The notes under the pieces: generated by a model | The model's database searches: none | Told to the model about the DNA's origin: nothing | What the model saw: only the letters and a program-made list of their open reading frames with translations | Program-made: the position numbers and the translations under genes | Source of the DNA: a virus | IMG/VR virus record: IMGVR_UViG_3300032323_001387 | Location: 32,001 to 96,000 of that record | Reading direction: 5' to 3' (one strand) | DNA length: 64,000 nt | Shown here: in pieces, positions 1-64,000 of the stretch | Numbering within the stretch: the stretch's first letter is position 1 | Layout of the letters: each line of letters opens with the position of its first letter

Positions 1-437
1 TGCTGTGCTAGAAAAGCCATGCTCATTCCTATATTGATATTTCTTATATCTATGTCTCCGGCTTTTGGCTCTTTTAAATAGGAACCATCTGCATCAAGAT
101 GGCTGGGATGATTTACTATAGGAAGATTCTTTGATGCTTCCAAATATATAATCACTGTTGGCGCTGTCAATATACCAAGTTGATATTCTTTGGGCATCAC
201 TTTGCCCAGTGATTCGCTGTATTTAGATACCATAAAAAATATGTTATCTTGCAGCCACTCTTTATATTCTTGTTTTTCAACAAGGATTGGTATAAAATTT
301 CTATTAGAATTTTGTGCAGGGGCATAATTAACTGCATCAATGAGCAGACGACGTTGTTCTGCTGTTAATTTTTCATCTTTGAAAACTTTCGACGTGCGTC
401 TTGTTTTTAAAAAATTATTATACTCTTGTGGTGTCAT
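1..437 (-). CDS. Nitroreductase-family (FMN) protein, runs off the window; missing from the ORF track
   Basis: Manual translation MTPQEYNNFLKTRRTSKVFKDEK...AVNYAPAQNSNRNF...NINIGMSMAFLAQ has the RRSxRxF-like, APxxxN and G-x-x-x-x-x-L-A patterns; ATGA overlap with the upstream stop at 434-437. Confidence 0.75.
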   Translation of the reverse strand, partial: MTPQEYNNFLKTRRTSKVFKDEKLTAEQRRLLIDAVNYAPAQNSNRNFIPILVEKQEYKEWLQDNIFFMVSKYSESLGKVMPKEYQLGILTAPTVIIYLEASKNLPIVNHPSHLDADGSYLKEPKAGDIDIRNINIGMSMAFLAQ

Positions 438-1606
438 TTAAATTGCTCCTTGAATGCATCATATTTAGTTCCACACGTCTTAGCGCATACTGCCAACTTT
501 CCTTCTGCACAGCTGGGTTTATTCCAACTGTTGGGAATTATCTCCTGCATAAATTTACCTTCGACAACATCTTTAAGACTATGTTGTTTTAAATTGAGAG
601 AGTCCAAGCCTGCTTCATTTATAGCATTCCAAATTTGGCCGCCTTGTTCTTTCCAATACCATACATACATCTGTCCGGCGGTCCAACAACATGGTTGTAA
701 GTATCCTTCCGCTGTTACATAAATGCTTTTCTCTTCGGCAACCTTACATTTAATAGGCACAGTATCCCAATACTTTTCCATGGGCTTTTTTAATTCAGGA
801 TCAGTGGTAAATTTTTGACTGCCAACTTTTTCTTTAAGAACTTCTACTGTGGTTATTAATTCATAAGGGTCCGACTTTTGTCCTTTTGTTATATTTTCTA
901 AATTCTTAATAGCTGCGTTATGATATTTGGGATCATTAGGCATTGCCAATAAAGTCGTTGCAGATCCTTTGCGATTGCCTGCTTGATGCTCTTGCTTAAC
1001 TTCGCCACGAGTATTGCTAAAGAAACGATTGCTCTTTTTGATATTGAACTTTTCAAAGCCCATTTTAGCGGCCAATGCTTCTGCTTCTTCTACTTGATGT
1101 TCGTTGTGTGCAAATACAATATAGTCCCAACGTGCTCTGCCGCCGGCATCTATAAATGCCTGTGCGTTTTCCATTATCTTTTTCCAAACAGTGCCTTGGC
1201 GATACAAGTGATTAGTATCCTCTAGTCCGTCTACGCCAAAAATAACATAACCTCTTTTACCTATTACGCCGGCAAGTTCTGCCCACCACTCTGGCTTTTT
1301 CATACTGCCATTTGTATGCATACTAAGATTTAATTTTTCGTTATGTTCTCTAAAGTAAGCAAATGCTTCGAGTGTATCAGATGCCACGGCAGGATCACCA
1401 TAGTTGCCACACATGTACAATCGGTTTAGTTGTTTAATGAAGTCTACGGGAAATATCTTTTCAATGTCAGTGATACTGAGTTCGGCACCATGCAACAATG
1501 GGCTGACTTCTCCACCATTTAAATTCCTAGCGCACATAGGACAAGAAGCATTACAAGCTTCTGTCATTTCTAAATGCACAGTGGTAATATCACTGTAGTT
1601 ATACAT
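434..1606 (-). CDS. Radical SAM protein with C-terminal SPASM/twitch-like Cys motifs
   Basis: CNASCPMC (CxxxCxxC), GNYGDP, TNG, later KCK...PCCW...CAKTCG. Confidence 0.9.
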   Translation of the reverse strand: MYNYSDITTVHLEMTEACNASCPMCARNLNGGEVSPLLHGAELSITDIEKIFPVDFIKQLNRLYMCGNYGDPAVASDTLEAFAYFREHNEKLNLSMHTNGSMKKPEWWAELAGVIGKRGYVIFGVDGLEDTNHLYRQGTVWKKIMENAQAFIDAGGRARWDYIVFAHNEHQVEEAEALAAKMGFEKFNIKKSNRFFSNTRGEVKQEHQAGNRKGSATTLLAMPNDPKYHNAAIKNLENITKGQKSDPYELITTVEVLKEKVGSQKFTTDPELKKPMEKYWDTVPIKCKVAEEKSIYVTAEGYLQPCCWTAGQMYVWYWKEQGGQIWNAINEAGLDSLNLKQHSLKDVVEGKFMQEIIPNSWNKPSCAEGKLAVCAKTCGTKYDAFKEQFK

Positions 1607-2463
1607 TATTTTACTCCATAAAGCGCATACCTTTTATATTTAGGAAATGTAATTTCTCCGCGATAGTATGTAGTTGTCACTGGGTACTTTCTTAAAAAGT
1701 CAGGCAGTGTCTCGGAGTAATTAATATGTTCTTCAATAGGGTCGCTGTTATTTTCAATGAACACAGTTGTTCCTGGTTTAAGTTTATTAAACCATTCTGT
1801 GTCCATATGTTCACTGCTTGTGTTAATAACTAGATCAGGAACAAGAATTTTATCATAAAATGTTAAATTGTTATCATCGTCAAAACATTCATTGATAGGC
1901 TTATTTTCTACGTATGCATCTGGGTTAATGATGGCTATTAATTCATTGACATTAGAATCGGGATCAATGCTAAACAATTTATTGTAATTAATGTCTTTAA
2001 GGTATAGGCTATGATGAGTTAGCCAGCCCCCTATTAGCAACACGTTACTAAAGTTTAGATTAAATTTAGATAAAATTTCTGCCATCCATATTTTACTAAG
2101 AACCTGGCTCTTGGAAAAAATAGTGGGCAATACATCTTCGTAGCCTTCATCGACGATTTGAAATAACTTGTGAATAAATTCATCTTCTGGCCAAATAGAA
2201 TGTAATGTACCCACAATATCTCGTGTGGTAATCTCATCCTTAGAACAAACGTTTGTATAAAAATTCAAACGATCTTCTCTAAATGCCACTGGATATTTGT
2301 CGTAATCGTCGGATATTAAATTTTTAAGAGACCATGGCTTTGATTGCTGGTCTGCATATTTTAAATTTATAATATTTCGTATAAACTGTTTTTTTCTCAC
2401 GTCTTGAATGAAATGAAAATATTTTTCTATTCCAAAGAGCCATGTAATTTTATCTGTTTCCAT
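1606..2463 (-). CDS. Class I SAM-dependent methyltransferase-like protein
   Basis: VLLIGGW glycine loop, SIDPD acidic residue after beta2, DLVINTSSEHM. Confidence 0.55.
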   Translation of the reverse strand: METDKITWLFGIEKYFHFIQDVRKKQFIRNIINLKYADQQSKPWSLKNLISDDYDKYPVAFREDRLNFYTNVCSKDEITTRDIVGTLHSIWPEDEFIHKLFQIVDEGYEDVLPTIFSKSQVLSKIWMAEILSKFNLNFSNVLLIGGWLTHHSLYLKDINYNKLFSIDPDSNVNELIAIINPDAYVENKPINECFDDDNNLTFYDKILVPDLVINTSSEHMDTEWFNKLKPGTTVFIENNSDPIEEHINYSETLPDFLRKYPVTTTYYRGEITFPKYKRYALYGVK

Positions 2464-3181
2464 CTAATCCTACCCATTTACAAAATTTGTTATACAACCA
2501 ATCAAAATCATTTACTATCGTAAAGTCTGCATCTTTTGATCTTGCATATTGTTCGCCTTGCCTTGCACCATGTACAGCAAAATAACCGTACTGCGATTCT
2601 AATCCTGCATTCATCCACATATTAAGCCTATCGAGACTTTCTTGATCGTTGTTGTTTTTATTAATGCCTGTGCTTAATTTAACTGCTTCCCGAAATGCTG
2701 TACGCCAAGTACTGTATGGCGTATAGTTAAATCTATGTTCGCTGGCCAATATGTTTAACTTGATATATCCGTCTGCTAGACTAGTGGTCATGTCAGGTTT
2801 ATCTAATCTTTCTGCACTAAAGCAATCTTTGCTAAACAACTTGATGCCACCATGTCCATATACCAATCCGTTAATAGGATTCTTTGCGCGAAACACTGCT
2901 ACATATTTTGGTTTGAGTTCTATTTGCTTGTCAAAAGTAAACCCATCTACAATCCAGCAATCTGCGTCAACTACATAAAATCTATCACTGTTGCACAAAC
3001 TGGCAATGTTTTTATGGCTTTCAAATATTGTACCTATGCTAGCAACTGCTTCGGCCCATGGTGCAACTTTGAGTAGTCTTTGCCAGTTCTCATTGAGGTT
3101 AGCTTCGTCCGTGTAAAGAAAATATACAGGTGTTTCCATATTAGTATTTAGGTAATGTGAAGCCATATAATGGCAAAGCAC
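2450..3181 (-). CDS. GT-A-like glycosyltransferase, phage paralog family A
   Basis: FYVVDAD (DxD), NGLVYGHGGIKL and WRTAFREAVKL shared with three other ORFs in the window; true start may be the later METPVYF. Confidence 0.6.
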   Translation of the reverse strand: MLCHYMASHYLNTNMETPVYFLYTDEANLNENWQRLLKVAPWAEAVASIGTIFESHKNIASLCNSDRFYVVDADCWIVDGFTFDKQIELKPKYVAVFRAKNPINGLVYGHGGIKLFSKDCFSAERLDKPDMTTSLADGYIKLNILASEHRFNYTPYSTWRTAFREAVKLSTGINKNNNDQESLDRLNMWMNAGLESQYGYFAVHGARQGEQYARSKDADFTIVNDFDWLYNKFCKWVGLDGNR

Positions 3182-4172
3182 TTTGATTTAGCAGTGCAGG
3201 CCAGCCTAAGCCTTTACCTGGACTAATATGAACATGTTTAAACCAAATGCTTTGTTCAGCATCTAGTTCTGCCAACGGTAAACCCAGGCCATCTCTTAGA
3301 TCTGTTAACAATTTACGATTGTGACTTTCTAAATATTCGCCGTGTTCGAGAATCTGCGATTGTTGTTCCCAGAACTTATGAAACCAGTCATAGTCTGCAA
3401 TAACAGTATGGTCAAAATTTTCTATGTATAACTTATATGCAGCCAGTCTTGCGCCGTATATAACCCATGCACCGTTTTCAATGTCACGGCCAACAGTCAT
3501 CCATATTAGCCAACGAGCATAGTTAGCCGGATACATTTTATGTTTAAAATCATGTAACGGGACTTTGTTGCCTTGGTCCAAGCCCATTTTAATGCCTTCT
3601 CTAAAGCCTGCTCTAAACGCTTGCTTGGCACTAGAGTTATTGTGAACGACACCATAGGTATTATTCATTTGTTTATAGTTTTCGGGATCCCAACAAAAGT
3701 CTACATTATTTGTGCCATCTTCTGGATCTGCTGCTTCATGACTTCGCATGTTCATGACATGTTTAGTATACCACAGCTTAACGCCGCCATTGCCATAGAC
3801 TAGGCCGTTGACGACATTGCGACTACTCCAGCTTAGTGTAGCTTCGGCAATATCCGGAGTAAGCTCTACGCTTTTTGTCCATATACTTTTATCTATTTTA
3901 CAGTCTGCATCTACTGTAAAGAATCTAGGAGCATTGGCGATTCGACCAGCTTCTTTGTGTGCTGCATCAAAGCCTTTAACACCATGTACTCTATATACTT
4001 TTTCTGCGTTGGGATGATGGTCTAATAGAAACTGATAGTTTTCATCTGCGTTTGGTTCGTCGTAGCTTAAAAAGACCACAGGAATATCTTTTAATTTTAA
4101 TATAGCGTTTTGCTGTGTTTCTTTCTTAACAGCAGTTTTAATTTTATTATCCAGTGAATTTAGTAAACTCAT
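3141..4172 (-). CDS. GT-A-like glycosyltransferase, family A
   Basis: VFLSYDEPNADEN, RVHGVKG, VDAD, NGLVYGNGGVKLW, RAGFREG. Confidence 0.6.
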   Translation of the reverse strand: MSLLNSLDNKIKTAVKKETQQNAILKLKDIPVVFLSYDEPNADENYQFLLDHHPNAEKVYRVHGVKGFDAAHKEAGRIANAPRFFTVDADCKIDKSIWTKSVELTPDIAEATLSWSSRNVVNGLVYGNGGVKLWYTKHVMNMRSHEAADPEDGTNNVDFCWDPENYKQMNNTYGVVHNNSSAKQAFRAGFREGIKMGLDQGNKVPLHDFKHKMYPANYARWLIWMTVGRDIENGAWVIYGARLAAYKLYIENFDHTVIADYDWFHKFWEQQSQILEHGEYLESHNRKLLTDLRDGLGLPLAELDAEQSIWFKHVHISPGKGLGWPALLNQSALPLYGFTLPKY

Positions 4173-4893
4173 TTTTCATCCATTCTAAATCATTAATAAC
4201 ACGCAAAGCTTCTGGATTCTCTGCATTTTGCAATCCATAATCTCGCCCTTGTTTTGCACCTGCTATTGCGTATTTGCCAAAAGGGCGTTTTGCACCTTTA
4301 GTAGTCCAAATTTTCAATCGCTGATTGCTTTCTTCTACAACACGATCTATAGCTTCGTCGTCATAGTTTAATTTATGACGCAATTCTTCATTAGTTAAGT
4401 TAGTGGCAAGTTTAACACATTCGCGAAAGGCACTGCGCCATGTACTGAACTCGTCGTAGTTAAATTTAGTGACGTTGCTTATTTGATCGAATACTTTGAT
4501 ACTTAATCCAAATCCAGTTGTGAAGTCAACAGTATCTGGATTCTTAGACAATAAAGAGTGCTTAGGTAGCAGTTTAACACCACCATGCCCATATGTCAAA
4601 TCGTTTATTGGATTAACGCTGTTCCATAAACAAAGGCATTCACTTTCAGGTATCCCCCACCAAGTATTGTACTTACTGGGAGTAAAGAAAAATTCAAAGT
4701 CTCTTACTATAATAGCATCGCTGTCTACTACATAAAAATTATTGGTAAGACTACGACGGGCACATTCTTGATGTGCCGCCGTAAAACCTTTTATACCATT
4801 TACACGCCTTGCATGTGGAACTTTCTCTAATAGAAGTTCGTAATTTTCATCAGCGTAGGGTTCATTATAACTTAAAAAGAAAACATCTAGCAT
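4147..4893 (-). CDS. GT-A-like glycosyltransferase, family A
   Basis: FFLSYNEPYADEN, VDSD, YGHGGVKL, WRSAFREC. Confidence 0.6.
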   Translation of the reverse strand: MLDVFFLSYNEPYADENYELLLEKVPHARRVNGIKGFTAAHQECARRSLTNNFYVVDSDAIIVRDFEFFFTPSKYNTWWGIPESECLCLWNSVNPINDLTYGHGGVKLLPKHSLLSKNPDTVDFTTGFGLSIKVFDQISNVTKFNYDEFSTWRSAFRECVKLATNLTNEELRHKLNYDDEAIDRVVEESNQRLKIWTTKGAKRPFGKYAIAGAKQGRDYGLQNAENPEALRVINDLEWMKNEFTKFTG

Positions 4894-4917
4894 TATACGA
4901 GTATTTAATATTTTTAC

Positions 4918-6390
4918 TCATGATAATACAGGCACATTGTATTTCTTATAAAAGTCTTTGGCATGCTTTATATTATTGACCATTGGCTGGCCTTTGATGT
5001 TTAAGCTAGTGTTCAATAACATTGGACAGCCAGTTTCACTGTACCAATTTTCTAATAGCTTACGGAAGCCAGGGCTATCATTTTTACTCACTGTTTGCAC
5101 ACGACTTGTTCCGTCTTTGTGTATAATAGCAGGGAATTCATCGGGGCGAGTACAGCGAGCAACGAATTGCATATACGGACTAGTATCAATATTTTTAGGC
5201 ATATCGAAATAGTCATGCACATGTTCTTCTAAGATTGCTGGTGCAAAGGGTCTGAACTTTTGTCTACGTTTGATTGCGTTGACTGTGTCTTTGATTTCCG
5301 GTCCGCGGGGGTCAGCTAATAAACTGCGATGACCTAAAGCCCTGGGACCAAATTCTGCTCGGCCACTAGCCACGCCCACAATCTTGTTTGTTTTAAGCAT
5401 GTCAATAGTTTGGTCAACTGGATATTTCCTTCCCATGTTAGTGCCTAGGTAAGCGCCAGGCCATTTAACTTGTTCCCCAAAGTAAGCAGCCACTGCGCCT
5501 ACACTACTACCCGCATCTCCTGGATTTGGCATAATCCACACATTGTCCCAGTCTCCTGTGATCTCACTGTTAGCAACACAATTAAGAGCACAGCCTCCCA
5601 TTAGTATAAGATTGTTACTGGGTAGTTTGGAATTAGCCCACATACTCAACTGTTGTAACAGTTCTGTGTATATCTGTTGTGTGGCGGCAGCGATATCATA
5701 TGTATCTTGTAAGCTGACTAAATCCAAGCGCCAGTCTGGACAACCCCTATGTAGATTACGTTTGAATTTGATTTCGGGTGCACGAATAGTTTTAAAGAAA
5801 TCATTGTAGATGTCTGCTTTGTATTTGTCGGGGTCACCATAAGCAGCCATGCCCATCAAAATGTATTCTTCTTCGTTGGGTTTCAATCCACAACGTTGTG
5901 TCATAGCAGAGAACCATATACCAATACTATTGGGATAACTTTGACTGTAAACTTTCTTTAAGTCATTGCCTTCACCCTGCCATATTGTTAGACATTCAAA
6001 TTCACCGATGCTATCAATAACGATAACAGTGGCATCTTTATAGCCACTGGTATAATATCCTGCAGCTGCATGACTTTCATGATGCTTACCAAATACAACA
6101 GGCTTGTCTAAATTGTATTTAGATAGGTACTGTTTGATGTTGTTTTCTTTACCACGATAGCCTTGGCCAGCATATAGCTGACGCACGGTTTTAAGCCACG
6201 GCTTTTCATACCAAACAATTAAATCTGGTTCTCCGTACTTTTTTGCGTCTGCTATAATGCCTTCACATAAATCGCCATCGTTTTTAATTCCCGAATAGCG
6301 TTCACTGTGTCCAGCAAATTGTAGTTCTTTATCGTGCCAAACACTTATGGCAGCATCATGGCTGTTGGCACTAATTCCCCAAATGTTCAT
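4918..6390 (-). CDS. O-carbamoyltransferase (NodU/CmcH/TobZ family)
   Basis: HDAA, ERYS, HHESHA, GGCALNCVAN, PGDAG, EFGPRALGHRSLL, KRRQKFRPFAP, LNTSLN. Confidence 0.95.
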   Translation of the reverse strand: MNIWGISANSHDAAISVWHDKELQFAGHSERYSGIKNDGDLCEGIIADAKKYGEPDLIVWYEKPWLKTVRQLYAGQGYRGKENNIKQYLSKYNLDKPVVFGKHHESHAAAGYYTSGYKDATVIVIDSIGEFECLTIWQGEGNDLKKVYSQSYPNSIGIWFSAMTQRCGLKPNEEEYILMGMAAYGDPDKYKADIYNDFFKTIRAPEIKFKRNLHRGCPDWRLDLVSLQDTYDIAAATQQIYTELLQQLSMWANSKLPSNNLILMGGCALNCVANSEITGDWDNVWIMPNPGDAGSSVGAVAAYFGEQVKWPGAYLGTNMGRKYPVDQTIDMLKTNKIVGVASGRAEFGPRALGHRSLLADPRGPEIKDTVNAIKRRQKFRPFAPAILEEHVHDYFDMPKNIDTSPYMQFVARCTRPDEFPAIIHKDGTSRVQTVSKNDSPGFRKLLENWYSETGCPMLLNTSLNIKGQPMVNNIKHAKDFYKKYNVPVLS

Positions 6391-6524
6391 TTGTAAATAA
6401 AAGGATCTCGTTTGCGTAGTTCTTCTAAACGCTTTTTAAGTTGTTCTTCGTAGTCTAACTCTTCCTGTGTTTTTTGTTTTTCTTCTTCTACAGGTTGTTG
6501 TGGTTGTTGATCGTTGTTTTCCAT
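6387..6524 (-). CDS. 45-aa peptide ending KKRLEELRKRDPFIYK, coupled to the carbamoyltransferase; below the track size cut-off
   Basis: ATG at 6524, TGA at 6387-6389 overlapping the carbamoyltransferase ATG (ATGA); TATAAATA 5 nt upstream. Confidence 0.8.
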   Translation of the reverse strand: MENNDQQPQQPVEEEKQKTQEELDYEEQLKKRLEELRKRDPFIYK

Positions 6525-6529
6525 AATGA

Positions 6530-6537
6530 TATTTATA
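6530..6537 (-). promoter_or_regulatory. T4-type late promoter TATAAATA
   Basis: Exact gp55 consensus in a short intergenic gap; a gp55-like gene is present in the window. Confidence 0.7.
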
Positions 6538-6539
6538 AC

Positions 6540-7082
6540 TTAGTTAATGTAATATAGCTCAGGATACTCCACTAATACATGAATACCTTTTTCTTCTGTA
6601 GCTGTTTTATAAGCATTAGCAATATCAGCAGGCGTTTTTAAATCATAAAATTTGGTGTGCGGGCATAGGCTTTTGAATTCTTCAAAATAGCTACCTTTGT
6701 GTTGATGGCCGGGGTCTAAAGGTTTGTCGCTGCCTTTACCCAAACGTATTAAAACATGTGCTTGTTTGCCTGTCATTGCTTGGAATTTATCTAAGTGATT
6801 GACCAATTGATTAGTTGCACTGATAACAAAATCCCATCTTGGATAAAAACTAACAACAGTTTTACCAGCCATAGCCATTCCCAGACTCATACCCATTTGT
6901 GTTTCTTCCATGACGGGAAGTTCAATCATTTTATCCTTAGGCACATTACCCAATGTAGTGCTCATTGGATTACCCGAGTAAACAATTTGTTGTCCAATGA
7001 AAAGTATATCGTCCTTAGCTGCCAATACCGTCATTGCATCAGTTAGTGCATCTTTGTATGGGCTCATTTGTGGTGCTGTCAT
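6540..7082 (-). CDS. ThDP-dependent enzyme beta subunit (E1-beta/transketolase pyrimidine-binding domain only)
   Basis: IELPVMEETQMGMSLGMAMAG, ATNQLVN, GHQH; lacks the usual C-terminal domain. Confidence 0.8.
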   Translation of the reverse strand: MTAPQMSPYKDALTDAMTVLAAKDDILFIGQQIVYSGNPMSTTLGNVPKDKMIELPVMEETQMGMSLGMAMAGKTVVSFYPRWDFVISATNQLVNHLDKFQAMTGKQAHVLIRLGKGSDKPLDPGHQHKGSYFEEFKSLCPHTKFYDLKTPADIANAYKTATEEKGIHVLVEYPELYYIN

Positions 7083-7083
7083 T

Positions 7084-7938
7084 TTAAATTTCTCTTTCTA
7101 AATGTTGTATTATGTTATCTGCTATTACGCGATGACATAATTTTGAAGGATGCATATCTTGCGGAGTTACATCAAACTCGTCGGTATCTCTGTATATAGT
7201 AAGTTCGGGATTTACTATTTTTTGATCTATTTTAGTTTCCATCATATGTTCCATACTAGGATACTGAATACCTTTATAGTCAAATTTAATCATTCTATTT
7301 CTTAGCCAATCATCTTGTTCTATGTAATCTACAAGATCTGCTGGCCAAGTCATTACATAAACTTTAATGCCTTTGTCTGTAAATGTTTTTAAAAACTCTT
7401 TGACCTCTTGCAGCTCTTTTCTTATGGCTTGCTCAATATATTGATCCACAGTTAAATTGTTTTCAATCAACCATTTTGCAATTTCATGATTAGCTAGGAT
7501 ATCGGAGTGAGTAGAGGGATATGGTTTGCCTAGTCGAGTTGGACTATGTGCTCTATGCCATTGAGTGAATTGATAAAAAACATGACTTATATCTTCGTAG
7601 TTAAACGTAGGCGGAGTCACGGGATGATTGCCTTTGTTTTTTTCGGGATTGTCTTTGCTCATAAAGCATCTCTGCCACCAATCATGTATGCTGTAACTGG
7701 CTCCACCGTTCCAAGGTTGGCAAAGTTCATATGTATTAAAATGATTTGCTACAAGCCTTGGAAATCTCAGAGACTTCATATACTCGATATGTGTATCTTT
7801 AACATAATCTGCTTGATAGTGATTAGCTGGTGGTTCTACAAGTGTGGGCATGTTTGAATAATAATACAAACCTTGCCCCCACGTAAAACTACATCCAGCA
7901 AAGATCATTCCCCTAGTAACGGGACTTTGACTTTTCAT
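7084..7938 (-). CDS. SGNH/GDSL-like hydrolase or acyltransferase
   Basis: N-terminal AGCSFTWG, C-terminal DMHP. Confidence 0.6.
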   Translation of the reverse strand: MKSQSPVTRGMIFAGCSFTWGQGLYYYSNMPTLVEPPANHYQADYVKDTHIEYMKSLRFPRLVANHFNTYELCQPWNGGASYSIHDWWQRCFMSKDNPEKNKGNHPVTPPTFNYEDISHVFYQFTQWHRAHSPTRLGKPYPSTHSDILANHEIAKWLIENNLTVDQYIEQAIRKELQEVKEFLKTFTDKGIKVYVMTWPADLVDYIEQDDWLRNRMIKFDYKGIQYPSMEHMMETKIDQKIVNPELTIYRDTDEFDVTPQDMHPSKLCHRVIADNIIQHLEREI

Positions 7939-8354
7939 TTATTTTTATTAGGCCAACTAATTTCCCAGTCTTTAAAGTCTGCTGCCAAGCAGTCTACTTT
8001 ATAGTCTTTACGTCCGCCAACACTTTCTTGAATTACGTTCTTAGCAGTATTACGAATACCATTTAAGCCGTGTGTAAGCTCTAGGTTGTTGCCATCTTTA
8101 ATACCACGACGATAATTACTTTCATTGTGCCAAATATGTAAATTCATTTGACTGACCACAACAATAGCACGGATAACATCTGCTGTAACTACTACATCTT
8201 TTTCTTCTAGTATTAGTTGAATATCATGTACAATGGCAGCAATTTCTTCACTGTATTCTTGTTTATGTTCGGGAATAAAAACTTCCTTGAGTTGAACAAT
8301 GCTCAAACGATCAACCAAATCACCTAGTGTATGCAAGTATTTTCTCTCAGTCAT
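7935..8354 (-). CDS. Hypothetical helical protein within the sugar module
   Basis: Coupled ORF; TLGDLVDRLSIVQLK resembles small proteins seen in glycan loci; function unknown. Confidence 0.6.
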   Translation of the reverse strand: MTERKYLHTLGDLVDRLSIVQLKEVFIPEHKQEYSEEIAAIVHDIQLILEEKDVVVTADVIRAIVVVSQMNLHIWHNESNYRRGIKDGNNLELTHGLNGIRNTAKNVIQESVGGRKDYKVDCLAADFKDWEISWPNKNK

Positions 8355-9286
8355 AAATTTGTAAAATTTCTATTGTTAAAAGGGATAGTCATTTGGTACG
8401 CAGATATCAATTGCTTAATACCATAGTCCAAATCAAACATTGGCTTCCATCCCAAACTTTCTAACTTAGCGTTAGAAACTATGTAATTGCGTTTGTCGAA
8501 GTCTTGTTTAAATTCGTCTTGCTTAATTACCAATGCAGGAATTTGTTCTTTGATCTTTTCAGCTAGTTCTAACTTACTTAGATTAGCAGAACTTAAACCA
8601 ACATTATAAACTTGGCCGCGGCACTTGTCATAATTATCAATCATGAATTCAAATGTTCTAGCAATGTCCTGTACGTGAATGTAATTGCGTTTGAAGTTTG
8701 CTTCAAACAATACCATGTATCCATCTACTACTGCTTTGTAAACAAAATCGTTGACCAACAAGTCCTGCCTCATTCTTGGACTTACTCCGAATACAGTAGC
8801 AAGTCTTAGAATAACACCATTGCCTTTTTTAAGCACATAATCTTCGGCATCGCATTTAGTCTGTGCGTACAAGCTTAATGGCTTAAACGGACTTTCTTCT
8901 GTGATAATCTCTTCACTACTGCCATATTGACTGTTAGTATTAGGCAATATCAGCTTTTGGTCATCTCGCAATACATCAACTACATTTTTAATTTGTTCGT
9001 AGTTTACTTGTACTGTCAGATCTGGATTTGCTTTACACGCTGGCATGCCAACAATAGCAGCCAATGGAATAACAACATCAGCTAAGCCGACTTGCTCAGT
9101 AAGTAAATCCTTATCCCTAACATCGCCTGCAATGAAGTGAAATTTAGGCTGTTTGAAAAGATGCAGCAAACTTGTTTGCTTGTACATAAGGTTATCTAAT
9201 ACAGTAACCTCATGTCCTTTAAACAATAAATGTTCTGCTAGTGTGCTGCCAAGATAACCAGCTCCGCCTGTGATTAAAATTTTCAT
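8351..9286 (-). CDS. NAD-dependent NDP-sugar epimerase/dehydratase (extended SDR)
   Basis: TGGAGYLG, YAQTK (YxxxK), RLATVFG, RNYIHVQD. Confidence 0.92.
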   Translation of the reverse strand: MKILITGGAGYLGSTLAEHLLFKGHEVTVLDNLMYKQTSLLHLFKQPKFHFIAGDVRDKDLLTEQVGLADVVIPLAAIVGMPACKANPDLTVQVNYEQIKNVVDVLRDDQKLILPNTNSQYGSSEEIITEESPFKPLSLYAQTKCDAEDYVLKKGNGVILRLATVFGVSPRMRQDLLVNDFVYKAVVDGYMVLFEANFKRNYIHVQDIARTFEFMIDNYDKCRGQVYNVGLSSANLSKLELAEKIKEQIPALVIKQDEFKQDFDKRNYIVSNAKLESLGWKPMFDLDYGIKQLISAYQMTIPFNNRNFTNL

Positions 9287-10275
9287 GGTTTGCTATTTGG
9301 ATCGTATTGGTCTTTGTTCATTTTGTACCAGCGAAGTGTGTTCTTCAATGCTTCACGTAGTTCATATTTTGGCTTCCAGCCTAGAGCATTGATCTTTTCA
9401 GAACTTAATAGTCTAACTGAAATCATAAACGCTTTGTTGTTAACGTACTCGATTGGATTTTCATTGTCATCAATCTCTTTAAGCATTTGTAGAACTTCAT
9501 TGACAGTAAAGCCATAGCCATAGCATACATTATATACATCATACTTGTTGACATTTTCTGCAACGAACACAATACCTTCTGCCATGTCTTCAACGTGCAA
9601 CAAGTCGCGGACGTCATTACCGTCACCCCACACAGGAATAGGATTTAAGCCATCTGCAATCTTACGAATGCTTGCAGGAGTAACGTGACACTTTTCATAG
9701 TCAAATTTATCATTTGGACCAAATGCATTACTAGGACGAATGATAACACATTGCATTGGATTGTGAATTTGGTTACTGAAGAAGTCACACAATGCTTCGC
9801 TGTAACGCTTCATTCCGCCCACTGCTTTGTACACAGGGATTAGAGGACTTGCGTTAATATCGATACCTTCATGGCAATAGTCGTTGCCCATGTCAGGATA
9901 CACTGTATTAGAGCTAATGAAGATAAACTTCTTAACACCATTACGCCAGCTTTGTTCCATCAAATTGGTATTCATTTCAATGTTTGGTGTTACGTGTAGT
10001 AATGGATTAAACTTAGTGTCTAAGGCATTACTTGTGTTGGCCGCACAGTGAATAACAACATCAACATCTTTGCTTACTTTTTCGCAGAACGCTGCTGTGC
10101 GTAAATCGCCATGGTGATTCTCTACTGTTTCCCATCCGTAAAAGTCTTTACGTAGGGTTCTGCTATAAGTTGTACTGCGTACATTCTTATAGCCTTTTTC
10201 AAATAAGGTTCTTAAAATATGACTGCCAATAAATCCAGAGGCGCCAGTAACTAAAATTCTGTCTGTTTTTTGCAT
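9283..10275 (-). CDS. NDP-sugar epimerase/reductase-like SDR with atypical active site
   Basis: TGASGFIG, ISSNTVYP, RPSNAFGPND, WGDG..RDLLHVED; VGGMK instead of YxxxK; start taken as MQKTDR. Confidence 0.85.
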   Translation of the reverse strand: MQKTDRILVTGASGFIGSHILRTLFEKGYKNVRSTTYSRTLRKDFYGWETVENHHGDLRTAAFCEKVSKDVDVVIHCAANTSNALDTKFNPLLHVTPNIEMNTNLMEQSWRNGVKKFIFISSNTVYPDMGNDYCHEGIDINASPLIPVYKAVGGMKRYSEALCDFFSNQIHNPMQCVIIRPSNAFGPNDKFDYEKCHVTPASIRKIADGLNPIPVWGDGNDVRDLLHVEDMAEGIVFVAENVNKYDVYNVCYGYGFTVNEVLQMLKEIDDNENPIEYVNNKAFMISVRLLSSEKINALGWKPKYELREALKNTLRWYKMNKDQYDPNSKP

Positions 10276-10276
10276 T

Positions 10277-11251
10277 TTATTTTCCAATGTAATTTTCGAT
10301 AGTTTTCTTAATACCATCTCTTAGTGTAGTTCTAGGTAACATATCATATTTACGTTGCTTGTCCGCACTTAGACAGCGAACTGGGTCGCCATTTGTCTTT
10401 GTTTCGTCCCAAATGATTTGTTTTTCTTCGCCACTGATTTCTTTGTATACGTCAATGATAGTTTCAATTGTTTCTTTAATGCTAACTGCTGTGCCGCAGC
10501 CAAAGTTAACAATGTCTTTGACTTCTTTAGTAACTGCATCGATGCTGGCTTGTGCAACATCGTCGCCAAACACAAAGTCTCTGCGAGCACTACCATTGCC
10601 CCAACATGTAATGCTGTTGCCCGGAACGTTCTTTAGCTTCCAAATGTTAGAACTGATAACTGTGGCATCTTCTGCAAAGTTATCATTGATACCATAGATA
10701 TTACTTGGACGAATTACTGTCCAATTATCCCACCCATACTGTACTGTCAGAGATTCCAATGTTGCTTCGCCCATGCGCTTGGTCCAGCCTGGATACCAAT
10801 CATTGCGACTTGGTGTTGTTTTCCAAACATCGTCTTCGTTCATTAGCTCTGCTGGCTGGTAAACGCCTACACTACTCAAATACACAAACCAATCTACCTT
10901 AGCATCAAATGCTGCCTTAATCATGTTAGTGTTAAACATCAACATAGGGAACAAATAATCGCAGGGCTGTTTACTGCTACGAGCAGGACTGCCTTTGACT
11001 CCGGCAATGTGTAGCACAATGTTAATCTTGTTTTTAAACAACTCTTCGCAGTTATGCAAATAAGTCAAATCACAGTTAACAAATTCTACCACGTTGGGAT
11101 ATTTGTCGCAGACTTCTTTTAGCTTGGGGCTTTGTCTGATATCCACAGCATAGACTTTACTTGCGCCTTCATGAACGCTTTTTTCAACTGCTGGTACACC
11201 CACTAAACCACTGGCGCCTGTTACCAATACTACTTTGTTTTCAAATTTCAT
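10277..11251 (-). CDS. NDP-sugar epimerase/reductase-like SDR with atypical active site
   Basis: TGASGLVG, SSVGVY, RPSNIYGIND, WGNG..RDFVF; PGWTK instead of YxxxK; start taken as MKFENK. Confidence 0.85.
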   Translation of the reverse strand: MKFENKVVLVTGASGLVGVPAVEKSVHEGASKVYAVDIRQSPKLKEVCDKYPNVVEFVNCDLTYLHNCEELFKNKINIVLHIAGVKGSPARSSKQPCDYLFPMLMFNTNMIKAAFDAKVDWFVYLSSVGVYQPAELMNEDDVWKTTPSRNDWYPGWTKRMGEATLESLTVQYGWDNWTVIRPSNIYGINDNFAEDATVISSNIWKLKNVPGNSITCWGNGSARRDFVFGDDVAQASIDAVTKEVKDIVNFGCGTAVSIKETIETIIDVYKEISGEEKQIIWDETKTNGDPVRCLSADKQRKYDMLPRTTLRDGIKKTIENYIGK

Positions 11252-12693
11252 TTTAAATACCACTTTCTTATATCGTTAAAGGTTTTATTAAATGGGTTAT
11301 ACTTACCAAACGTCTTTGCATGATTTTGATTGTGTATTAACACATCTGTTAGCTGATAATATATATCATGTATTTCACTTAGTGATAACGCTGATAGCCT
11401 ATAAATCTCAGCATTAATCAATTCAAATCTATTTCTAAAATCTGTACATTCATCATATGTTTCATCTATAAATGGACTAAATGTTTTAAATCCTAACTCC
11501 CGCAATGTTTTTAATGTATAAGGATTACCCATTACTATAAATGGCTGTAGATTAATTATAGGATGATGAAACGTTTTTTCACTGATAAAAGGAAACTTGC
11601 CTCCACCAAATTCAAATGACGTTTCATTTACAATATTAATATAAGACTCAGCAAACAATGCTTTATTGTTGTTATTAAGATTAAAGCTGTGTTTCTGATC
11701 TAAGGGCAAGTGTGCAGTATCAACTTCCATGGGAATATTGTTAACAATATCATCAACAATTAACTCTACTTCCTCAGATTCCCCTGTAAAATGGGATATT
11801 GCATTATAGATTCTATGTTTATTGGTATAATCGTGTAATGCTACAAAACTAAAAATGCTGTCATTTAATAGTCGATGCTTAAACGCCATATAAGCACTTA
11901 GCCAGCGATGCGGCCTGTGCATATTCCTATTCATACAAATAAACTTCTTACTGCGAATATGATTAAGGTCTAAGTCTTCTGGTTTAATATAATCCGATTT
12001 ATATCCCAATGATCCTACTCTGGGATATTCTTGGAATTTATCTGCTAACTGATTTAAAACAATATATCCATTTGTTATTTTTATTTTACTATTAGGATAT
12101 AAATCGTAATGACTGTCAAAGGTATTACCGCCTATGACAATGATATTTTCTCCAGCAATGCCGTGATTATTAAAATACTTTTCTATCTCTACTAAGTTTT
12201 CAGAATGCTCCAATGGATCGTGTATTACATTCAATACTAGTTTGATATTACCCGTCTGTAATCCCAGCAACACCTTAGGATCTAAAGTATCGATAAATTC
12301 GTACTCGTAATCTGTGCCATTCAATTTAATTGAATACTTGCCGTAAATTGAGTTTAAAGTGAAACAAATCTCAACGGGATAAAGATATACGTCGCCGTCA
12401 TATACTAGTTCGTCAACAGTTACTATATTATCAGTGCCATAATGAAGTTTGTAATAGTTATAAAAGTTTTTATGGGCTACATGTGCTAACCACGTAGATG
12501 ATTCATTTTCTGCTTGTAATTCAGAGATAATCGTACTTTGAAACGCAAACTCGTTATCCTTAAGTCTATCCAATATATACGCATTTACCTGCGGAGGTAA
12601 GCCGTTTAAAAGAAACTCCTTGCCCTGATAATTGACAAAAGAACCGCTGTAAACTAATTTTATATCTCGATTATAATTGTTGAATAAACTCAT
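11248..12693 (-). CDS. Putative GT-B-like glycosyltransferase, phage paralog family B
   Basis: FICMNR..HRPHR, IVNET, FISEKT, QPFIVMG, LGFKTFSPFIDETYD; SEK recalls the GT10-type TEK motif. Confidence 0.5.
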   Translation of the reverse strand: MSLFNNYNRDIKLVYSGSFVNYQGKEFLLNGLPPQVNAYILDRLKDNEFAFQSTIISELQAENESSTWLAHVAHKNFYNYYKLHYGTDNIVTVDELVYDGDVYLYPVEICFTLNSIYGKYSIKLNGTDYEYEFIDTLDPKVLLGLQTGNIKLVLNVIHDPLEHSENLVEIEKYFNNHGIAGENIIVIGGNTFDSHYDLYPNSKIKITNGYIVLNQLADKFQEYPRVGSLGYKSDYIKPEDLDLNHIRSKKFICMNRNMHRPHRWLSAYMAFKHRLLNDSIFSFVALHDYTNKHRIYNAISHFTGESEEVELIVDDIVNNIPMEVDTAHLPLDQKHSFNLNNNNKALFAESYINIVNETSFEFGGGKFPFISEKTFHHPIINLQPFIVMGNPYTLKTLRELGFKTFSPFIDETYDECTDFRNRFELINAEIYRLSALSLSEIHDIYYQLTDVLIHNQNHAKTFGKYNPFNKTFNDIRKWYLK

Positions 12694-14080
12694 AAGATAT
12701 CTTGTATGGGTCAGTATCTTTAAAAGATGCGAAATGGTCTCTATTATAAATTAAAATATCTTTCATTGAATAATATAAGTCGTGTAATTCTTTATGACTC
12801 AGTGCATTTAATTTTAATATTTCTTTTTGAATCATTTGCATTCTTGTTGCATAGTCGGGCTCTAGATCATAACTCTCGTCTATAAATGGGCTAAATGTTT
12901 TAAAGCCTAGTTTTCTTAACTGACGTAATGATCCGAAATCGCCAACCATTATAAATGGCTGTAAGTTAATAATAGGCCTATATGTTTTCTCCGAGAAGAA
13001 TGGACTATTATCTATAGGTCCATGGAAACTTGTTTCTGATATAATATGGAAATACGTATCAGTATACCATTCCTTTTTATTATTATCAGTTACAAAGCCT
13101 CTTTTTTCATTAGCAGTTAAATGATTAGTGTCTATTTCATAGGGCAATAGGGCCATTAGATTATTAAAATCTTCGTCTGTAATAGGGCCAGGTAACAAAT
13201 CCTCTACATCGCGTCTAATATGATTTGGGTCATGTGGGATACTAACAAAACTAAAGATACTATTATCTAAAAGACTGTACTTCATTGCCATATAAGCCAG
13301 ATAATATCTGTGTGAACGCATAGACCTATTAAAACAAAGAAACTTTTTTGGTCGTATTTTAGTAATATCTAAATCGCTGTCTCTGACAATGTCAGATATA
13401 TAACCCATTGATGTGGGTCTAGGAAAATCAAACATACAGCGGGCTTGCTGTTGTAATGCTAGATTACCATAAGTGAAATTCGTTAAACTATCCGGAAAAT
13501 CTTTGGTATGATTAAAAAACTTATTGCCAAATATAAACACTAAATTAGATTCACTAACGCCTAATTTACGTAATACTAATTCCAATTCTCGTATACCAGG
13601 CGCAAAATGACAAGGATCTTGTATATTACAAATAACTATTTTGATTCTATTTGCTTTTAAATGATTAATAATAGGTTCAATAATTTCTTCTATAGAATAT
13701 TCAACACTGGTACCGTCTAAGTCGACTTTTACTTTGGCATTCAGCGAATCAATCGAGGTTGCAATTTCAATGGGAAAGATATACGTTGTATCTACGTCAT
13801 TGACATCTATATCATATATTGGAATTATATGCTGTTCGCCAATATTTTTTATAAAATAGTAATGAAAATTACCTAGGTTGTGCATTAAATTCCAACCAAT
13901 GGTTGAATTATTTTTTACTTGCTCTACACATTCATGCGGATTAAATTCATCATGCCCTTGAATATATTTTTTCTCAATATGATTCATTACAACCTGAGGT
14001 ATACCGTTGCTAAAATATACCTTTTCGCCGCGAACATTAGAGTAAATGTGCGAGTATACTGCTTTTAGAATACGACCCAT
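12671..14080 (-). CDS. Putative GT-B-like glycosyltransferase, family B
   Basis: FLCFNRSMRSHR, IISET, FSEKT, QPFIMVG, LGFKTFSPFIDESYD. Confidence 0.5.
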   Translation of the reverse strand: MGRILKAVYSHIYSNVRGEKVYFSNGIPQVVMNHIEKKYIQGHDEFNPHECVEQVKNNSTIGWNLMHNLGNFHYYFIKNIGEQHIIPIYDIDVNDVDTTYIFPIEIATSIDSLNAKVKVDLDGTSVEYSIEEIIEPIINHLKANRIKIVICNIQDPCHFAPGIRELELVLRKLGVSESNLVFIFGNKFFNHTKDFPDSLTNFTYGNLALQQQARCMFDFPRPTSMGYISDIVRDSDLDITKIRPKKFLCFNRSMRSHRYYLAYMAMKYSLLDNSIFSFVSIPHDPNHIRRDVEDLLPGPITDEDFNNLMALLPYEIDTNHLTANEKRGFVTDNNKKEWYTDTYFHIISETSFHGPIDNSPFFSEKTYRPIINLQPFIMVGDFGSLRQLRKLGFKTFSPFIDESYDLEPDYATRMQMIQKEILKLNALSHKELHDLYYSMKDILIYNRDHFASFKDTDPYKISYEFIQQL

Positions 14081-14694
14081 TTGCCTGTTCCATAATGAGG
14101 AAATTTAGATTTATATTCATACCATATAACATCTTCGGGAATATCACGTTTGTGATTCCATGTTGCTACAGTAGGAGTATTAGTAGATACTGCATTATCT
14201 TCTACAATAAAATACAACGGCAAATTAAAGTTTCTAGCATATTTGTGCACTTCATAAAAGATACCGCTTTCAAAACTCATATCACCAATGAAACACCAAA
14301 CTTTTTCATCGCTGCCATTATCTTTAATTGCTTGTGCAACGCCCAATGCAATTGATAATGTACCGCCAACAATAGCACTGGAATAAAATTTATTATCTAA
14401 ATTACATATAGTAATACTTTTTCCAGCTAATATATCTTGTTCAATAGTTGCGGGATCAATGCCTTTAAGCAGTGCATGATAATGACTGCGCCATGTAGAA
14501 AATACCCAATCAGTTGTTTTAATTCTTTTAAAGATTTCAATCAGTTGTTCTTCGTTGCCGTTAGACAAGTGCACTGGGCCACGGATTTTGGCATTTTCCC
14601 AGTGGTTTACAATCTTATCTTCAAATGCTATTAACTCTTCTTTAGTCAAGTCAATTGGCCTTACAATTTCATATTTGTCAATGTTTTTAATCAT
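14065..14694 (-). CDS. ThDP-dependent enzyme alpha subunit (short E1-alpha-like)
   Basis: GPVHLSNGNE, STWRSHYHALLKG, ThDP motif variant GDMSFESG...EDN. Confidence 0.85.
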   Translation of the reverse strand: MIKNIDKYEIVRPIDLTKEELIAFEDKIVNHWENAKIRGPVHLSNGNEEQLIEIFKRIKTTDWVFSTWRSHYHALLKGIDPATIEQDILAGKSITICNLDNKFYSSAIVGGTLSIALGVAQAIKDNGSDEKVWCFIGDMSFESGIFYEVHKYARNFNLPLYFIVEDNAVSTNTPTVATWNHKRDIPEDVIWYEYKSKFPHYGTGKWVVF

Positions 14695-14703
14695 AATAAT
14701 CTT

Positions 14704-15249
14704 TCATCTATCTCTTGCTTGCAACACTGGCTTATCTGTAGGCCATTCTATGTTAAATCTACTATCATTCCACTTAATCACTCCTTGCGCTTTTTCATCA
14801 ACGTAATCGCCTTGATAAAATAAGTTATAATGGAATATGCAATCTGTTAGTGCAAAGTGTCCATTAGCAAAGCCCGGTGGTACTAAGACTTGATCTCTAG
14901 TTTTTTCTGAGATTATATAGCTTTCCCATTTGCCATAGTTAACACTGTGTTCTCTAACATCCATTACTACAAGGTATATGTCGCCTACTAAGGCTTGTAC
15001 TAATTTCCAAGTCTTATTGTCGTAGTGTAAGCCACGCAATACTCCTTGATATGACTTACTAAACCTTCCATGTATATTAACGTCTGTGGGCAGTAATTTC
15101 ACAACTGGATGAGTTTCACTATGGAACGTTGTAAAAATTTCACCACGATATTCTCTGTATACACTGGGGCTATACACAGGAACTTCTGTGCCAAATTTTG
15201 ACAAATAAGATATATCAACATTATCCCATTGGGGCAATTTATAATTCAT
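14704..15249 (-). CDS. rmlC: dTDP-4-dehydrorhamnose 3,5-epimerase family (cupin)
   Basis: S...VLRGLHY, KLV, DVR, VPPGFANGHFAL, WND..FNIEWP. Confidence 0.9.
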   Translation of the reverse strand: MNYKLPQWDNVDISYLSKFGTEVPVYSPSVYREYRGEIFTTFHSETHPVVKLLPTDVNIHGRFSKSYQGVLRGLHYDNKTWKLVQALVGDIYLVVMDVREHSVNYGKWESYIISEKTRDQVLVPPGFANGHFALTDCIFHYNLFYQGDYVDEKAQGVIKWNDSRFNIEWPTDKPVLQARDR

Positions 15250-16676
15250 TCTCTTGTTCCTTTAATTCTTTCATCGAGGAATTTAATAAAATTTTCAGTT
15301 GTTGTATCTGTTTTATACAACGTTAATAAATGCTCCCTGTTATGTAATAGTATATCTTCCATTCTCCAATACCAATTATGTAGTTGTTTCTTATTCATTT
15401 TACATAACTTTTTAATTTCTTCATAGACCATTGCCACTCGCTTGCCAGTATCTTGTTCTAAATCATAACTTTCGTCAATAAAGCCGTTAAATGTTTTAAA
15501 ACCCATATCACGTAATAACTGCAATGCTCCGGGAAATGATAAAAATACAAATGGCATATAATTGGCAATGGGTTTGCAAATCTTTTCAGTTACTGATTTG
15601 TATGGACCTTCTGTGTATGTTTCTGTGCAGATATAAAAGTATGCATTGTTATACGAATTAACCTGATTATCTGTCCAAGAACTCACACTGTGATATGTAT
15701 CGTTTGGCTCATCTTTAAGTGACTTAGGTAGTCTACTGAATAGCTTATCCATTTTTGCCTTTGTCAATTTAAAGCCATAGCGTTGATTATATTCATCTAC
15801 TAACGTATCATATGGATCGAAATTTGCTAACCAACTCCAATCCCCAAGGTCTAATAGATTATCTTCGTTCATTGCAAAAGCTAAGGCAATTCTATGGTCA
15901 CGGGCTCTGCGGATTTTAAACAAAAAAGAATGTGGTCGAATACGCTTTTTAGACTCCAAGAATCTTTCTGGCTCAGTTCTGCCTTCTCTAGTCTGCATAT
16001 AGAAATAACTAGTATTACTAATGACAAATGGCCAGCTTTTAACTATCAACATTTGCTCCTCTTCGGGGAACCAAGAATTATAAACTTCTTCAGCATTGAA
16101 GGTGTTAAATGCCATTATTACTTGATTTTTTGGAATACCGCTATATTCAAGTGCCGTATGTAAATTTTCATACGTAGACTTTGAAACAAAGTTTTCCTGT
16201 GCATAGTCCAATACGATAGTTGCGCGGCCTTTTCTTATATCATCTAACGCTTCAGCGGAAATATATTTCCAAAAGAAATTACCTGCTATTTTTGTGCCAT
16301 TAAATGCGGCACCGCAAAATTGATCAATATGCGGGCTAACCTTTATAGGATATAGGTATTTGTCGAATTTGCGTTTGCCAAAATATAAACTTTCTTCTTT
16401 GGCGTCAACAAGTTCCATGCATGGCCCGGCAGTTAAATGTGTACCTGGGCCAGTGTTAGGCCAAGTACCAAATGATTTGCCTAATATGAATGACATTGTT
16501 GTGTCATTGTCGGATCCCGTATGCACTTGCTGTTCAAATAAACCACAATCCCGTACTGTAGTTGTATTCATGCTGTGCAAATAATTAACCATTCCTAATT
16601 CAGTTTGTAGTGCATTAGCTAATACTGAATTGGGAAATACGTAATCATATAATAAGGGTAGTGTTGCTTTATCCAT
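15246..16676 (-). CDS. Putative GT-B-like glycosyltransferase, family B
   Basis: RRARDHR, ICTET, VTEKICKPI, MGFKTFNGFIDESYD. Confidence 0.5.
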   Translation of the reverse strand: MDKATLPLLYDYVFPNSVLANALQTELGMVNYLHSMNTTTVRDCGLFEQQVHTGSDNDTTMSFILGKSFGTWPNTGPGTHLTAGPCMELVDAKEESLYFGKRKFDKYLYPIKVSPHIDQFCGAAFNGTKIAGNFFWKYISAEALDDIRKGRATIVLDYAQENFVSKSTYENLHTALEYSGIPKNQVIMAFNTFNAEEVYNSWFPEEEQMLIVKSWPFVISNTSYFYMQTREGRTEPERFLESKKRIRPHSFLFKIRRARDHRIALAFAMNEDNLLDLGDWSWLANFDPYDTLVDEYNQRYGFKLTKAKMDKLFSRLPKSLKDEPNDTYHSVSSWTDNQVNSYNNAYFYICTETYTEGPYKSVTEKICKPIANYMPFVFLSFPGALQLLRDMGFKTFNGFIDESYDLEQDTGKRVAMVYEEIKKLCKMNKKQLHNWYWRMEDILLHNREHLLTLYKTDTTTENFIKFLDERIKGTRE

Positions 16677-17451
16677 TTAATAAACTGTTATTGTGAGCTC
16701 GATCGAATGTTCCTCTAAATTCTCTGTTAAATTTGATTTCCATGTTATATTGACTTGTATAATCAAAGTCTATATTCCATTTGTTGACAAATTTTCTTGT
16801 TTTAGTTGTATTAAATCTAGGGAGAAATTCTTCAATGTATTTAAGATATACATTCGTACTCGGATGCCCATCTCTGCGATTTTCTTCTGTCCAAAATGGA
16901 CTATCTGTGTATTGATTTTTTTCTTTCCATTTATCTAACGTAATATCAACATCTAGCATTGCGTATATTTCGTCGGCCATTGGTTTCATATAATTACTGA
17001 CGCTGGCCGTGCCGTCTAAGTAAGCAGAATTGTCTATGCCCATGACTATATTATGTTTAACATTTTTTAGTGTTTGCTTAATTACTTTGGCTGCGATCCA
17101 AGACTGATATACTGCCCAGTCATCACTCCACATATTTTTTGTAAATTCTACAGTAACAGGATCGTTGGTGTTATAATTATACGAATATAAATCACCCTTT
17201 GTTTGCCAATTGGCATTGGGTGGCAAATAACTAAATCTACCAAAGCCGGTTAACATCACAATGACAAAATCAGTATCTGGATTAAATTTATATATGTGAT
17301 CGGCTTCAACGATCCTGTTCATTATGTAAGTGTTAGAGCAGCCTGCTCTGCCATAATTATAATACTCTTCAAAATTTATACCAATTAAGTCTGCCCATGT
17401 AGCATAAGCATACCTAGTATAACTACAACCAAATGCAAAAAATCTTTTCAT
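16669..17451 (-). CDS. SGNH/GDSL-like protein
   Basis: FGCSYT, NYGRAGCSN, DGHP. Confidence 0.65.
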   Translation of the reverse strand: MKRFFAFGCSYTRYAYATWADLIGINFEEYYNYGRAGCSNTYIMNRIVEADHIYKFNPDTDFVIVMLTGFGRFSYLPPNANWQTKGDLYSYNYNTNDPVTVEFTKNMWSDDWAVYQSWIAAKVIKQTLKNVKHNIVMGIDNSAYLDGTASVSNYMKPMADEIYAMLDVDITLDKWKEKNQYTDSPFWTEENRRDGHPSTNVYLKYIEEFLPRFNTTKTRKFVNKWNIDFDYTSQYNMEIKFNREFRGTFDRAHNNSLLNG

Positions 17452-18335
17452 AATAATTTCTTTACCAACGGGAATAATATATCTTCACACCATATGTCGT
17501 GTCCTTGCTGGCTAGGGTGAAAGCCGTCTTGTGCAAAGTATTCTAGATTGTATTTATTTTGCAAACTTTTCCTATCATCGTGTGATAATAATATTGCGTC
17601 ATCTTCAGTGACACCAATAAACTTGTGCAAATATTCAAACATACCCTGTGTTATCGTATGAGTATGATCAAACTGTTTGTACAAATAATTTACTATTTCG
17701 TGATCTTTATGTTTAATAATATCTTCATATACGTGCTTCATGAAAAATTGATTGATCAATTTTACGTTATGTAGCTTACAAAAATTTTGAAGCATAATGA
17801 TATTTTCCAAACTCGAATGTGTCTTGCCTACTCCGTTGACTTCTTTATCTAAGAGATAATGTTGTTGCACAAAGTCCAATGTAGAGTCGCTGCCATTGAC
17901 AGTTAAGTACCAGCCGCCGTTCTTGTTGTACTTGAATTCTGATCCGTTCTTGGTATAAAATACACCATCACCGTCTATGTTATCATCAGTGAGATTTAAA
18001 AACTGATGTGTCATTCCGCCATGGAAGTTGGGCCAGTCATTGACCATGCGTTCTATTATTGTAGGATTATCAATGAACCAAGACTTTCTGCTGGTGCCGC
18101 TCCACATAACGGCAACTAAGATTTCATTATTGTCAATGCCCGATTCAATGGCAGATAATATTGCAGACATTACACGTTTTTGTATAAGTTCTTGTCCGCT
18201 GCTATTTCTGCCTGTGTGATTTGTAGTTAGATTGGGATTATATTCTAGCAGAAATCCTGTAAGGCTTCCTACCCAGCCATTATCATTGTCACCAGTACTA
18301 AAGCTACACCCTCCGGTGACTAGATGTCGAATCAT
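17448..18335 (-). CDS. SGNH/GDSL-like protein
   Basis: GGCSFS, VMWSG..R, DGFHPSQQGH. Confidence 0.65.
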   Translation of the reverse strand: MIRHLVTGGCSFSTGDNDNGWVGSLTGFLLEYNPNLTTNHTGRNSSGQELIQKRVMSAILSAIESGIDNNEILVAVMWSGTSRKSWFIDNPTIIERMVNDWPNFHGGMTHQFLNLTDDNIDGDGVFYTKNGSEFKYNKNGGWYLTVNGSDSTLDFVQQHYLLDKEVNGVGKTHSSLENIIMLQNFCKLHNVKLINQFFMKHVYEDIIKHKDHEIVNYLYKQFDHTHTITQGMFEYLHKFIGVTEDDAILLSHDDRKSLQNKYNLEYFAQDGFHPSQQGHDIWCEDILFPLVKKLL

Positions 18336-18997
18336 ATCAATCGTATATCTCTAAGAAACAATTTTATTTTCTTTGCCAACTCTGCGTGTGCTTCCTCGTT
18401 GGGATGATATCCATCACTGCACTTCAAGCCTTTATTTAAACAATAAACTTCGTAGATAGATGTGTCGTAGCCTAGTACAAATTTCTTTGTTGGCAATAAC
18501 TTAACCATATTTTTATATTGGTTTTCAAAAGGTTCTTTATCTATATAACCTTCTAAAAAAGAATTTATAAAAGCATACTGTATGTTTCTAGCCTCCAGAA
18601 AAGATGCTACAAATATCTGTTGCATGTAATATTCCATCAGGCCTTCGTAGTCACTATAGAAATGCTCGTACCAAATATCTTTCATTTTTTTCAGATATTC
18701 TTCATATGGATCATGCCCCAGCAGTATGTTTTCCCATTGTTTCTTTTCTGGAAAATATACTGCTGTGCGTGATATGCCAGTCCAAGAAAATACCACCAAT
18801 GCCCTGGCTGGATGCTCTATGTCTGCAAAGTCATTTAACAAATTAATTATACTAAGCTTGTTAGAACCTCCTGGCACGCCTCTATTAACAACAGGGGTCT
18901 TCATTAAGTCTCCCAATTTAGCAGGCCATGCATCTTTGGACTTTATACCGTCTCCAGCAGTAAAGCTATCTCCGTATGCATAAATTTTATCAATCAT
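18332..18997 (-). CDS. SGNH/GDSL-like protein
   Basis: YGDSFTAG, NRGVPGGSN, DGYHPNEEAH; start taken as MIDKIY. Confidence 0.75.
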   Translation of the reverse strand: MIDKIYAYGDSFTAGDGIKSKDAWPAKLGDLMKTPVVNRGVPGGSNKLSIINLLNDFADIEHPARALVVFSWTGISRTAVYFPEKKQWENILLGHDPYEEYLKKMKDIWYEHFYSDYEGLMEYYMQQIFVASFLEARNIQYAFINSFLEGYIDKEPFENQYKNMVKLLPTKKFVLGYDTSIYEVYCLNKGLKCSDGYHPNEEAHAELAKKIKLFLRDIRLI

Positions 18998-20435
18998 TTT
19001 CCTTATATACCCCTGTTTCGGCAAAAGTTATTCCTGATTGTTCTACTAGCTTAACTATCTCATAATTTTTATTAAGTTCTATGCTTTCGTACCAATTGGC
19101 TATTTCCGGAAATGTATTAACTATGTTTTTGTTTCTTCTAGCATCATACTGTGAATAGAAACTCTTAAAGTCGTGGAACAATGCAGACTTATCGTGAGTA
19201 GTAGATACGTGACCTGTTTGGACAACTTCTAAATAATCAATTAATCGTTTGATGCTGGCTTTTTCACCTGCTTCTAAATACCGACTATCTTTGTGCAGAT
19301 CATACCATGCTGATAGTTTCGAATGTACTTCATCTTTGAGATCGTTGGGCAACGTAACTGGGCTCATGTATGCAGGCCAGCGCAATATGTTTAGATCCAA
19401 ATAAGGTCTATTGTTTCCATATTTTTGTTTAAGTTCTAACATATCGTCCATGAATTCTGTTATACTAAACAAACATAGATTAGATATAGTCATCATGATG
19501 GTGACATTTCTAAACTTGGCATTTTCAATGAAGTTGACTAAGTTACTGCGCCATACTTTATAGTCCATACCATCACGCAGATACTCGGCATGTAAGCCAA
19601 AGCTTTCGTTGCTGGTAAACAAATCAAACTCTTTAACTGGCAGCGTTTTAGTTACTTCAATTAGTCTTTCCAAAGCTCTGGGGCTTGAACCTAGATTACT
19701 GTTAACCGCAAAGCGCATGTCCAAGTATTCATTCTTTTCGTTTATAATATCAATAAAGCGCCAAAAGTTTTGACTAACTGTACATTCGCCGCCAGTAATA
19801 CGTAGCTCTTGCAAGCTCTTAGATAATTCAGGCCACCATTCAAAGAACGCTTCCACATAGGGATTGTCATCCAAATGGCGCCCATATGCTGTGCTCCACG
19901 CTCCATCAGTCTGGTATGCACCCCCGCCACCGCCTTCAGCAATGAAGTTTTGATATGGGCCATTCTTGGCAATGTCATAGCTCCATGTTGTACTGTAACC
20001 TGCGTTACAATAGCTACAGGCAAAGTTACACTGTCTATCAAAACTGATCTCTAATGTTTTAAGATTAACATCGTCAGCCCAGTTCATGTCCTTGATTTTT
20101 TTAATATCTTCTGCGCTATATATAATACTTTTATTAATACGGTCGCTGATATTATTTCTACCAATGCCTTCCACTTTCCAACAATAGCCGCACTCTGCTG
20201 GCTTTTTGCCTTCCAGCATCATTTTACGCATACGCTTTTTGTGATCAGTGTTGTGCAAGCCGCTGGGGTTATAACTAATTTCGCTGACATCAATTGGATG
20301 CGGCAAAGGTAAGTGACAGCTACCAGTATAGCCAGATCCTAAAAAGATACTGGCGTTGTACCATTTAGCCGCACAGAAGCTGGGACTAATTGAATTTAGA
20401 TTTTCATCTCTCCATTTAATTAGATCATCAGACAT
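18990..20435 (-). CDS. Radical SAM protein with N-terminal twitch-like domain
   Basis: FCAAKW..SCH..ECGYCW, then CNFACSYC and ITGGE. Confidence 0.9.
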   Translation of the reverse strand: MSDDLIKWRDENLNSISPSFCAAKWYNASIFLGSGYTGSCHLPLPHPIDVSEISYNPSGLHNTDHKKRMRKMMLEGKKPAECGYCWKVEGIGRNNISDRINKSIIYSAEDIKKIKDMNWADDVNLKTLEISFDRQCNFACSYCNAGYSTTWSYDIAKNGPYQNFIAEGGGGGAYQTDGAWSTAYGRHLDDNPYVEAFFEWWPELSKSLQELRITGGECTVSQNFWRFIDIINEKNEYLDMRFAVNSNLGSSPRALERLIEVTKTLPVKEFDLFTSNESFGLHAEYLRDGMDYKVWRSNLVNFIENAKFRNVTIMMTISNLCLFSITEFMDDMLELKQKYGNNRPYLDLNILRWPAYMSPVTLPNDLKDEVHSKLSAWYDLHKDSRYLEAGEKASIKRLIDYLEVVQTGHVSTTHDKSALFHDFKSFYSQYDARRNKNIVNTFPEIANWYESIELNKNYEIVKLVEQSGITFAETGVYKEND

Positions 20436-22005
20436 CTTTGTTAATTACCTTTTGTTTCATTGCTTTACAAATATTATAAAACTCTGTGTACTCTGGATAT
20501 ACTTCTAAAAAGTTTGTACCATAACGACGATCCAAGTCATTGACAAAGTCATAGAACTTGGCACGATTTAGTGTAAAGTCTTTGTTGCCTTCTACATCAT
20601 TTTTAGAATTATAAGCAATATTCAAACACACACGTTTGAATTTTTCAAGCTCAAACTCTTCAAAGGCATGGTGCATTTTCCAAGTCTTAGTCTGTGTTGT
20701 ATGATCCGCCATATAGTTAATACTTGGCAGCAAATATTCTTGAATAAGATCTTTACTGGCCCACTGTGCATCCAAGAACGTTGGATTACGCAAGTAAGGC
20801 AAATCAATACCATTGATACTAGGATGACTTGTAGTCTTTTTACTTCTGTCTGTATATGACTCTCCAGGGAAAGCAAAGTTAAAGCCTGTGTCCTTTTCCC
20901 ACATGTTAGCGACAACGGGGTTAGGATTATATTTCTTTCTAAGTTCGAGCTGCCATTCAAACAATTTCTGTATGCTGGAAATACTTAGAATGTTAAACGT
21001 AACCATTGTGGTAATTCTAATATTACCCATTTGCATGATTTGTTCGTAACGCTTGCAGAACTTTTCAAAGTCCAGTCCTGGACGCAGATATTCCGCACGT
21101 TCACCCCAACCATCTACGCTGGTAAAGATAGTTAGCTTCTTGATATAGTTGCCACGACTTAGAATTTCTGCACGTTCGATAAACTTGTCCCACAGCTTGT
21201 CAGGTACACCCATATTAGTATTAATACTAAATTCAAGATCGGGGTTTGGATTGTCGATGAACCAGTCCATACTTCTATATGTTTCTTTGCTTAACAGCGG
21301 CTCGCCGCCTGTGATACGGAATACATGTAAGTGTTTGTAAGCTTCAGGCCACCATTTCCAAAATGCATCAATGTAAGGATTGAATTCACTGTTCTTATAA
21401 CTTAGACTGTCTAAGTCAGGTTGCCAGCCCTGTGCCCATACAGTGTGATCTGTATTTTCCAACAACTTAACTGGGCCGTTTTGTTTTAGTTCTTCTACCC
21501 ACTTACTACTATACTCGGGACCGCAGTACACGCATTTGAAGTTACATACGTTACTAAAGTCTACTTCTAAATAACTTGGATAAAAGTCTTTGTTAGGGTC
21601 GCTGGCTTGAATCTCGTCATGCTTTTCCAATGCCCATGGCTCTAAACTCTTATAGAATCTATCACTGGGACTTTTGTTATCTTCAACACGCCAGCAGTAA
21701 TCACATTCCTTTGGACGCTGTCCTTCCAGCATTTCTTTTCTAGCTTTTTTAAGCACACTAGTATTAAACAATGCGCCCGAATTCTTTTGAATTTCTTCTA
21801 AGGGGATTTTATGTGGCACTGGGTGGTGACAACTATGTGTCATTCCTGTGCCTAAGTGCATAGTAACTTGTGTAAACTTAGCAAGGCAAAAACCAGGCCC
21901 AGTGCTATCTAACAGTTCTTTTGTCTTATCAATATTTGGCCCGGTGCGAGCTACTTTATTGTCATAACCGATATCCCAATTGATATCACTGAGTTTCTTT
22001 TTCAT
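20428..22005 (-). CDS. Radical SAM protein with N-terminal twitch-like domain (paralog)
   Basis: FCLAKF..SCHH..ECDYCW, then CNFKCVYC and ITGGEP. Confidence 0.9.
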   Translation of the reverse strand: MKKKLSDINWDIGYDNKVARTGPNIDKTKELLDSTGPGFCLAKFTQVTMHLGTGMTHSCHHPVPHKIPLEEIQKNSGALFNTSVLKKARKEMLEGQRPKECDYCWRVEDNKSPSDRFYKSLEPWALEKHDEIQASDPNKDFYPSYLEVDFSNVCNFKCVYCGPEYSSKWVEELKQNGPVKLLENTDHTVWAQGWQPDLDSLSYKNSEFNPYIDAFWKWWPEAYKHLHVFRITGGEPLLSKETYRSMDWFIDNPNPDLEFSINTNMGVPDKLWDKFIERAEILSRGNYIKKLTIFTSVDGWGERAEYLRPGLDFEKFCKRYEQIMQMGNIRITTMVTFNILSISSIQKLFEWQLELRKKYNPNPVVANMWEKDTGFNFAFPGESYTDRSKKTTSHPSINGIDLPYLRNPTFLDAQWASKDLIQEYLLPSINYMADHTTQTKTWKMHHAFEEFELEKFKRVCLNIAYNSKNDVEGNKDFTLNRAKFYDFVNDLDRRYGTNFLEVYPEYTEFYNICKAMKQKVINKDV

Positions 22006-22014
22006 TTTGTGCCT

Positions 22015-22986
22015 TTAATTTATGCTATTATCTACTTGACTCTCTTTGACTAGAGCGCCTAACCTAGGTGGGTTAATAAAACTTTCTTTGAACATGCGAC
22101 TACCATTGACGTCCAATTCTGCAATCTCAAGATTTAAATTTGTTCTTAGTTCTTGACCAAATTTGTAAATTTCTTTTTTCAACTTGTCGGCGTCATAGTT
22201 CCAGCCTGTGGCATTACATCTGCCAGTGTCGCCCTCGAATTGAGGTTGAACACTTTCTTTCCAGAAATTATCATGCCAATCAAAATCCCTGCAGGCTGTA
22301 AAATCAAAACTATCTTTAGCAAGGTTAGTCAAGTATGCACCAAGTCTGGTGCCAAACATAGCCCATAGTCCATTTTCAACATCCGCTCCAACACTGCTCC
22401 ATACTAGGAAACGTTTGTAATTGCGTTCATGCACTTGTTCTTTTAAACGCCTAGGATCAACAGTTACGCCACCATTGAGCAATAGCTTGACACCTTCTCT
22501 AAAGCCTGCTCTATATGCTTGATATGCGCTGGCATTGTTGTGTACATCGCAGTAGATATTATTCATTTGGAAATAATAAATGTCCCAACAGAAGTCAACT
22601 TTGGCTTTTGGATCTTCTGCATTTTCATGTGTACGCATTTGTTCTACTACATGCTTAGGCCACATCTTAATACCACCATTGCCATAGACTAATCCGTTCA
22701 TGACGTTTTTTCCTGCCCAGCTAACAATGTCGTGCTTGCCTATTTTACTCATATCCAATTCTAGACTAAAGAATTCTTCGCGAACAATATTATCTGCGTC
22801 CACAGTAATAAAACGATCAGTCTCTGCTACTCTTGCTGCTTCTTTATGTGCATTATCGAAACCTTTAACGCCGTGTACTCGTTTTGCCCATGGTGCTTTT
22901 TCTAAGAGGTTTGCATAATTCTTATCTGCATTAGGTTCATCGTAGCTTAAAAATACGATATCAAAATTTGTAATAGGTACTGACAT
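22015..22986 (-). CDS. GT-A-like glycosyltransferase, family A
   Basis: VFLSYDEPNADKN, RVHGVKG, VDAD, NGLVYGNGGIKMW, RAGFREG. Confidence 0.6.
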   Translation of the reverse strand: MSVPITNFDIVFLSYDEPNADKNYANLLEKAPWAKRVHGVKGFDNAHKEAARVAETDRFITVDADNIVREEFFSLELDMSKIGKHDIVSWAGKNVMNGLVYGNGGIKMWPKHVVEQMRTHENAEDPKAKVDFCWDIYYFQMNNIYCDVHNNASAYQAYRAGFREGVKLLLNGGVTVDPRRLKEQVHERNYKRFLVWSSVGADVENGLWAMFGTRLGAYLTNLAKDSFDFTACRDFDWHDNFWKESVQPQFEGDTGRCNATGWNYDADKLKKEIYKFGQELRTNLNLEIAELDVNGSRMFKESFINPPRLGALVKESQVDNSIN

Positions 22987-23926
22987 TTGCGTCCTCGATA
23001 TGTAAATGGTGATAATTTGAAATTATCTTAACTGGTGTCTTAGATTTTAATTTTAATTCGACTAGTTTAAAATCATCCAATTCTTGAGTATTTAAAGTCA
23101 AAGTATCTAAAATTTGACCAGGATCGTTGCTACTAAAAACATAAAACGTTATTTCTTTATCCAAATTAAAATTTTGAGTTTCACTCATGATACTTTGGAT
23201 TTGCAGTATGTTGCCTATTTGTTTATATACTAGTGTAGGTTTTAAACTCGCAGAAGCAATAGGAACGAAATAAGGTTCCTTATCTATACTGATTTTAAAA
23301 TTATGATTATAATGCAAAAAACCCAGACTGTCAAATTTTATATGTTCATTGGGCAACCATTTGCAGGAAAATATTTGCTCGTGATTGGAAAATAATTCTT
23401 TGATGTTTAGCGTGAGTTTGTCATACAACTTGCTAGGCTCTTCTTTGTCTATACAAAAAATTTCCATCTGATCGGGCATGTTTGCTAATTGAAATTCTGT
23501 TGTACGTTCTTTGGTGTATTCTTGTTTAAAATTATCGTAGATAAAATTAGCATTGATTTTTTTACTAACTAGATCACAATGCAAGTGGATGAAATTATTG
23601 CTATCGTTTTCGCCATATACGTAATCAAATTCCCAACGTCTGTGTTCGCGATGCTTGTATAAGATTCTTGACCCCGACTCATGATCATATCTTATTCTTA
23701 ATTTATGCAAAGGAGATTTGTTATAAAATATTTCCTTAATAAGGTCATTTTCTTCAACTTCCAATGTAGTGCGTCGACTGTCGGTGCTAGGCACATTATA
23801 AGGCGATACGCTTAATACTTGATATGTTAATTTGTCATACTCAACATAAAACTTACTATCCTTAACTTTTTTCTTTTTAAGAATAGTCTTTTGTATGTCA
23901 AATTCATCATCATTGATATTACGCAT
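22961..23926 (-). CDS. Hypothetical protein
   Basis: 321-aa ORF packed in the operon; no motif recognised. Confidence 0.7.
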   Translation of the reverse strand: MRNINDDEFDIQKTILKKKKVKDSKFYVEYDKLTYQVLSVSPYNVPSTDSRRTTLEVEENDLIKEIFYNKSPLHKLRIRYDHESGSRILYKHREHRRWEFDYVYGENDSNNFIHLHCDLVSKKINANFIYDNFKQEYTKERTTEFQLANMPDQMEIFCIDKEEPSKLYDKLTLNIKELFSNHEQIFSCKWLPNEHIKFDSLGFLHYNHNFKISIDKEPYFVPIASASLKPTLVYKQIGNILQIQSIMSETQNFNLDKEITFYVFSSNDPGQILDTLTLNTQELDDFKLVELKLKSKTPVKIISNYHHLHIEDANVSTYYKF

Positions 23927-24766
23927 TTAAATAAATTTTTTTCTTAGGTTAGTCAATGTTTCGGCGGTTAGCCATGCACTGGTATTATATTTAACTAAAC
24001 CCAATTGAACATAATTTTCAATTTTTATATCGCCCTGATCGTTTACCCAGTATGACAAAAATTCTGTCCATGGCTTTTTCGACCATTGGTCATTGACATA
24101 GCTGTTTTCCCTTAAACTTAAATCAATCAAATTAACAAAGTCAAACTTCGTTATTTTAAGTCCTAATATCTTATGCATCATTGACATTAACCATTCGGGC
24201 CATAGATATTTGGGGAATGGGGGCATTGCATTATTTTCTTTATCTGCAAAAAAATCAATGAATTCATTTTGATTATATTGCGACGCGATCAATACTGCCA
24301 TACCAAATACGTAATCGCAGCCTTTATCTCTGTTAAAATATATTGCATCAATAATTGATCCCTCTCCAAAACTTTTTTGTTCAGTGGATCCTTCTGTGTA
24401 CAATGAGTAATCAAGTAACTCGCCATTAAAACTAGATCTAGTTTTTGGCATAACAATGCTGTTCATACCCCTTAAATTTTCCCATACATCAATATTGAAG
24501 TTAGTTAAAATTTGATCAGGATTAAACGCAATGGTTTTTGTATAAGGACTTGCTAATAATGAGTGAAAATATGTTGCCGACAGGATGTTACTCGGCTCTA
24601 TATAAATTTCTCGATCAATGTATAGCAAATATTTTTTTAAGTTGTCTTCATGTGCAATGATGCTGATAGGCCGTTCTTTGTCAAACAGCCTAATACTCTT
24701 GATCAACAGTTCAACCTGTGTCAAGTTTTTCATTTTACAATCAACTATTAAATAACCTTCAGTCAT
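23927..24766 (-). CDS. Degenerate nucleotide-diphospho-sugar transferase-like protein
   Basis: GYLIV...LIKSIR...SPYTKTIAFNPD parallels its neighbour (SPYNKTLMIDVD) but lacks DxD. Confidence 0.5.
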   Translation of the reverse strand: MTEGYLIVDCKMKNLTQVELLIKSIRLFDKERPISIIAHEDNLKKYLLYIDREIYIEPSNILSATYFHSLLASPYTKTIAFNPDQILTNFNIDVWENLRGMNSIVMPKTRSSFNGELLDYSLYTEGSTEQKSFGEGSIIDAIYFNRDKGCDYVFGMAVLIASQYNQNEFIDFFADKENNAMPPFPKYLWPEWLMSMMHKILGLKITKFDFVNLIDLSLRENSYVNDQWSKKPWTEFLSYWVNDQGDIKIENYVQLGLVKYNTSAWLTAETLTNLRKKFI

Positions 24767-25655
24767 ATATCATTTGTTTTATTTTGTCATAATGTCTAAG
24801 AATAGCCATCTTATTCATTACGTGAACATTTTCGTTTTTAACTCTACTGGCAATATTTTTCCATAATTCTTTTGGGTCTGGGCAAATTAATAACATGTCA
24901 TTGATTTCTTTGAAATCTGCTATGTCGTCAATCTGTTCACTGAACCGCATAACTTTTCCGGGCAGTTCATGTATTAAGTTGCCTTGTCTATGGCCATTTA
25001 AAATATGCACTGCTATGCTTACTGCATAGTCTGTTCTAAACAACACTCCAGGAAACTTATATAACCATTTGTAGTAGTTGTAATTTTCCTTGACATGTTC
25101 CCATACTCCAAAGAACAGTTTGGCTAATTCGCTGTCGCTTCTCCAGTATACAGCAGTTGACCACCACATGTCAATGCCATCTGGGTGTAATTTTTGTTCC
25201 CAAATACGTGGTTTATAATTACGAACACTTAATGCATGTTTGTACATAGCGACTTCACTGTCGGTATCAAATATAGCATCTAATGTGTCGTTGCCAATCA
25301 AGTAGTCAACGTCTATCATTAACGTTTTATTATAAGGACTCTTGTTAAAAATACTATGCTTATTTTTATTGTTGAATTGCGTAGTAAACTCGTTCCATGG
25401 ACTGTCACGATGTGTTCTTGTATTACGTTCGTGCGTTACATTGTCAATGATAATATGATCAAATGTCTGAGCAGCGAGACTTGGCGTTAGTTCTAATTGT
25501 AATGCGTCAAACGTGGGTTGATCTGTTAACAGAGTTACATGATTATTCGTCATGTGTAGTTTTACACATCTAGCTGCCACTAATGCTAGTTTTTCATAAT
25601 CAATTTTACCGTTGTTGTAGGCAATAAGCAATATACCAGAATCAAATTTACTCAT
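24759..25655 (-). CDS. Nucleotide-diphospho-sugar transferase-like (GT-A) protein
   Basis: GILLIAYNN..DY, SPYNKTLMIDVDY, WSTAVYW, FRTDYAVSIA, HVMNK. Confidence 0.6.
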   Translation of the reverse strand: MSKFDSGILLIAYNNGKIDYEKLALVAARCVKLHMTNNHVTLLTDQPTFDALQLELTPSLAAQTFDHIIIDNVTHERNTRTHRDSPWNEFTTQFNNKNKHSIFNKSPYNKTLMIDVDYLIGNDTLDAIFDTDSEVAMYKHALSVRNYKPRIWEQKLHPDGIDMWWSTAVYWRSDSELAKLFFGVWEHVKENYNYYKWLYKFPGVLFRTDYAVSIAVHILNGHRQGNLIHELPGKVMRFSEQIDDIADFKEINDMLLICPDPKELWKNIASRVKNENVHVMNKMAILRHYDKIKQMIYD

Positions 25656-26001
25656 TTAAACCAACCAACCCTTTTGTGTCACGTTGTTTTTTAAGTTTTT
25701 CATTTTCCACATAGTATTCATTTAATGCTTCTGTGTATGCACTAAAAAGTTTTTCGTGGAATTCTTTGATGTTAGTAACCAGTACTGGATTTTCGTTGTC
25801 GTCTAAGAATATATAACGCTCGACATCTAAGTCAATTAGTTGTTTGACAAAATTAAGTAATTCTAGTTTTGCTGTAAAAAGTGAACTCATGTAACCAATA
25901 GTTAACATAGTGTTCATACGTTGTTTGAGATTTAGCTTTTGGTTGTTCAGTGTTAACCTATAGTTACTGAACTCCAAAGCCGCTTTGAGTTTTTCATCCA
26001 T
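25648..26001 (-). CDS. Hypothetical phage protein heading the modification cluster
   Basis: GGAG at 26008-26011 supports the MDEKL start; late promoter upstream. Confidence 0.7.
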   Translation of the reverse strand: MDEKLKAALEFSNYRLTLNNQKLNLKQRMNTMLTIGYMSSLFTAKLELLNFVKQLIDLDVERYIFLDDNENPVLVTNIKEFHEKLFSAYTEALNEYYVENEKLKKQRDTKGLVGLNE

Positions 26002-26030
26002 CCAGAGCTCCATTATGTGCTATTTTAATT

Positions 26031-26038
26031 TATTTATA
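26031..26038 (-). promoter_or_regulatory. T4-type late promoter TATAAATA
   Basis: Exact consensus in the gap preceding the modification cluster. Confidence 0.7.
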
Positions 26039-26064
26039 TCACAAAACAGCAATTTGTGGACGGT

Positions 26065-27306
26065 TCAAACAGGTTGTTCGGTGTAATCATATAGATTAAC
26101 AGGATCATTAACACTATTCAGAAGGTTGACTAGTAACTGCATTATAACTATTATAATATTTTTTATTTGGGTACGTTCGGCAGAAGTAACTGGTATGCCA
26201 TTGTTATTAAGAGAATTTACTAAAGCAGTTGTTATGTCATCGGAACTAATATTAACATCTAATACATTAGCAAAACCAAAATCGACAGCACTATATTTTA
26301 ATGTGGTTCTTGTATAAATTTTTCCGCCATTAGTAAAAGAAGTTTGATTTGTTTGTTTTGGTGTTGCTGTCAGAAGATAAATTACATTGGTATTATTTCC
26401 AAGAGCATCATTTATTATAGAGTTAAAAGAATCGATTCCTGCATTTAATTCTGCATCTATAGACGATTCGCTAATAGTTGCACCGAATTGGCTTTGTACA
26501 TAAGAAATCAATTCACTTATTTTTTGTCTCATTAACGAATCATAAACTATAGAATTTCTTTCCGAGCTACTTACTTGAAGATTGGATTTTGTTACATCAC
26601 CCATCCATCCTGTAAAATTTCTATTAGCAATAAATAATCCTAGGCTACCATTTGAAGGAGACCAATTTACTGTTCGTGTGATTACATTTGGTGTAACACT
26701 GATACTAGTATCATTAATTGTAACAGTAGTATTTGCCTGACCGTTATTCAAACTAATAGCAAATGTTTCTGTTCCTTCTGTAGTAGTATCTGCAGTAACG
26801 TTAAATGTTAAAACTTGCCCGTTGGACACTGAACCAGACAGAGACGCTCCTCCAATATCTGCCGATGATACTCCGGTGATAGTATAAGGAAAACTACCTG
26901 ACTGATTGGTATTAAATGTAATATTAAAACTGGATCCTTCATTTGCATTATTGACTGATCTTGTAAATGAATATGATGGATTAGCAGGAGCAACATACCC
27001 GCACGTCACACTGTTTGGCGTGTCTTCGTTGTATGTCCCGCCGTTGCCATTTGCCTTTGTTACTCTGTATGTATAAGTGCCGGGAACACAACCTTGACTT
27101 ACAATGGTTCCTGCTGGAGTAAATGATGTATCATTAATTGTAATAGGAGCACTTAAATTACCAATAACTTGGCCACGAACAGAGTCTCTGCGAATTTGAA
27201 CTGACATTGTTTTTTGTCCGTCAGTTAGTTGATCTGCATCAACATTTACAGTAAAACTGCCAGTATTGTTATTAACAATAAAAGATCCGCTTTTAGATTC
27301 TGCCAT
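26065..27306 (-). CDS. Virion surface protein with Ig/Calx-beta-like domains
   Basis: NEGSSF...ADTTTEGTETF...VTINDTS repeat pattern; S/T/N/G-rich. Confidence 0.65.
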   Translation of the reverse strand: MAESKSGSFIVNNNTGSFTVNVDADQLTDGQKTMSVQIRRDSVRGQVIGNLSAPITINDTSFTPAGTIVSQGCVPGTYTYRVTKANGNGGTYNEDTPNSVTCGYVAPANPSYSFTRSVNNANEGSSFNITFNTNQSGSFPYTITGVSSADIGGASLSGSVSNGQVLTFNVTADTTTEGTETFAISLNNGQANTTVTINDTSISVTPNVITRTVNWSPSNGSLGLFIANRNFTGWMGDVTKSNLQVSSSERNSIVYDSLMRQKISELISYVQSQFGATISESSIDAELNAGIDSFNSIINDALGNNTNVIYLLTATPKQTNQTSFTNGGKIYTRTTLKYSAVDFGFANVLDVNISSDDITTALVNSLNNNGIPVTSAERTQIKNIIIVIMQLLVNLLNSVNDPVNLYDYTEQPV

Positions 27307-27314
27307 GTACTTCC

Positions 27315-28511
27315 TTAACTTATGTTAGACGTCCAATATAAAGTTGTTCCATCGGGTATGTTTGTAGTATTGACTGTAACTGTAACATTGCCGCCTTCAT
27401 TCACACTAGAACTACTTGCTACTGGGCTAGCTGTCGGCACAGGTGGTGTATACGACGAACCTGAATATGTAGGACCGGTAATATTAAATGATGCGGATCC
27501 GCTTGTTTTTGGAATCGCTTTATTAGTTTCAACGTGCAGGGTATGTGTTCCTGTAACTGCTGAAGTATTGGCACAGCTTAATTGAACAGTCAATACTAAT
27601 CTTACTGGGCCATCTACGTAATTTGAACCAACCGGAACTATTCTACCGTAAATTCGAATTTTCTGGCTTCCAGCGCCGCCGTTGCCGTAACCATAAGATC
27701 CATAACCATAGCCGTATCCATACCCGTAGCCATAGCCGTATCCGTCGTAACAGTTGCCATAGCCGTATCCATAACCATAGCCGTATCCATAACCATAGCC
27801 GTATCCATAACCACCACCGCTGCCACTACGGCAATTAACTGTTAATAATAATTGATCAGTTCCATTTAAATCCTCGAAGCCTTTGCCTTCGCTGATAATG
27901 TTAGCAGTAGTGGATAATGTATTATCTAAGTTAAAGCTAACTGTGCCCAGACGTTGGTAAACATAGGCCCAGCTTGCTGCTAAATTATTGCCGCCGACTG
28001 ATGATAAGTTTAATCTAATAGAGCTACCGCTGTTAAAATAATGTCTAGCCTTTTGATAATTAGCAAAACCCAAGTTAACTGTATAAGTCAATGTACCAGA
28101 AAATCCACTGGTATGTGCAATATTTCCCAATATGCCAATGGCAGTCTGACCCATTGCGGCTGTATTTTTCTTAGGGTCGATGTCTAATAGTACTGTATCC
28201 AAATCTTGCCAAATACTGGCTGTGATTTTTTGACCAGAAATAACTCTATCTAATTCATATTGGCCACCTACGTGCTCAGAACTTAAATTAAGACGATCAA
28301 CAACTTGATTAACTAATGCGGCACTAACTTTGGTTCCAACGTTTACTGAATTCGCTTCTGTATTTCCCCAGCCATATGCTTGTAATGCACGTCTAACTAA
28401 ATTTGCAGTAGGAGTGCTTGTAGGATAATTGTCAGCAAAAATTTTGTTGGTTCTACTAACCAACGCATTATAATCATTTGCCGTGATCTTTTTGCCGACT
28501 GCTACTGTCAT
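27315..28511 (-). CDS. Virion structural protein with (GY)n insert and a C-terminal half Ig-like domain
   Basis: KITANDYN-type repeats, ARHYFNSG, GY tract, ends VNEGGNVTVTVNTTNIPDGTTLYW. Confidence 0.65.
   Translation of the reverse strand: MTVAVGKKITANDYNALVSRTNKIFADNYPTSTPTANLVRRALQAYGWGNTEANSVNVGTKVSAALVNQVVDRLNLSSEHVGGQYELDRVISGQKITASIWQDLDTVLLDIDPKKNTAAMGQTAIGILGNIAHTSGFSGTLTYTVNLGFANYQKARHYFNSGSSIRLNLSSVGGNNLAASWAYVYQRLGTVSFNLDNTLSTTANIISEGKGFEDLNGTDQLLLTVNCRSGSGGGYGYGYGYGYGYGYGYGYGNCYDGYGYGYGYGYGYGYGSYGYGNGGAGSQKIRIYGRIVPVGSNYVDGPVRLVLTVQLSCANTSAVTGTHTLHVETNKAIPKTSGSASFNITGPTYSGSSYTPPVPTASPVASSSSVNEGGNVTVTVNTTNIPDGTTLYWTSNIS
27757..27810. repeat. Three perfect tandem copies of 18-bp CCATAGCCGTATCCATAA (encodes GY repeats), with degenerate copies back to ~27685
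   Basis: Read directly: 27757-27774, 27775-27792, 27793-27810. Confidence 0.95.
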
Positions 28512-29473
28512 TATTTAACGCCCACCGCGGCTTCAACTAAGCCAACTTCTTCTGTTTCTTTATGCCCTATTGCTCGGCCAATTATCGCCATAGTATCATT
28601 TAAATGATCTGTGGCCATGCCAACACCATCTATGTCACTAGGGACAATACGCTGGCCTGCTCTAATAGGTCCTTTTACTAAACAAGGCACACGACCTTTT
28701 AGTGCAACAGGGTATGCATGTTCTTGCATTTTCATTCTGCTATTCAACAAGAAGCCAGGGGCTGTACTGATAACACCAAATACTTGATCATCCCATGCTC
28801 TAACTGTTTTTGTAATTTCTGCGGCACCGCCTAAACGTACTAAGTTGCCAGGTAGCAAAGGAGTATCGGCACGATAAATTTCAGCCATATCCGCAAATTC
28901 TGCTTCAACTGTTCTGCCGCGCAACTTAAAGTTACCCCAAGTTTCTTCGCCTACGTCTGCTGTACCGCTTTGATTTAAGTTAATACCTTGTCCTATTATT
29001 GGAAATGGATTCGCTAACGCGGCATCGGGGCCGCCCGGTGTATATGTGCCAGCATCGCTGCTCATAATAGCAACTACAACCTTGTTAACGACAAACTGCA
29101 TAGCAGGATGCACACCACCTGTTGTATCTGTTATGTTGCCAATTTTAATACCAGTTTTCTTACCGCCGATTAAATCTCTTCCGCCTAATGGACTCCAGCC
29201 GCCTGCTGTATAAATGTTGATAACTTCGTTAACGCTGTCATACCACAATTGGCCAATGATTGGATTTACTAATTTAGAATCTAATGGTTGGTATGTAGTA
29301 AGGCTACCTGGGCTAGAAAAATGTTCTAACATTTGAACTAGGTTTTCGGCCATAATTTCGCCATAGCCTGCGTAATTCTTACCTATAAGCTTTATAGGTG
29401 TAGTTATGTCAACTGTTCTATCTGCTAGAATAGTTAATCTAGTTCCGTCTGTTTTGGTTACATCATATGCCAT
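28511..29473 (-). CDS. Tail-fibre-type protein with C-terminal intramolecular chaperone/autocleavage-like domain
   Basis: LIGKNYAGYGE..AENLV N-terminus; ADMAEIY...VFGVISTAP...VALKGRVPCLVKG...IIGRA C-terminus. Confidence 0.65.
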   Translation of the reverse strand: MAYDVTKTDGTRLTILADRTVDITTPIKLIGKNYAGYGEIMAENLVQMLEHFSSPGSLTTYQPLDSKLVNPIIGQLWYDSVNEVINIYTAGGWSPLGGRDLIGGKKTGIKIGNITDTTGGVHPAMQFVVNKVVVAIMSSDAGTYTPGGPDAALANPFPIIGQGINLNQSGTADVGEETWGNFKLRGRTVEAEFADMAEIYRADTPLLPGNLVRLGGAAEITKTVRAWDDQVFGVISTAPGFLLNSRMKMQEHAYPVALKGRVPCLVKGPIRAGQRIVPSDIDGVGMATDHLNDTMAIIGRAIGHKETEEVGLVEAAVGVK

Positions 29474-29496
29474 CTATCGAAATTCCTTTAATATAA

Positions 29497-29504
29497 TATT
29501 TATC
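29497..29504 (-). promoter_or_regulatory. Late promoter variant GATAAATA
   Basis: 7/8 match to TATAAATA in the intergenic gap, followed by AAGGA and ATG. Confidence 0.55.
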
Positions 29505-29507
29505 TAA

Positions 29508-30080
29508 TTACATTCTGATGCGTAAAGTATAGATTACTTGTATTACGCGATTTGCTGATTTTGTCACTGGGCTAAATGCCACATGAGATAGTAAGAATCC
29601 TGTGTTTAAACCGCTTGTACCTTTGCTTTTTAGTCCTATTTCATTGAAAATCAATTCCCCCGAATTAGCAGTTGGTTGATTTTCTTCTAACGTACAAGTT
29701 ACTATTAAATCAGTATAAGTCAAACCTTCGCTATGCTCAATTGATATATTATTTCGTGTTACATCATCGTTGTTAGTCTCGTCTAAATCGTCAATGACTT
29801 TGTAATATATTGGATTATACAAGTCTGCCAACAAGCCTAGTTCCAAATTTTGTTCTACATCTTTAACAGTAGTACTACCAGTTTCATCAATGACAACGCC
29901 GCCGTTGCCCATGTGTAATTCATAGATATACTGACTGTTATTTCCCTGTAACATTCTAGCCACTATCAAGCTCATTGTTTCAGAATTTATAGCATTGTGG
30001 ACGTCCAGCAGTAGATCTCCTGTGGCAAGATCTACTATCTTAACAAATCCTTCGATGTTTAATTTTATTTGGCTCAGCAT
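29508..30080 (-). CDS. Putative baseplate/fibre-attachment structural protein
   Basis: Context; FNEIGL...LLSHVAFSPVTKS..RVIQVIYTLRI pattern typical of tail-associated beta proteins. Confidence 0.55.
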   Translation of the reverse strand: MLSQIKLNIEGFVKIVDLATGDLLLDVHNAINSETMSLIVARMLQGNNSQYIYELHMGNGGVVIDETGSTTVKDVEQNLELGLLADLYNPIYYKVIDDLDETNNDDVTRNNISIEHSEGLTYTDLIVTCTLEENQPTANSGELIFNEIGLKSKGTSGLNTGFLLSHVAFSPVTKSANRVIQVIYTLRIRM

Positions 30081-30115
30081 ATGTTTTCCTTACATTTATT
30101 TAATCTTATATTTAA

Positions 30116-33100
30116 CTACGCATTTAATATTAATTGGCCATTTTCGTAGATTAGCAGTTCCTCACCGATTTCCAATTCTACTGGTTCAATCACAGTTCTA
30201 TTGACTGTTCCGCCGCGAATTTTATCTCGATATGATTTTACTGTATTATAAAAATTAGTAAGTACCGTGATTTGATCTCGCTGCAAGTAGTCATCAGTTT
30301 TCAATGTAGAGCTAATCAAGTTAACCGGTTCCACTGTGCTAGACTTTGCTAACCAATCTACACCAATCTGCTCACGCATTACATAGCGGAACATTGTACA
30401 TACAATTTTACTGTAATATTTAGAATATTGACCTGTGAATATTTCATAGCGCAATGAATCTAATATAGCATTATAAACACTGTTTAGATCATAATCCCAT
30501 GGCAACTTATCCCACCCAACAGTATCATATGAACTTAGACTCCAAGGAGCATATAAATCGCTGGAGAATTCAATGGCTCCTTTTGTTTTATACACCGGGC
30601 CAAAACTACCGTCGACATTCTTTTCATATATTGTATAATCACGTATACCTGTATTAACTTTGATATACGAACCGGAAGTTACTGTAGTTGTGTAAATATC
30701 AGCGGCTGATTCTAACACCAATGATATTTCTTTAGTCGGGTCAAATGTTTCACTTCGGTAATCAGTGTAGCTCCAAAATCTAGGCACATTGATGATTTCG
30801 TCACCGACGACATAAAACTCGTTATTGAGTCTAGTATTGCCCCAGGTGTCAATATTGGAAATATTAACACTAATCATAATCTCATTTAATTTCTTAATAA
30901 ATGTTCGTCTTGCTTCGATAGTATCATCAAACCAACTTTGAACATATGGGCGCACTAAGTTACCTAATCTACTGTATGGATGTAGATTGAAGATATCAGG
31001 CACATTTTTTGTTATATTGAAATCTAATGTGTTACGTACAGGATCTATATCTCTTACACTTAAACTTCCAGGTGGTAACACCTGCCACTTACTTGGATTC
31101 CAAGCTCCAGTGGTTGTATCTTTGCACACATAGATATTGTCATTGTAAATTACAATATCTAGGTAGCCGTAAGTTACGGACTGTTTATAGCCTTGTATTG
31201 GAAGTTTTTGCCAAGCATCTTCATTGAATGTTCCTGTAGTTGTATAACGACAAACGAAAAAGTATCCATTATACTTGACAAGGTCATCCTGAGTATATGT
31301 ATTATTATTATTGTAATGTACATACTCTGCTCTCTTTCTATAGAATATATGTGCACTTAAACTATCACGCAGTCTGACATGTAACCATTCAGGAATAGTT
31401 TCGACAGTGTTATTTTCAGATATGAAAATCCATTGCTGGTGTTTTTCATTGCCTTTGATTTTTTTCTTAATCTGTACAACTGTACTTGTATTATTCAAGT
31501 ATGGCTGAATTCCTTTGAGTACAATAGCATTATTGCTAATAGGTGCCCACCATGGAATCCCGGCTGCACTAGGATTTAATAAGACTTTGCTTAACTGTTC
31601 AGTGGTATATACTCTAGATTGTTTACTTTGTTCGGCAATAACATTTTTATTTTTAACCCAGAAATAGTAAACAGTATATGTTTCGCCGTTGATGTAATCT
31701 TCCTCTTCCACCCAATGATAATTATCAGTGTCAAGGGAGCGGTCGACATAAACTTCGCCAGAGGCTACTTGGTCAAAGGCCACTAATCCTTTTTCTACCA
31801 TTTTATTCCATTGGCTAGGAGGTACAGGGCTCTTTGTCCATTCATAGACATCGGGCAATTTACCGTTAACTGTAGTTCCCCAATATTTTTCCTTAGTTGA
31901 TTCGTCACCACTTTCGTAGTCACTGAATTGAACTGTGCTAAGATCCCACCAACGGCGGCCGATAAATTCTTCGTGCCATCCCAAACTGGTATATACTGAT
32001 TTATAACTATCAGTTGATCTATTGTACTTTGCAGGATCTACTCGATTGATAACATCGATGTCATTTTTAAATACATCTGGTATATACATCTTCTTTGGAT
32101 CAAACAAATCTAGTTTTGCAACTGTTCTGTTTTCTGCATAATCGTATATTATTAAATGTTCAATGTCGCTAGGATCTACTGGGCGGCTTTCTTCTTTAAC
32201 TATCGAAGATACTCCATTGCGTACTTCATATACTTTATAGTTACCATAGTCAAACGTGGCTTCTTTATTATTTAGATTTAATCCATCGTCTATAATAGCA
32301 ATTGGCCATGTCGGACTATAACCGCTTGGTGTTGCTTCCTTAGTCAATACTGTTTGCCCAATAGCATTTGTGAATGGGTTATACTTTTTCTTCCATGCAT
32401 AGCCAAAGTCATCTGCGTTAAGTCCTGTAGCTAAGTTAAAATCTGTATGATTTTTAAATCTAACAGGCTTGAATGTAAATAACTTGCCAGTATAGCAATT
32501 AGAACCAATGGTAGCATCAATGAAGAACTGCGTTTCGTTTGCAGGTCCTTCGGCTAATGCTTGTACTTCCCAGATACCATTGATGCTAGAATTTCCCAGG
32601 CTTGCGTTAACAACTAATACATAGTCGCCCTTGCTTACCTTATGTGCTTTATTTGTCGTTATTCTTGCTTGACTAGCGTCATCGGGCCCTGGACAAATTT
32701 CTAATATACCAAGATCTCTGTCCACAGTCTGCAAGACTTGCCATGTACCCGGTTTAAATATGCTCATACCGCTGTTAGCTAGATCTGGATTGGGTTTATA
32801 GTAATTGCCTACAAATATATTAGGTAAGTGCGGTTCGTCAATTTGACTAAACTTATCATTGTTATTAGACCATGTATTTGGACTTACTGTTGTCTTAGCA
32901 TAGTATAACTTGCCGTTTATTCTGACTTGATCATATTGCTTGTAACTAGCAGTTTCGTCATATGCAGGAATATTCCATAATTCAGCAAAATTATCGTACA
33001 GGCTCGATAGGTTGTCCAGAGTGTCTATTGATAAGTCAGTGTCGCCGGTGAATAGTGGTCCACCTGTGGCCAAGTCTCTGTATGTTCTATCATAGGTATT

Positions 33101-36100
33101 GAATGTTAAATCTTTGTTAAATGGCCTGTGAACCCAACGCTTGCTATTATTTTTAAAATATAAAATACTGTCATTAGTTGTCGGTTCGGCCTTGTCAATG
33201 AACTTAACTACTTGCGATGTCTTAGATGGATGACGGATGTCGCTGGACAGCATTTCAAATTCATAATATTCTATGTTCTTTGTGTTGCCTATTTCACCTA
33301 ATCTAACCATGTACTCTTCATATGGCTTTGATTGTGATTCATCTTTGATCGTTAACGGTGCAAGTTTGTTGAAAACTTCAACTGTGCCTTTAGTATAAGT
33401 AATGGCATTTTTAAATAATGTTTCATTTTCTTCCTGCAGGAATAGTTGACGCAATTCTGGATTTCTATTCAATCCAAATTGAGATCTGCTGGCCTCACTA
33501 ACGGTACGGTCTAATATTACATTTTCAATGTCTAACAAGTTTCTGCCTTGTTCAGCCATAGAGTCATAGTTAGGGATAATACCATTTGATGTAATTACAT
33601 AACCAGGTGCATAATAAGTTCCATCCCAATCTTGACTTTTCTTGCCGCCTATTACGAAACTACGCTTAGTTGTACTTTGCTCAGGTAAGAAATATACATC
33701 ATCGAATACACTAGTAGAATTTAAATGTACCACTGTTTCAAAAGAACTAAACGTTAATTTAATGCCGTAGATTGATCTGTTGGCATCTTTTGTTTTGATA
33801 ACAACAGTGTTGCCATCGCTGAAACGATTAACCAATAGATCTTTACTGAATAAAGGCTTGTTGTATCTATCAACGCATTGACCCACATTTTCATTAGTGC
33901 CTTCTAAGTTGTCTAGATGACCAGCTATGCCTTTAATCACCAATTGGTCAGCACACGGATTCAAATCAATGTAACTACCTGCGGCCAAAGGAGAATTACT
34001 CCAGAATATAAATTGCTTGGCACTTAACTGCCAATCACGAATGTCCCCGGCTTCTGGTTCTTCAAAGACAAATCCAATGCTTTCTAAATATTTTCCATAG
34101 CCTATTAACAAATCAAATATGTCTTGACGACTCTTATAACGTTCTCCATAATTTTGATAATACAGCTCGGTGGTATATGTATTCTTTTGTTTGAAGGTAA
34201 CATCTCCCACTGTTATTGCCGTAGTACTGCTGTTATCAGCTGGAACGAAAGCTGCTATGTAACCATCCTCTGTGGCAAATCCAGTAACTGAATAATATTC
34301 GCCGTCCCATATAATCCTGACACCGCTATAGAATATTTCCTTGTCGGGATAATGATTTATAGTTCTAACGTCATAACTTTCTTCAGGAACAAACAACGTA
34401 ATACGTTGACTATTGACACTGGTACTTTGAATACGGATATTGTCTTTGTTAGTGAATCCATTTAATAAAAATTCTTTTTTAACTTTGATGTTATTGAACT
34501 TGTCAATGACTTCTGCTTTATAATCTTTATTGTTTAGTACACAGAACTCCGAGAACAAGCTCTCTATACCACTAGTATAAACTGTTTCTCCAGCAACTAC
34601 TTTTCTATGATAGTCATGTTCAATGTTACCTTGTTGCCAATACAATGTATTTCGGTCAAGCTTGTTACCCCATTCGTTAACTATTGTCTGTCCTGGTACC
34701 CAATTTGTATTAACATATTGTGCAGGATTACGAAGATACCACATCTTAGTCTTGGCAGCAAGTCCCCATTGTGTATTGTAGAACACATTTTCATATGGGC
34801 CGACTTCTCCCGGTAACCACGAAGCGTTTGCTTCCATGGCAGATAACCACAACCAACTTAGTTGGTCAGGAGGTAATAAATTACCATTACTGTCAATAGG
34901 GAATTCCTGTTCAATACTTAAATCATTGCATCTGGCAAACTTAGGATTTATTATTCTATTAGTTGGCGATCCCACATTACCTGTACGTAATGCTTTTTCT
35001 AATTGTACTCTTTTTGTAGAATCTGTCCATGAATAATTTGCATCCCACCAACTTGGCTTTAATGTATGACCCAGCATTTCCCACGGATGTGTATGCGGGC
35101 GATCTGTATCAAATAGGAATTGATAAATTAATCTCCATGATCCTGTTACACTATAAACGTCTTCGCCGGTGCCTAGTTTATATATGTACGTGAAACCATT
35201 GGCTGCATCGTAGTCATTATTGGCCATTAAAAATAAATTATTTTGATTTAGCCACTGATTTGCTTCAGTTAACATTATCTGTCTAACCGGGTTAAGACCT
35301 TTTTCAAGCAATCTAAAATAACCAGGGATGCTTTCTATGTAATTTCTAAAATTATTATTTTCTACATCGTATGATATGCTGCTCCACACTGCTAATTCAT
35401 ATTCATAAAGTAACTGGTCAATAGTATCCAATGGATAATACTTGTTGTTACCTAAATCTTCAACTCCAGCTTCTAAATAATATCTAGTACCATCGTGACG
35501 ATACATAAAATATTTTCCAGGAGTGGTTGTGTCTTCATAAATTTCAGGCTGGTATACTGGCGCTAGACCTATTTTAGCCAAGCTGGCTGGTATCTGCGCT
35601 TTGTATCTTCCATACCATTGTTTGATATTAACAATCTCACCAATTAAGTCATCAGATAAAAATTCAACGTGAGTATACTTGTCTATATCGCTTACTAATA
35701 TATAATCGACGCCTCTTTTTAGATAGCGTTTATTATGTGTTAAATGCAAGACATATTCTTTACCAGCACGATGAGAGATGTTTTCAAAATCGCCAGTTAA
35801 GTTAAATGTTAAATCATTACCAATTTCAAAATCTACTTCTCTGTAGTTGTCTAGCTTTTCTCCCCAACCCATCATGTTACTATGAGTCCAGAATGTGTTA
35901 TTGTCAGCAGTTGTTACATAGATTCCAGAAATAGCCATTGTTAGTAAATCATGGCTTGAATATCTAGTTTCGTCGACTGAATTTATTGCCGATTCTAATT
36001 CTACTTTTAGTTTGTTTAAGAAACTGTCATAGTGCTTGCCTTGTCGGATCATTAGATCTCCCAAGTCAAATGGCATGTTAGTAGAAGTAATTGCAAATTT

Positions 36101-38671
36101 ACTCAATGGCTCGTTATGCTTTAGTAATGTGCCACCGCCGAGTACTGTTGTCTGCAATAGCGATTCATTGTCAAACGATTCCCTAATATTTGCAGAATTA
36201 GATTTAATACTAGTGGCATGTTGATACAAGCTATAATAATTAATTTCCGACAGCTTTTGATTTAAAGGATTAACTGTCAGGGACATTGGGGCTGTTCTAG
36301 TCGTTGGCCATGTCACTATACTATTGACTACTACTTTGTCGCCGGATTGAATTTTGCTATCTAAGCTATCTGTAGCAATCAATCGTTGATTAGCATCCAA
36401 AGATCCATCTAATAATGTTATATCAGATATTACATATTCATATTCATCGAATATCGGATTTGTCTGATCTTTGGCATATACGTCTTGCAAGAATCTCCAT
36501 TTATTGACAGGCTTAACTATTGCAGTTTTATATGGAGACGTAGCAAACGTCCACATTAGTCTCGTATTGGTAACAAACAATTCGTTATCGATATATGACG
36601 ATCCTATTAATATGCTATCAGACAAGTCTAACTCTATAATACCATTTGATATTCCGTTATTAACACAGTAAGGTGCTTCTAATAGCACCGGAGTTGTAAT
36701 GTTGTCAACTATTGACGTCTTAAAGAATGTGACAGGACCCGGTAAGTCGTGACATACTATTCTAACTGTCCCGCCAGATACCAATGGTATAAACGATTCA
36801 AATGAGTTATATCCTTTTTTACTCGAAAATTCTATTAATCCGTAGCCATTGACATCGAAATAAAATCTTAAAATCTTTTTGGTATCGTAATACGCATGTA
36901 TTGTAGTGAAACCCGTTGCTATAGGACTTACTAGACCAGACCACGGTTCTTCAGCTAAACTTTCAAATTGTAAATCCTGTGATTGTTTAGTAAAGTTTAA
37001 TCCTTTTCTATTTTGATAAAAAGGCACTACTCTATTAAAGAAATTATAGCCATAAGGGCCGGATAATGTAATATTTTCGCCTGTGATTGCATCGTTATAG
37101 GAATACGATGCGTCAACGTCTGTTATAAATTTTAGCTGATTAGGACTCACTGCACTAGGATTATTTTCATCGATTAAATCAAAATCAATATTACTTACTT
37201 TGATATTTTTAGCAAGTATATTATCATATGTCGGACCATTTTGGAAACCCAAGATAGTTCCGCCAGCAAATTGAGTTTCATTCAAATCTTCTAAATTAAC
37301 GCCATCGCTTTTATAGAATTCAAATAATACGTTTTGATTAGGTGTTGTTTTATTCTGAGCTAAACTCCATTTATTGTTTTTGTATATAACTTTATGATAA
37401 CGCAAATCTGAATTAGCAACAATAAGTGCTCCGTCATTCTCGTTGATAGTAACGTTGATTTGCGTGAATACTATCCCAGTGCCTACGCCAGATACTCTGT
37501 GTACTCCTGGTGTATCTTCAAATACAATAAGGTCATTGTTCTGTATTGTATAACCAGAACTATCTTTTAATGTTGTTCTAGTTGGACTTTGATATACGGT
37601 TTTTGTATATGGTAAAATACTTTTAATCTCTGCTTTTGTTGCGCTAGGCCAATTGTATATTTTTACTCCTCTGATAAAAGTAATAATAGGACGTTTAGCT
37701 TTATTTTGTGCCGTAACGAATTCTTCTAGACTTACGCCTAAAAATTTAGCAACAGCTTTAATAGTATTAATATGATACCAGTGATCTATTACTTGCCAAT
37801 GATTAGGTTGAATAGTTTTTTCCTGTGTTATGTATTCAGGCTCGCTGGTAACAATCATGCTACCGTCCCAGGTTTCGCTGTCCCATTTAATAGCAGGTGG
37901 GTCATCAAACTCGCTGGTCTTATCCCATGGACGTTTTTTGAGCCAACTATCCGGAATTCGTTTGTCTATAGCAGTTGCAGGTAATAATGCTATACCATCA
38001 CCTACACCATATACGTAATATAACTCAGGATTGTTTTCATCTTCTGTCTTATATGCAGCATCAACATTTCCTGTAAAATAAACAGTCATGCCATTTTGCA
38101 GTTCTAATGTTTGACCTGTCAAATCATCTATAATCTCAGCAAAAGGTCTTCCAACTATTTCAGTAGCAATACTATATTTGTTAGTATTATTTGGACCCGG
38201 ATTAGCGTGTATCCGGCATGCTGGCATGTCGTTAGCGATCCAGTAAAATAAGTTATAATCGGTCAGACGTACAGGATTGATTGGCAATTCTAATACATTA
38301 ATGTCTTTATCAAGCATAACTCCGTCTTTTAAAGGAGAACCTTTAATAGTTAAGTAATTTTCTATATCAATGTAAGAACTTTTGCCCAAGTAAGTGTCAC
38401 TTGAATCAGAGATCACTAGCATATTATTTGCTTGACTCTCTCGACGAACCTCGTTGCTTTCAACTTTTAAGAACTCTTCTGGCCTATTACTTGCAGATCG
38501 TAAGCCATATGTTTCTTTAAAAGGCAATAACTGTCCTTTACTGGTCATTACGTCCAGCGTAGAGTCTAACATTTTTTTGTTAGGTTCTGTGCTTAAAACG
38601 CTAGGCAGTAATTTATAGTTACTAACTTTTTGTGCTAGTTGTTGATTTGGTTTTTTACTTTGTCTGCTCAT
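30116..38671 (-). CDS. Giant (2851 aa) virion structural protein, probable baseplate wedge component
   Basis: Directly downstream of the gp6-like gene; WD-rich motifs, TDRPHTHPWEMLG, VYEW. Confidence 0.7.
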   Translation of the reverse strand: MSRQSKKPNQQLAQKVSNYKLLPSVLSTEPNKKMLDSTLDVMTSKGQLLPFKETYGLRSASNRPEEFLKVESNEVRRESQANNMLVISDSSDTYLGKSSYIDIENYLTIKGSPLKDGVMLDKDINVLELPINPVRLTDYNLFYWIANDMPACRIHANPGPNNTNKYSIATEIVGRPFAEIIDDLTGQTLELQNGMTVYFTGNVDAAYKTEDENNPELYYVYGVGDGIALLPATAIDKRIPDSWLKKRPWDKTSEFDDPPAIKWDSETWDGSMIVTSEPEYITQEKTIQPNHWQVIDHWYHINTIKAVAKFLGVSLEEFVTAQNKAKRPIITFIRGVKIYNWPSATKAEIKSILPYTKTVYQSPTRTTLKDSSGYTIQNNDLIVFEDTPGVHRVSGVGTGIVFTQINVTINENDGALIVANSDLRYHKVIYKNNKWSLAQNKTTPNQNVLFEFYKSDGVNLEDLNETQFAGGTILGFQNGPTYDNILAKNIKVSNIDFDLIDENNPSAVSPNQLKFITDVDASYSYNDAITGENITLSGPYGYNFFNRVVPFYQNRKGLNFTKQSQDLQFESLAEEPWSGLVSPIATGFTTIHAYYDTKKILRFYFDVNGYGLIEFSSKKGYNSFESFIPLVSGGTVRIVCHDLPGPVTFFKTSIVDNITTPVLLEAPYCVNNGISNGIIELDLSDSILIGSSYIDNELFVTNTRLMWTFATSPYKTAIVKPVNKWRFLQDVYAKDQTNPIFDEYEYVISDITLLDGSLDANQRLIATDSLDSKIQSGDKVVVNSIVTWPTTRTAPMSLTVNPLNQKLSEINYYSLYQHATSIKSNSANIRESFDNESLLQTTVLGGGTLLKHNEPLSKFAITSTNMPFDLGDLMIRQGKHYDSFLNKLKVELESAINSVDETRYSSHDLLTMAISGIYVTTADNNTFWTHSNMMGWGEKLDNYREVDFEIGNDLTFNLTGDFENISHRAGKEYVLHLTHNKRYLKRGVDYILVSDIDKYTHVEFLSDDLIGEIVNIKQWYGRYKAQIPASLAKIGLAPVYQPEIYEDTTTPGKYFMYRHDGTRYYLEAGVEDLGNNKYYPLDTIDQLLYEYELAVWSSISYDVENNNFRNYIESIPGYFRLLEKGLNPVRQIMLTEANQWLNQNNLFLMANNDYDAANGFTYIYKLGTGEDVYSVTGSWRLIYQFLFDTDRPHTHPWEMLGHTLKPSWWDANYSWTDSTKRVQLEKALRTGNVGSPTNRIINPKFARCNDLSIEQEFPIDSNGNLLPPDQLSWLWLSAMEANASWLPGEVGPYENVFYNTQWGLAAKTKMWYLRNPAQYVNTNWVPGQTIVNEWGNKLDRNTLYWQQGNIEHDYHRKVVAGETVYTSGIESLFSEFCVLNNKDYKAEVIDKFNNIKVKKEFLLNGFTNKDNIRIQSTSVNSQRITLFVPEESYDVRTINHYPDKEIFYSGVRIIWDGEYYSVTGFATEDGYIAAFVPADNSSTTAITVGDVTFKQKNTYTTELYYQNYGERYKSRQDIFDLLIGYGKYLESIGFVFEEPEAGDIRDWQLSAKQFIFWSNSPLAAGSYIDLNPCADQLVIKGIAGHLDNLEGTNENVGQCVDRYNKPLFSKDLLVNRFSDGNTVVIKTKDANRSIYGIKLTFSSFETVVHLNSTSVFDDVYFLPEQSTTKRSFVIGGKKSQDWDGTYYAPGYVITSNGIIPNYDSMAEQGRNLLDIENVILDRTVSEASRSQFGLNRNPELRQLFLQEENETLFKNAITYTKGTVEVFNKLAPLTIKDESQSKPYEEYMVRLGEIGNTKNIEYYEFEMLSSDIRHPSKTSQVVKFIDKAEPTTNDSILYFKNNSKRWVHRPFNKDLTFNTYDRTYRDLATGGPLFTGDTDLSIDTLDNLSSLYDNFAELWNIPAYDETASYKQYDQVRINGKLYYAKTTVSPNTWSNNNDKFSQIDEPHLPNIFVGNYYKPNPDLANSGMSIFKPGTWQVLQTVDRDLGILEICPGPDDASQARITTNKAHKVSKGDYVLVVNASLGNSSINGIWEVQALAEGPANETQFFIDATIGSNCYTGKLFTFKPVRFKNHTDFNLATGLNADDFGYAWKKKYNPFTNAIGQTVLTKEATPSGYSPTWPIAIIDDGLNLNNKEATFDYGNYKVYEVRNGVSSIVKEESRPVDPSDIEHLIIYDYAENRTVAKLDLFDPKKMYIPDVFKNDIDVINRVDPAKYNRSTDSYKSVYTSLGWHEEFIGRRWWDLSTVQFSDYESGDESTKEKYWGTTVNGKLPDVYEWTKSPVPPSQWNKMVEKGLVAFDQVASGEVYVDRSLDTDNYHWVEEEDYINGETYTVYYFWVKNKNVIAEQSKQSRVYTTEQLSKVLLNPSAAGIPWWAPISNNAIVLKGIQPYLNNTSTVVQIKKKIKGNEKHQQWIFISENNTVETIPEWLHVRLRDSLSAHIFYRKRAEYVHYNNNNTYTQDDLVKYNGYFFVCRYTTTGTFNEDAWQKLPIQGYKQSVTYGYLDIVIYNDNIYVCKDTTTGAWNPSKWQVLPPGSLSVRDIDPVRNTLDFNITKNVPDIFNLHPYSRLGNLVRPYVQSWFDDTIEARRTFIKKLNEIMISVNISNIDTWGNTRLNNEFYVVGDEIINVPRFWSYTDYRSETFDPTKEISLVLESAADIYTTTVTSGSYIKVNTGIRDYTIYEKNVDGSFGPVYKTKGAIEFSSDLYAPWSLSSYDTVGWDKLPWDYDLNSVYNAILDSLRYEIFTGQYSKYYSKIVCTMFRYVMREQIGVDWLAKSSTVEPVNLISSTLKTDDYLQRDQITVLTNFYNTVKSYRDKIRGGTVNRTVIEPVELEIGEELLIYENGQLILNA

Positions 38672-41600
38672 CGACCGATCCTAATGTTGCTGTCAGTGAT
38701 TTCTGAAATAACTATAATGTCATTTACATTTGCTACGCTAGTAACAACTTCATTCCTATCTGGTTGAATTTGGAATAGCGTACCGAATTTACTTTCCTGA
38801 TTTAATGGAACAATTACCACACTGCTTAAATCTGTACTTAAACTTGTATGTATGTATGCTGCCAATTCTGTGAAATAAAATGTTTCCCCAAAGCTAAAAT
38901 TGCCCGGAGTAAAAAAGGTATCAACTGCGGCAATTACTTTGCTTTTTATTTCGCTGTCTGTTAATTTACTTTTTATATTTTTAACCACTTTGAATTGTGC
39001 TTGAAATTCCTTGTCTGACAAATTGCCAAATAAAGGTTTGTATTTTACCGGATGAAATATAATCTCATCAGTCATCATCTTATAACTTAGTAAACCAGAA
39101 AAACTATTTCTTAATTCTTCTGATGTTTGCGGTAAGGGTGCGAGTACATTAGTATCAGCAGCTCTTTTCCATGATGTGTAATCATCATTATATGTCTTAG
39201 TTAACACATAGACGTCAATGATGTTTGTTAGACTCGGATCCAGTGACTGGTCTATTTCTACCGAGTGTTCCCATTTAAACGGAACGGAGTTAATGCCCGG
39301 AACTACTTTTACTACACTTTCTGGTGTCGATACTTCTACCGGTACAAGATAACTAAAATCGCCTTCTTCGTAGTTAACTAAATTTAATCTGCTATCACGT
39401 ACTAGCGAAATAAAGTGTTCAGGATCGTCGGGTAAAAAGTCATTGTCTATGTCCAATGGGGTAACTTTAACTTTACTGTTATCAGTGTATCCATCATCAT
39501 AAACATAGTAACCGCTGATCTTATAAGATTTAGATTCTTGTATTTTATTATTGGCGCCCATTTGTAACAGACTAATAGTATCTTTACTTAATGATGGGAA
39601 ACTAGGATTGAACGTAGGACTCCAGTTAATGTTATAGAATCTAATAAGCTCATCGCTGCCGAAGATATAGTCAAGCTGTCGAATAGTAATCTTCCAGCCT
39701 TGACCATCTCTTATACATGCAATCAACCATTCATTATTATCACTTGTTCTATTCCAAGTTGATTCAACGTCGACAAGACTGTTGATCACTATCCATCTAG
39801 GAGTAAGGTTATCAAATTTCAATGCAAAATTTTCTTTTGCATTTAATTTATCGATAATTGTAGCTCTAGTTAAATCATCAAAAACTCGTGTAAATGGAGG
39901 CAATATTTCTTTGATTAAATCCAAAGACGTTATAGATTTACTGATCTCAACAGTACCCATACCGTTTACCAGTAAACCAGTATAAACGTAATCAATGTTT
40001 TCAATACCAAGACCATCACCTTTAATATCATATACGTTGGCCCAGCGATTAACTCCTTCCGGTGTTTGCAATCTCAATACAGAACCTGGTCTCAACGAAC
40101 GCAATTCAGCGCCAGTGGTAAAGCCCAACTTAACAGGAGTAGCGTTACCGTTAGATTCCGAAATATAACCATTGCTGCTATTGGCATCATTATATGCAAC
40201 TCTCCAGCGGTAGTCCAACACTTTATAAACTTTAGAGCCAGCGGTATGGCTTGCGGCTGCTGTTCCTTGTGCGGCTCTTTGAACACCAATGAAGGTCGAA
40301 TTTTGACTATTTTGCTGTAACTCTCTGTAAGTGAACAATTCATCATCGATCATTAACATGCCGCCATCGATGTCAAAGTTATCGTATGGGTCTGTTGTGT
40401 TTGTATGATCAACTACCATTGAACTGAAAATATCATTTACACCGATTGCATTAGTCAACGTTGTATAGTAAATTGTTTTTCCAATATTAACTGTCGGAAA
40501 ATAATTTAATGCGGCATTGCCTGTTACGTTGGTTAAATTTAATTTACCATAATAAAAATTCAATAGGCCAACGTTGCTTAATTTACTTTCGATATATTCA
40601 TCTAATAAATCAACTGTGCGCCTTGTAATGTCATCTGGAACAACTGTGTTCTTAACAGATTCTTCTCTGTACAAATAACCATCATCGGCAAATTCTATCA
40701 ATGGACGATTCTTACCTGTAGGATCTTTTAAATCAACATAACGACTGTGGCCACTGAATGTTCTATTTTCTGCCTTAAGAACTAATACGTCATTGTTTAG
40801 CGTTGGCAGGAATCCGTTGTAATCATCTGCGGTAACCATTCTATTTTTGCTATAGAATGCTTCTGGTGCATTACGTTTAATTTCGTCAACTGTTTCAGAT
40901 GGCAAGCCAGTGACCATATTGTCTTGCAATTCCATTGTCAGTGACAATGTATGTGTTTGATTATCGGCGTTGCGATAGCTGATATCAAAAGTAACGTTCG
41001 TAATTTCTCCAGACTTGACTCTAATAAAATTATTCTCTGCGGTTCTATACCAGACGCGAATATTACCAGTAGGAACATTAGTAAACGTTCCGTCACCAAA
41101 CTTGATGCTAGTTATGTCAGCATCACTGTACAATACTTCGTAGAGATCTTTATTTGCTGCGCCGTATTCATTGACAACAATGTTACTAAAGTCTAAATTG
41201 CTTACACGAGTCCATGTCTTAATAACAGATCCGTTTTCGTCTATTGTTTGTACGTGGAAATCTTCTTCACTGATATTATCAGTCATTGGAATATCAATGA
41301 CTGCATTGGCTGTTGGACTTAATAGAGTTTGTACTGTATTAGCAATATAACCTTGTTTGGCTAAAAAGAAAAAACCCGTTTTTGTGCTGCCAACACCTTT
41401 ACCGTCATTACGATACAACACACTAAATGCTGTATTGTAATCCGGCTCTACTTGTGAAATAATTCCCAAAGTGTTAATATCAACCGGTACCAAATCAAAA
41501 TTCAAACTGTATCCATCTACTACAGCGCGAACCGGGAAGTTAACAATAGAATTTGTATTGTTAAAATTATATACTTCGTAGACTGTGCTGTTTATGCTAT

Positions 41601-42135
41601 TTGTTGTTCGCTTAACTGGATTACCGAATTTGTTGTTGTCGCCAAAGGCTGCATTCATGACTCTGATGAATCGTTCGTATTCTAATTCGCTGGGATCGCT
41701 GCCCCATTGAATAGTTTTATTAGATAAGTTTACACCGGTGCTATCAAGAATCTGATCACTGCTTACTGCACTTACTACTTTCATAAATCCCTGTGCAGGA
41801 CGAACACGTTTTGGTTTGTATGAAAGCATACGTGCAATACGTAACACACTTTCACGTTTTTCTGCTGTGTCTAAAATATTTTCTCTAGCATTCAAATCCA
41901 TACGGAATGCCAAGTTCTGCCCTACATATGCAACTAAATCTAGTAACGCAATGAATTCACTGTTTTGGATGTAATCGTTAAATTCCTCAGGATAGTTAGT
42001 TTGCATGTAATTAACCATGCTTTGACGCAGTGTGTCAAAGTCATAGCTAATGAATTCGGCATTTTTAAAGCTGGAATAAACTATACTCCAATCTTCTGCT
42101 CCATATAAATTTTCTTGTCTAATTGCTTTTGGCAT
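38668..42135 (-). CDS. gp6: Baseplate wedge subunit, T4 gp6-like
   Basis: DFDTLR, LLDLVAY, ENILDTA.KRESV, FGDG, ETVDEIK.NAP..F...NRMVTADDY. Confidence 0.88.
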   Translation of the reverse strand: MPKAIRQENLYGAEDWSIVYSSFKNAEFISYDFDTLRQSMVNYMQTNYPEEFNDYIQNSEFIALLDLVAYVGQNLAFRMDLNARENILDTAEKRESVLRIARMLSYKPKRVRPAQGFMKVVSAVSSDQILDSTGVNLSNKTIQWGSDPSELEYERFIRVMNAAFGDNNKFGNPVKRTTNSINSTVYEVYNFNNTNSIVNFPVRAVVDGYSLNFDLVPVDINTLGIISQVEPDYNTAFSVLYRNDGKGVGSTKTGFFFLAKQGYIANTVQTLLSPTANAVIDIPMTDNISEEDFHVQTIDENGSVIKTWTRVSNLDFSNIVVNEYGAANKDLYEVLYSDADITSIKFGDGTFTNVPTGNIRVWYRTAENNFIRVKSGEITNVTFDISYRNADNQTHTLSLTMELQDNMVTGLPSETVDEIKRNAPEAFYSKNRMVTADDYNGFLPTLNNDVLVLKAENRTFSGHSRYVDLKDPTGKNRPLIEFADDGYLYREESVKNTVVPDDITRRTVDLLDEYIESKLSNVGLLNFYYGKLNLTNVTGNAALNYFPTVNIGKTIYYTTLTNAIGVNDIFSSMVVDHTNTTDPYDNFDIDGGMLMIDDELFTYRELQQNSQNSTFIGVQRAAQGTAAASHTAGSKVYKVLDYRWRVAYNDANSSNGYISESNGNATPVKLGFTTGAELRSLRPGSVLRLQTPEGVNRWANVYDIKGDGLGIENIDYVYTGLLVNGMGTVEISKSITSLDLIKEILPPFTRVFDDLTRATIIDKLNAKENFALKFDNLTPRWIVINSLVDVESTWNRTSDNNEWLIACIRDGQGWKITIRQLDYIFGSDELIRFYNINWSPTFNPSFPSLSKDTISLLQMGANNKIQESKSYKISGYYVYDDGYTDNSKVKVTPLDIDNDFLPDDPEHFISLVRDSRLNLVNYEEGDFSYLVPVEVSTPESVVKVVPGINSVPFKWEHSVEIDQSLDPSLTNIIDVYVLTKTYNDDYTSWKRAADTNVLAPLPQTSEELRNSFSGLLSYKMMTDEIIFHPVKYKPLFGNLSDKEFQAQFKVVKNIKSKLTDSEIKSKVIAAVDTFFTPGNFSFGETFYFTELAAYIHTSLSTDLSSVVIVPLNQESKFGTLFQIQPDRNEVVTSVANVNDIIVISEITDSNIRIGR

Positions 42136-42140
42136 TACTC

Positions 42141-42533
42141 TTATCCTTGTAGTCTGCTTACTGCGGTATCTCGATTAAATGTAGCAACAAGCTCTGTTAA
42201 TGTTGCTGTAGGAACATAGTTCAGTATAATCGCTACTGTGATGATCTGGGAGTCTGTATCTTCCCTTACATCTAATTGTTTTAATTCTAGTCTAGGGTCT
42301 TTAGTCAGTATTCGTTGCATGTCTTCTTCTATCAGTCGAACGGTTTCGTCGGTTATAGGATCAAACAACAGATCCCATACTATACTACCAAAATCTGGAC
42401 TCATGATTCGTTCGCCTTTTCGAGTGTATAACTCGTTCAAAAGGTCGCGTTTAGCAAGTTCAATGTCATATAACTTGAAGTTGCCCCATTGTTTATCTAC
42501 TGTACTAAAGCCTTTAAATTTACGCATACTCAT
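42141..42533 (-). CDS. gp25: Baseplate wedge subunit, gp25-like
   Basis: TRKGERIMSPDFGS..WDLLFDP...DPR; start moved to MSMRKF, directly after ATAAATA. Confidence 0.88.
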   Translation of the reverse strand: MSMRKFKGFSTVDKQWGNFKLYDIELAKRDLLNELYTRKGERIMSPDFGSIVWDLLFDPITDETVRLIEEDMQRILTKDPRLELKQLDVREDTDSQIITVAIILNYVPTATLTELVATFNRDTAVSRLQG

Positions 42534-42576
42534 ATTTATTATAAAATAATATAAGTAGTTAACGATAGGACGCACT

Positions 42577-42795
42577 ATGAACAAAAATGATTGGCAAAAA
42601 AGAAATATACCTGACACTGTTAATATTATCTGCGAAAACAATAACAAAGCAATGACTGCCAATGTCATTGACATGAATGATAGATTATTAATCGCAGCGA
42701 TACAAGGGGTAAAAATTACCCTTATCAGTCAACACGAAAACGGCATTTATGCCGGCAAGATGGGCGGCTTAGATCTAATTTACAAGTCAAAATAA
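42577..42795 (+). CDS. Hypothetical small protein
   Basis: AGGA upstream; ends at a terminator hairpin. Confidence 0.65.
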   Translation: MNKNDWQKRNIPDTVNIICENNNKAMTANVIDMNDRLLIAAIQGVKITLISQHENGIYAGKMGGLDLIYKSK

Positions 42796-42820
42796 AAGGG
42801 GCTCTGGGCCCCTTTTATTT
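42790..42820. terminator. Bidirectional intrinsic terminator
   Basis: AAATAAAAGGGGC-TCTGG-GCCCCTTTTATTT between convergent genes. Confidence 0.85.
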
Positions 42821-42826
42821 CATTGC

Positions 42827-43357
42827 CTACTTAGGCACATCGCTGTAGCCTAAATATTCTCCCCAAGCAGGATCTCTCATTGAGTATGGGATCACCATTT
42901 TAGCAGCCTTGACCATTTGCCAATAATTAGGTTCTTTGGGCACTGTCAGTGGCTCGATTACTTTGGCGCCTTTAAGCCAATTGCAAGTCCCACAACAAGT
43001 TACCAAGTTACTCCAAGTGCTACCACCTCCTCGGCTTTTTGGTTTGACATGGTCCAAGGTTAAGTCTTTGGCTTGGAACTGTTCGCCGCAATACTGGCAA
43101 GTATAGTTGTCACGCAAATAAACCATTTTACGATTAAACAACACACGCTGACGGGGTCTAACATAACGCCTAGTCATAACGATACTAGGAACTTTTAGCT
43201 CCAAATGTTGGCTATGAATCGTCCAGTCGTCGTACTCTTTAATTACCATCACTTTGTTTAAGTAAAGCAATTTGACTGCCATTTGCCAGTCAATGACGCT
43301 GGGAGGTAACATACTCAATGGAGTACCGTCGTGGTTTAAAACTAATGTATCGCTCAT
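42827..43357 (-). CDS. HNH endonuclease (McrA-like, Zn-binding)
   Basis: LRDNYTCQYCG, TLDHVKPKSRGG, NLVTCCGTCNWLKG; start taken as MSDTLVLN. Confidence 0.9.
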   Translation of the reverse strand: MSDTLVLNHDGTPLSMLPPSVIDWQMAVKLLYLNKVMVIKEYDDWTIHSQHLELKVPSIVMTRRYVRPRQRVLFNRKMVYLRDNYTCQYCGEQFQAKDLTLDHVKPKSRGGGSTWSNLVTCCGTCNWLKGAKVIEPLTVPKEPNYWQMVKAAKMVIPYSMRDPAWGEYLGYSDVPK

Positions 43358-43407
43358 TTTATTAAAATTTATTTTGGTATGAAATAGCATTGACGCTATC
43401 AAAAATA

Positions 43408-43436
43408 ATTATACAACATTAAATATATTGTGTCAA
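43408..43436 (-). promoter_or_regulatory. Consensus sigma70 promoter for the HNH gene
   Basis: TTGACA (43436-43431), 17 nt, TATAAT (43413-43408). Confidence 0.8.
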
Positions 43437-43465
43437 CACACATTCTGTAAAGAAAGGAGCTAAAA

Positions 43466-43675
43466 ATGGACATAGACTCTATCGAACACCACATACGCAC
43501 TTTGGACAATCAACATACACACGTATCAAGAAAATTGGATGCACTGCTTGCTCAAAAAAGTTGGAATGAATATGAAGCAGAAGACCTTAAAAAGCAGAAA
43601 CTTAAACTAAAAGACGAACTATCAATTATGTATCGAAAGCGATACGACTTAATGAATGAACACGATTACGATTAA
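43466..43675 (+). CDS. DUF465/YdcH-like small coiled-coil protein
   Basis: H..L...H...LKKQKLKLKDEL; AAGGAG upstream. Confidence 0.7.
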   Translation: MDIDSIEHHIRTLDNQHTHVSRKLDALLAQKSWNEYEAEDLKKQKLKLKDELSIMYRKRYDLMNEHDYD

Positions 43676-44114
43676 CTTTACATTGGAAACCATAGATTTT
43701 GTACTAAAATCTTTAGAAGAAAAAGCCACAGAATTCCACAAACATTCAGTGGAGAGTTATCCTTACGATGTTTACAAAGAACACGATGCTAAAAATCTAA
43801 GTTGTTTGCAGGCTATAAATTATTTTTCCAATCTGAAAGCATTAAAAGAAGTGGAAATTGGTTATCGAGGACACGACTTAAACGTGGAGTATCAAACTCG
43901 ACGATATAACCAATTAGAAAAATTCCATTTTATTAGTAAGGATGATGATAGATCCGATATACATACGGCACTATCAAACCTGCAAACTGAATTAATCCAA
44001 AACAAATATAGACGTGAGACTAGTAAACTAATCATGTTTGATGTTGAGCTACCAGAAAATATTGCAAATATTTTGGACTCATTGGGCATTATAAAAAACC
44101 GTCTACGAAAATAA
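43656..44114 (+). CDS. Hypothetical protein
   Basis: 152-aa overlapping ORF; no motif. Confidence 0.6.
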   Translation: MNTITINFTLETIDFVLKSLEEKATEFHKHSVESYPYDVYKEHDAKNLSCLQAINYFSNLKALKEVEIGYRGHDLNVEYQTRRYNQLEKFHFISKDDDRSDIHTALSNLQTELIQNKYRRETSKLIMFDVELPENIANILDSLGIIKNRLRK

Positions 44115-44143
44115 TTGACACAAATTCTCTATACTGTTATAAT
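44115..44143 (+). promoter_or_regulatory. Consensus sigma70 promoter for the ligase operon, overlapped by a 13-bp inverted repeat
   Basis: TTGACA 44115-44120, 17 nt, TATAAT 44138-44143; repeat arms 44122-44134 and 44148-44160. Confidence 0.85.
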
Positions 44144-44174
44144 AATGGTATAGAGAATTTTTTACGGGACCACT

Positions 44175-45488
44175 ATGGACAAACCTTGGCAAGTCATCGG
44201 CGATTTGGAAAAACATGCCAGTCGCTTAAACAAAGAAGCTATCATTCAAGTTCAAGCAGATGCAGGTAACACTGAGTTTTTTGAAGGGTGCAGGCTAGCA
44301 CTTGACCCTATGATTACGTTTGGGCTTAAACAAATTCCAGAAAAGACAGATGCAGATGGTGCTGGTTTGGATTGGGATAGTTTTAGTCTCATTATCACTG
44401 GCTTTGTTAATCGCAGTCTCACAGGCAACCTTGCCCGCGACACAGTTGCTCAAATGATGAAGAGTGCTACAAAAGCACAGTGGAATGGTTGGTATCGCCG
44501 TATCCTTATCAAGGACCTGCGTTGCGGTACTAGCGAAAAAACAATTAATAAGATTGTAGAAAAGAAATATGCTAGTTATATCATCCCTATTTTTGGTTGT
44601 CAGCTTGCTCATGATAGTGCTAATCATGAAAGTAAAGTTACTGGCAAAAGAATTATCGAAGTCAAGCTTGACGGAGTTCGTGTTATTACTATTGTCCATC
44701 CCAACGGCCGTGTTGATCAATTTAGCCGTAATGGCAAGGAACTGGTAAATTTCCCGCATGTTAAAGAGCAGTTGAGCAAGATTGCTGGACAGTTTACAGA
44801 GCCTATGGTCTTGGACGGCGAAATTATGAGTAGCAGTTTCCAAGACTTGATGAAGCAAGTGCATCGTAAAAGTAATGTTAAAGCTAATGATGCTGTACTG
44901 AACTTGTTTGACGCATTGCCATTAGTTCAGTTTGAATCTGGTGAAAGTGCCACTACACAAGAACAACGTAGTGAGTGGATCAATTCATGGTTTGCATTCA
45001 ACAAAGATGCATTGCCCAACGTAACTGTTGTAGGGCAAGAACTTGTTGATTTGGACACAGAAGCTGGCCAAAAACGTTTCAAGGAAATTAATGCACTGGC
45101 CATCGAAGGCGGCTACGAGGGCATTATGATTAAGGACCCTGAGGCTCCTTATGAGTGCAAGCGCAGTTATGCTTGGTTGAAACTAAAACCTTTTATTGAG
45201 GTAAGTTTGGAGGTGCAAGGTGTCGAAGAAGGAACAGGACGAAACGAAGGACGATTGGGAGCACTTATCTGTGCAGGAGACGACGGAGGAAAGTTTATTC
45301 AAGTCAATTGCGGTAGCGGTTTTTCTGATAGCGATCGCATCACTTTTTGGACTAGTCGTGATTCATTACTTGGAGCAGTGGTTGAAGTAAGAGCCGATGC
45401 TATTACACAGAATCAAGACGGTACGTATAGTTTGCGATTCCCTCGCTTTTTGCGATTCCGCGGATTTGTTCCTGGAGAAAAACTATGA
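44175..45488 (+). CDS. lig: ATP-dependent DNA ligase
   Basis: KLDGVR (motif I), LDGE, EGIMIK, KRS..WLKLK, GSGF, SLRFPRF. Confidence 0.95.
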   Translation: MDKPWQVIGDLEKHASRLNKEAIIQVQADAGNTEFFEGCRLALDPMITFGLKQIPEKTDADGAGLDWDSFSLIITGFVNRSLTGNLARDTVAQMMKSATKAQWNGWYRRILIKDLRCGTSEKTINKIVEKKYASYIIPIFGCQLAHDSANHESKVTGKRIIEVKLDGVRVITIVHPNGRVDQFSRNGKELVNFPHVKEQLSKIAGQFTEPMVLDGEIMSSSFQDLMKQVHRKSNVKANDAVLNLFDALPLVQFESGESATTQEQRSEWINSWFAFNKDALPNVTVVGQELVDLDTEAGQKRFKEINALAIEGGYEGIMIKDPEAPYECKRSYAWLKLKPFIEVSLEVQGVEEGTGRNEGRLGALICAGDDGGKFIQVNCGSGFSDSDRITFWTSRDSLLGAVVEVRADAITQNQDGTYSLRFPRFLRFRGFVPGEKL

Positions 45489-45670
45489 TAATAGTTTTTC
45501 TAACCCTTACGTTCCTTTTGGCTTTTCTGTCCGGATTTCACTGGTGTGCATATCAGGTAGAGAAAATTGAAGGCAAAAGCGGATTGAAATATGCAGCCTA
45601 TAGTCTGATGTGTGGTGCAATCAGCTTCTGGTTAATGATTATTGTTGTAGGCAAAGTGTCGAATGGCTAA
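45485..45670 (+). CDS. Small two-helix membrane protein
   Basis: Two hydrophobic stretches; overlaps the ligase stop. Confidence 0.6.
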   Translation: MIIVFLTLTFLLAFLSGFHWCAYQVEKIEGKSGLKYAAYSLMCGAISFWLMIIVVGKVSNG

Positions 45671-45911
45671 TCAAACAGACTATTTTAACCGCATTGGCTA
45701 TAAACCAATTTGGCATTTAGGTGACAGAGTATTCGGTCATTGGAATAAAATTCCATTTATAGGTTCTGTGGGCAACGATACTGTAATTAGTCAGCTAGAA
45801 GGACCACGTATTAGCATTCATTTGGATTTACCTATTAGATTTGACAAAAAAATTTATAATGTTATAATTGTCAAGCATAAAGATATTAAAGCATTAAGGA
45901 TATTCGAATGA
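45663..45911 (+). CDS. Hypothetical protein
   Basis: Coupled ORF; GDRVFG..NKIPFIG. Confidence 0.65.
   Translation: MANQTDYFNRIGYKPIWHLGDRVFGHWNKIPFIGSVGNDTVISQLEGPRISIHLDLPIRFDKKIYNVIIVKHKDIKALRIFE
45841..45868 (+). promoter_or_regulatory. Intragenic sigma70-like promoter
   Basis: TTGACA, 16 nt, TATAAT preceded by TGn. Confidence 0.5.
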
Positions 45912-46222
45912 TAAATTGGCTACGAACAAAACTACATAACTTTATTTTTCCAACCGAAAATGCGTTTACGTTTCGTGATGATAGAAAAATGAATACTATT
46001 TCCGCTATTGGCAGTAGTAGACACAATCAGACACTAAGCAGTGAAAACGAACCTTTGAGATTTACAGTATATAATGCTTCAGGAGGCAAGATTGTCGAAA
46101 TTAGTCACTACGATCAAAAACGTGATCGTCATGAAACGAGCTTACATATTATTAGCAGTGACGAGGACTTTGGAGAAAGCCTTGGCAAAATTGCGTTCAT
46201 CGAGCTCCTTAAAAAAGGCTAA
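45908..46222 (+). CDS. Hypothetical protein
   Basis: Coupled ORF (ATGA overlap). Confidence 0.7.
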   Translation: MINWLRTKLHNFIFPTENAFTFRDDRKMNTISAIGSSRHNQTLSSENEPLRFTVYNASGGKIVEISHYDQKRDRHETSLHIISSDEDFGESLGKIAFIELLKKG

Positions 46223-46223
46223 T

Positions 46224-46460
46224 ATGCTTACCGATAAAGAAATTGGTATGATACTTGCCGCACAGTTAATGGCTACTATTAGAGACAAAGAACAATCTTA
46301 TATCAGTACCGTAGGCGCTCAATACTCTAGTTTAAAAGATCCTGGTAAACAGATCATGGCAGAACTTGTGGATATGATGTTTGTTAAGGCTGTTGAATTC
46401 GATCAAAAGCGCAGGCAGGATGATGCTGAGCAACTCGTTATAGAAAATCTTAAAAAATGA
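46224..46460 (+). CDS. Hypothetical protein
   Basis: Start taken as MLTDKE, just after the previous stop. Confidence 0.65.
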   Translation: MLTDKEIGMILAAQLMATIRDKEQSYISTVGAQYSSLKDPGKQIMAELVDMMFVKAVEFDQKRRQDDAEQLVIENLKK

Positions 46461-46618
46461 AATGTACTACATGTAGAAAAGAGTATTCGATACAGTGCGA
46501 TTATAATCAAGGCCGATGCCCACATCATAAACCTATGATTAATACTCACTCCATGCGTTTTTTAAATTTGTTCACTGCTATTAAAGAATGGCTCAATCGT
46601 GATAAAAACAGCCGTTAA
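46457..46618 (+). CDS. 53-aa Cys/His-rich peptide (possible zinc finger); missing from the track
   Basis: MKCTTCRKEYSIQCDYNQGRCPHH...; ATGA overlap; fills the gap between ORFs. Confidence 0.6.
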   Translation: MKCTTCRKEYSIQCDYNQGRCPHHKPMINTHSMRFLNLFTAIKEWLNRDKNSR

Positions 46619-46817
46619 AACAATCAAACAAGGGGACAATGACTTTATGTTTTGTCCGGATGGTATGATCTTATGGCCAAGAGCTTCGTTTGAGATCACT
46701 GACCAGTGTCCTAGTTATTATAAAACTATTATAGCAGAAGCTTATAGTAAAGGGTGGCTCAGACCCCTAGCACATATGCCAGTGCATGAGCATTTTATGG
46801 AACAACTAACATTATGA
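46599..46817 (+). CDS. Hypothetical protein
   Basis: Coupled ORF, GTG start. Confidence 0.6.
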   Translation: MIKTAVKTIKQGDNDFMFCPDGMILWPRASFEITDQCPSYYKTIIAEAYSKGWLRPLAHMPVHEHFMEQLTL

Positions 46818-47185
46818 CAAACCCTTTTCGAGATCAAGAAAAATTTATGCGAGCCTGCGATCAGACAGTCGAAGGCTTTAATCAAGAACAATTTAAATTG
46901 TATGTAAAATTAATTGAAGAAGAATTTACAGAGCTTAAAGAAGCAATCAACAACAACGATCTGTTAGAGACGCTAGATGCGTTGGAAGATATTCTTGTTG
47001 TTACCATTGGTGCTATTCACTCGGCTGGTATGGATGGCGAAGGTGCGTGGAAAGAAGTTATGAGCACTAACTTTGCCAAGATTGATAAAGAAACTGGCAA
47101 GGTTCGTAAGCGTGAAGATGGTAAGGTCTTGAAGCCTGTAGGTTGGACTCCTCCGGATCTTACACCTTATGTCAAAAAAGTCTAA
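46814..47185 (+). CDS. MazG-like (all-alpha) NTP pyrophosphohydrolase
   Basis: EEEFTEL...DALED, EVMSTNFAK, REDGKVLKP.GW.PPDL. Confidence 0.85.
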   Translation: MTNPFRDQEKFMRACDQTVEGFNQEQFKLYVKLIEEEFTELKEAINNNDLLETLDALEDILVVTIGAIHSAGMDGEGAWKEVMSTNFAKIDKETGKVRKREDGKVLKPVGWTPPDLTPYVKKV

Positions 47186-47426
47186 TGTGCTAGACATGAC
47201 GCCCGAAGAAGCTCGGGCGTTTTTACGTAGAGTAATGGGTCCGGACAAGCGCCGCATAAAAGGTCAAGAGTATAAGAATCTAATGTTTATACTCAGTCTC
47301 AAAACTCCTGTAAGTTCGGCAAACAATCAACGGTTATGGACTGACGAATACGAACACAATGGCCGTACATACCTAGTAACCTTCGGCATCGAAGACGATC
47401 CTTGGTTAGAAGAAGTCTGCGATTAA
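47169..47426 (+). CDS. Hypothetical protein
   Basis: Last ORF of the plus-strand island. Confidence 0.6.
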   Translation: MSKKSNVLDMTPEEARAFLRRVMGPDKRRIKGQEYKNLMFILSLKTPVSSANNQRLWTDEYEHNGRTYLVTFGIEDDPWLEEVCD

Positions 47427-49675
47427 TATGGCCACGGGCCAACAAAGCCCTGTCTAGCAATATTTTCTAAATTGCCATCTGTGACATTTTTATTAACTAG
47501 ACTATTAAGTGCATAGGTAGATCCTTCTATAGGAGTGCCAGTCTGCCTAAAATAGTTTGTTGCATTAGCAATTAACTGTTGGTCTGTGGCAGGACTACTT
47601 GTTTGTCGATTTAGTTTACCTTTAGCAATCATCTCATTGGTCTTAGCAATGCCTTTATTAATAATCTGCTGTTCATTGATTTCAGGGCCATAATTATTAT
47701 TGGCAATGATGCTTGCTTCTAAAATTCGACGATTTCTGTCTCGTTCGTCTGCGGCGATAAAGCTAGCTGCCTGGTCCCATGCACCTGCTTTATACAAAGG
47801 TGTTAAGTCTACTTTTTGTCCTTTTACAAATGCTGTGCTAGCATCGCCTGTTTGATTTTGATAACTCACTAAACCATCAAACACGTTTTGTGGTACACTT
47901 TTTACTCCCGTAGATGCTAGCATATTTTTAACATCGCGTTGATTTCGTGCAATATCATTGTATAACATTTGTTGTGCATTGTCTGGACTGATACCTTGAC
48001 TTAAGATTTTTCTTAGGTCCATAGACGAGCCGGTGCCAACTGATACTCCGCCAGCAACTACACTATTTGTCGGTGATATTTTTTCAGTGACACTTTTTAA
48101 TCCAGTAGTAATTGCATTACCTGCGGCTGATAACTTTGCTTGGAAATCTTTAAAAATATTTGTACCTAGCAACACTGATCCATTTCCAGGTGGCAAATTT
48201 AAATCAAAGCCTTTTGCTCCTGTATAAGGAGGAGTTGCTTTTTCTGGAATTATCACACTTCCGTAGCCACCGCTCTCGCCTTTACCATCAGCAGTATTAA
48301 CCGGAGTGTATCCGTTTTGTTGTTTAATAACGCTGACAATTTTTTCACTGACTGTTGCATCTTCTACTGCTACTTCTTCATCGTTATTGGGAGTAGGTAC
48401 AATAGGTGCAGGTGCTTCATTCTCTTTTGGCTTTCTAGGCTGAATCTGATTAGGAGCAGGATCAGATTGCATTTGCATATTACCAGTGCCCACAGGATTA
48501 ATCATTCCACTGTGGCCGGCCCATGGTTCATGTTCTGGTACAATGCTACAAATACTTTCCTTTACGCCTTGATTAACAGCTAGGTTGTACATTGGTATTT
48601 CATTGGCAGCATCAGCAACGGGACCGTTCATATGAATAACGCCAGCTGTTTCATAATGTGCTACTCCACTTAAAATATTACTTGTTTCGCCACTACTAAT
48701 TTTAGTATTTGTTGCCGCTAGCATAGAAACTTCGTTGCCGGCGCTGACTTGAAAACTACCAAAATTGGCTTTCATGTTAATATTCAATCCTGCTTCTATA
48801 TTAACATTATTGTCTGCATATAAGTTTATATTTTCTTGACTTCTGACGTTTATGTCTTTGCTGCCATATAAATGTATTCTGCCATCTGCACTCAACTCTA
48901 CCCAACTTTCACCATTTTTACTAATGAGATAAATGTGCCCAGCAACATCATCTAATAATAACTGAGTGCCGTTGGTTGTTCTTAATCTAATTAATTTATT
49001 GTTACCATCTTTGTCGCCGTCATCTAATACAAATTGATGCTGGCCAGGAGTTAATAAACCTATAACTTTACTAGGAGTTTCTCGCATTGCACCGCTGCTA
49101 GTTGTTCCACGTAAAGGATCATTTTCTAATCCCTGCATTTTTAAAGAATTATATGCAGGCGCATGTGCCACGTATTTTTCTAAATCTGGATCTGGATCTT
49201 TTCTATTTTTTGGCGCTACTGGTATGTTTTCGCCTTTATGTGTTTTACCGGCAGGGATTCCAGGAACACTGACCTGTGTGCCACGCTGATACATACAAGC
49301 AAACCAGTAACACAGGTCAGTCTTACCATCCGCAAATGTTACCAATACTCTAGCATCTATATCAGGTGGTACTGCCCAGAATCCATAACTCTTAATAGTA
49401 TCAATGTATTCTTCTACGTTAGTACCCTGATCAAATATACTTGTCGTTCCTGCAAAAGGACTAGCATAATTAGCCACATACCAACTACTTTCTTCCTCAG
49501 GGTCTCCTCCAAATTCAGGTATGTATACTTGTAAGCGGCCCATGTTTTGGCCATCGTCATTCTTTTTAACAATACCGATATATACCCCATACATTCGAGG
49601 TACGCCGGCGCCCCTGTTATCTACATAACTAGCTGGAGCTTTTTTATTGCCATTGGGATTAGGAACTCTTGCCAT
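47423..49675 (-). CDS. gp5: Baseplate hub/spike protein, gp5/VgrG-like, with a degenerate lysozyme-like C-terminal region
   Basis: N-terminal OB fold (D...MGRLQVYIP, YGFWAVPP), beta-helix repeats, VPEHEPW, then PQNVFDGLVS...RRILEA. Confidence 0.8.
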   Translation of the reverse strand: MARVPNPNGNKKAPASYVDNRGAGVPRMYGVYIGIVKKNDDGQNMGRLQVYIPEFGGDPEEESSWYVANYASPFAGTTSIFDQGTNVEEYIDTIKSYGFWAVPPDIDARVLVTFADGKTDLCYWFACMYQRGTQVSVPGIPAGKTHKGENIPVAPKNRKDPDPDLEKYVAHAPAYNSLKMQGLENDPLRGTTSSGAMRETPSKVIGLLTPGQHQFVLDDGDKDGNNKLIRLRTTNGTQLLLDDVAGHIYLISKNGESWVELSADGRIHLYGSKDINVRSQENINLYADNNVNIEAGLNINMKANFGSFQVSAGNEVSMLAATNTKISSGETSNILSGVAHYETAGVIHMNGPVADAANEIPMYNLAVNQGVKESICSIVPEHEPWAGHSGMINPVGTGNMQMQSDPAPNQIQPRKPKENEAPAPIVPTPNNDEEVAVEDATVSEKIVSVIKQQNGYTPVNTADGKGESGGYGSVIIPEKATPPYTGAKGFDLNLPPGNGSVLLGTNIFKDFQAKLSAAGNAITTGLKSVTEKISPTNSVVAGGVSVGTGSSMDLRKILSQGISPDNAQQMLYNDIARNQRDVKNMLASTGVKSVPQNVFDGLVSYQNQTGDASTAFVKGQKVDLTPLYKAGAWDQAASFIAADERDRNRRILEASIIANNNYGPEINEQQIINKGIAKTNEMIAKGKLNRQTSSPATDQQLIANATNYFRQTGTPIEGSTYALNSLVNKNVTDGNLENIARQGFVGPWPY

Positions 49676-59270: not shown

Positions 59271-59504
59271 TTAAAATCTTTCTTGAGTTAATGTTTGTGT
59301 TGGCTTAATGCCTTTATCTATACTAATTTTCTCTTTTAGTACTTTAAGGAATATTCTCTTCTCTTCATGGGTTAAATTCCATACTTGTTCATAACTCTGT
59401 CCTGAGTATATGGCCAATGTTGCAACATCTTCTATAAGGGCTTTTGACTCTTTGTCTAAGTTGTTTAATAACTTAAGAACTTCAGGGCCTGACTTTGCTG
59501 TCAA
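59271..59504 (-). CDS. Small gp51-like/tail-chaperone extension ORF, probably reached by -1 frameshift
   Basis: Only a TTG start with no RBS; frame stays open back through T TTT TTC in the upstream gene; SYEQVWNLTHEEKRIF. Confidence 0.7.
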   Translation of the reverse strand: MTAKSGPEVLKLLNNLDKESKALIEDVATLAIYSGQSYEQVWNLTHEEKRIFLKVLKEKISIDKGIKPTQTLTQERF

Positions 59505-59509
59505 AAGCC

Positions 59510-60346
59510 TTATGCGAAAAAAGTTGTTGGGTTTAAATCTATATTGGATTCGTAGTCAGTGCTACAGCCTTGGCAGTTGACATTAAAATTCTTTTTCATG
59601 CCTTTTTGTGCCAATGACATGATGCCGTTTTCAATCTTCTTGAATTCAGGCCGGCTTATTTGTTCTACCCATTCTTTAATGTTTGCGCTATCAGTTACAG
59701 TGACACCATCAGGTAACAACACTGTATCGATACAAGCACTTATAATCAATAAATTTTGATTAGTTAATGTATGATAGCTCTTTTGCAGTATGTTAACTTT
59801 TTCTTTTTCATCCATATTGCCTTGTTCAGCAAGTTGAATGTTTCTAACTTCTTCGTACTGCACCCAATTTAAGTTTAATAGTTGTTTTACGTTAACTGGT
59901 TTAATAAAAACTTTGATACCATCGTCTAATACAATTGGTTCAATCTTATCTACAGTAGTGATGCTGGATATAAAATGATTTAAATTTAACACAGATTCGT
60001 TTTTGGTATTGCAGCTAGGACACTGTGTTTCGATATCCAAGTCTTCGCCGTATGTACAACGTCTAATGGCCAGCAACACAGCATCTAAGTCAATAGCAGG
60101 CATTGTATCTACGCTAGTAATACTGGGTGCACAGCTATTAAGTAATTGTGTGATAGCAGTTCCGTTTAACAGTGCATCAGCGTTTTTCATCAATAGTTCG
60201 TCTTTGGCTGTCATTGGGTATACAGCAATTTCGCCCATGTCATTGAAGTCAGCAGGTTTAGTGTCATAGTATTGACCTTGACTGGGTAGCTTAATCCATA
60301 TTCCTGGTTTTCTGAAATATTGTTTTAGTGGATTGTTTTCTGACAT
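59510..60346 (-). CDS. gp26: Baseplate hub assembly/tail chaperone protein, gp26-like
   Basis: NPLKQYFR.P..WIKLPS.G, PMTAKDE, DLDAVLLAIR..TYG, two CxxC, ends TTFFA; GGAG upstream of MSENN. Confidence 0.8.
   Translation of the reverse strand: MSENNPLKQYFRKPGIWIKLPSQGQYYDTKPADFNDMGEIAVYPMTAKDELLMKNADALLNGTAITQLLNSCAPSITSVDTMPAIDLDAVLLAIRRCTYGEDLDIETQCPSCNTKNESVLNLNHFISSITTVDKIEPIVLDDGIKVFIKPVNVKQLLNLNWVQYEEVRNIQLAEQGNMDEKEKVNILQKSYHTLTNQNLLIISACIDTVLLPDGVTVTDSANIKEWVEQISRPEFKKIENGIMSLAQKGMKKNFNVNCQGCSTDYESNIDLNPTTFFA
59516..59522 (-). other. -1 ribosomal slippery heptamer T TTT TTC
   Basis: ...ACA ACT TTT TTC GCA TAA; the -1 frame reads TTT CGC ATA AGG CTT TTG ACA GCA AAG. Confidence 0.7.
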
Positions 60347-60357
60347 GGTTTTACTCC

Positions 60358-60389
60358 GATAAATAAACTTAGTATAAATGTATTTATAC
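60358..60389. promoter_or_regulatory. Overlapping divergent late promoters
   Basis: GATAAATA plus strand (60358-60365); TATAAATA minus strand (60381-60388) inside the palindrome GTATAAAT-GT-ATTTATAC. Confidence 0.6.
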
Positions 60390-60406
60390 CATAAAAACAT
60401 ACTTTA

Positions 60407-62725
60407 ATGGCTACAGTAACCGGTACAGTCGAACCCAGCATACAAGGCGGAGAAGGTTATTTTACTTTTTCGCTAGATGGTATCTCTACATCTAAACAGA
60501 TGGAGAGATTAATCGATTTGACCGAAGACATGGTCAAAAAAGTAGTTGGTAAAGATGCACAAAGCTTAAAACAGCAAAAAGAACAAACAGCAGCCATCGA
60601 AGATAGCACCGAAGCCATTGAAAGTGAAACGGAAGCTAGAAAAGATTCGACGGCCGAATGGCGCAAAACTACCCAATTTGTTAACAATATATTCCACGGG
60701 CGTTTTGGACTAGCTTTAGATGAATCGTCTAAGGGATTGGCAGCGTTTGCAGGTACAGTTGGCTTTGTATACGCTAAATTAGAAAATTATGGCAATGCAT
60801 TAGGCGAAGGCTTGAAGCGTGGTGTTGCAGGTAGTACATTTGATTTGGCAATTGCGGCCAAATCAGCAGGTGTTAGTATTGCTACATTTACCAAAGCCCT
60901 GGGTGAAAGTGGTGGCGGCTTTGCTAGTCTCGGCGATAATGCCACTGATGGTGCAAAACAATTTGGCGGACTAGTAAAGAACGTTAGACGAGCCACAGCT
61001 GACGTCGGAAATCTAGGAATGAATCTGGATGAAATGGCTGTGTTTACTGCTCAACAAACAAAAACAGCAATACAACAGGGCTTTAAAGGTAAAGCAGCGC
61101 AGGATGTTGTTATTAGAAATAGCCGTGAATTAGGCAAAGAATTAGATGTGTTAGCTTCTAGAACAGGTAAGAGTGTTATGGAATTAGCACAGGCTGCAAT
61201 GAAGCTATCCCAAGATCCTATTGTTTCTAACTTTGTTAGAAGTATGCGATCAGGTGGTCGTGAAGTTTCTGCGTCTATACAAAGCTTTGCTGCAAGTATG
61301 CGAGGCTTGTTCGGCGAAGAAGGCGATAAACTAGCACAAGATGCATTACAGTCTGCTATCAGCGGATTACCATTGGCTATTACTGACACTGGTAAAAATA
61401 TGGTATTGGCTGGCTCTGGCATATACGAAGAACTGGAACGACAAGCTCGAAAAGCAAGATCACAGGAAAAAATAACAGAACAGGATCAAGAAAGACTTCG
61501 TGATTTAGTCATGAAGGAAGTCAAAGGTCGAGAACAAGAACTGGCAGTATTAGCACAGATACAGGGAGCAGCCGGCGACAGTGCTCGTGCATTGTTAAAA
61601 ATGGCCGACCAAGCTGAATATTATAACAGCGAAGACGGCAAGAGAGATCGTAGACGTGCCGATTCTGCAAAACAGTTTAACACAGAATTAAGAGCATTGC
61701 AAGCCAGTTTACAAGAACTGCTAATCCCATTATTGAAAGCAATCAATACTATTGACTGGGCCGCAGTGTTCCAAATAATTTCTTATATCCCTAGAAAAAT
61801 AGGCGAAGTAATGGACTTCTTTGGGGCTATGGTTAAATCAATACCTGAGCCTTTGATGACGTTAATAAGTGGGTTAGGATCTGTACTTAGCACATTTGGC
61901 GGTCTGATATTAGGCGCCGGCGTGGCATTAGGTCTGCTAGCAGTGGCCGCAAAATTAGTCAATGGAGGATTAGGCTTAATAGGAAAAGGCTTGGGTGTAT
62001 TGGGCATTACTACACTGCCTACTTACATATCTAAATATGCCATAGTTAATAAAACATTAGATTCATTTACTTCGGCATTGATGAGAGCCGCGACCGCGGC
62101 TAAGACCGGTGGATTTAATTTCCCGCAAAGAGGTCCAACTAGTCCTACTGGCGGTCCAGCTAGTCCCGCCGGTAATAAAACTAGAACTAGTACAATTTTA
62201 GGAGCCGATGGTAAGCCATTAAAAGTTGAAGTACCTGCACCATCCAGCCCAACTACTACATCCACCGGAAGCGTCTCTTCAAAATTAACCAAAGGCATTG
62301 GTATTGGTGCAGTGACATCCATTGCTTCAGATGTCGCTTCTGATATGTTAGGTCGTGAAACAGTCTTGGGTAGAATTGCTGATACAATTGGAACAACAAT
62401 AGCCGGCGCCAGTACTGGATTGATGTTTGGCGGCTTAAAAGGTGCAGCAGTTGGCGGCGCAGTTGGATTAGGTTCAGGTTTATACAAAAACTTGTTCAGC
62501 GATAGCGCAGGCAGTATATCCAGTGATATCACATCGCAGGCAGCGGAAGGAGATAATCCCGTTCTAAAAGCGCAGTTAGCAAGTATTGAACAACAAAAGA
62601 AAACCAATGATCAAATGGCAGAATTGATTAATGAACAAGCTATTGCCAACAGGTTAGCCTCGATAGGATTAGGTAAAGATGATGATTTGGCACGTAGAAT
62701 AAGTGACATAAGCTTTAACGCATAA
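60407..62725 (+). CDS. Tape-measure-like protein
   Basis: 772 aa, A/G/Q-rich helical, central hydrophobic segment, glycine-zipper repeats; adjacent to the gp26-like gene. Confidence 0.65.
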   Translation: MATVTGTVEPSIQGGEGYFTFSLDGISTSKQMERLIDLTEDMVKKVVGKDAQSLKQQKEQTAAIEDSTEAIESETEARKDSTAEWRKTTQFVNNIFHGRFGLALDESSKGLAAFAGTVGFVYAKLENYGNALGEGLKRGVAGSTFDLAIAAKSAGVSIATFTKALGESGGGFASLGDNATDGAKQFGGLVKNVRRATADVGNLGMNLDEMAVFTAQQTKTAIQQGFKGKAAQDVVIRNSRELGKELDVLASRTGKSVMELAQAAMKLSQDPIVSNFVRSMRSGGREVSASIQSFAASMRGLFGEEGDKLAQDALQSAISGLPLAITDTGKNMVLAGSGIYEELERQARKARSQEKITEQDQERLRDLVMKEVKGREQELAVLAQIQGAAGDSARALLKMADQAEYYNSEDGKRDRRRADSAKQFNTELRALQASLQELLIPLLKAINTIDWAAVFQIISYIPRKIGEVMDFFGAMVKSIPEPLMTLISGLGSVLSTFGGLILGAGVALGLLAVAAKLVNGGLGLIGKGLGVLGITTLPTYISKYAIVNKTLDSFTSALMRAATAAKTGGFNFPQRGPTSPTGGPASPAGNKTRTSTILGADGKPLKVEVPAPSSPTTTSTGSVSSKLTKGIGIGAVTSIASDVASDMLGRETVLGRIADTIGTTIAGASTGLMFGGLKGAAVGGAVGLGSGLYKNLFSDSAGSISSDITSQAAEGDNPVLKAQLASIEQQKKTNDQMAELINEQAIANRLASIGLGKDDDLARRISDISFNA

Positions 62726-62759
62726 CGAATAATTTAATAAATATATAACAGGATAAATT

Positions 62760-64000
62760 ATGAGTTGGCGTAAACACTTTCAAATACCACAAACAGCAAA
62801 TGAAGTAGCAGCTTCTAACAGAGGCAAAGAAGCTCATCACATGGGCAGTTCTAGCAAGTTCAGTAGCTGGCTTAAAGACGTATACACAGGTACACCCAAT
62901 CGTGTTGACCGTTATGTTCAATACGAAATAATGGATAACGACAGCGAAGTTAACAGCGCATTAGACACTGTTGCTGAATTTTGTACCCAATTTGACTTTG
63001 AAAGCAATTTGCCTTTTACCATTGAACACTTTCAAGATCCCACCGAAGCAGAAGTTAAGGTATTAAATGCCAGCTTGCGCCAATGGTGTTTGTTAAATGA
63101 TTGGAACAAGCGTGTATGGCGTATGGTACGTAATACGCTAAAATTTGGTGATCAGTTCTTCGTTCGTGATCCTGAAACGTATGTTTTATACTACGTAGAT
63201 GCTTCTGATGTATCGAAAGTTATTATTAACGAAGCTAAGGGTAAAGAAGTTGAACAATATTTGATTAAGAATATTAGCTTAGACGTTAATAACAAAGTAG
63301 CAACAAGCCCATTAATTACGGACCAAAACTATGGTCCCACACAGTTTAATAAACAGGCATTTACACAGTTTGCTACTCCAAACGCAGGTACTAATACTAC
63401 TTCAAATCAAGTAGAAACAGCAGTTAATGCCAGTCACGTTGTGCATTTAAGCCTAAGTGAAGGCATGGATATAAACTATCCATTTGGTACAAGTATTCTT
63501 GAATCAGTGTACAAGGTATATCAACAAAAGAGTTTATTAGAAGATAGTATCATTATCTATCGTGTTCAACGTGCCCCGGAACGTAGGGTATTCTATATTG
63601 ACGTAGGTAACATGCCTGCTAACATGGCTATGAGCTTTGTCGATAGAGTTAAAAATGAGATTCATCAACGTAGAATTCCAAGTCGTACTGGTGGCGGAAC
63701 AAGCATTATGGATGCTAGTTATAACCCATTAAGTATGTTAGAAGACTACTTCTTTGCCCAAACAGCTGAAGGTCGTGGCAGTAAAGTTGAAGTATTGCCG
63801 GGTGGTGATAACTTGGGTCAAATTGATGACTTAAAGTATTTTACTAACAAATTAATGCGAGCATTGCGTATTCCTAGCAGCTATATGCCAACTGGTCCAG
63901 ATGATGGTACAGCATCATATAACGATGGTAGAGTAGGTACAGCCTTTATTCAAGAATATCGCTTTAACAAATATTGCCAGCGTTTACAAAATCTAATGAT
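62760..64000 (+). CDS. gp20: Portal vertex protein, T4 gp20-like (runs off the window); missing from the track
   Basis: MSWRKHF...LLEDSIIIYRVQRAPERRVFYIDVGNMP...MLEDYFF...GRGSKVEVLPGG.NLGQIDDLKYF; AATAAATA at 62736-62743. Confidence 0.95.
   Translation, partial: MSWRKHFQIPQTANEVAASNRGKEAHHMGSSSKFSSWLKDVYTGTPNRVDRYVQYEIMDNDSEVNSALDTVAEFCTQFDFESNLPFTIEHFQDPTEAEVKVLNASLRQWCLLNDWNKRVWRMVRNTLKFGDQFFVRDPETYVLYYVDASDVSKVIINEAKGKEVEQYLIKNISLDVNNKVATSPLITDQNYGPTQFNKQAFTQFATPNAGTNTTSNQVETAVNASHVVHLSLSEGMDINYPFGTSILESVYKVYQQKSLLEDSIIIYRVQRAPERRVFYIDVGNMPANMAMSFVDRVKNEIHQRRIPSRTGGGTSIMDASYNPLSMLEDYFFAQTAEGRGSKVEVLPGGDNLGQIDDLKYFTNKLMRALRIPSSYMPTGPDDGTASYNDGRVGTAFIQEYRFNKYCQRLQNLM

Follow-up and report, generated by a model that had tools for sequence, protein, structure and literature searches.

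A 47-kb island of soluble enzymes behind the tail-fibre genes of an uncultured jumbo myovirus, with a probable role in cytoplasmic glycan assembly and editing

The window analysed here is a stretch of 64,000 nucleotides from a 172-kb viral contig (IMG/VR record IMGVR_UViG_3300032323_001387, positions 32,001 to 96,000), whose source is an uncultured jumbo myovirus of the Rak2, Atu_ph07 and RsoM2USA kind. All coordinates below are window positions unless stated otherwise, and every feature listed lies on the minus strand. The ORF map of positions 1 to 26038 holds 28 large ORFs, all 28 on the minus strand and most overlapping by a few bases, together with a 45-aa ORF on the same strand, in keeping with a preliminary description of about 27 co-oriented, mostly overlapping genes. 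That description put the cluster at 26 kb or more; the cluster is real but larger, as the enzyme block extends a further 21 kb past the window start, to contig position 10790, for a total of about 47 kb. The extension contributes 12 more radical SAM ORFs, an Asp/Asn beta-hydroxylase-like gene and three more SGNH-like genes. The genes at positions 1 to 26038 make up the window-side half of this accessory island, whose enzymes are soluble and which occupies a fixed site immediately behind the distal tail-fibre genes.

The distal tail-fibre/baseplate genes TF413, TF398, TF320 and p190 (26065..30080, PHROG tail-fibre matches) served as the anchor of our synteny analysis, and their products are candidate glycan acceptors. 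They had been called S/T/Y-rich, and they are indeed rich in serine and threonine (12% each, against proteome means of 6.6% and 6.8%), with a long Gly-Tyr tract in one of them, TF398; the C-terminal domain of TF320 recurs in a virion structural protein of PA5oct. Fibre paralogues are followed by P121, O298, a family X gene and an N-twitch radical SAM gene in roughly 80 IMG/VR loci, at identities as low as 33%, and likewise in the cultured Ralstonia phage RsoM2USA (ORF346-354), so that the comparison across related phages proposed in the preliminary description ties the core of the island to tail-fibre genes. O298 directly follows the fibre genes in 46 of 62 informative loci in a search that started from the structural gene p190. 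Some relatives that share these fibre genes lack the island, which we therefore call accessory. TF320-like fibres also occur in cultured phages that lack it, so that fibre assembly does not require the island; that it lies here could simply be due to a plastic stretch of the genome.

A related module is found in Bdellovibrionota, where family X, the methyltransferase-like A285 that adjoins it and an N-twitch radical SAM gene lie next to bona fide Pfam GT2 genes, in one operon together with a class II aaRS-like gene and an MFS exporter. Compared with these bacterial loci, the layer formed by P121, O298 and N279 is phage-specific. P121 (25648..26013), a small helical protein, is the island's first gene; it is kept in 66 of 80 loci and, where conserved, invariably stands between the fibre genes and O298.

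Nine genes encode glycosyltransferase-like (GT-like) proteins, comprising four of GT-A fold (family X), three of GT-B fold (family Y) and two that are glycogenin-like (GT8-like). The earlier count of about nine therefore holds, but by fold or weak profile match only: the Pfam GT2 and GT8 models matched none of the nine ORFs, all of which fall outside curated GT families. Whether these proteins adopt GT folds had been raised as a decisive point, and the models of families X and Y are GT-A and GT-B, respectively. The family X core copy (22015..22986, AF2 pLDDT 89.2) has a helical C-terminal domain, and its residues 2-150 resemble B4GALNT1 and GT2-type enzymes (VIA Z 10.1). Fold evidence for the other three copies was taken from this model; they lie at 2450..3181 (paralogue alignment, invariant DxD), 3141..4172 (44% identical to the core copy) and 4147..4893 (paralogue alignment). 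The DxD residues D63 and D65 are invariant in 24 of 24 aligned sequences, and none of the more than 7,700 family X homologues is annotated. Family Y was modelled from the copy at 12671..14080 (AF2 pLDDT 91.3), with paralogues at 11248..12693 (36% identical) and 15246..16676 (paralogue alignment). This model matches GT10 fucosyltransferases and T4 beta-glucosyltransferase (VIA Z 10.7), and nearly all of its 48 Foldseek matches at E<=0.001 are GT-B enzymes. O298 (24759..25655), a GT-A protein with an invariant DxD, was found in 73 of 80 loci; built from 13 homologues, its profile matches glycogenin-1 across the DxD region (E 9e-5), and its Atlas leads are GT8 and Mannosyl_trans3. N279 (23927..24766) is a GT8-like paralogue of O298 (hhalign to the O298 family 99.5%, E 3e-22, 239 columns).

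Enzymes expected of a sugar-nucleotide pathway accompany the GT-like genes, and those that the preliminary description had named (RmlC, three SDRs, ThDP alpha and beta, a carbamoyltransferase and a nitroreductase) each find a Pfam or NCBIfam match. SDR1 (8351..9286, Epimerase E 8e-35) is an NAD-dependent sugar epimerase/dehydratase whose nearest NCBIfam models, GalE and RmlB, each score below their own cut-off. SDR2 (9283..10317, Epimerase E 6e-46) and SDR3 (10277..11263, Epimerase E 3e-35) are GDP-fucose-synthase-like epimerase/reductases with sub-cut-off matches to NCBIfam Fcl (138 and 123 bits), and the RmlC-like NDP-4-keto-6-deoxyhexose 3,5-epimerase (14704..15249, dTDP_sugar_isom E 7e-32) reaches 108 bits against TIGR01221, below the cut-off of 156 bits. 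A ThDP enzyme is split between a 180-aa ORF with only the Pyr (beta-like) domain (6540..7082, Transket_pyr E 3e-9, partial match to PDH E1 beta) and a 209-aa ORF with only the PP (alpha-like) domain (14065..14694, Pfam E1_dh E 5e-15, partial match to PDH E1 alpha). The NodU/CmcH-type carbamoyltransferase (4918..6390; Pfam Carbam_trans_C E 4e-54, Carbam_trans_N E 3e-36) has a partial NodU match in NCBIfam and 47% identity with RsoM2USA ORF199. The nitroreductase-family protein at the window edge (1..437, ORF from 3) extends beyond the window start to a full size of 250 aa (Pfam PF00881, E 5.8e-7 on the full ORF). The methyltransferase is a lead only: A285 (1606..2463) appears to be of class I by its LLIGGW and FSIDPD motifs and by an Atlas search in which the nearest named clusters have Methyltransf_31.

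Radical SAM proteins are the dominant feature of the block. Three had been reported, which is correct for positions 1-26038, but the whole block has 16 of the 17 domains found, and 11 fall within the N-terminal-twitch family NF033640 above its cut-off, with the CxxxCxxC motif and four twitch cysteines intact. Both NF033640 members in the window exceed the 170-bit cut-off, at 18990..20435 (283 bits, 51% identical to RsoM2USA ORF202) and 20428..22005 (305 bits, 34% identical to RsoM2USA ORF349). The third protein (434..1606, class rSAM_d; PF04055 E 1.5e-9) has a C-terminal SPASM domain (E 1.2e-3) and has homologues in 47 of 75 bacterial loci as well as many phage loci. We found no characterised member of NF033640, the island's main enzyme family. 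Among solved structures, the nearest core is that of SkfB (E 2e-10); the twitch domain of BtrN (E 2.5e-4) and BlsE also match.

Four SGNH-like proteins had been proposed, and three are well supported: a GDSL/SGNH hydrolase or acyl-transfer enzyme (18332..19024; Lipase_GDSL E 4e-6, DUF6071 E 2e-8), K295 (17448..18335; GCSFS and DGFHPS motifs, hhalign to the GDSL family 97.7%, weak DUF6071 match) and J260 (16669..17451; GCSYT and DGHPS motifs, hhalign 95.9%). E284 (7084..7938) is a weaker case, with an N-terminal GCSFT, a C-terminal DMHPS and an hhalign value of 67%. Pfam, NCBIfam and PHROG gave no match for M321 (22961..23926), which is present in 19 of 80 loci, closer relatives only, or for the helical protein F139 (7935..8354), apart from a weak DUF4254 similarity (E 0.021). 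The 45-aa ORF (6387..6524) ends in RKRDPFIYK and overlaps the carbamoyltransferase ATG with its stop codon. RsoM2USA and locus L061 keep its PFIYK motif in a small ORF of their own; in loci L013-L017 the motif forms the C-terminus of a 370-aa protein whose gene lies upstream of that for the carbamoyltransferase, which rules out the 45-aa ORF as a RiPP core peptide.

As the preliminary description had it, the cluster has no flippase, Wzy, ABC exporter or membrane protein: no transmembrane segment is predicted in any ORF of the 47-kb block, and family searches and transmembrane prediction found no phosphoglycosyl (priming) transferase, flippase, polymerase, ligase or exporter there. Family searches of the island likewise found no aminotransferase or scaffold-forming enzyme, and none of its enzymes has a recognisable protein-targeting domain. 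An RmlA-type nucleotidyltransferase was not found in the island either, and the pathway must therefore begin with host NDP-sugars.

The T4-type late-promoter motif TATAAATA occurs exactly where it had been reported, at 26031..26038, 18 nt upstream of P121, and at 6530..6537, 5 nt from the ATG of the 45-aa ORF. The window contains 3 copies against 10.7 expected; the contig contains 12, of which 10 stand between genes, 4-29 nt ahead of a gene start on the same strand. The tail sheath gene is among the genes so preceded, and a head-decoration-like gene likewise follows a copy. Upstream of P121, at 17-29 nt, it is kept in 25 of 65 related loci and conserved in two clades. The motif shared with the tail sheath gene is consistent with the earlier reading of the cluster as late-expressed, but other clades have a sigma70-type promoter ahead of the same genes and a perfect sigma70-type consensus lies within the island, inside M321 (23334-23306). 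Late expression may thus be suggested for this clade only.

Taken together, these observations make it likely that the island assembles and edits a glycan in the cytoplasm, and we infer the substrates and the order of steps as follows. Host NDP-hexoses would be converted to unusual 6-deoxy sugars, possibly C-branched, by the RmlC-like epimerase, the three SDRs and the minimal split ThDP enzyme. The two GT8-like, four family X and three family Y proteins would then build a glycan on a soluble cytoplasmic acceptor, after which SGNH proteins may O-acylate or de-acylate the product, the NodU-type enzyme may carbamoylate it, A285 may methylate it and as many as 16 radical SAM domains, mainly from NF033640, may edit it. 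Speculatively, the nitroreductase-family flavoprotein may supply electrons to the radical SAM enzymes. The most likely acceptor would be a virion surface protein, probably a neighbouring fibre protein. With this acceptor included, the full proposal is plausible, at a little less than an even chance. The preliminary description favoured virion proteins over LPS or DNA; the GT folds, soluble enzyme set, fibre linkage, late-type motif and lack of a hydroxymethylase speak for this, and a virion protein is a plausible acceptor.

Alternatively, the product may be a free small-molecule glycoside or oligosaccharide resembling a natural product, kept in the cell or freed at lysis, in which case the fibre adjacency would be incidental. 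Pathways to glycoside natural products typically include NodU/TobZ-type carbamoyltransferases, twitch radical SAM enzymes and SGNH enzymes, and the carbamoyltransferase, the SGNH set and the matches to BtrN and BlsE fit such a role, as does the dispensability of the island. The Bdellovibrionota module, beside GT2 genes and in one operon accompanied by genes for an MFS exporter and an aaRS-like protein, would also suit a product not bound to virions. Yet the core keeps its position behind fibre paralogues across very divergent phages, the P121/O298/N279 layer is phage-specific, and an exporter, an aminotransferase and a scaffold-forming enzyme are all lacking from the island; we therefore consider a free product unlikely.

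We regard it as quite improbable that the radical SAM block instead acts on protein, cross-linking, epimerising or maturing a fibre or peptide in RiPP fashion while the GTs add sugars to the same target. SPASM and twitch radical SAM enzymes are mostly peptide maturases, and the SkfB-like core, the Asp/Asn beta-hydroxylase-like and nitroreductase-family genes, the Gly-Tyr tract of TF398 and the conserved small ORF would all suit a protein target. However, neither a precursor-peptide family nor an RRE domain was found, the PFIYK tail of the 370-aa protein argues against a core peptide, and bacterial members of the radical SAM family travel with GT2 genes.

Remodelling of host LPS or capsule through the host's lipid-linked machinery, possibly for superinfection exclusion or to keep progeny virions off cell debris, is similarly doubtful. 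It is difficult to reconcile with a 47-kb block that encodes no membrane protein of any kind and no phosphoglycosyl transferase, flippase, polymerase or ligase, and in a lytic jumbo phage a late-type promoter would allow only a short time for export. On the other hand, 6-deoxyhexose enzymes are typical of O-antigen pathways, and in pelagimyophages the GT and radical SAM cassettes of the hypervariable tail-fibre region have been read as host envelope glycan remodelling (PMC7029224). Carbamoyltransferases and GTs are also known from DNA hypermodification (Pyle et al. 2024, as cited in PMC12619734), family Y is equally near T4 DNA glucosyltransferases and fucosyltransferases in structure comparison (Z 10-10.7 to the T4 beta- and alpha-glucosyltransferases), and RsoM2USA has a second, divergent ThyA-family gene. 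Nevertheless, glycosylation or hypermodification of hydroxymethyl-pyrimidines in phage DNA is highly improbable, since a ThyA-family hydroxymethylase, previously noted as missing from the window, is absent from the entire contig and from a 98%-complete module-bearing relative, the island is placed with the structural genes, behind a late-type motif, and not among replication genes, and we know of no 6-deoxyhexose pathway in DNA modification.

Should the glycan that we propose indeed be carried by a virion protein, the island would be a fast-diversifying locus for virion decoration, analogous to an O-antigen locus.

The window spans bases 32001-96000 of a 172,208-bp IMG/VR viral contig that CheckV estimates to be 48% complete. 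In the baseplate wedge protein it shares 35-37% identity with the Rak2 / GAP32 / Atu_ph07 group of jumbo myoviruses, and PHROG matches identify genes for the baseplate, tail lysozyme and fibres in the 26-53 kb stretch of the window. Together these matches indicate that the phage is a jumbo phage and that the enzyme island lies immediately downstream, in the direction of transcription, of the distal fibre genes. A megablast search with 25 kb against cultured phages gave no match. All 28 large ORFs at 1-26038 are minus-strand genes, for the most part overlapping, in keeping with the co-oriented, mostly overlapping enzyme cluster of the preliminary description. The size given there, at least 26 kb, proved much too small: the block runs on for 21 kb past the window start, up to contig position 10790, for a total of about 47 kb. 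This extension contributes 12 further radical SAM ORFs, including one double ORF, along with three more SGNH-like genes and a gene resembling Asp/Asn beta-hydroxylases. To our knowledge, the island is the largest sugar-tailoring gene set known in a phage.

Curated families miss the glycosyltransferase (GT)-like ORFs of this island: Pfam GT2 and GT8 models match nowhere in the contig, and NCBIfam and PHROGs returned no match for the ORFs without an assignment. Folds were therefore tested instead, with the ORFs grouped into paralogue families by all-against-all comparison. Family X (window positions 2450, 3141, 4147 and 22015) has more than 7,700 database homologues, none of them annotated. In its AlphaFold model (pLDDT 89), residues 1-150 form a predicted GT-A domain, a single Rossmann-like nucleotide-sugar-binding domain with a DxD motif in which D63 and D65 are invariant. 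The model aligns over 139-140 residues with B4GALNT1 and GT2-type enzymes (VIA Z 10.1, rmsd 3.0) and, at lower scores, resembles PBCV-1 A64R and Mimivirus R699 (Z 8.2-8.5). The fold alone is no proof of transferase activity, since nucleotidyltransferases that share it also match family X, at Z 8.5-8.9. Among curated GT families the paralogues have no Pfam match, and in the PDB even a 24-sequence profile retrieved no sequence match. Family Y (11248, 12671 and 15246), with more than 1,100 homologues, is predicted to adopt a GT-B fold of two facing Rossmann-like domains (pLDDT 91). GT10 fucosyltransferases and T4 beta-glucosyltransferase (T4 BGT) resemble it equally (VIA Z 10.7, 263-305 residues aligned), and nearly all of its 48 Foldseek matches at E<=0.001 are GT-B enzymes; searches of Pfam, NCBIfam and PDB sequences gave no match to a curated GT family.

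Two further proteins near the start of the island are candidate GT8-type enzymes. A 13-sequence profile of O298 matches glycogenin-1 with an E of 9e-5 over 116 columns that include the DxD motif, on a contig where the Pfam GT8 model is blank, and N279 is related to O298 homologues at an hhalign probability of 99.5%. By fold or profile evidence, four X, three Y, O298 and N279 give nine proteins, the number that the preliminary description had estimated; it had also made its reading depend on GT folds, which the ORFs tested do adopt in predicted models, GT-A for family X and GT-B for family Y. Near the glycogenin-like proteins, the fibre-module protein TF398 holds a long (Gly-Tyr)n tract at 27684-27812 (-); glycogenin glucosylates tyrosine.

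Pfam and NCBIfam models confirm the nitroreductase, three radical SAM enzymes, NodU-type carbamoyltransferase, ThDP halves, three SDRs and RmlC-like epimerase that had already been read from the window, together with one GDSL protein. Of the four SGNH-like proteins first proposed, this one and its SGNH relatives K295 and J260 (hhalign 96-98%) stand, and E284 is a weak fourth; the proposed methyltransferase survives as a lead only, in A285, which resembles class I methyltransferases. For F139 (7935-8354, -), the only lead is DUF4254, matched weakly and in part (E 0.021, 22 positions). Both domains of a NodU/CmcH carbamoyltransferase are present (Carbam_trans_N, E 3e-36; Carbam_trans_C, E 4e-54), and the protein scores 139 bits against the NodU equivalog, below its cut-off of 1000 bits. 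The RmlC-like protein reaches 108 bits against an equivalog cut-off of 156 bits, and the SDRs, two nearest GDP-fucose synthase and one nearest GalE/RmlB, are under the cut-offs of the RmlB and RmlD equivalogs. The sugar and tailoring enzymes all fall under equivalog cut-offs, which marks a divergent pathway. Neither RmlA nor NTP_transferase matches anywhere in the contig, and a complete equivalog-level RmlABCD (dTDP-L-rhamnose) set is absent; without an RmlA-type nucleotidyltransferase, the sugars must derive from host NDP-hexoses. The set resembles NDP-6-deoxyhexose pathways (RmlBCD, GDP-fucose synthase) and branched-chain-sugar ThDP enzymes in its RmlC-like protein, its Fcl-like and RmlB/GalE-like SDRs and its ThDP PP and Pyr domains, but differs from NDP-6-deoxyhexose pathways in being sub-equivalog, in lacking RmlA and in its split ThDP enzyme, whose PP half (209 aa) and Pyr half (180 aa) are both minimal and lie 7 kb apart.

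At 6387-6524 (-), a 45-aa ORF ends in RKRDPFIYK; its stop codon overlaps the ATG of the carbamoyltransferase gene, and the late-type promoter motif TATAAATA ends 5 nt ahead of its own ATG. The PFIYK-type C-terminal motif is kept as a small ORF in L061 and in the cultured Ralstonia phage RsoM2USA (L001:19038-19148), and in loci L013-L017 a 370-aa aldolase-like protein, encoded just upstream of the carbamoyltransferase, ends in it. We considered this ORF, the sole small one, as a RiPP precursor and rejected that reading because its motif also ends the 370-aa enzyme in relatives. The PFIYK tail may be a docking tail for the carbamoyltransferase. The DUF5989 (SxtK) HMM does not match the 45-aa ORF.

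The contig encodes 17 radical SAM domains, 11 of which exceed the curated cut-off of NF033640 (N_Twi_rSAM; 170 bits), while the rest belong to six proteins of other classes, one of which is encoded by the plus strand immediately beyond the block. The 11 N-twitch domains, in 10 ORFs, score 242-427 bits; 283 and 305 bits are the values for the two ORFs that lie in the window. In nine aligned paralogues the twitch cysteines C40, C58, C121 and C124, the CxxxCxxC motif (C177, C181 and C184) and GGE are all invariant, and the twitch region aligns with the twitch domain of BtrN (E 2.5e-4). With the cut-off passed and the four twitch cysteines and CxxxCxxC intact, the island domains are like NF033640, a family that is named but has no assigned reaction and for which our literature search found no paper with a characterised member. 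Searches for literature on Bdellovibrio radical SAM/GT clusters, on jumbo-phage radical SAM/glycosyl clusters and on this island likewise found nothing specific. Outside the window, at contig 7063-10278 (+; locus L003), a convergent plus-strand block has its own TATAAATA at contig 7063 and contains a split twitch-like ORF (8309-8653) and a radical SAM ORF (8650-9318) that are 47% identical to a minus-strand pair at contig 29404-30362. The plus-strand block may belong to the system too, as a homologue of ORF c7336 accompanies N-twitch arrays in L068-L079.

Among cultured phages, only RsoM2USA has homologues of X, O298 and the N-twitch radical SAM enzymes. They are its ORF346-354, directly after the fibre genes, and a second mini-cluster, ORF199-202, holds a carbamoyltransferase and another N-twitch enzyme. 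The RsoM2USA paper lists ORF361 and ORF356 as virion proteins and is silent on the island genes. We ran the synteny check across related jumbo phages that the preliminary description had called for, and the core order held. All 80 IMG/VR loci seeded with X run in one order: fibre paralogues, P121 (the first island gene), O298, N279 and M321 where present, and X, followed by variable arrays of radical SAM, X and A285 genes; in a repeat seeded with the structural gene p190, O298 follows the fibre genes in 46 of the 62 loci that extend far enough downstream. Only the 2-4 closest relatives carry the NDP-sugar, family Y and SGNH part. In L172, L194, L211 and L213 nothing separates the fibre genes from the convergent block that, in the window phage, lies beyond the island's far end. 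Those phages thus have no island, which is therefore accessory and ranges from 0 to about 47 kb at a single site. An essential role of the core as a fibre chaperone or in fibre assembly is unlikely, since relatives without the island exist.

A search of one-genome-per-species contigs, seeded with an alignment of three sequences, placed bacterial N-twitch homologues almost entirely in Bdellovibrionota, often several per genome, a distribution that the search pattern may bias. The recurring bacterial unit is A285, X, N-twitch, rSAM_d and rSAM_a (the last two being other radical SAM classes), and the commonest other neighbours are true Pfam GT2 enzymes. Among these loci (L086-L160), up to 7-8 N-twitch genes stand in tandem (L150, and likewise L137 from a Parcubacteria MAG), and the L160 operon combines a class II aaRS-like gene, two GT2 genes, two N-twitch genes and an MFS transporter. 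The proximity to GT2 genes supports a glycan context for the N-twitch family, and its occurrence in bacteria shows that the module is not specific to virions.

The motif TATAAATA is under-represented in the window (3 copies vs 10.7 expected). In the contig, 10 of its 12 copies lie between genes, 4-29 nt ahead of a start codon on the same strand; the genes that follow these copies include the one for the tail sheath (PHROG E 1e-235) and one resembling head-decoration genes. Upstream of P121 it is kept in 25 of 65 related loci, in two clades; other clades have a TTGACA-N17-TATAAT promoter in its place. A perfect sigma70 consensus (TTGACA, 17 nt, TATAAT) lies within the M321 coding region (23306-23334, -), 320 nt upstream of X, and keeps this position in L006-L008, the nearest three relatives; an 11/12 sigma70-like site at 25145-25174 recurs in L006 and L007, with a near-equivalent in L011. 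Both may be internal promoters for host RNAP; overall counts from the sigma70-like promoter and terminator scans are at chance level, the one perfect consensus excepted. Given the TTGACA-N17-TATAAT clades and the internal sigma70 consensus, late expression of the island is a reasonable though unproven expectation, and for the clade of the window phage only.

Taken together, these results give good support to the reading that the island builds and edits a glycan in the cytoplasm. For the acceptor, the virion fibres are our best single guess, held with slightly less than even confidence; we prefer them because of the deep synteny with fibre genes and the late-type promoter motif. Two less probable alternatives are still in play: that the product is a free glycoside, or that the radical SAM enzymes act on protein. 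The solved structures closest to the radical SAM core (SkfB, MoaA, BlsE and viperin) and to the twitch region (BtrN) do not separate them. Hypermodification of DNA by the island is disfavoured by its position in a structural region and by the lack of a match to a ThyA-family hydroxymethylase in the contig, at 48% completeness, or in a 98%-complete relative with the module; the earlier observation that the window has no dNMP hydroxymethylase thus holds for the whole contig. A search for TET/JBP oxygenases was uninformative, being blank in the contig and equally so in the control genomes. In favour of such a role, RsoM2USA carries a second, divergent ThyA-family gene (record 7739-8398, -; 85 bits) beside its thymidylate synthase (242 bits), and this gene may encode a dNMP hydroxymethylase. 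A role in remodelling the host envelope is also disfavoured, because the entire island, like the window in the preliminary description, has no membrane component: none of its ORFs has a membrane-type hydrophobic segment, and Pfam domains for a membrane priming transferase, flippase, ABC exporter, polymerase or ligase are absent.

Extending the reading of fibre glycosylation, we offer a speculation that is rather unlikely to be right in full: the N-twitch enzymes would carry out an unknown radical editing of a protein-linked glycan (perhaps C-methylation, epimerisation, deoxygenation or C-C/C-O cross-linking), and their arrays, with uncatalogued GT-A and GT-B enzymes, would give the tail fibres of abundant aquatic jumbo phages a fast-diversifying "virion O-antigen", with the same chemistry in predatory Bdellovibrionota. 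If fibre glycosylation is correct, phages share with giant eukaryotic viruses the ability to make complex glycans using enzymes of their own, and need no membranes for it. There is also new enzymology to consider, in three large families without a Pfam or NCBIfam match (X, with more than 7,700 homologues; Y, with more than 1,100; and O298), and NF033640 gains a genomic context. Because the island adjoins host-recognition genes and varies in size among relatives, it may influence how abundant aquatic phages adsorb, which hosts they infect or how well they withstand environmental attack. The minimal version in the cultured RsoM2USA makes the question testable now.

Our findings can be compared with virus-encoded virion glycosylation, as in PBCV-1 (A64R and partners), the Mimivirus fibrils and mycobacteriophage capsids and tails (Freeman et al. 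2023), which likewise combines soluble GT-A and GT-B enzymes with its own deoxy-sugar tailoring genes. We know of no radical SAM arrays in any of these systems. The island also differs from all three in that we found no sequence relationship, and its virion glycan is a prediction. A further parallel is the host-recognition/hypervariable cluster (HRC) of pelagimyophages and cyanomyophages (Zaragoza-Solas et al. 2020, PMC7029224), also a large variable region joined to tail-fibre genes, with GTs and radical SAM cassettes gained and lost among close relatives. The window phage, however, is a jumbo phage of the Rak2/RsoM2USA type rather than T4-like, and its island has a conserved core (P121, O298, X and N-twitch) and a far bigger enzyme load, with 17 radical SAM domains counted in the contig. 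The published reading of the HRC, modification of the host O-chain (PMC7029224), does not fit an island wholly without membrane components. The tail-fibre hypervariable cluster of pelagimyophages (PMC7029224) is the closest published description of such an island.
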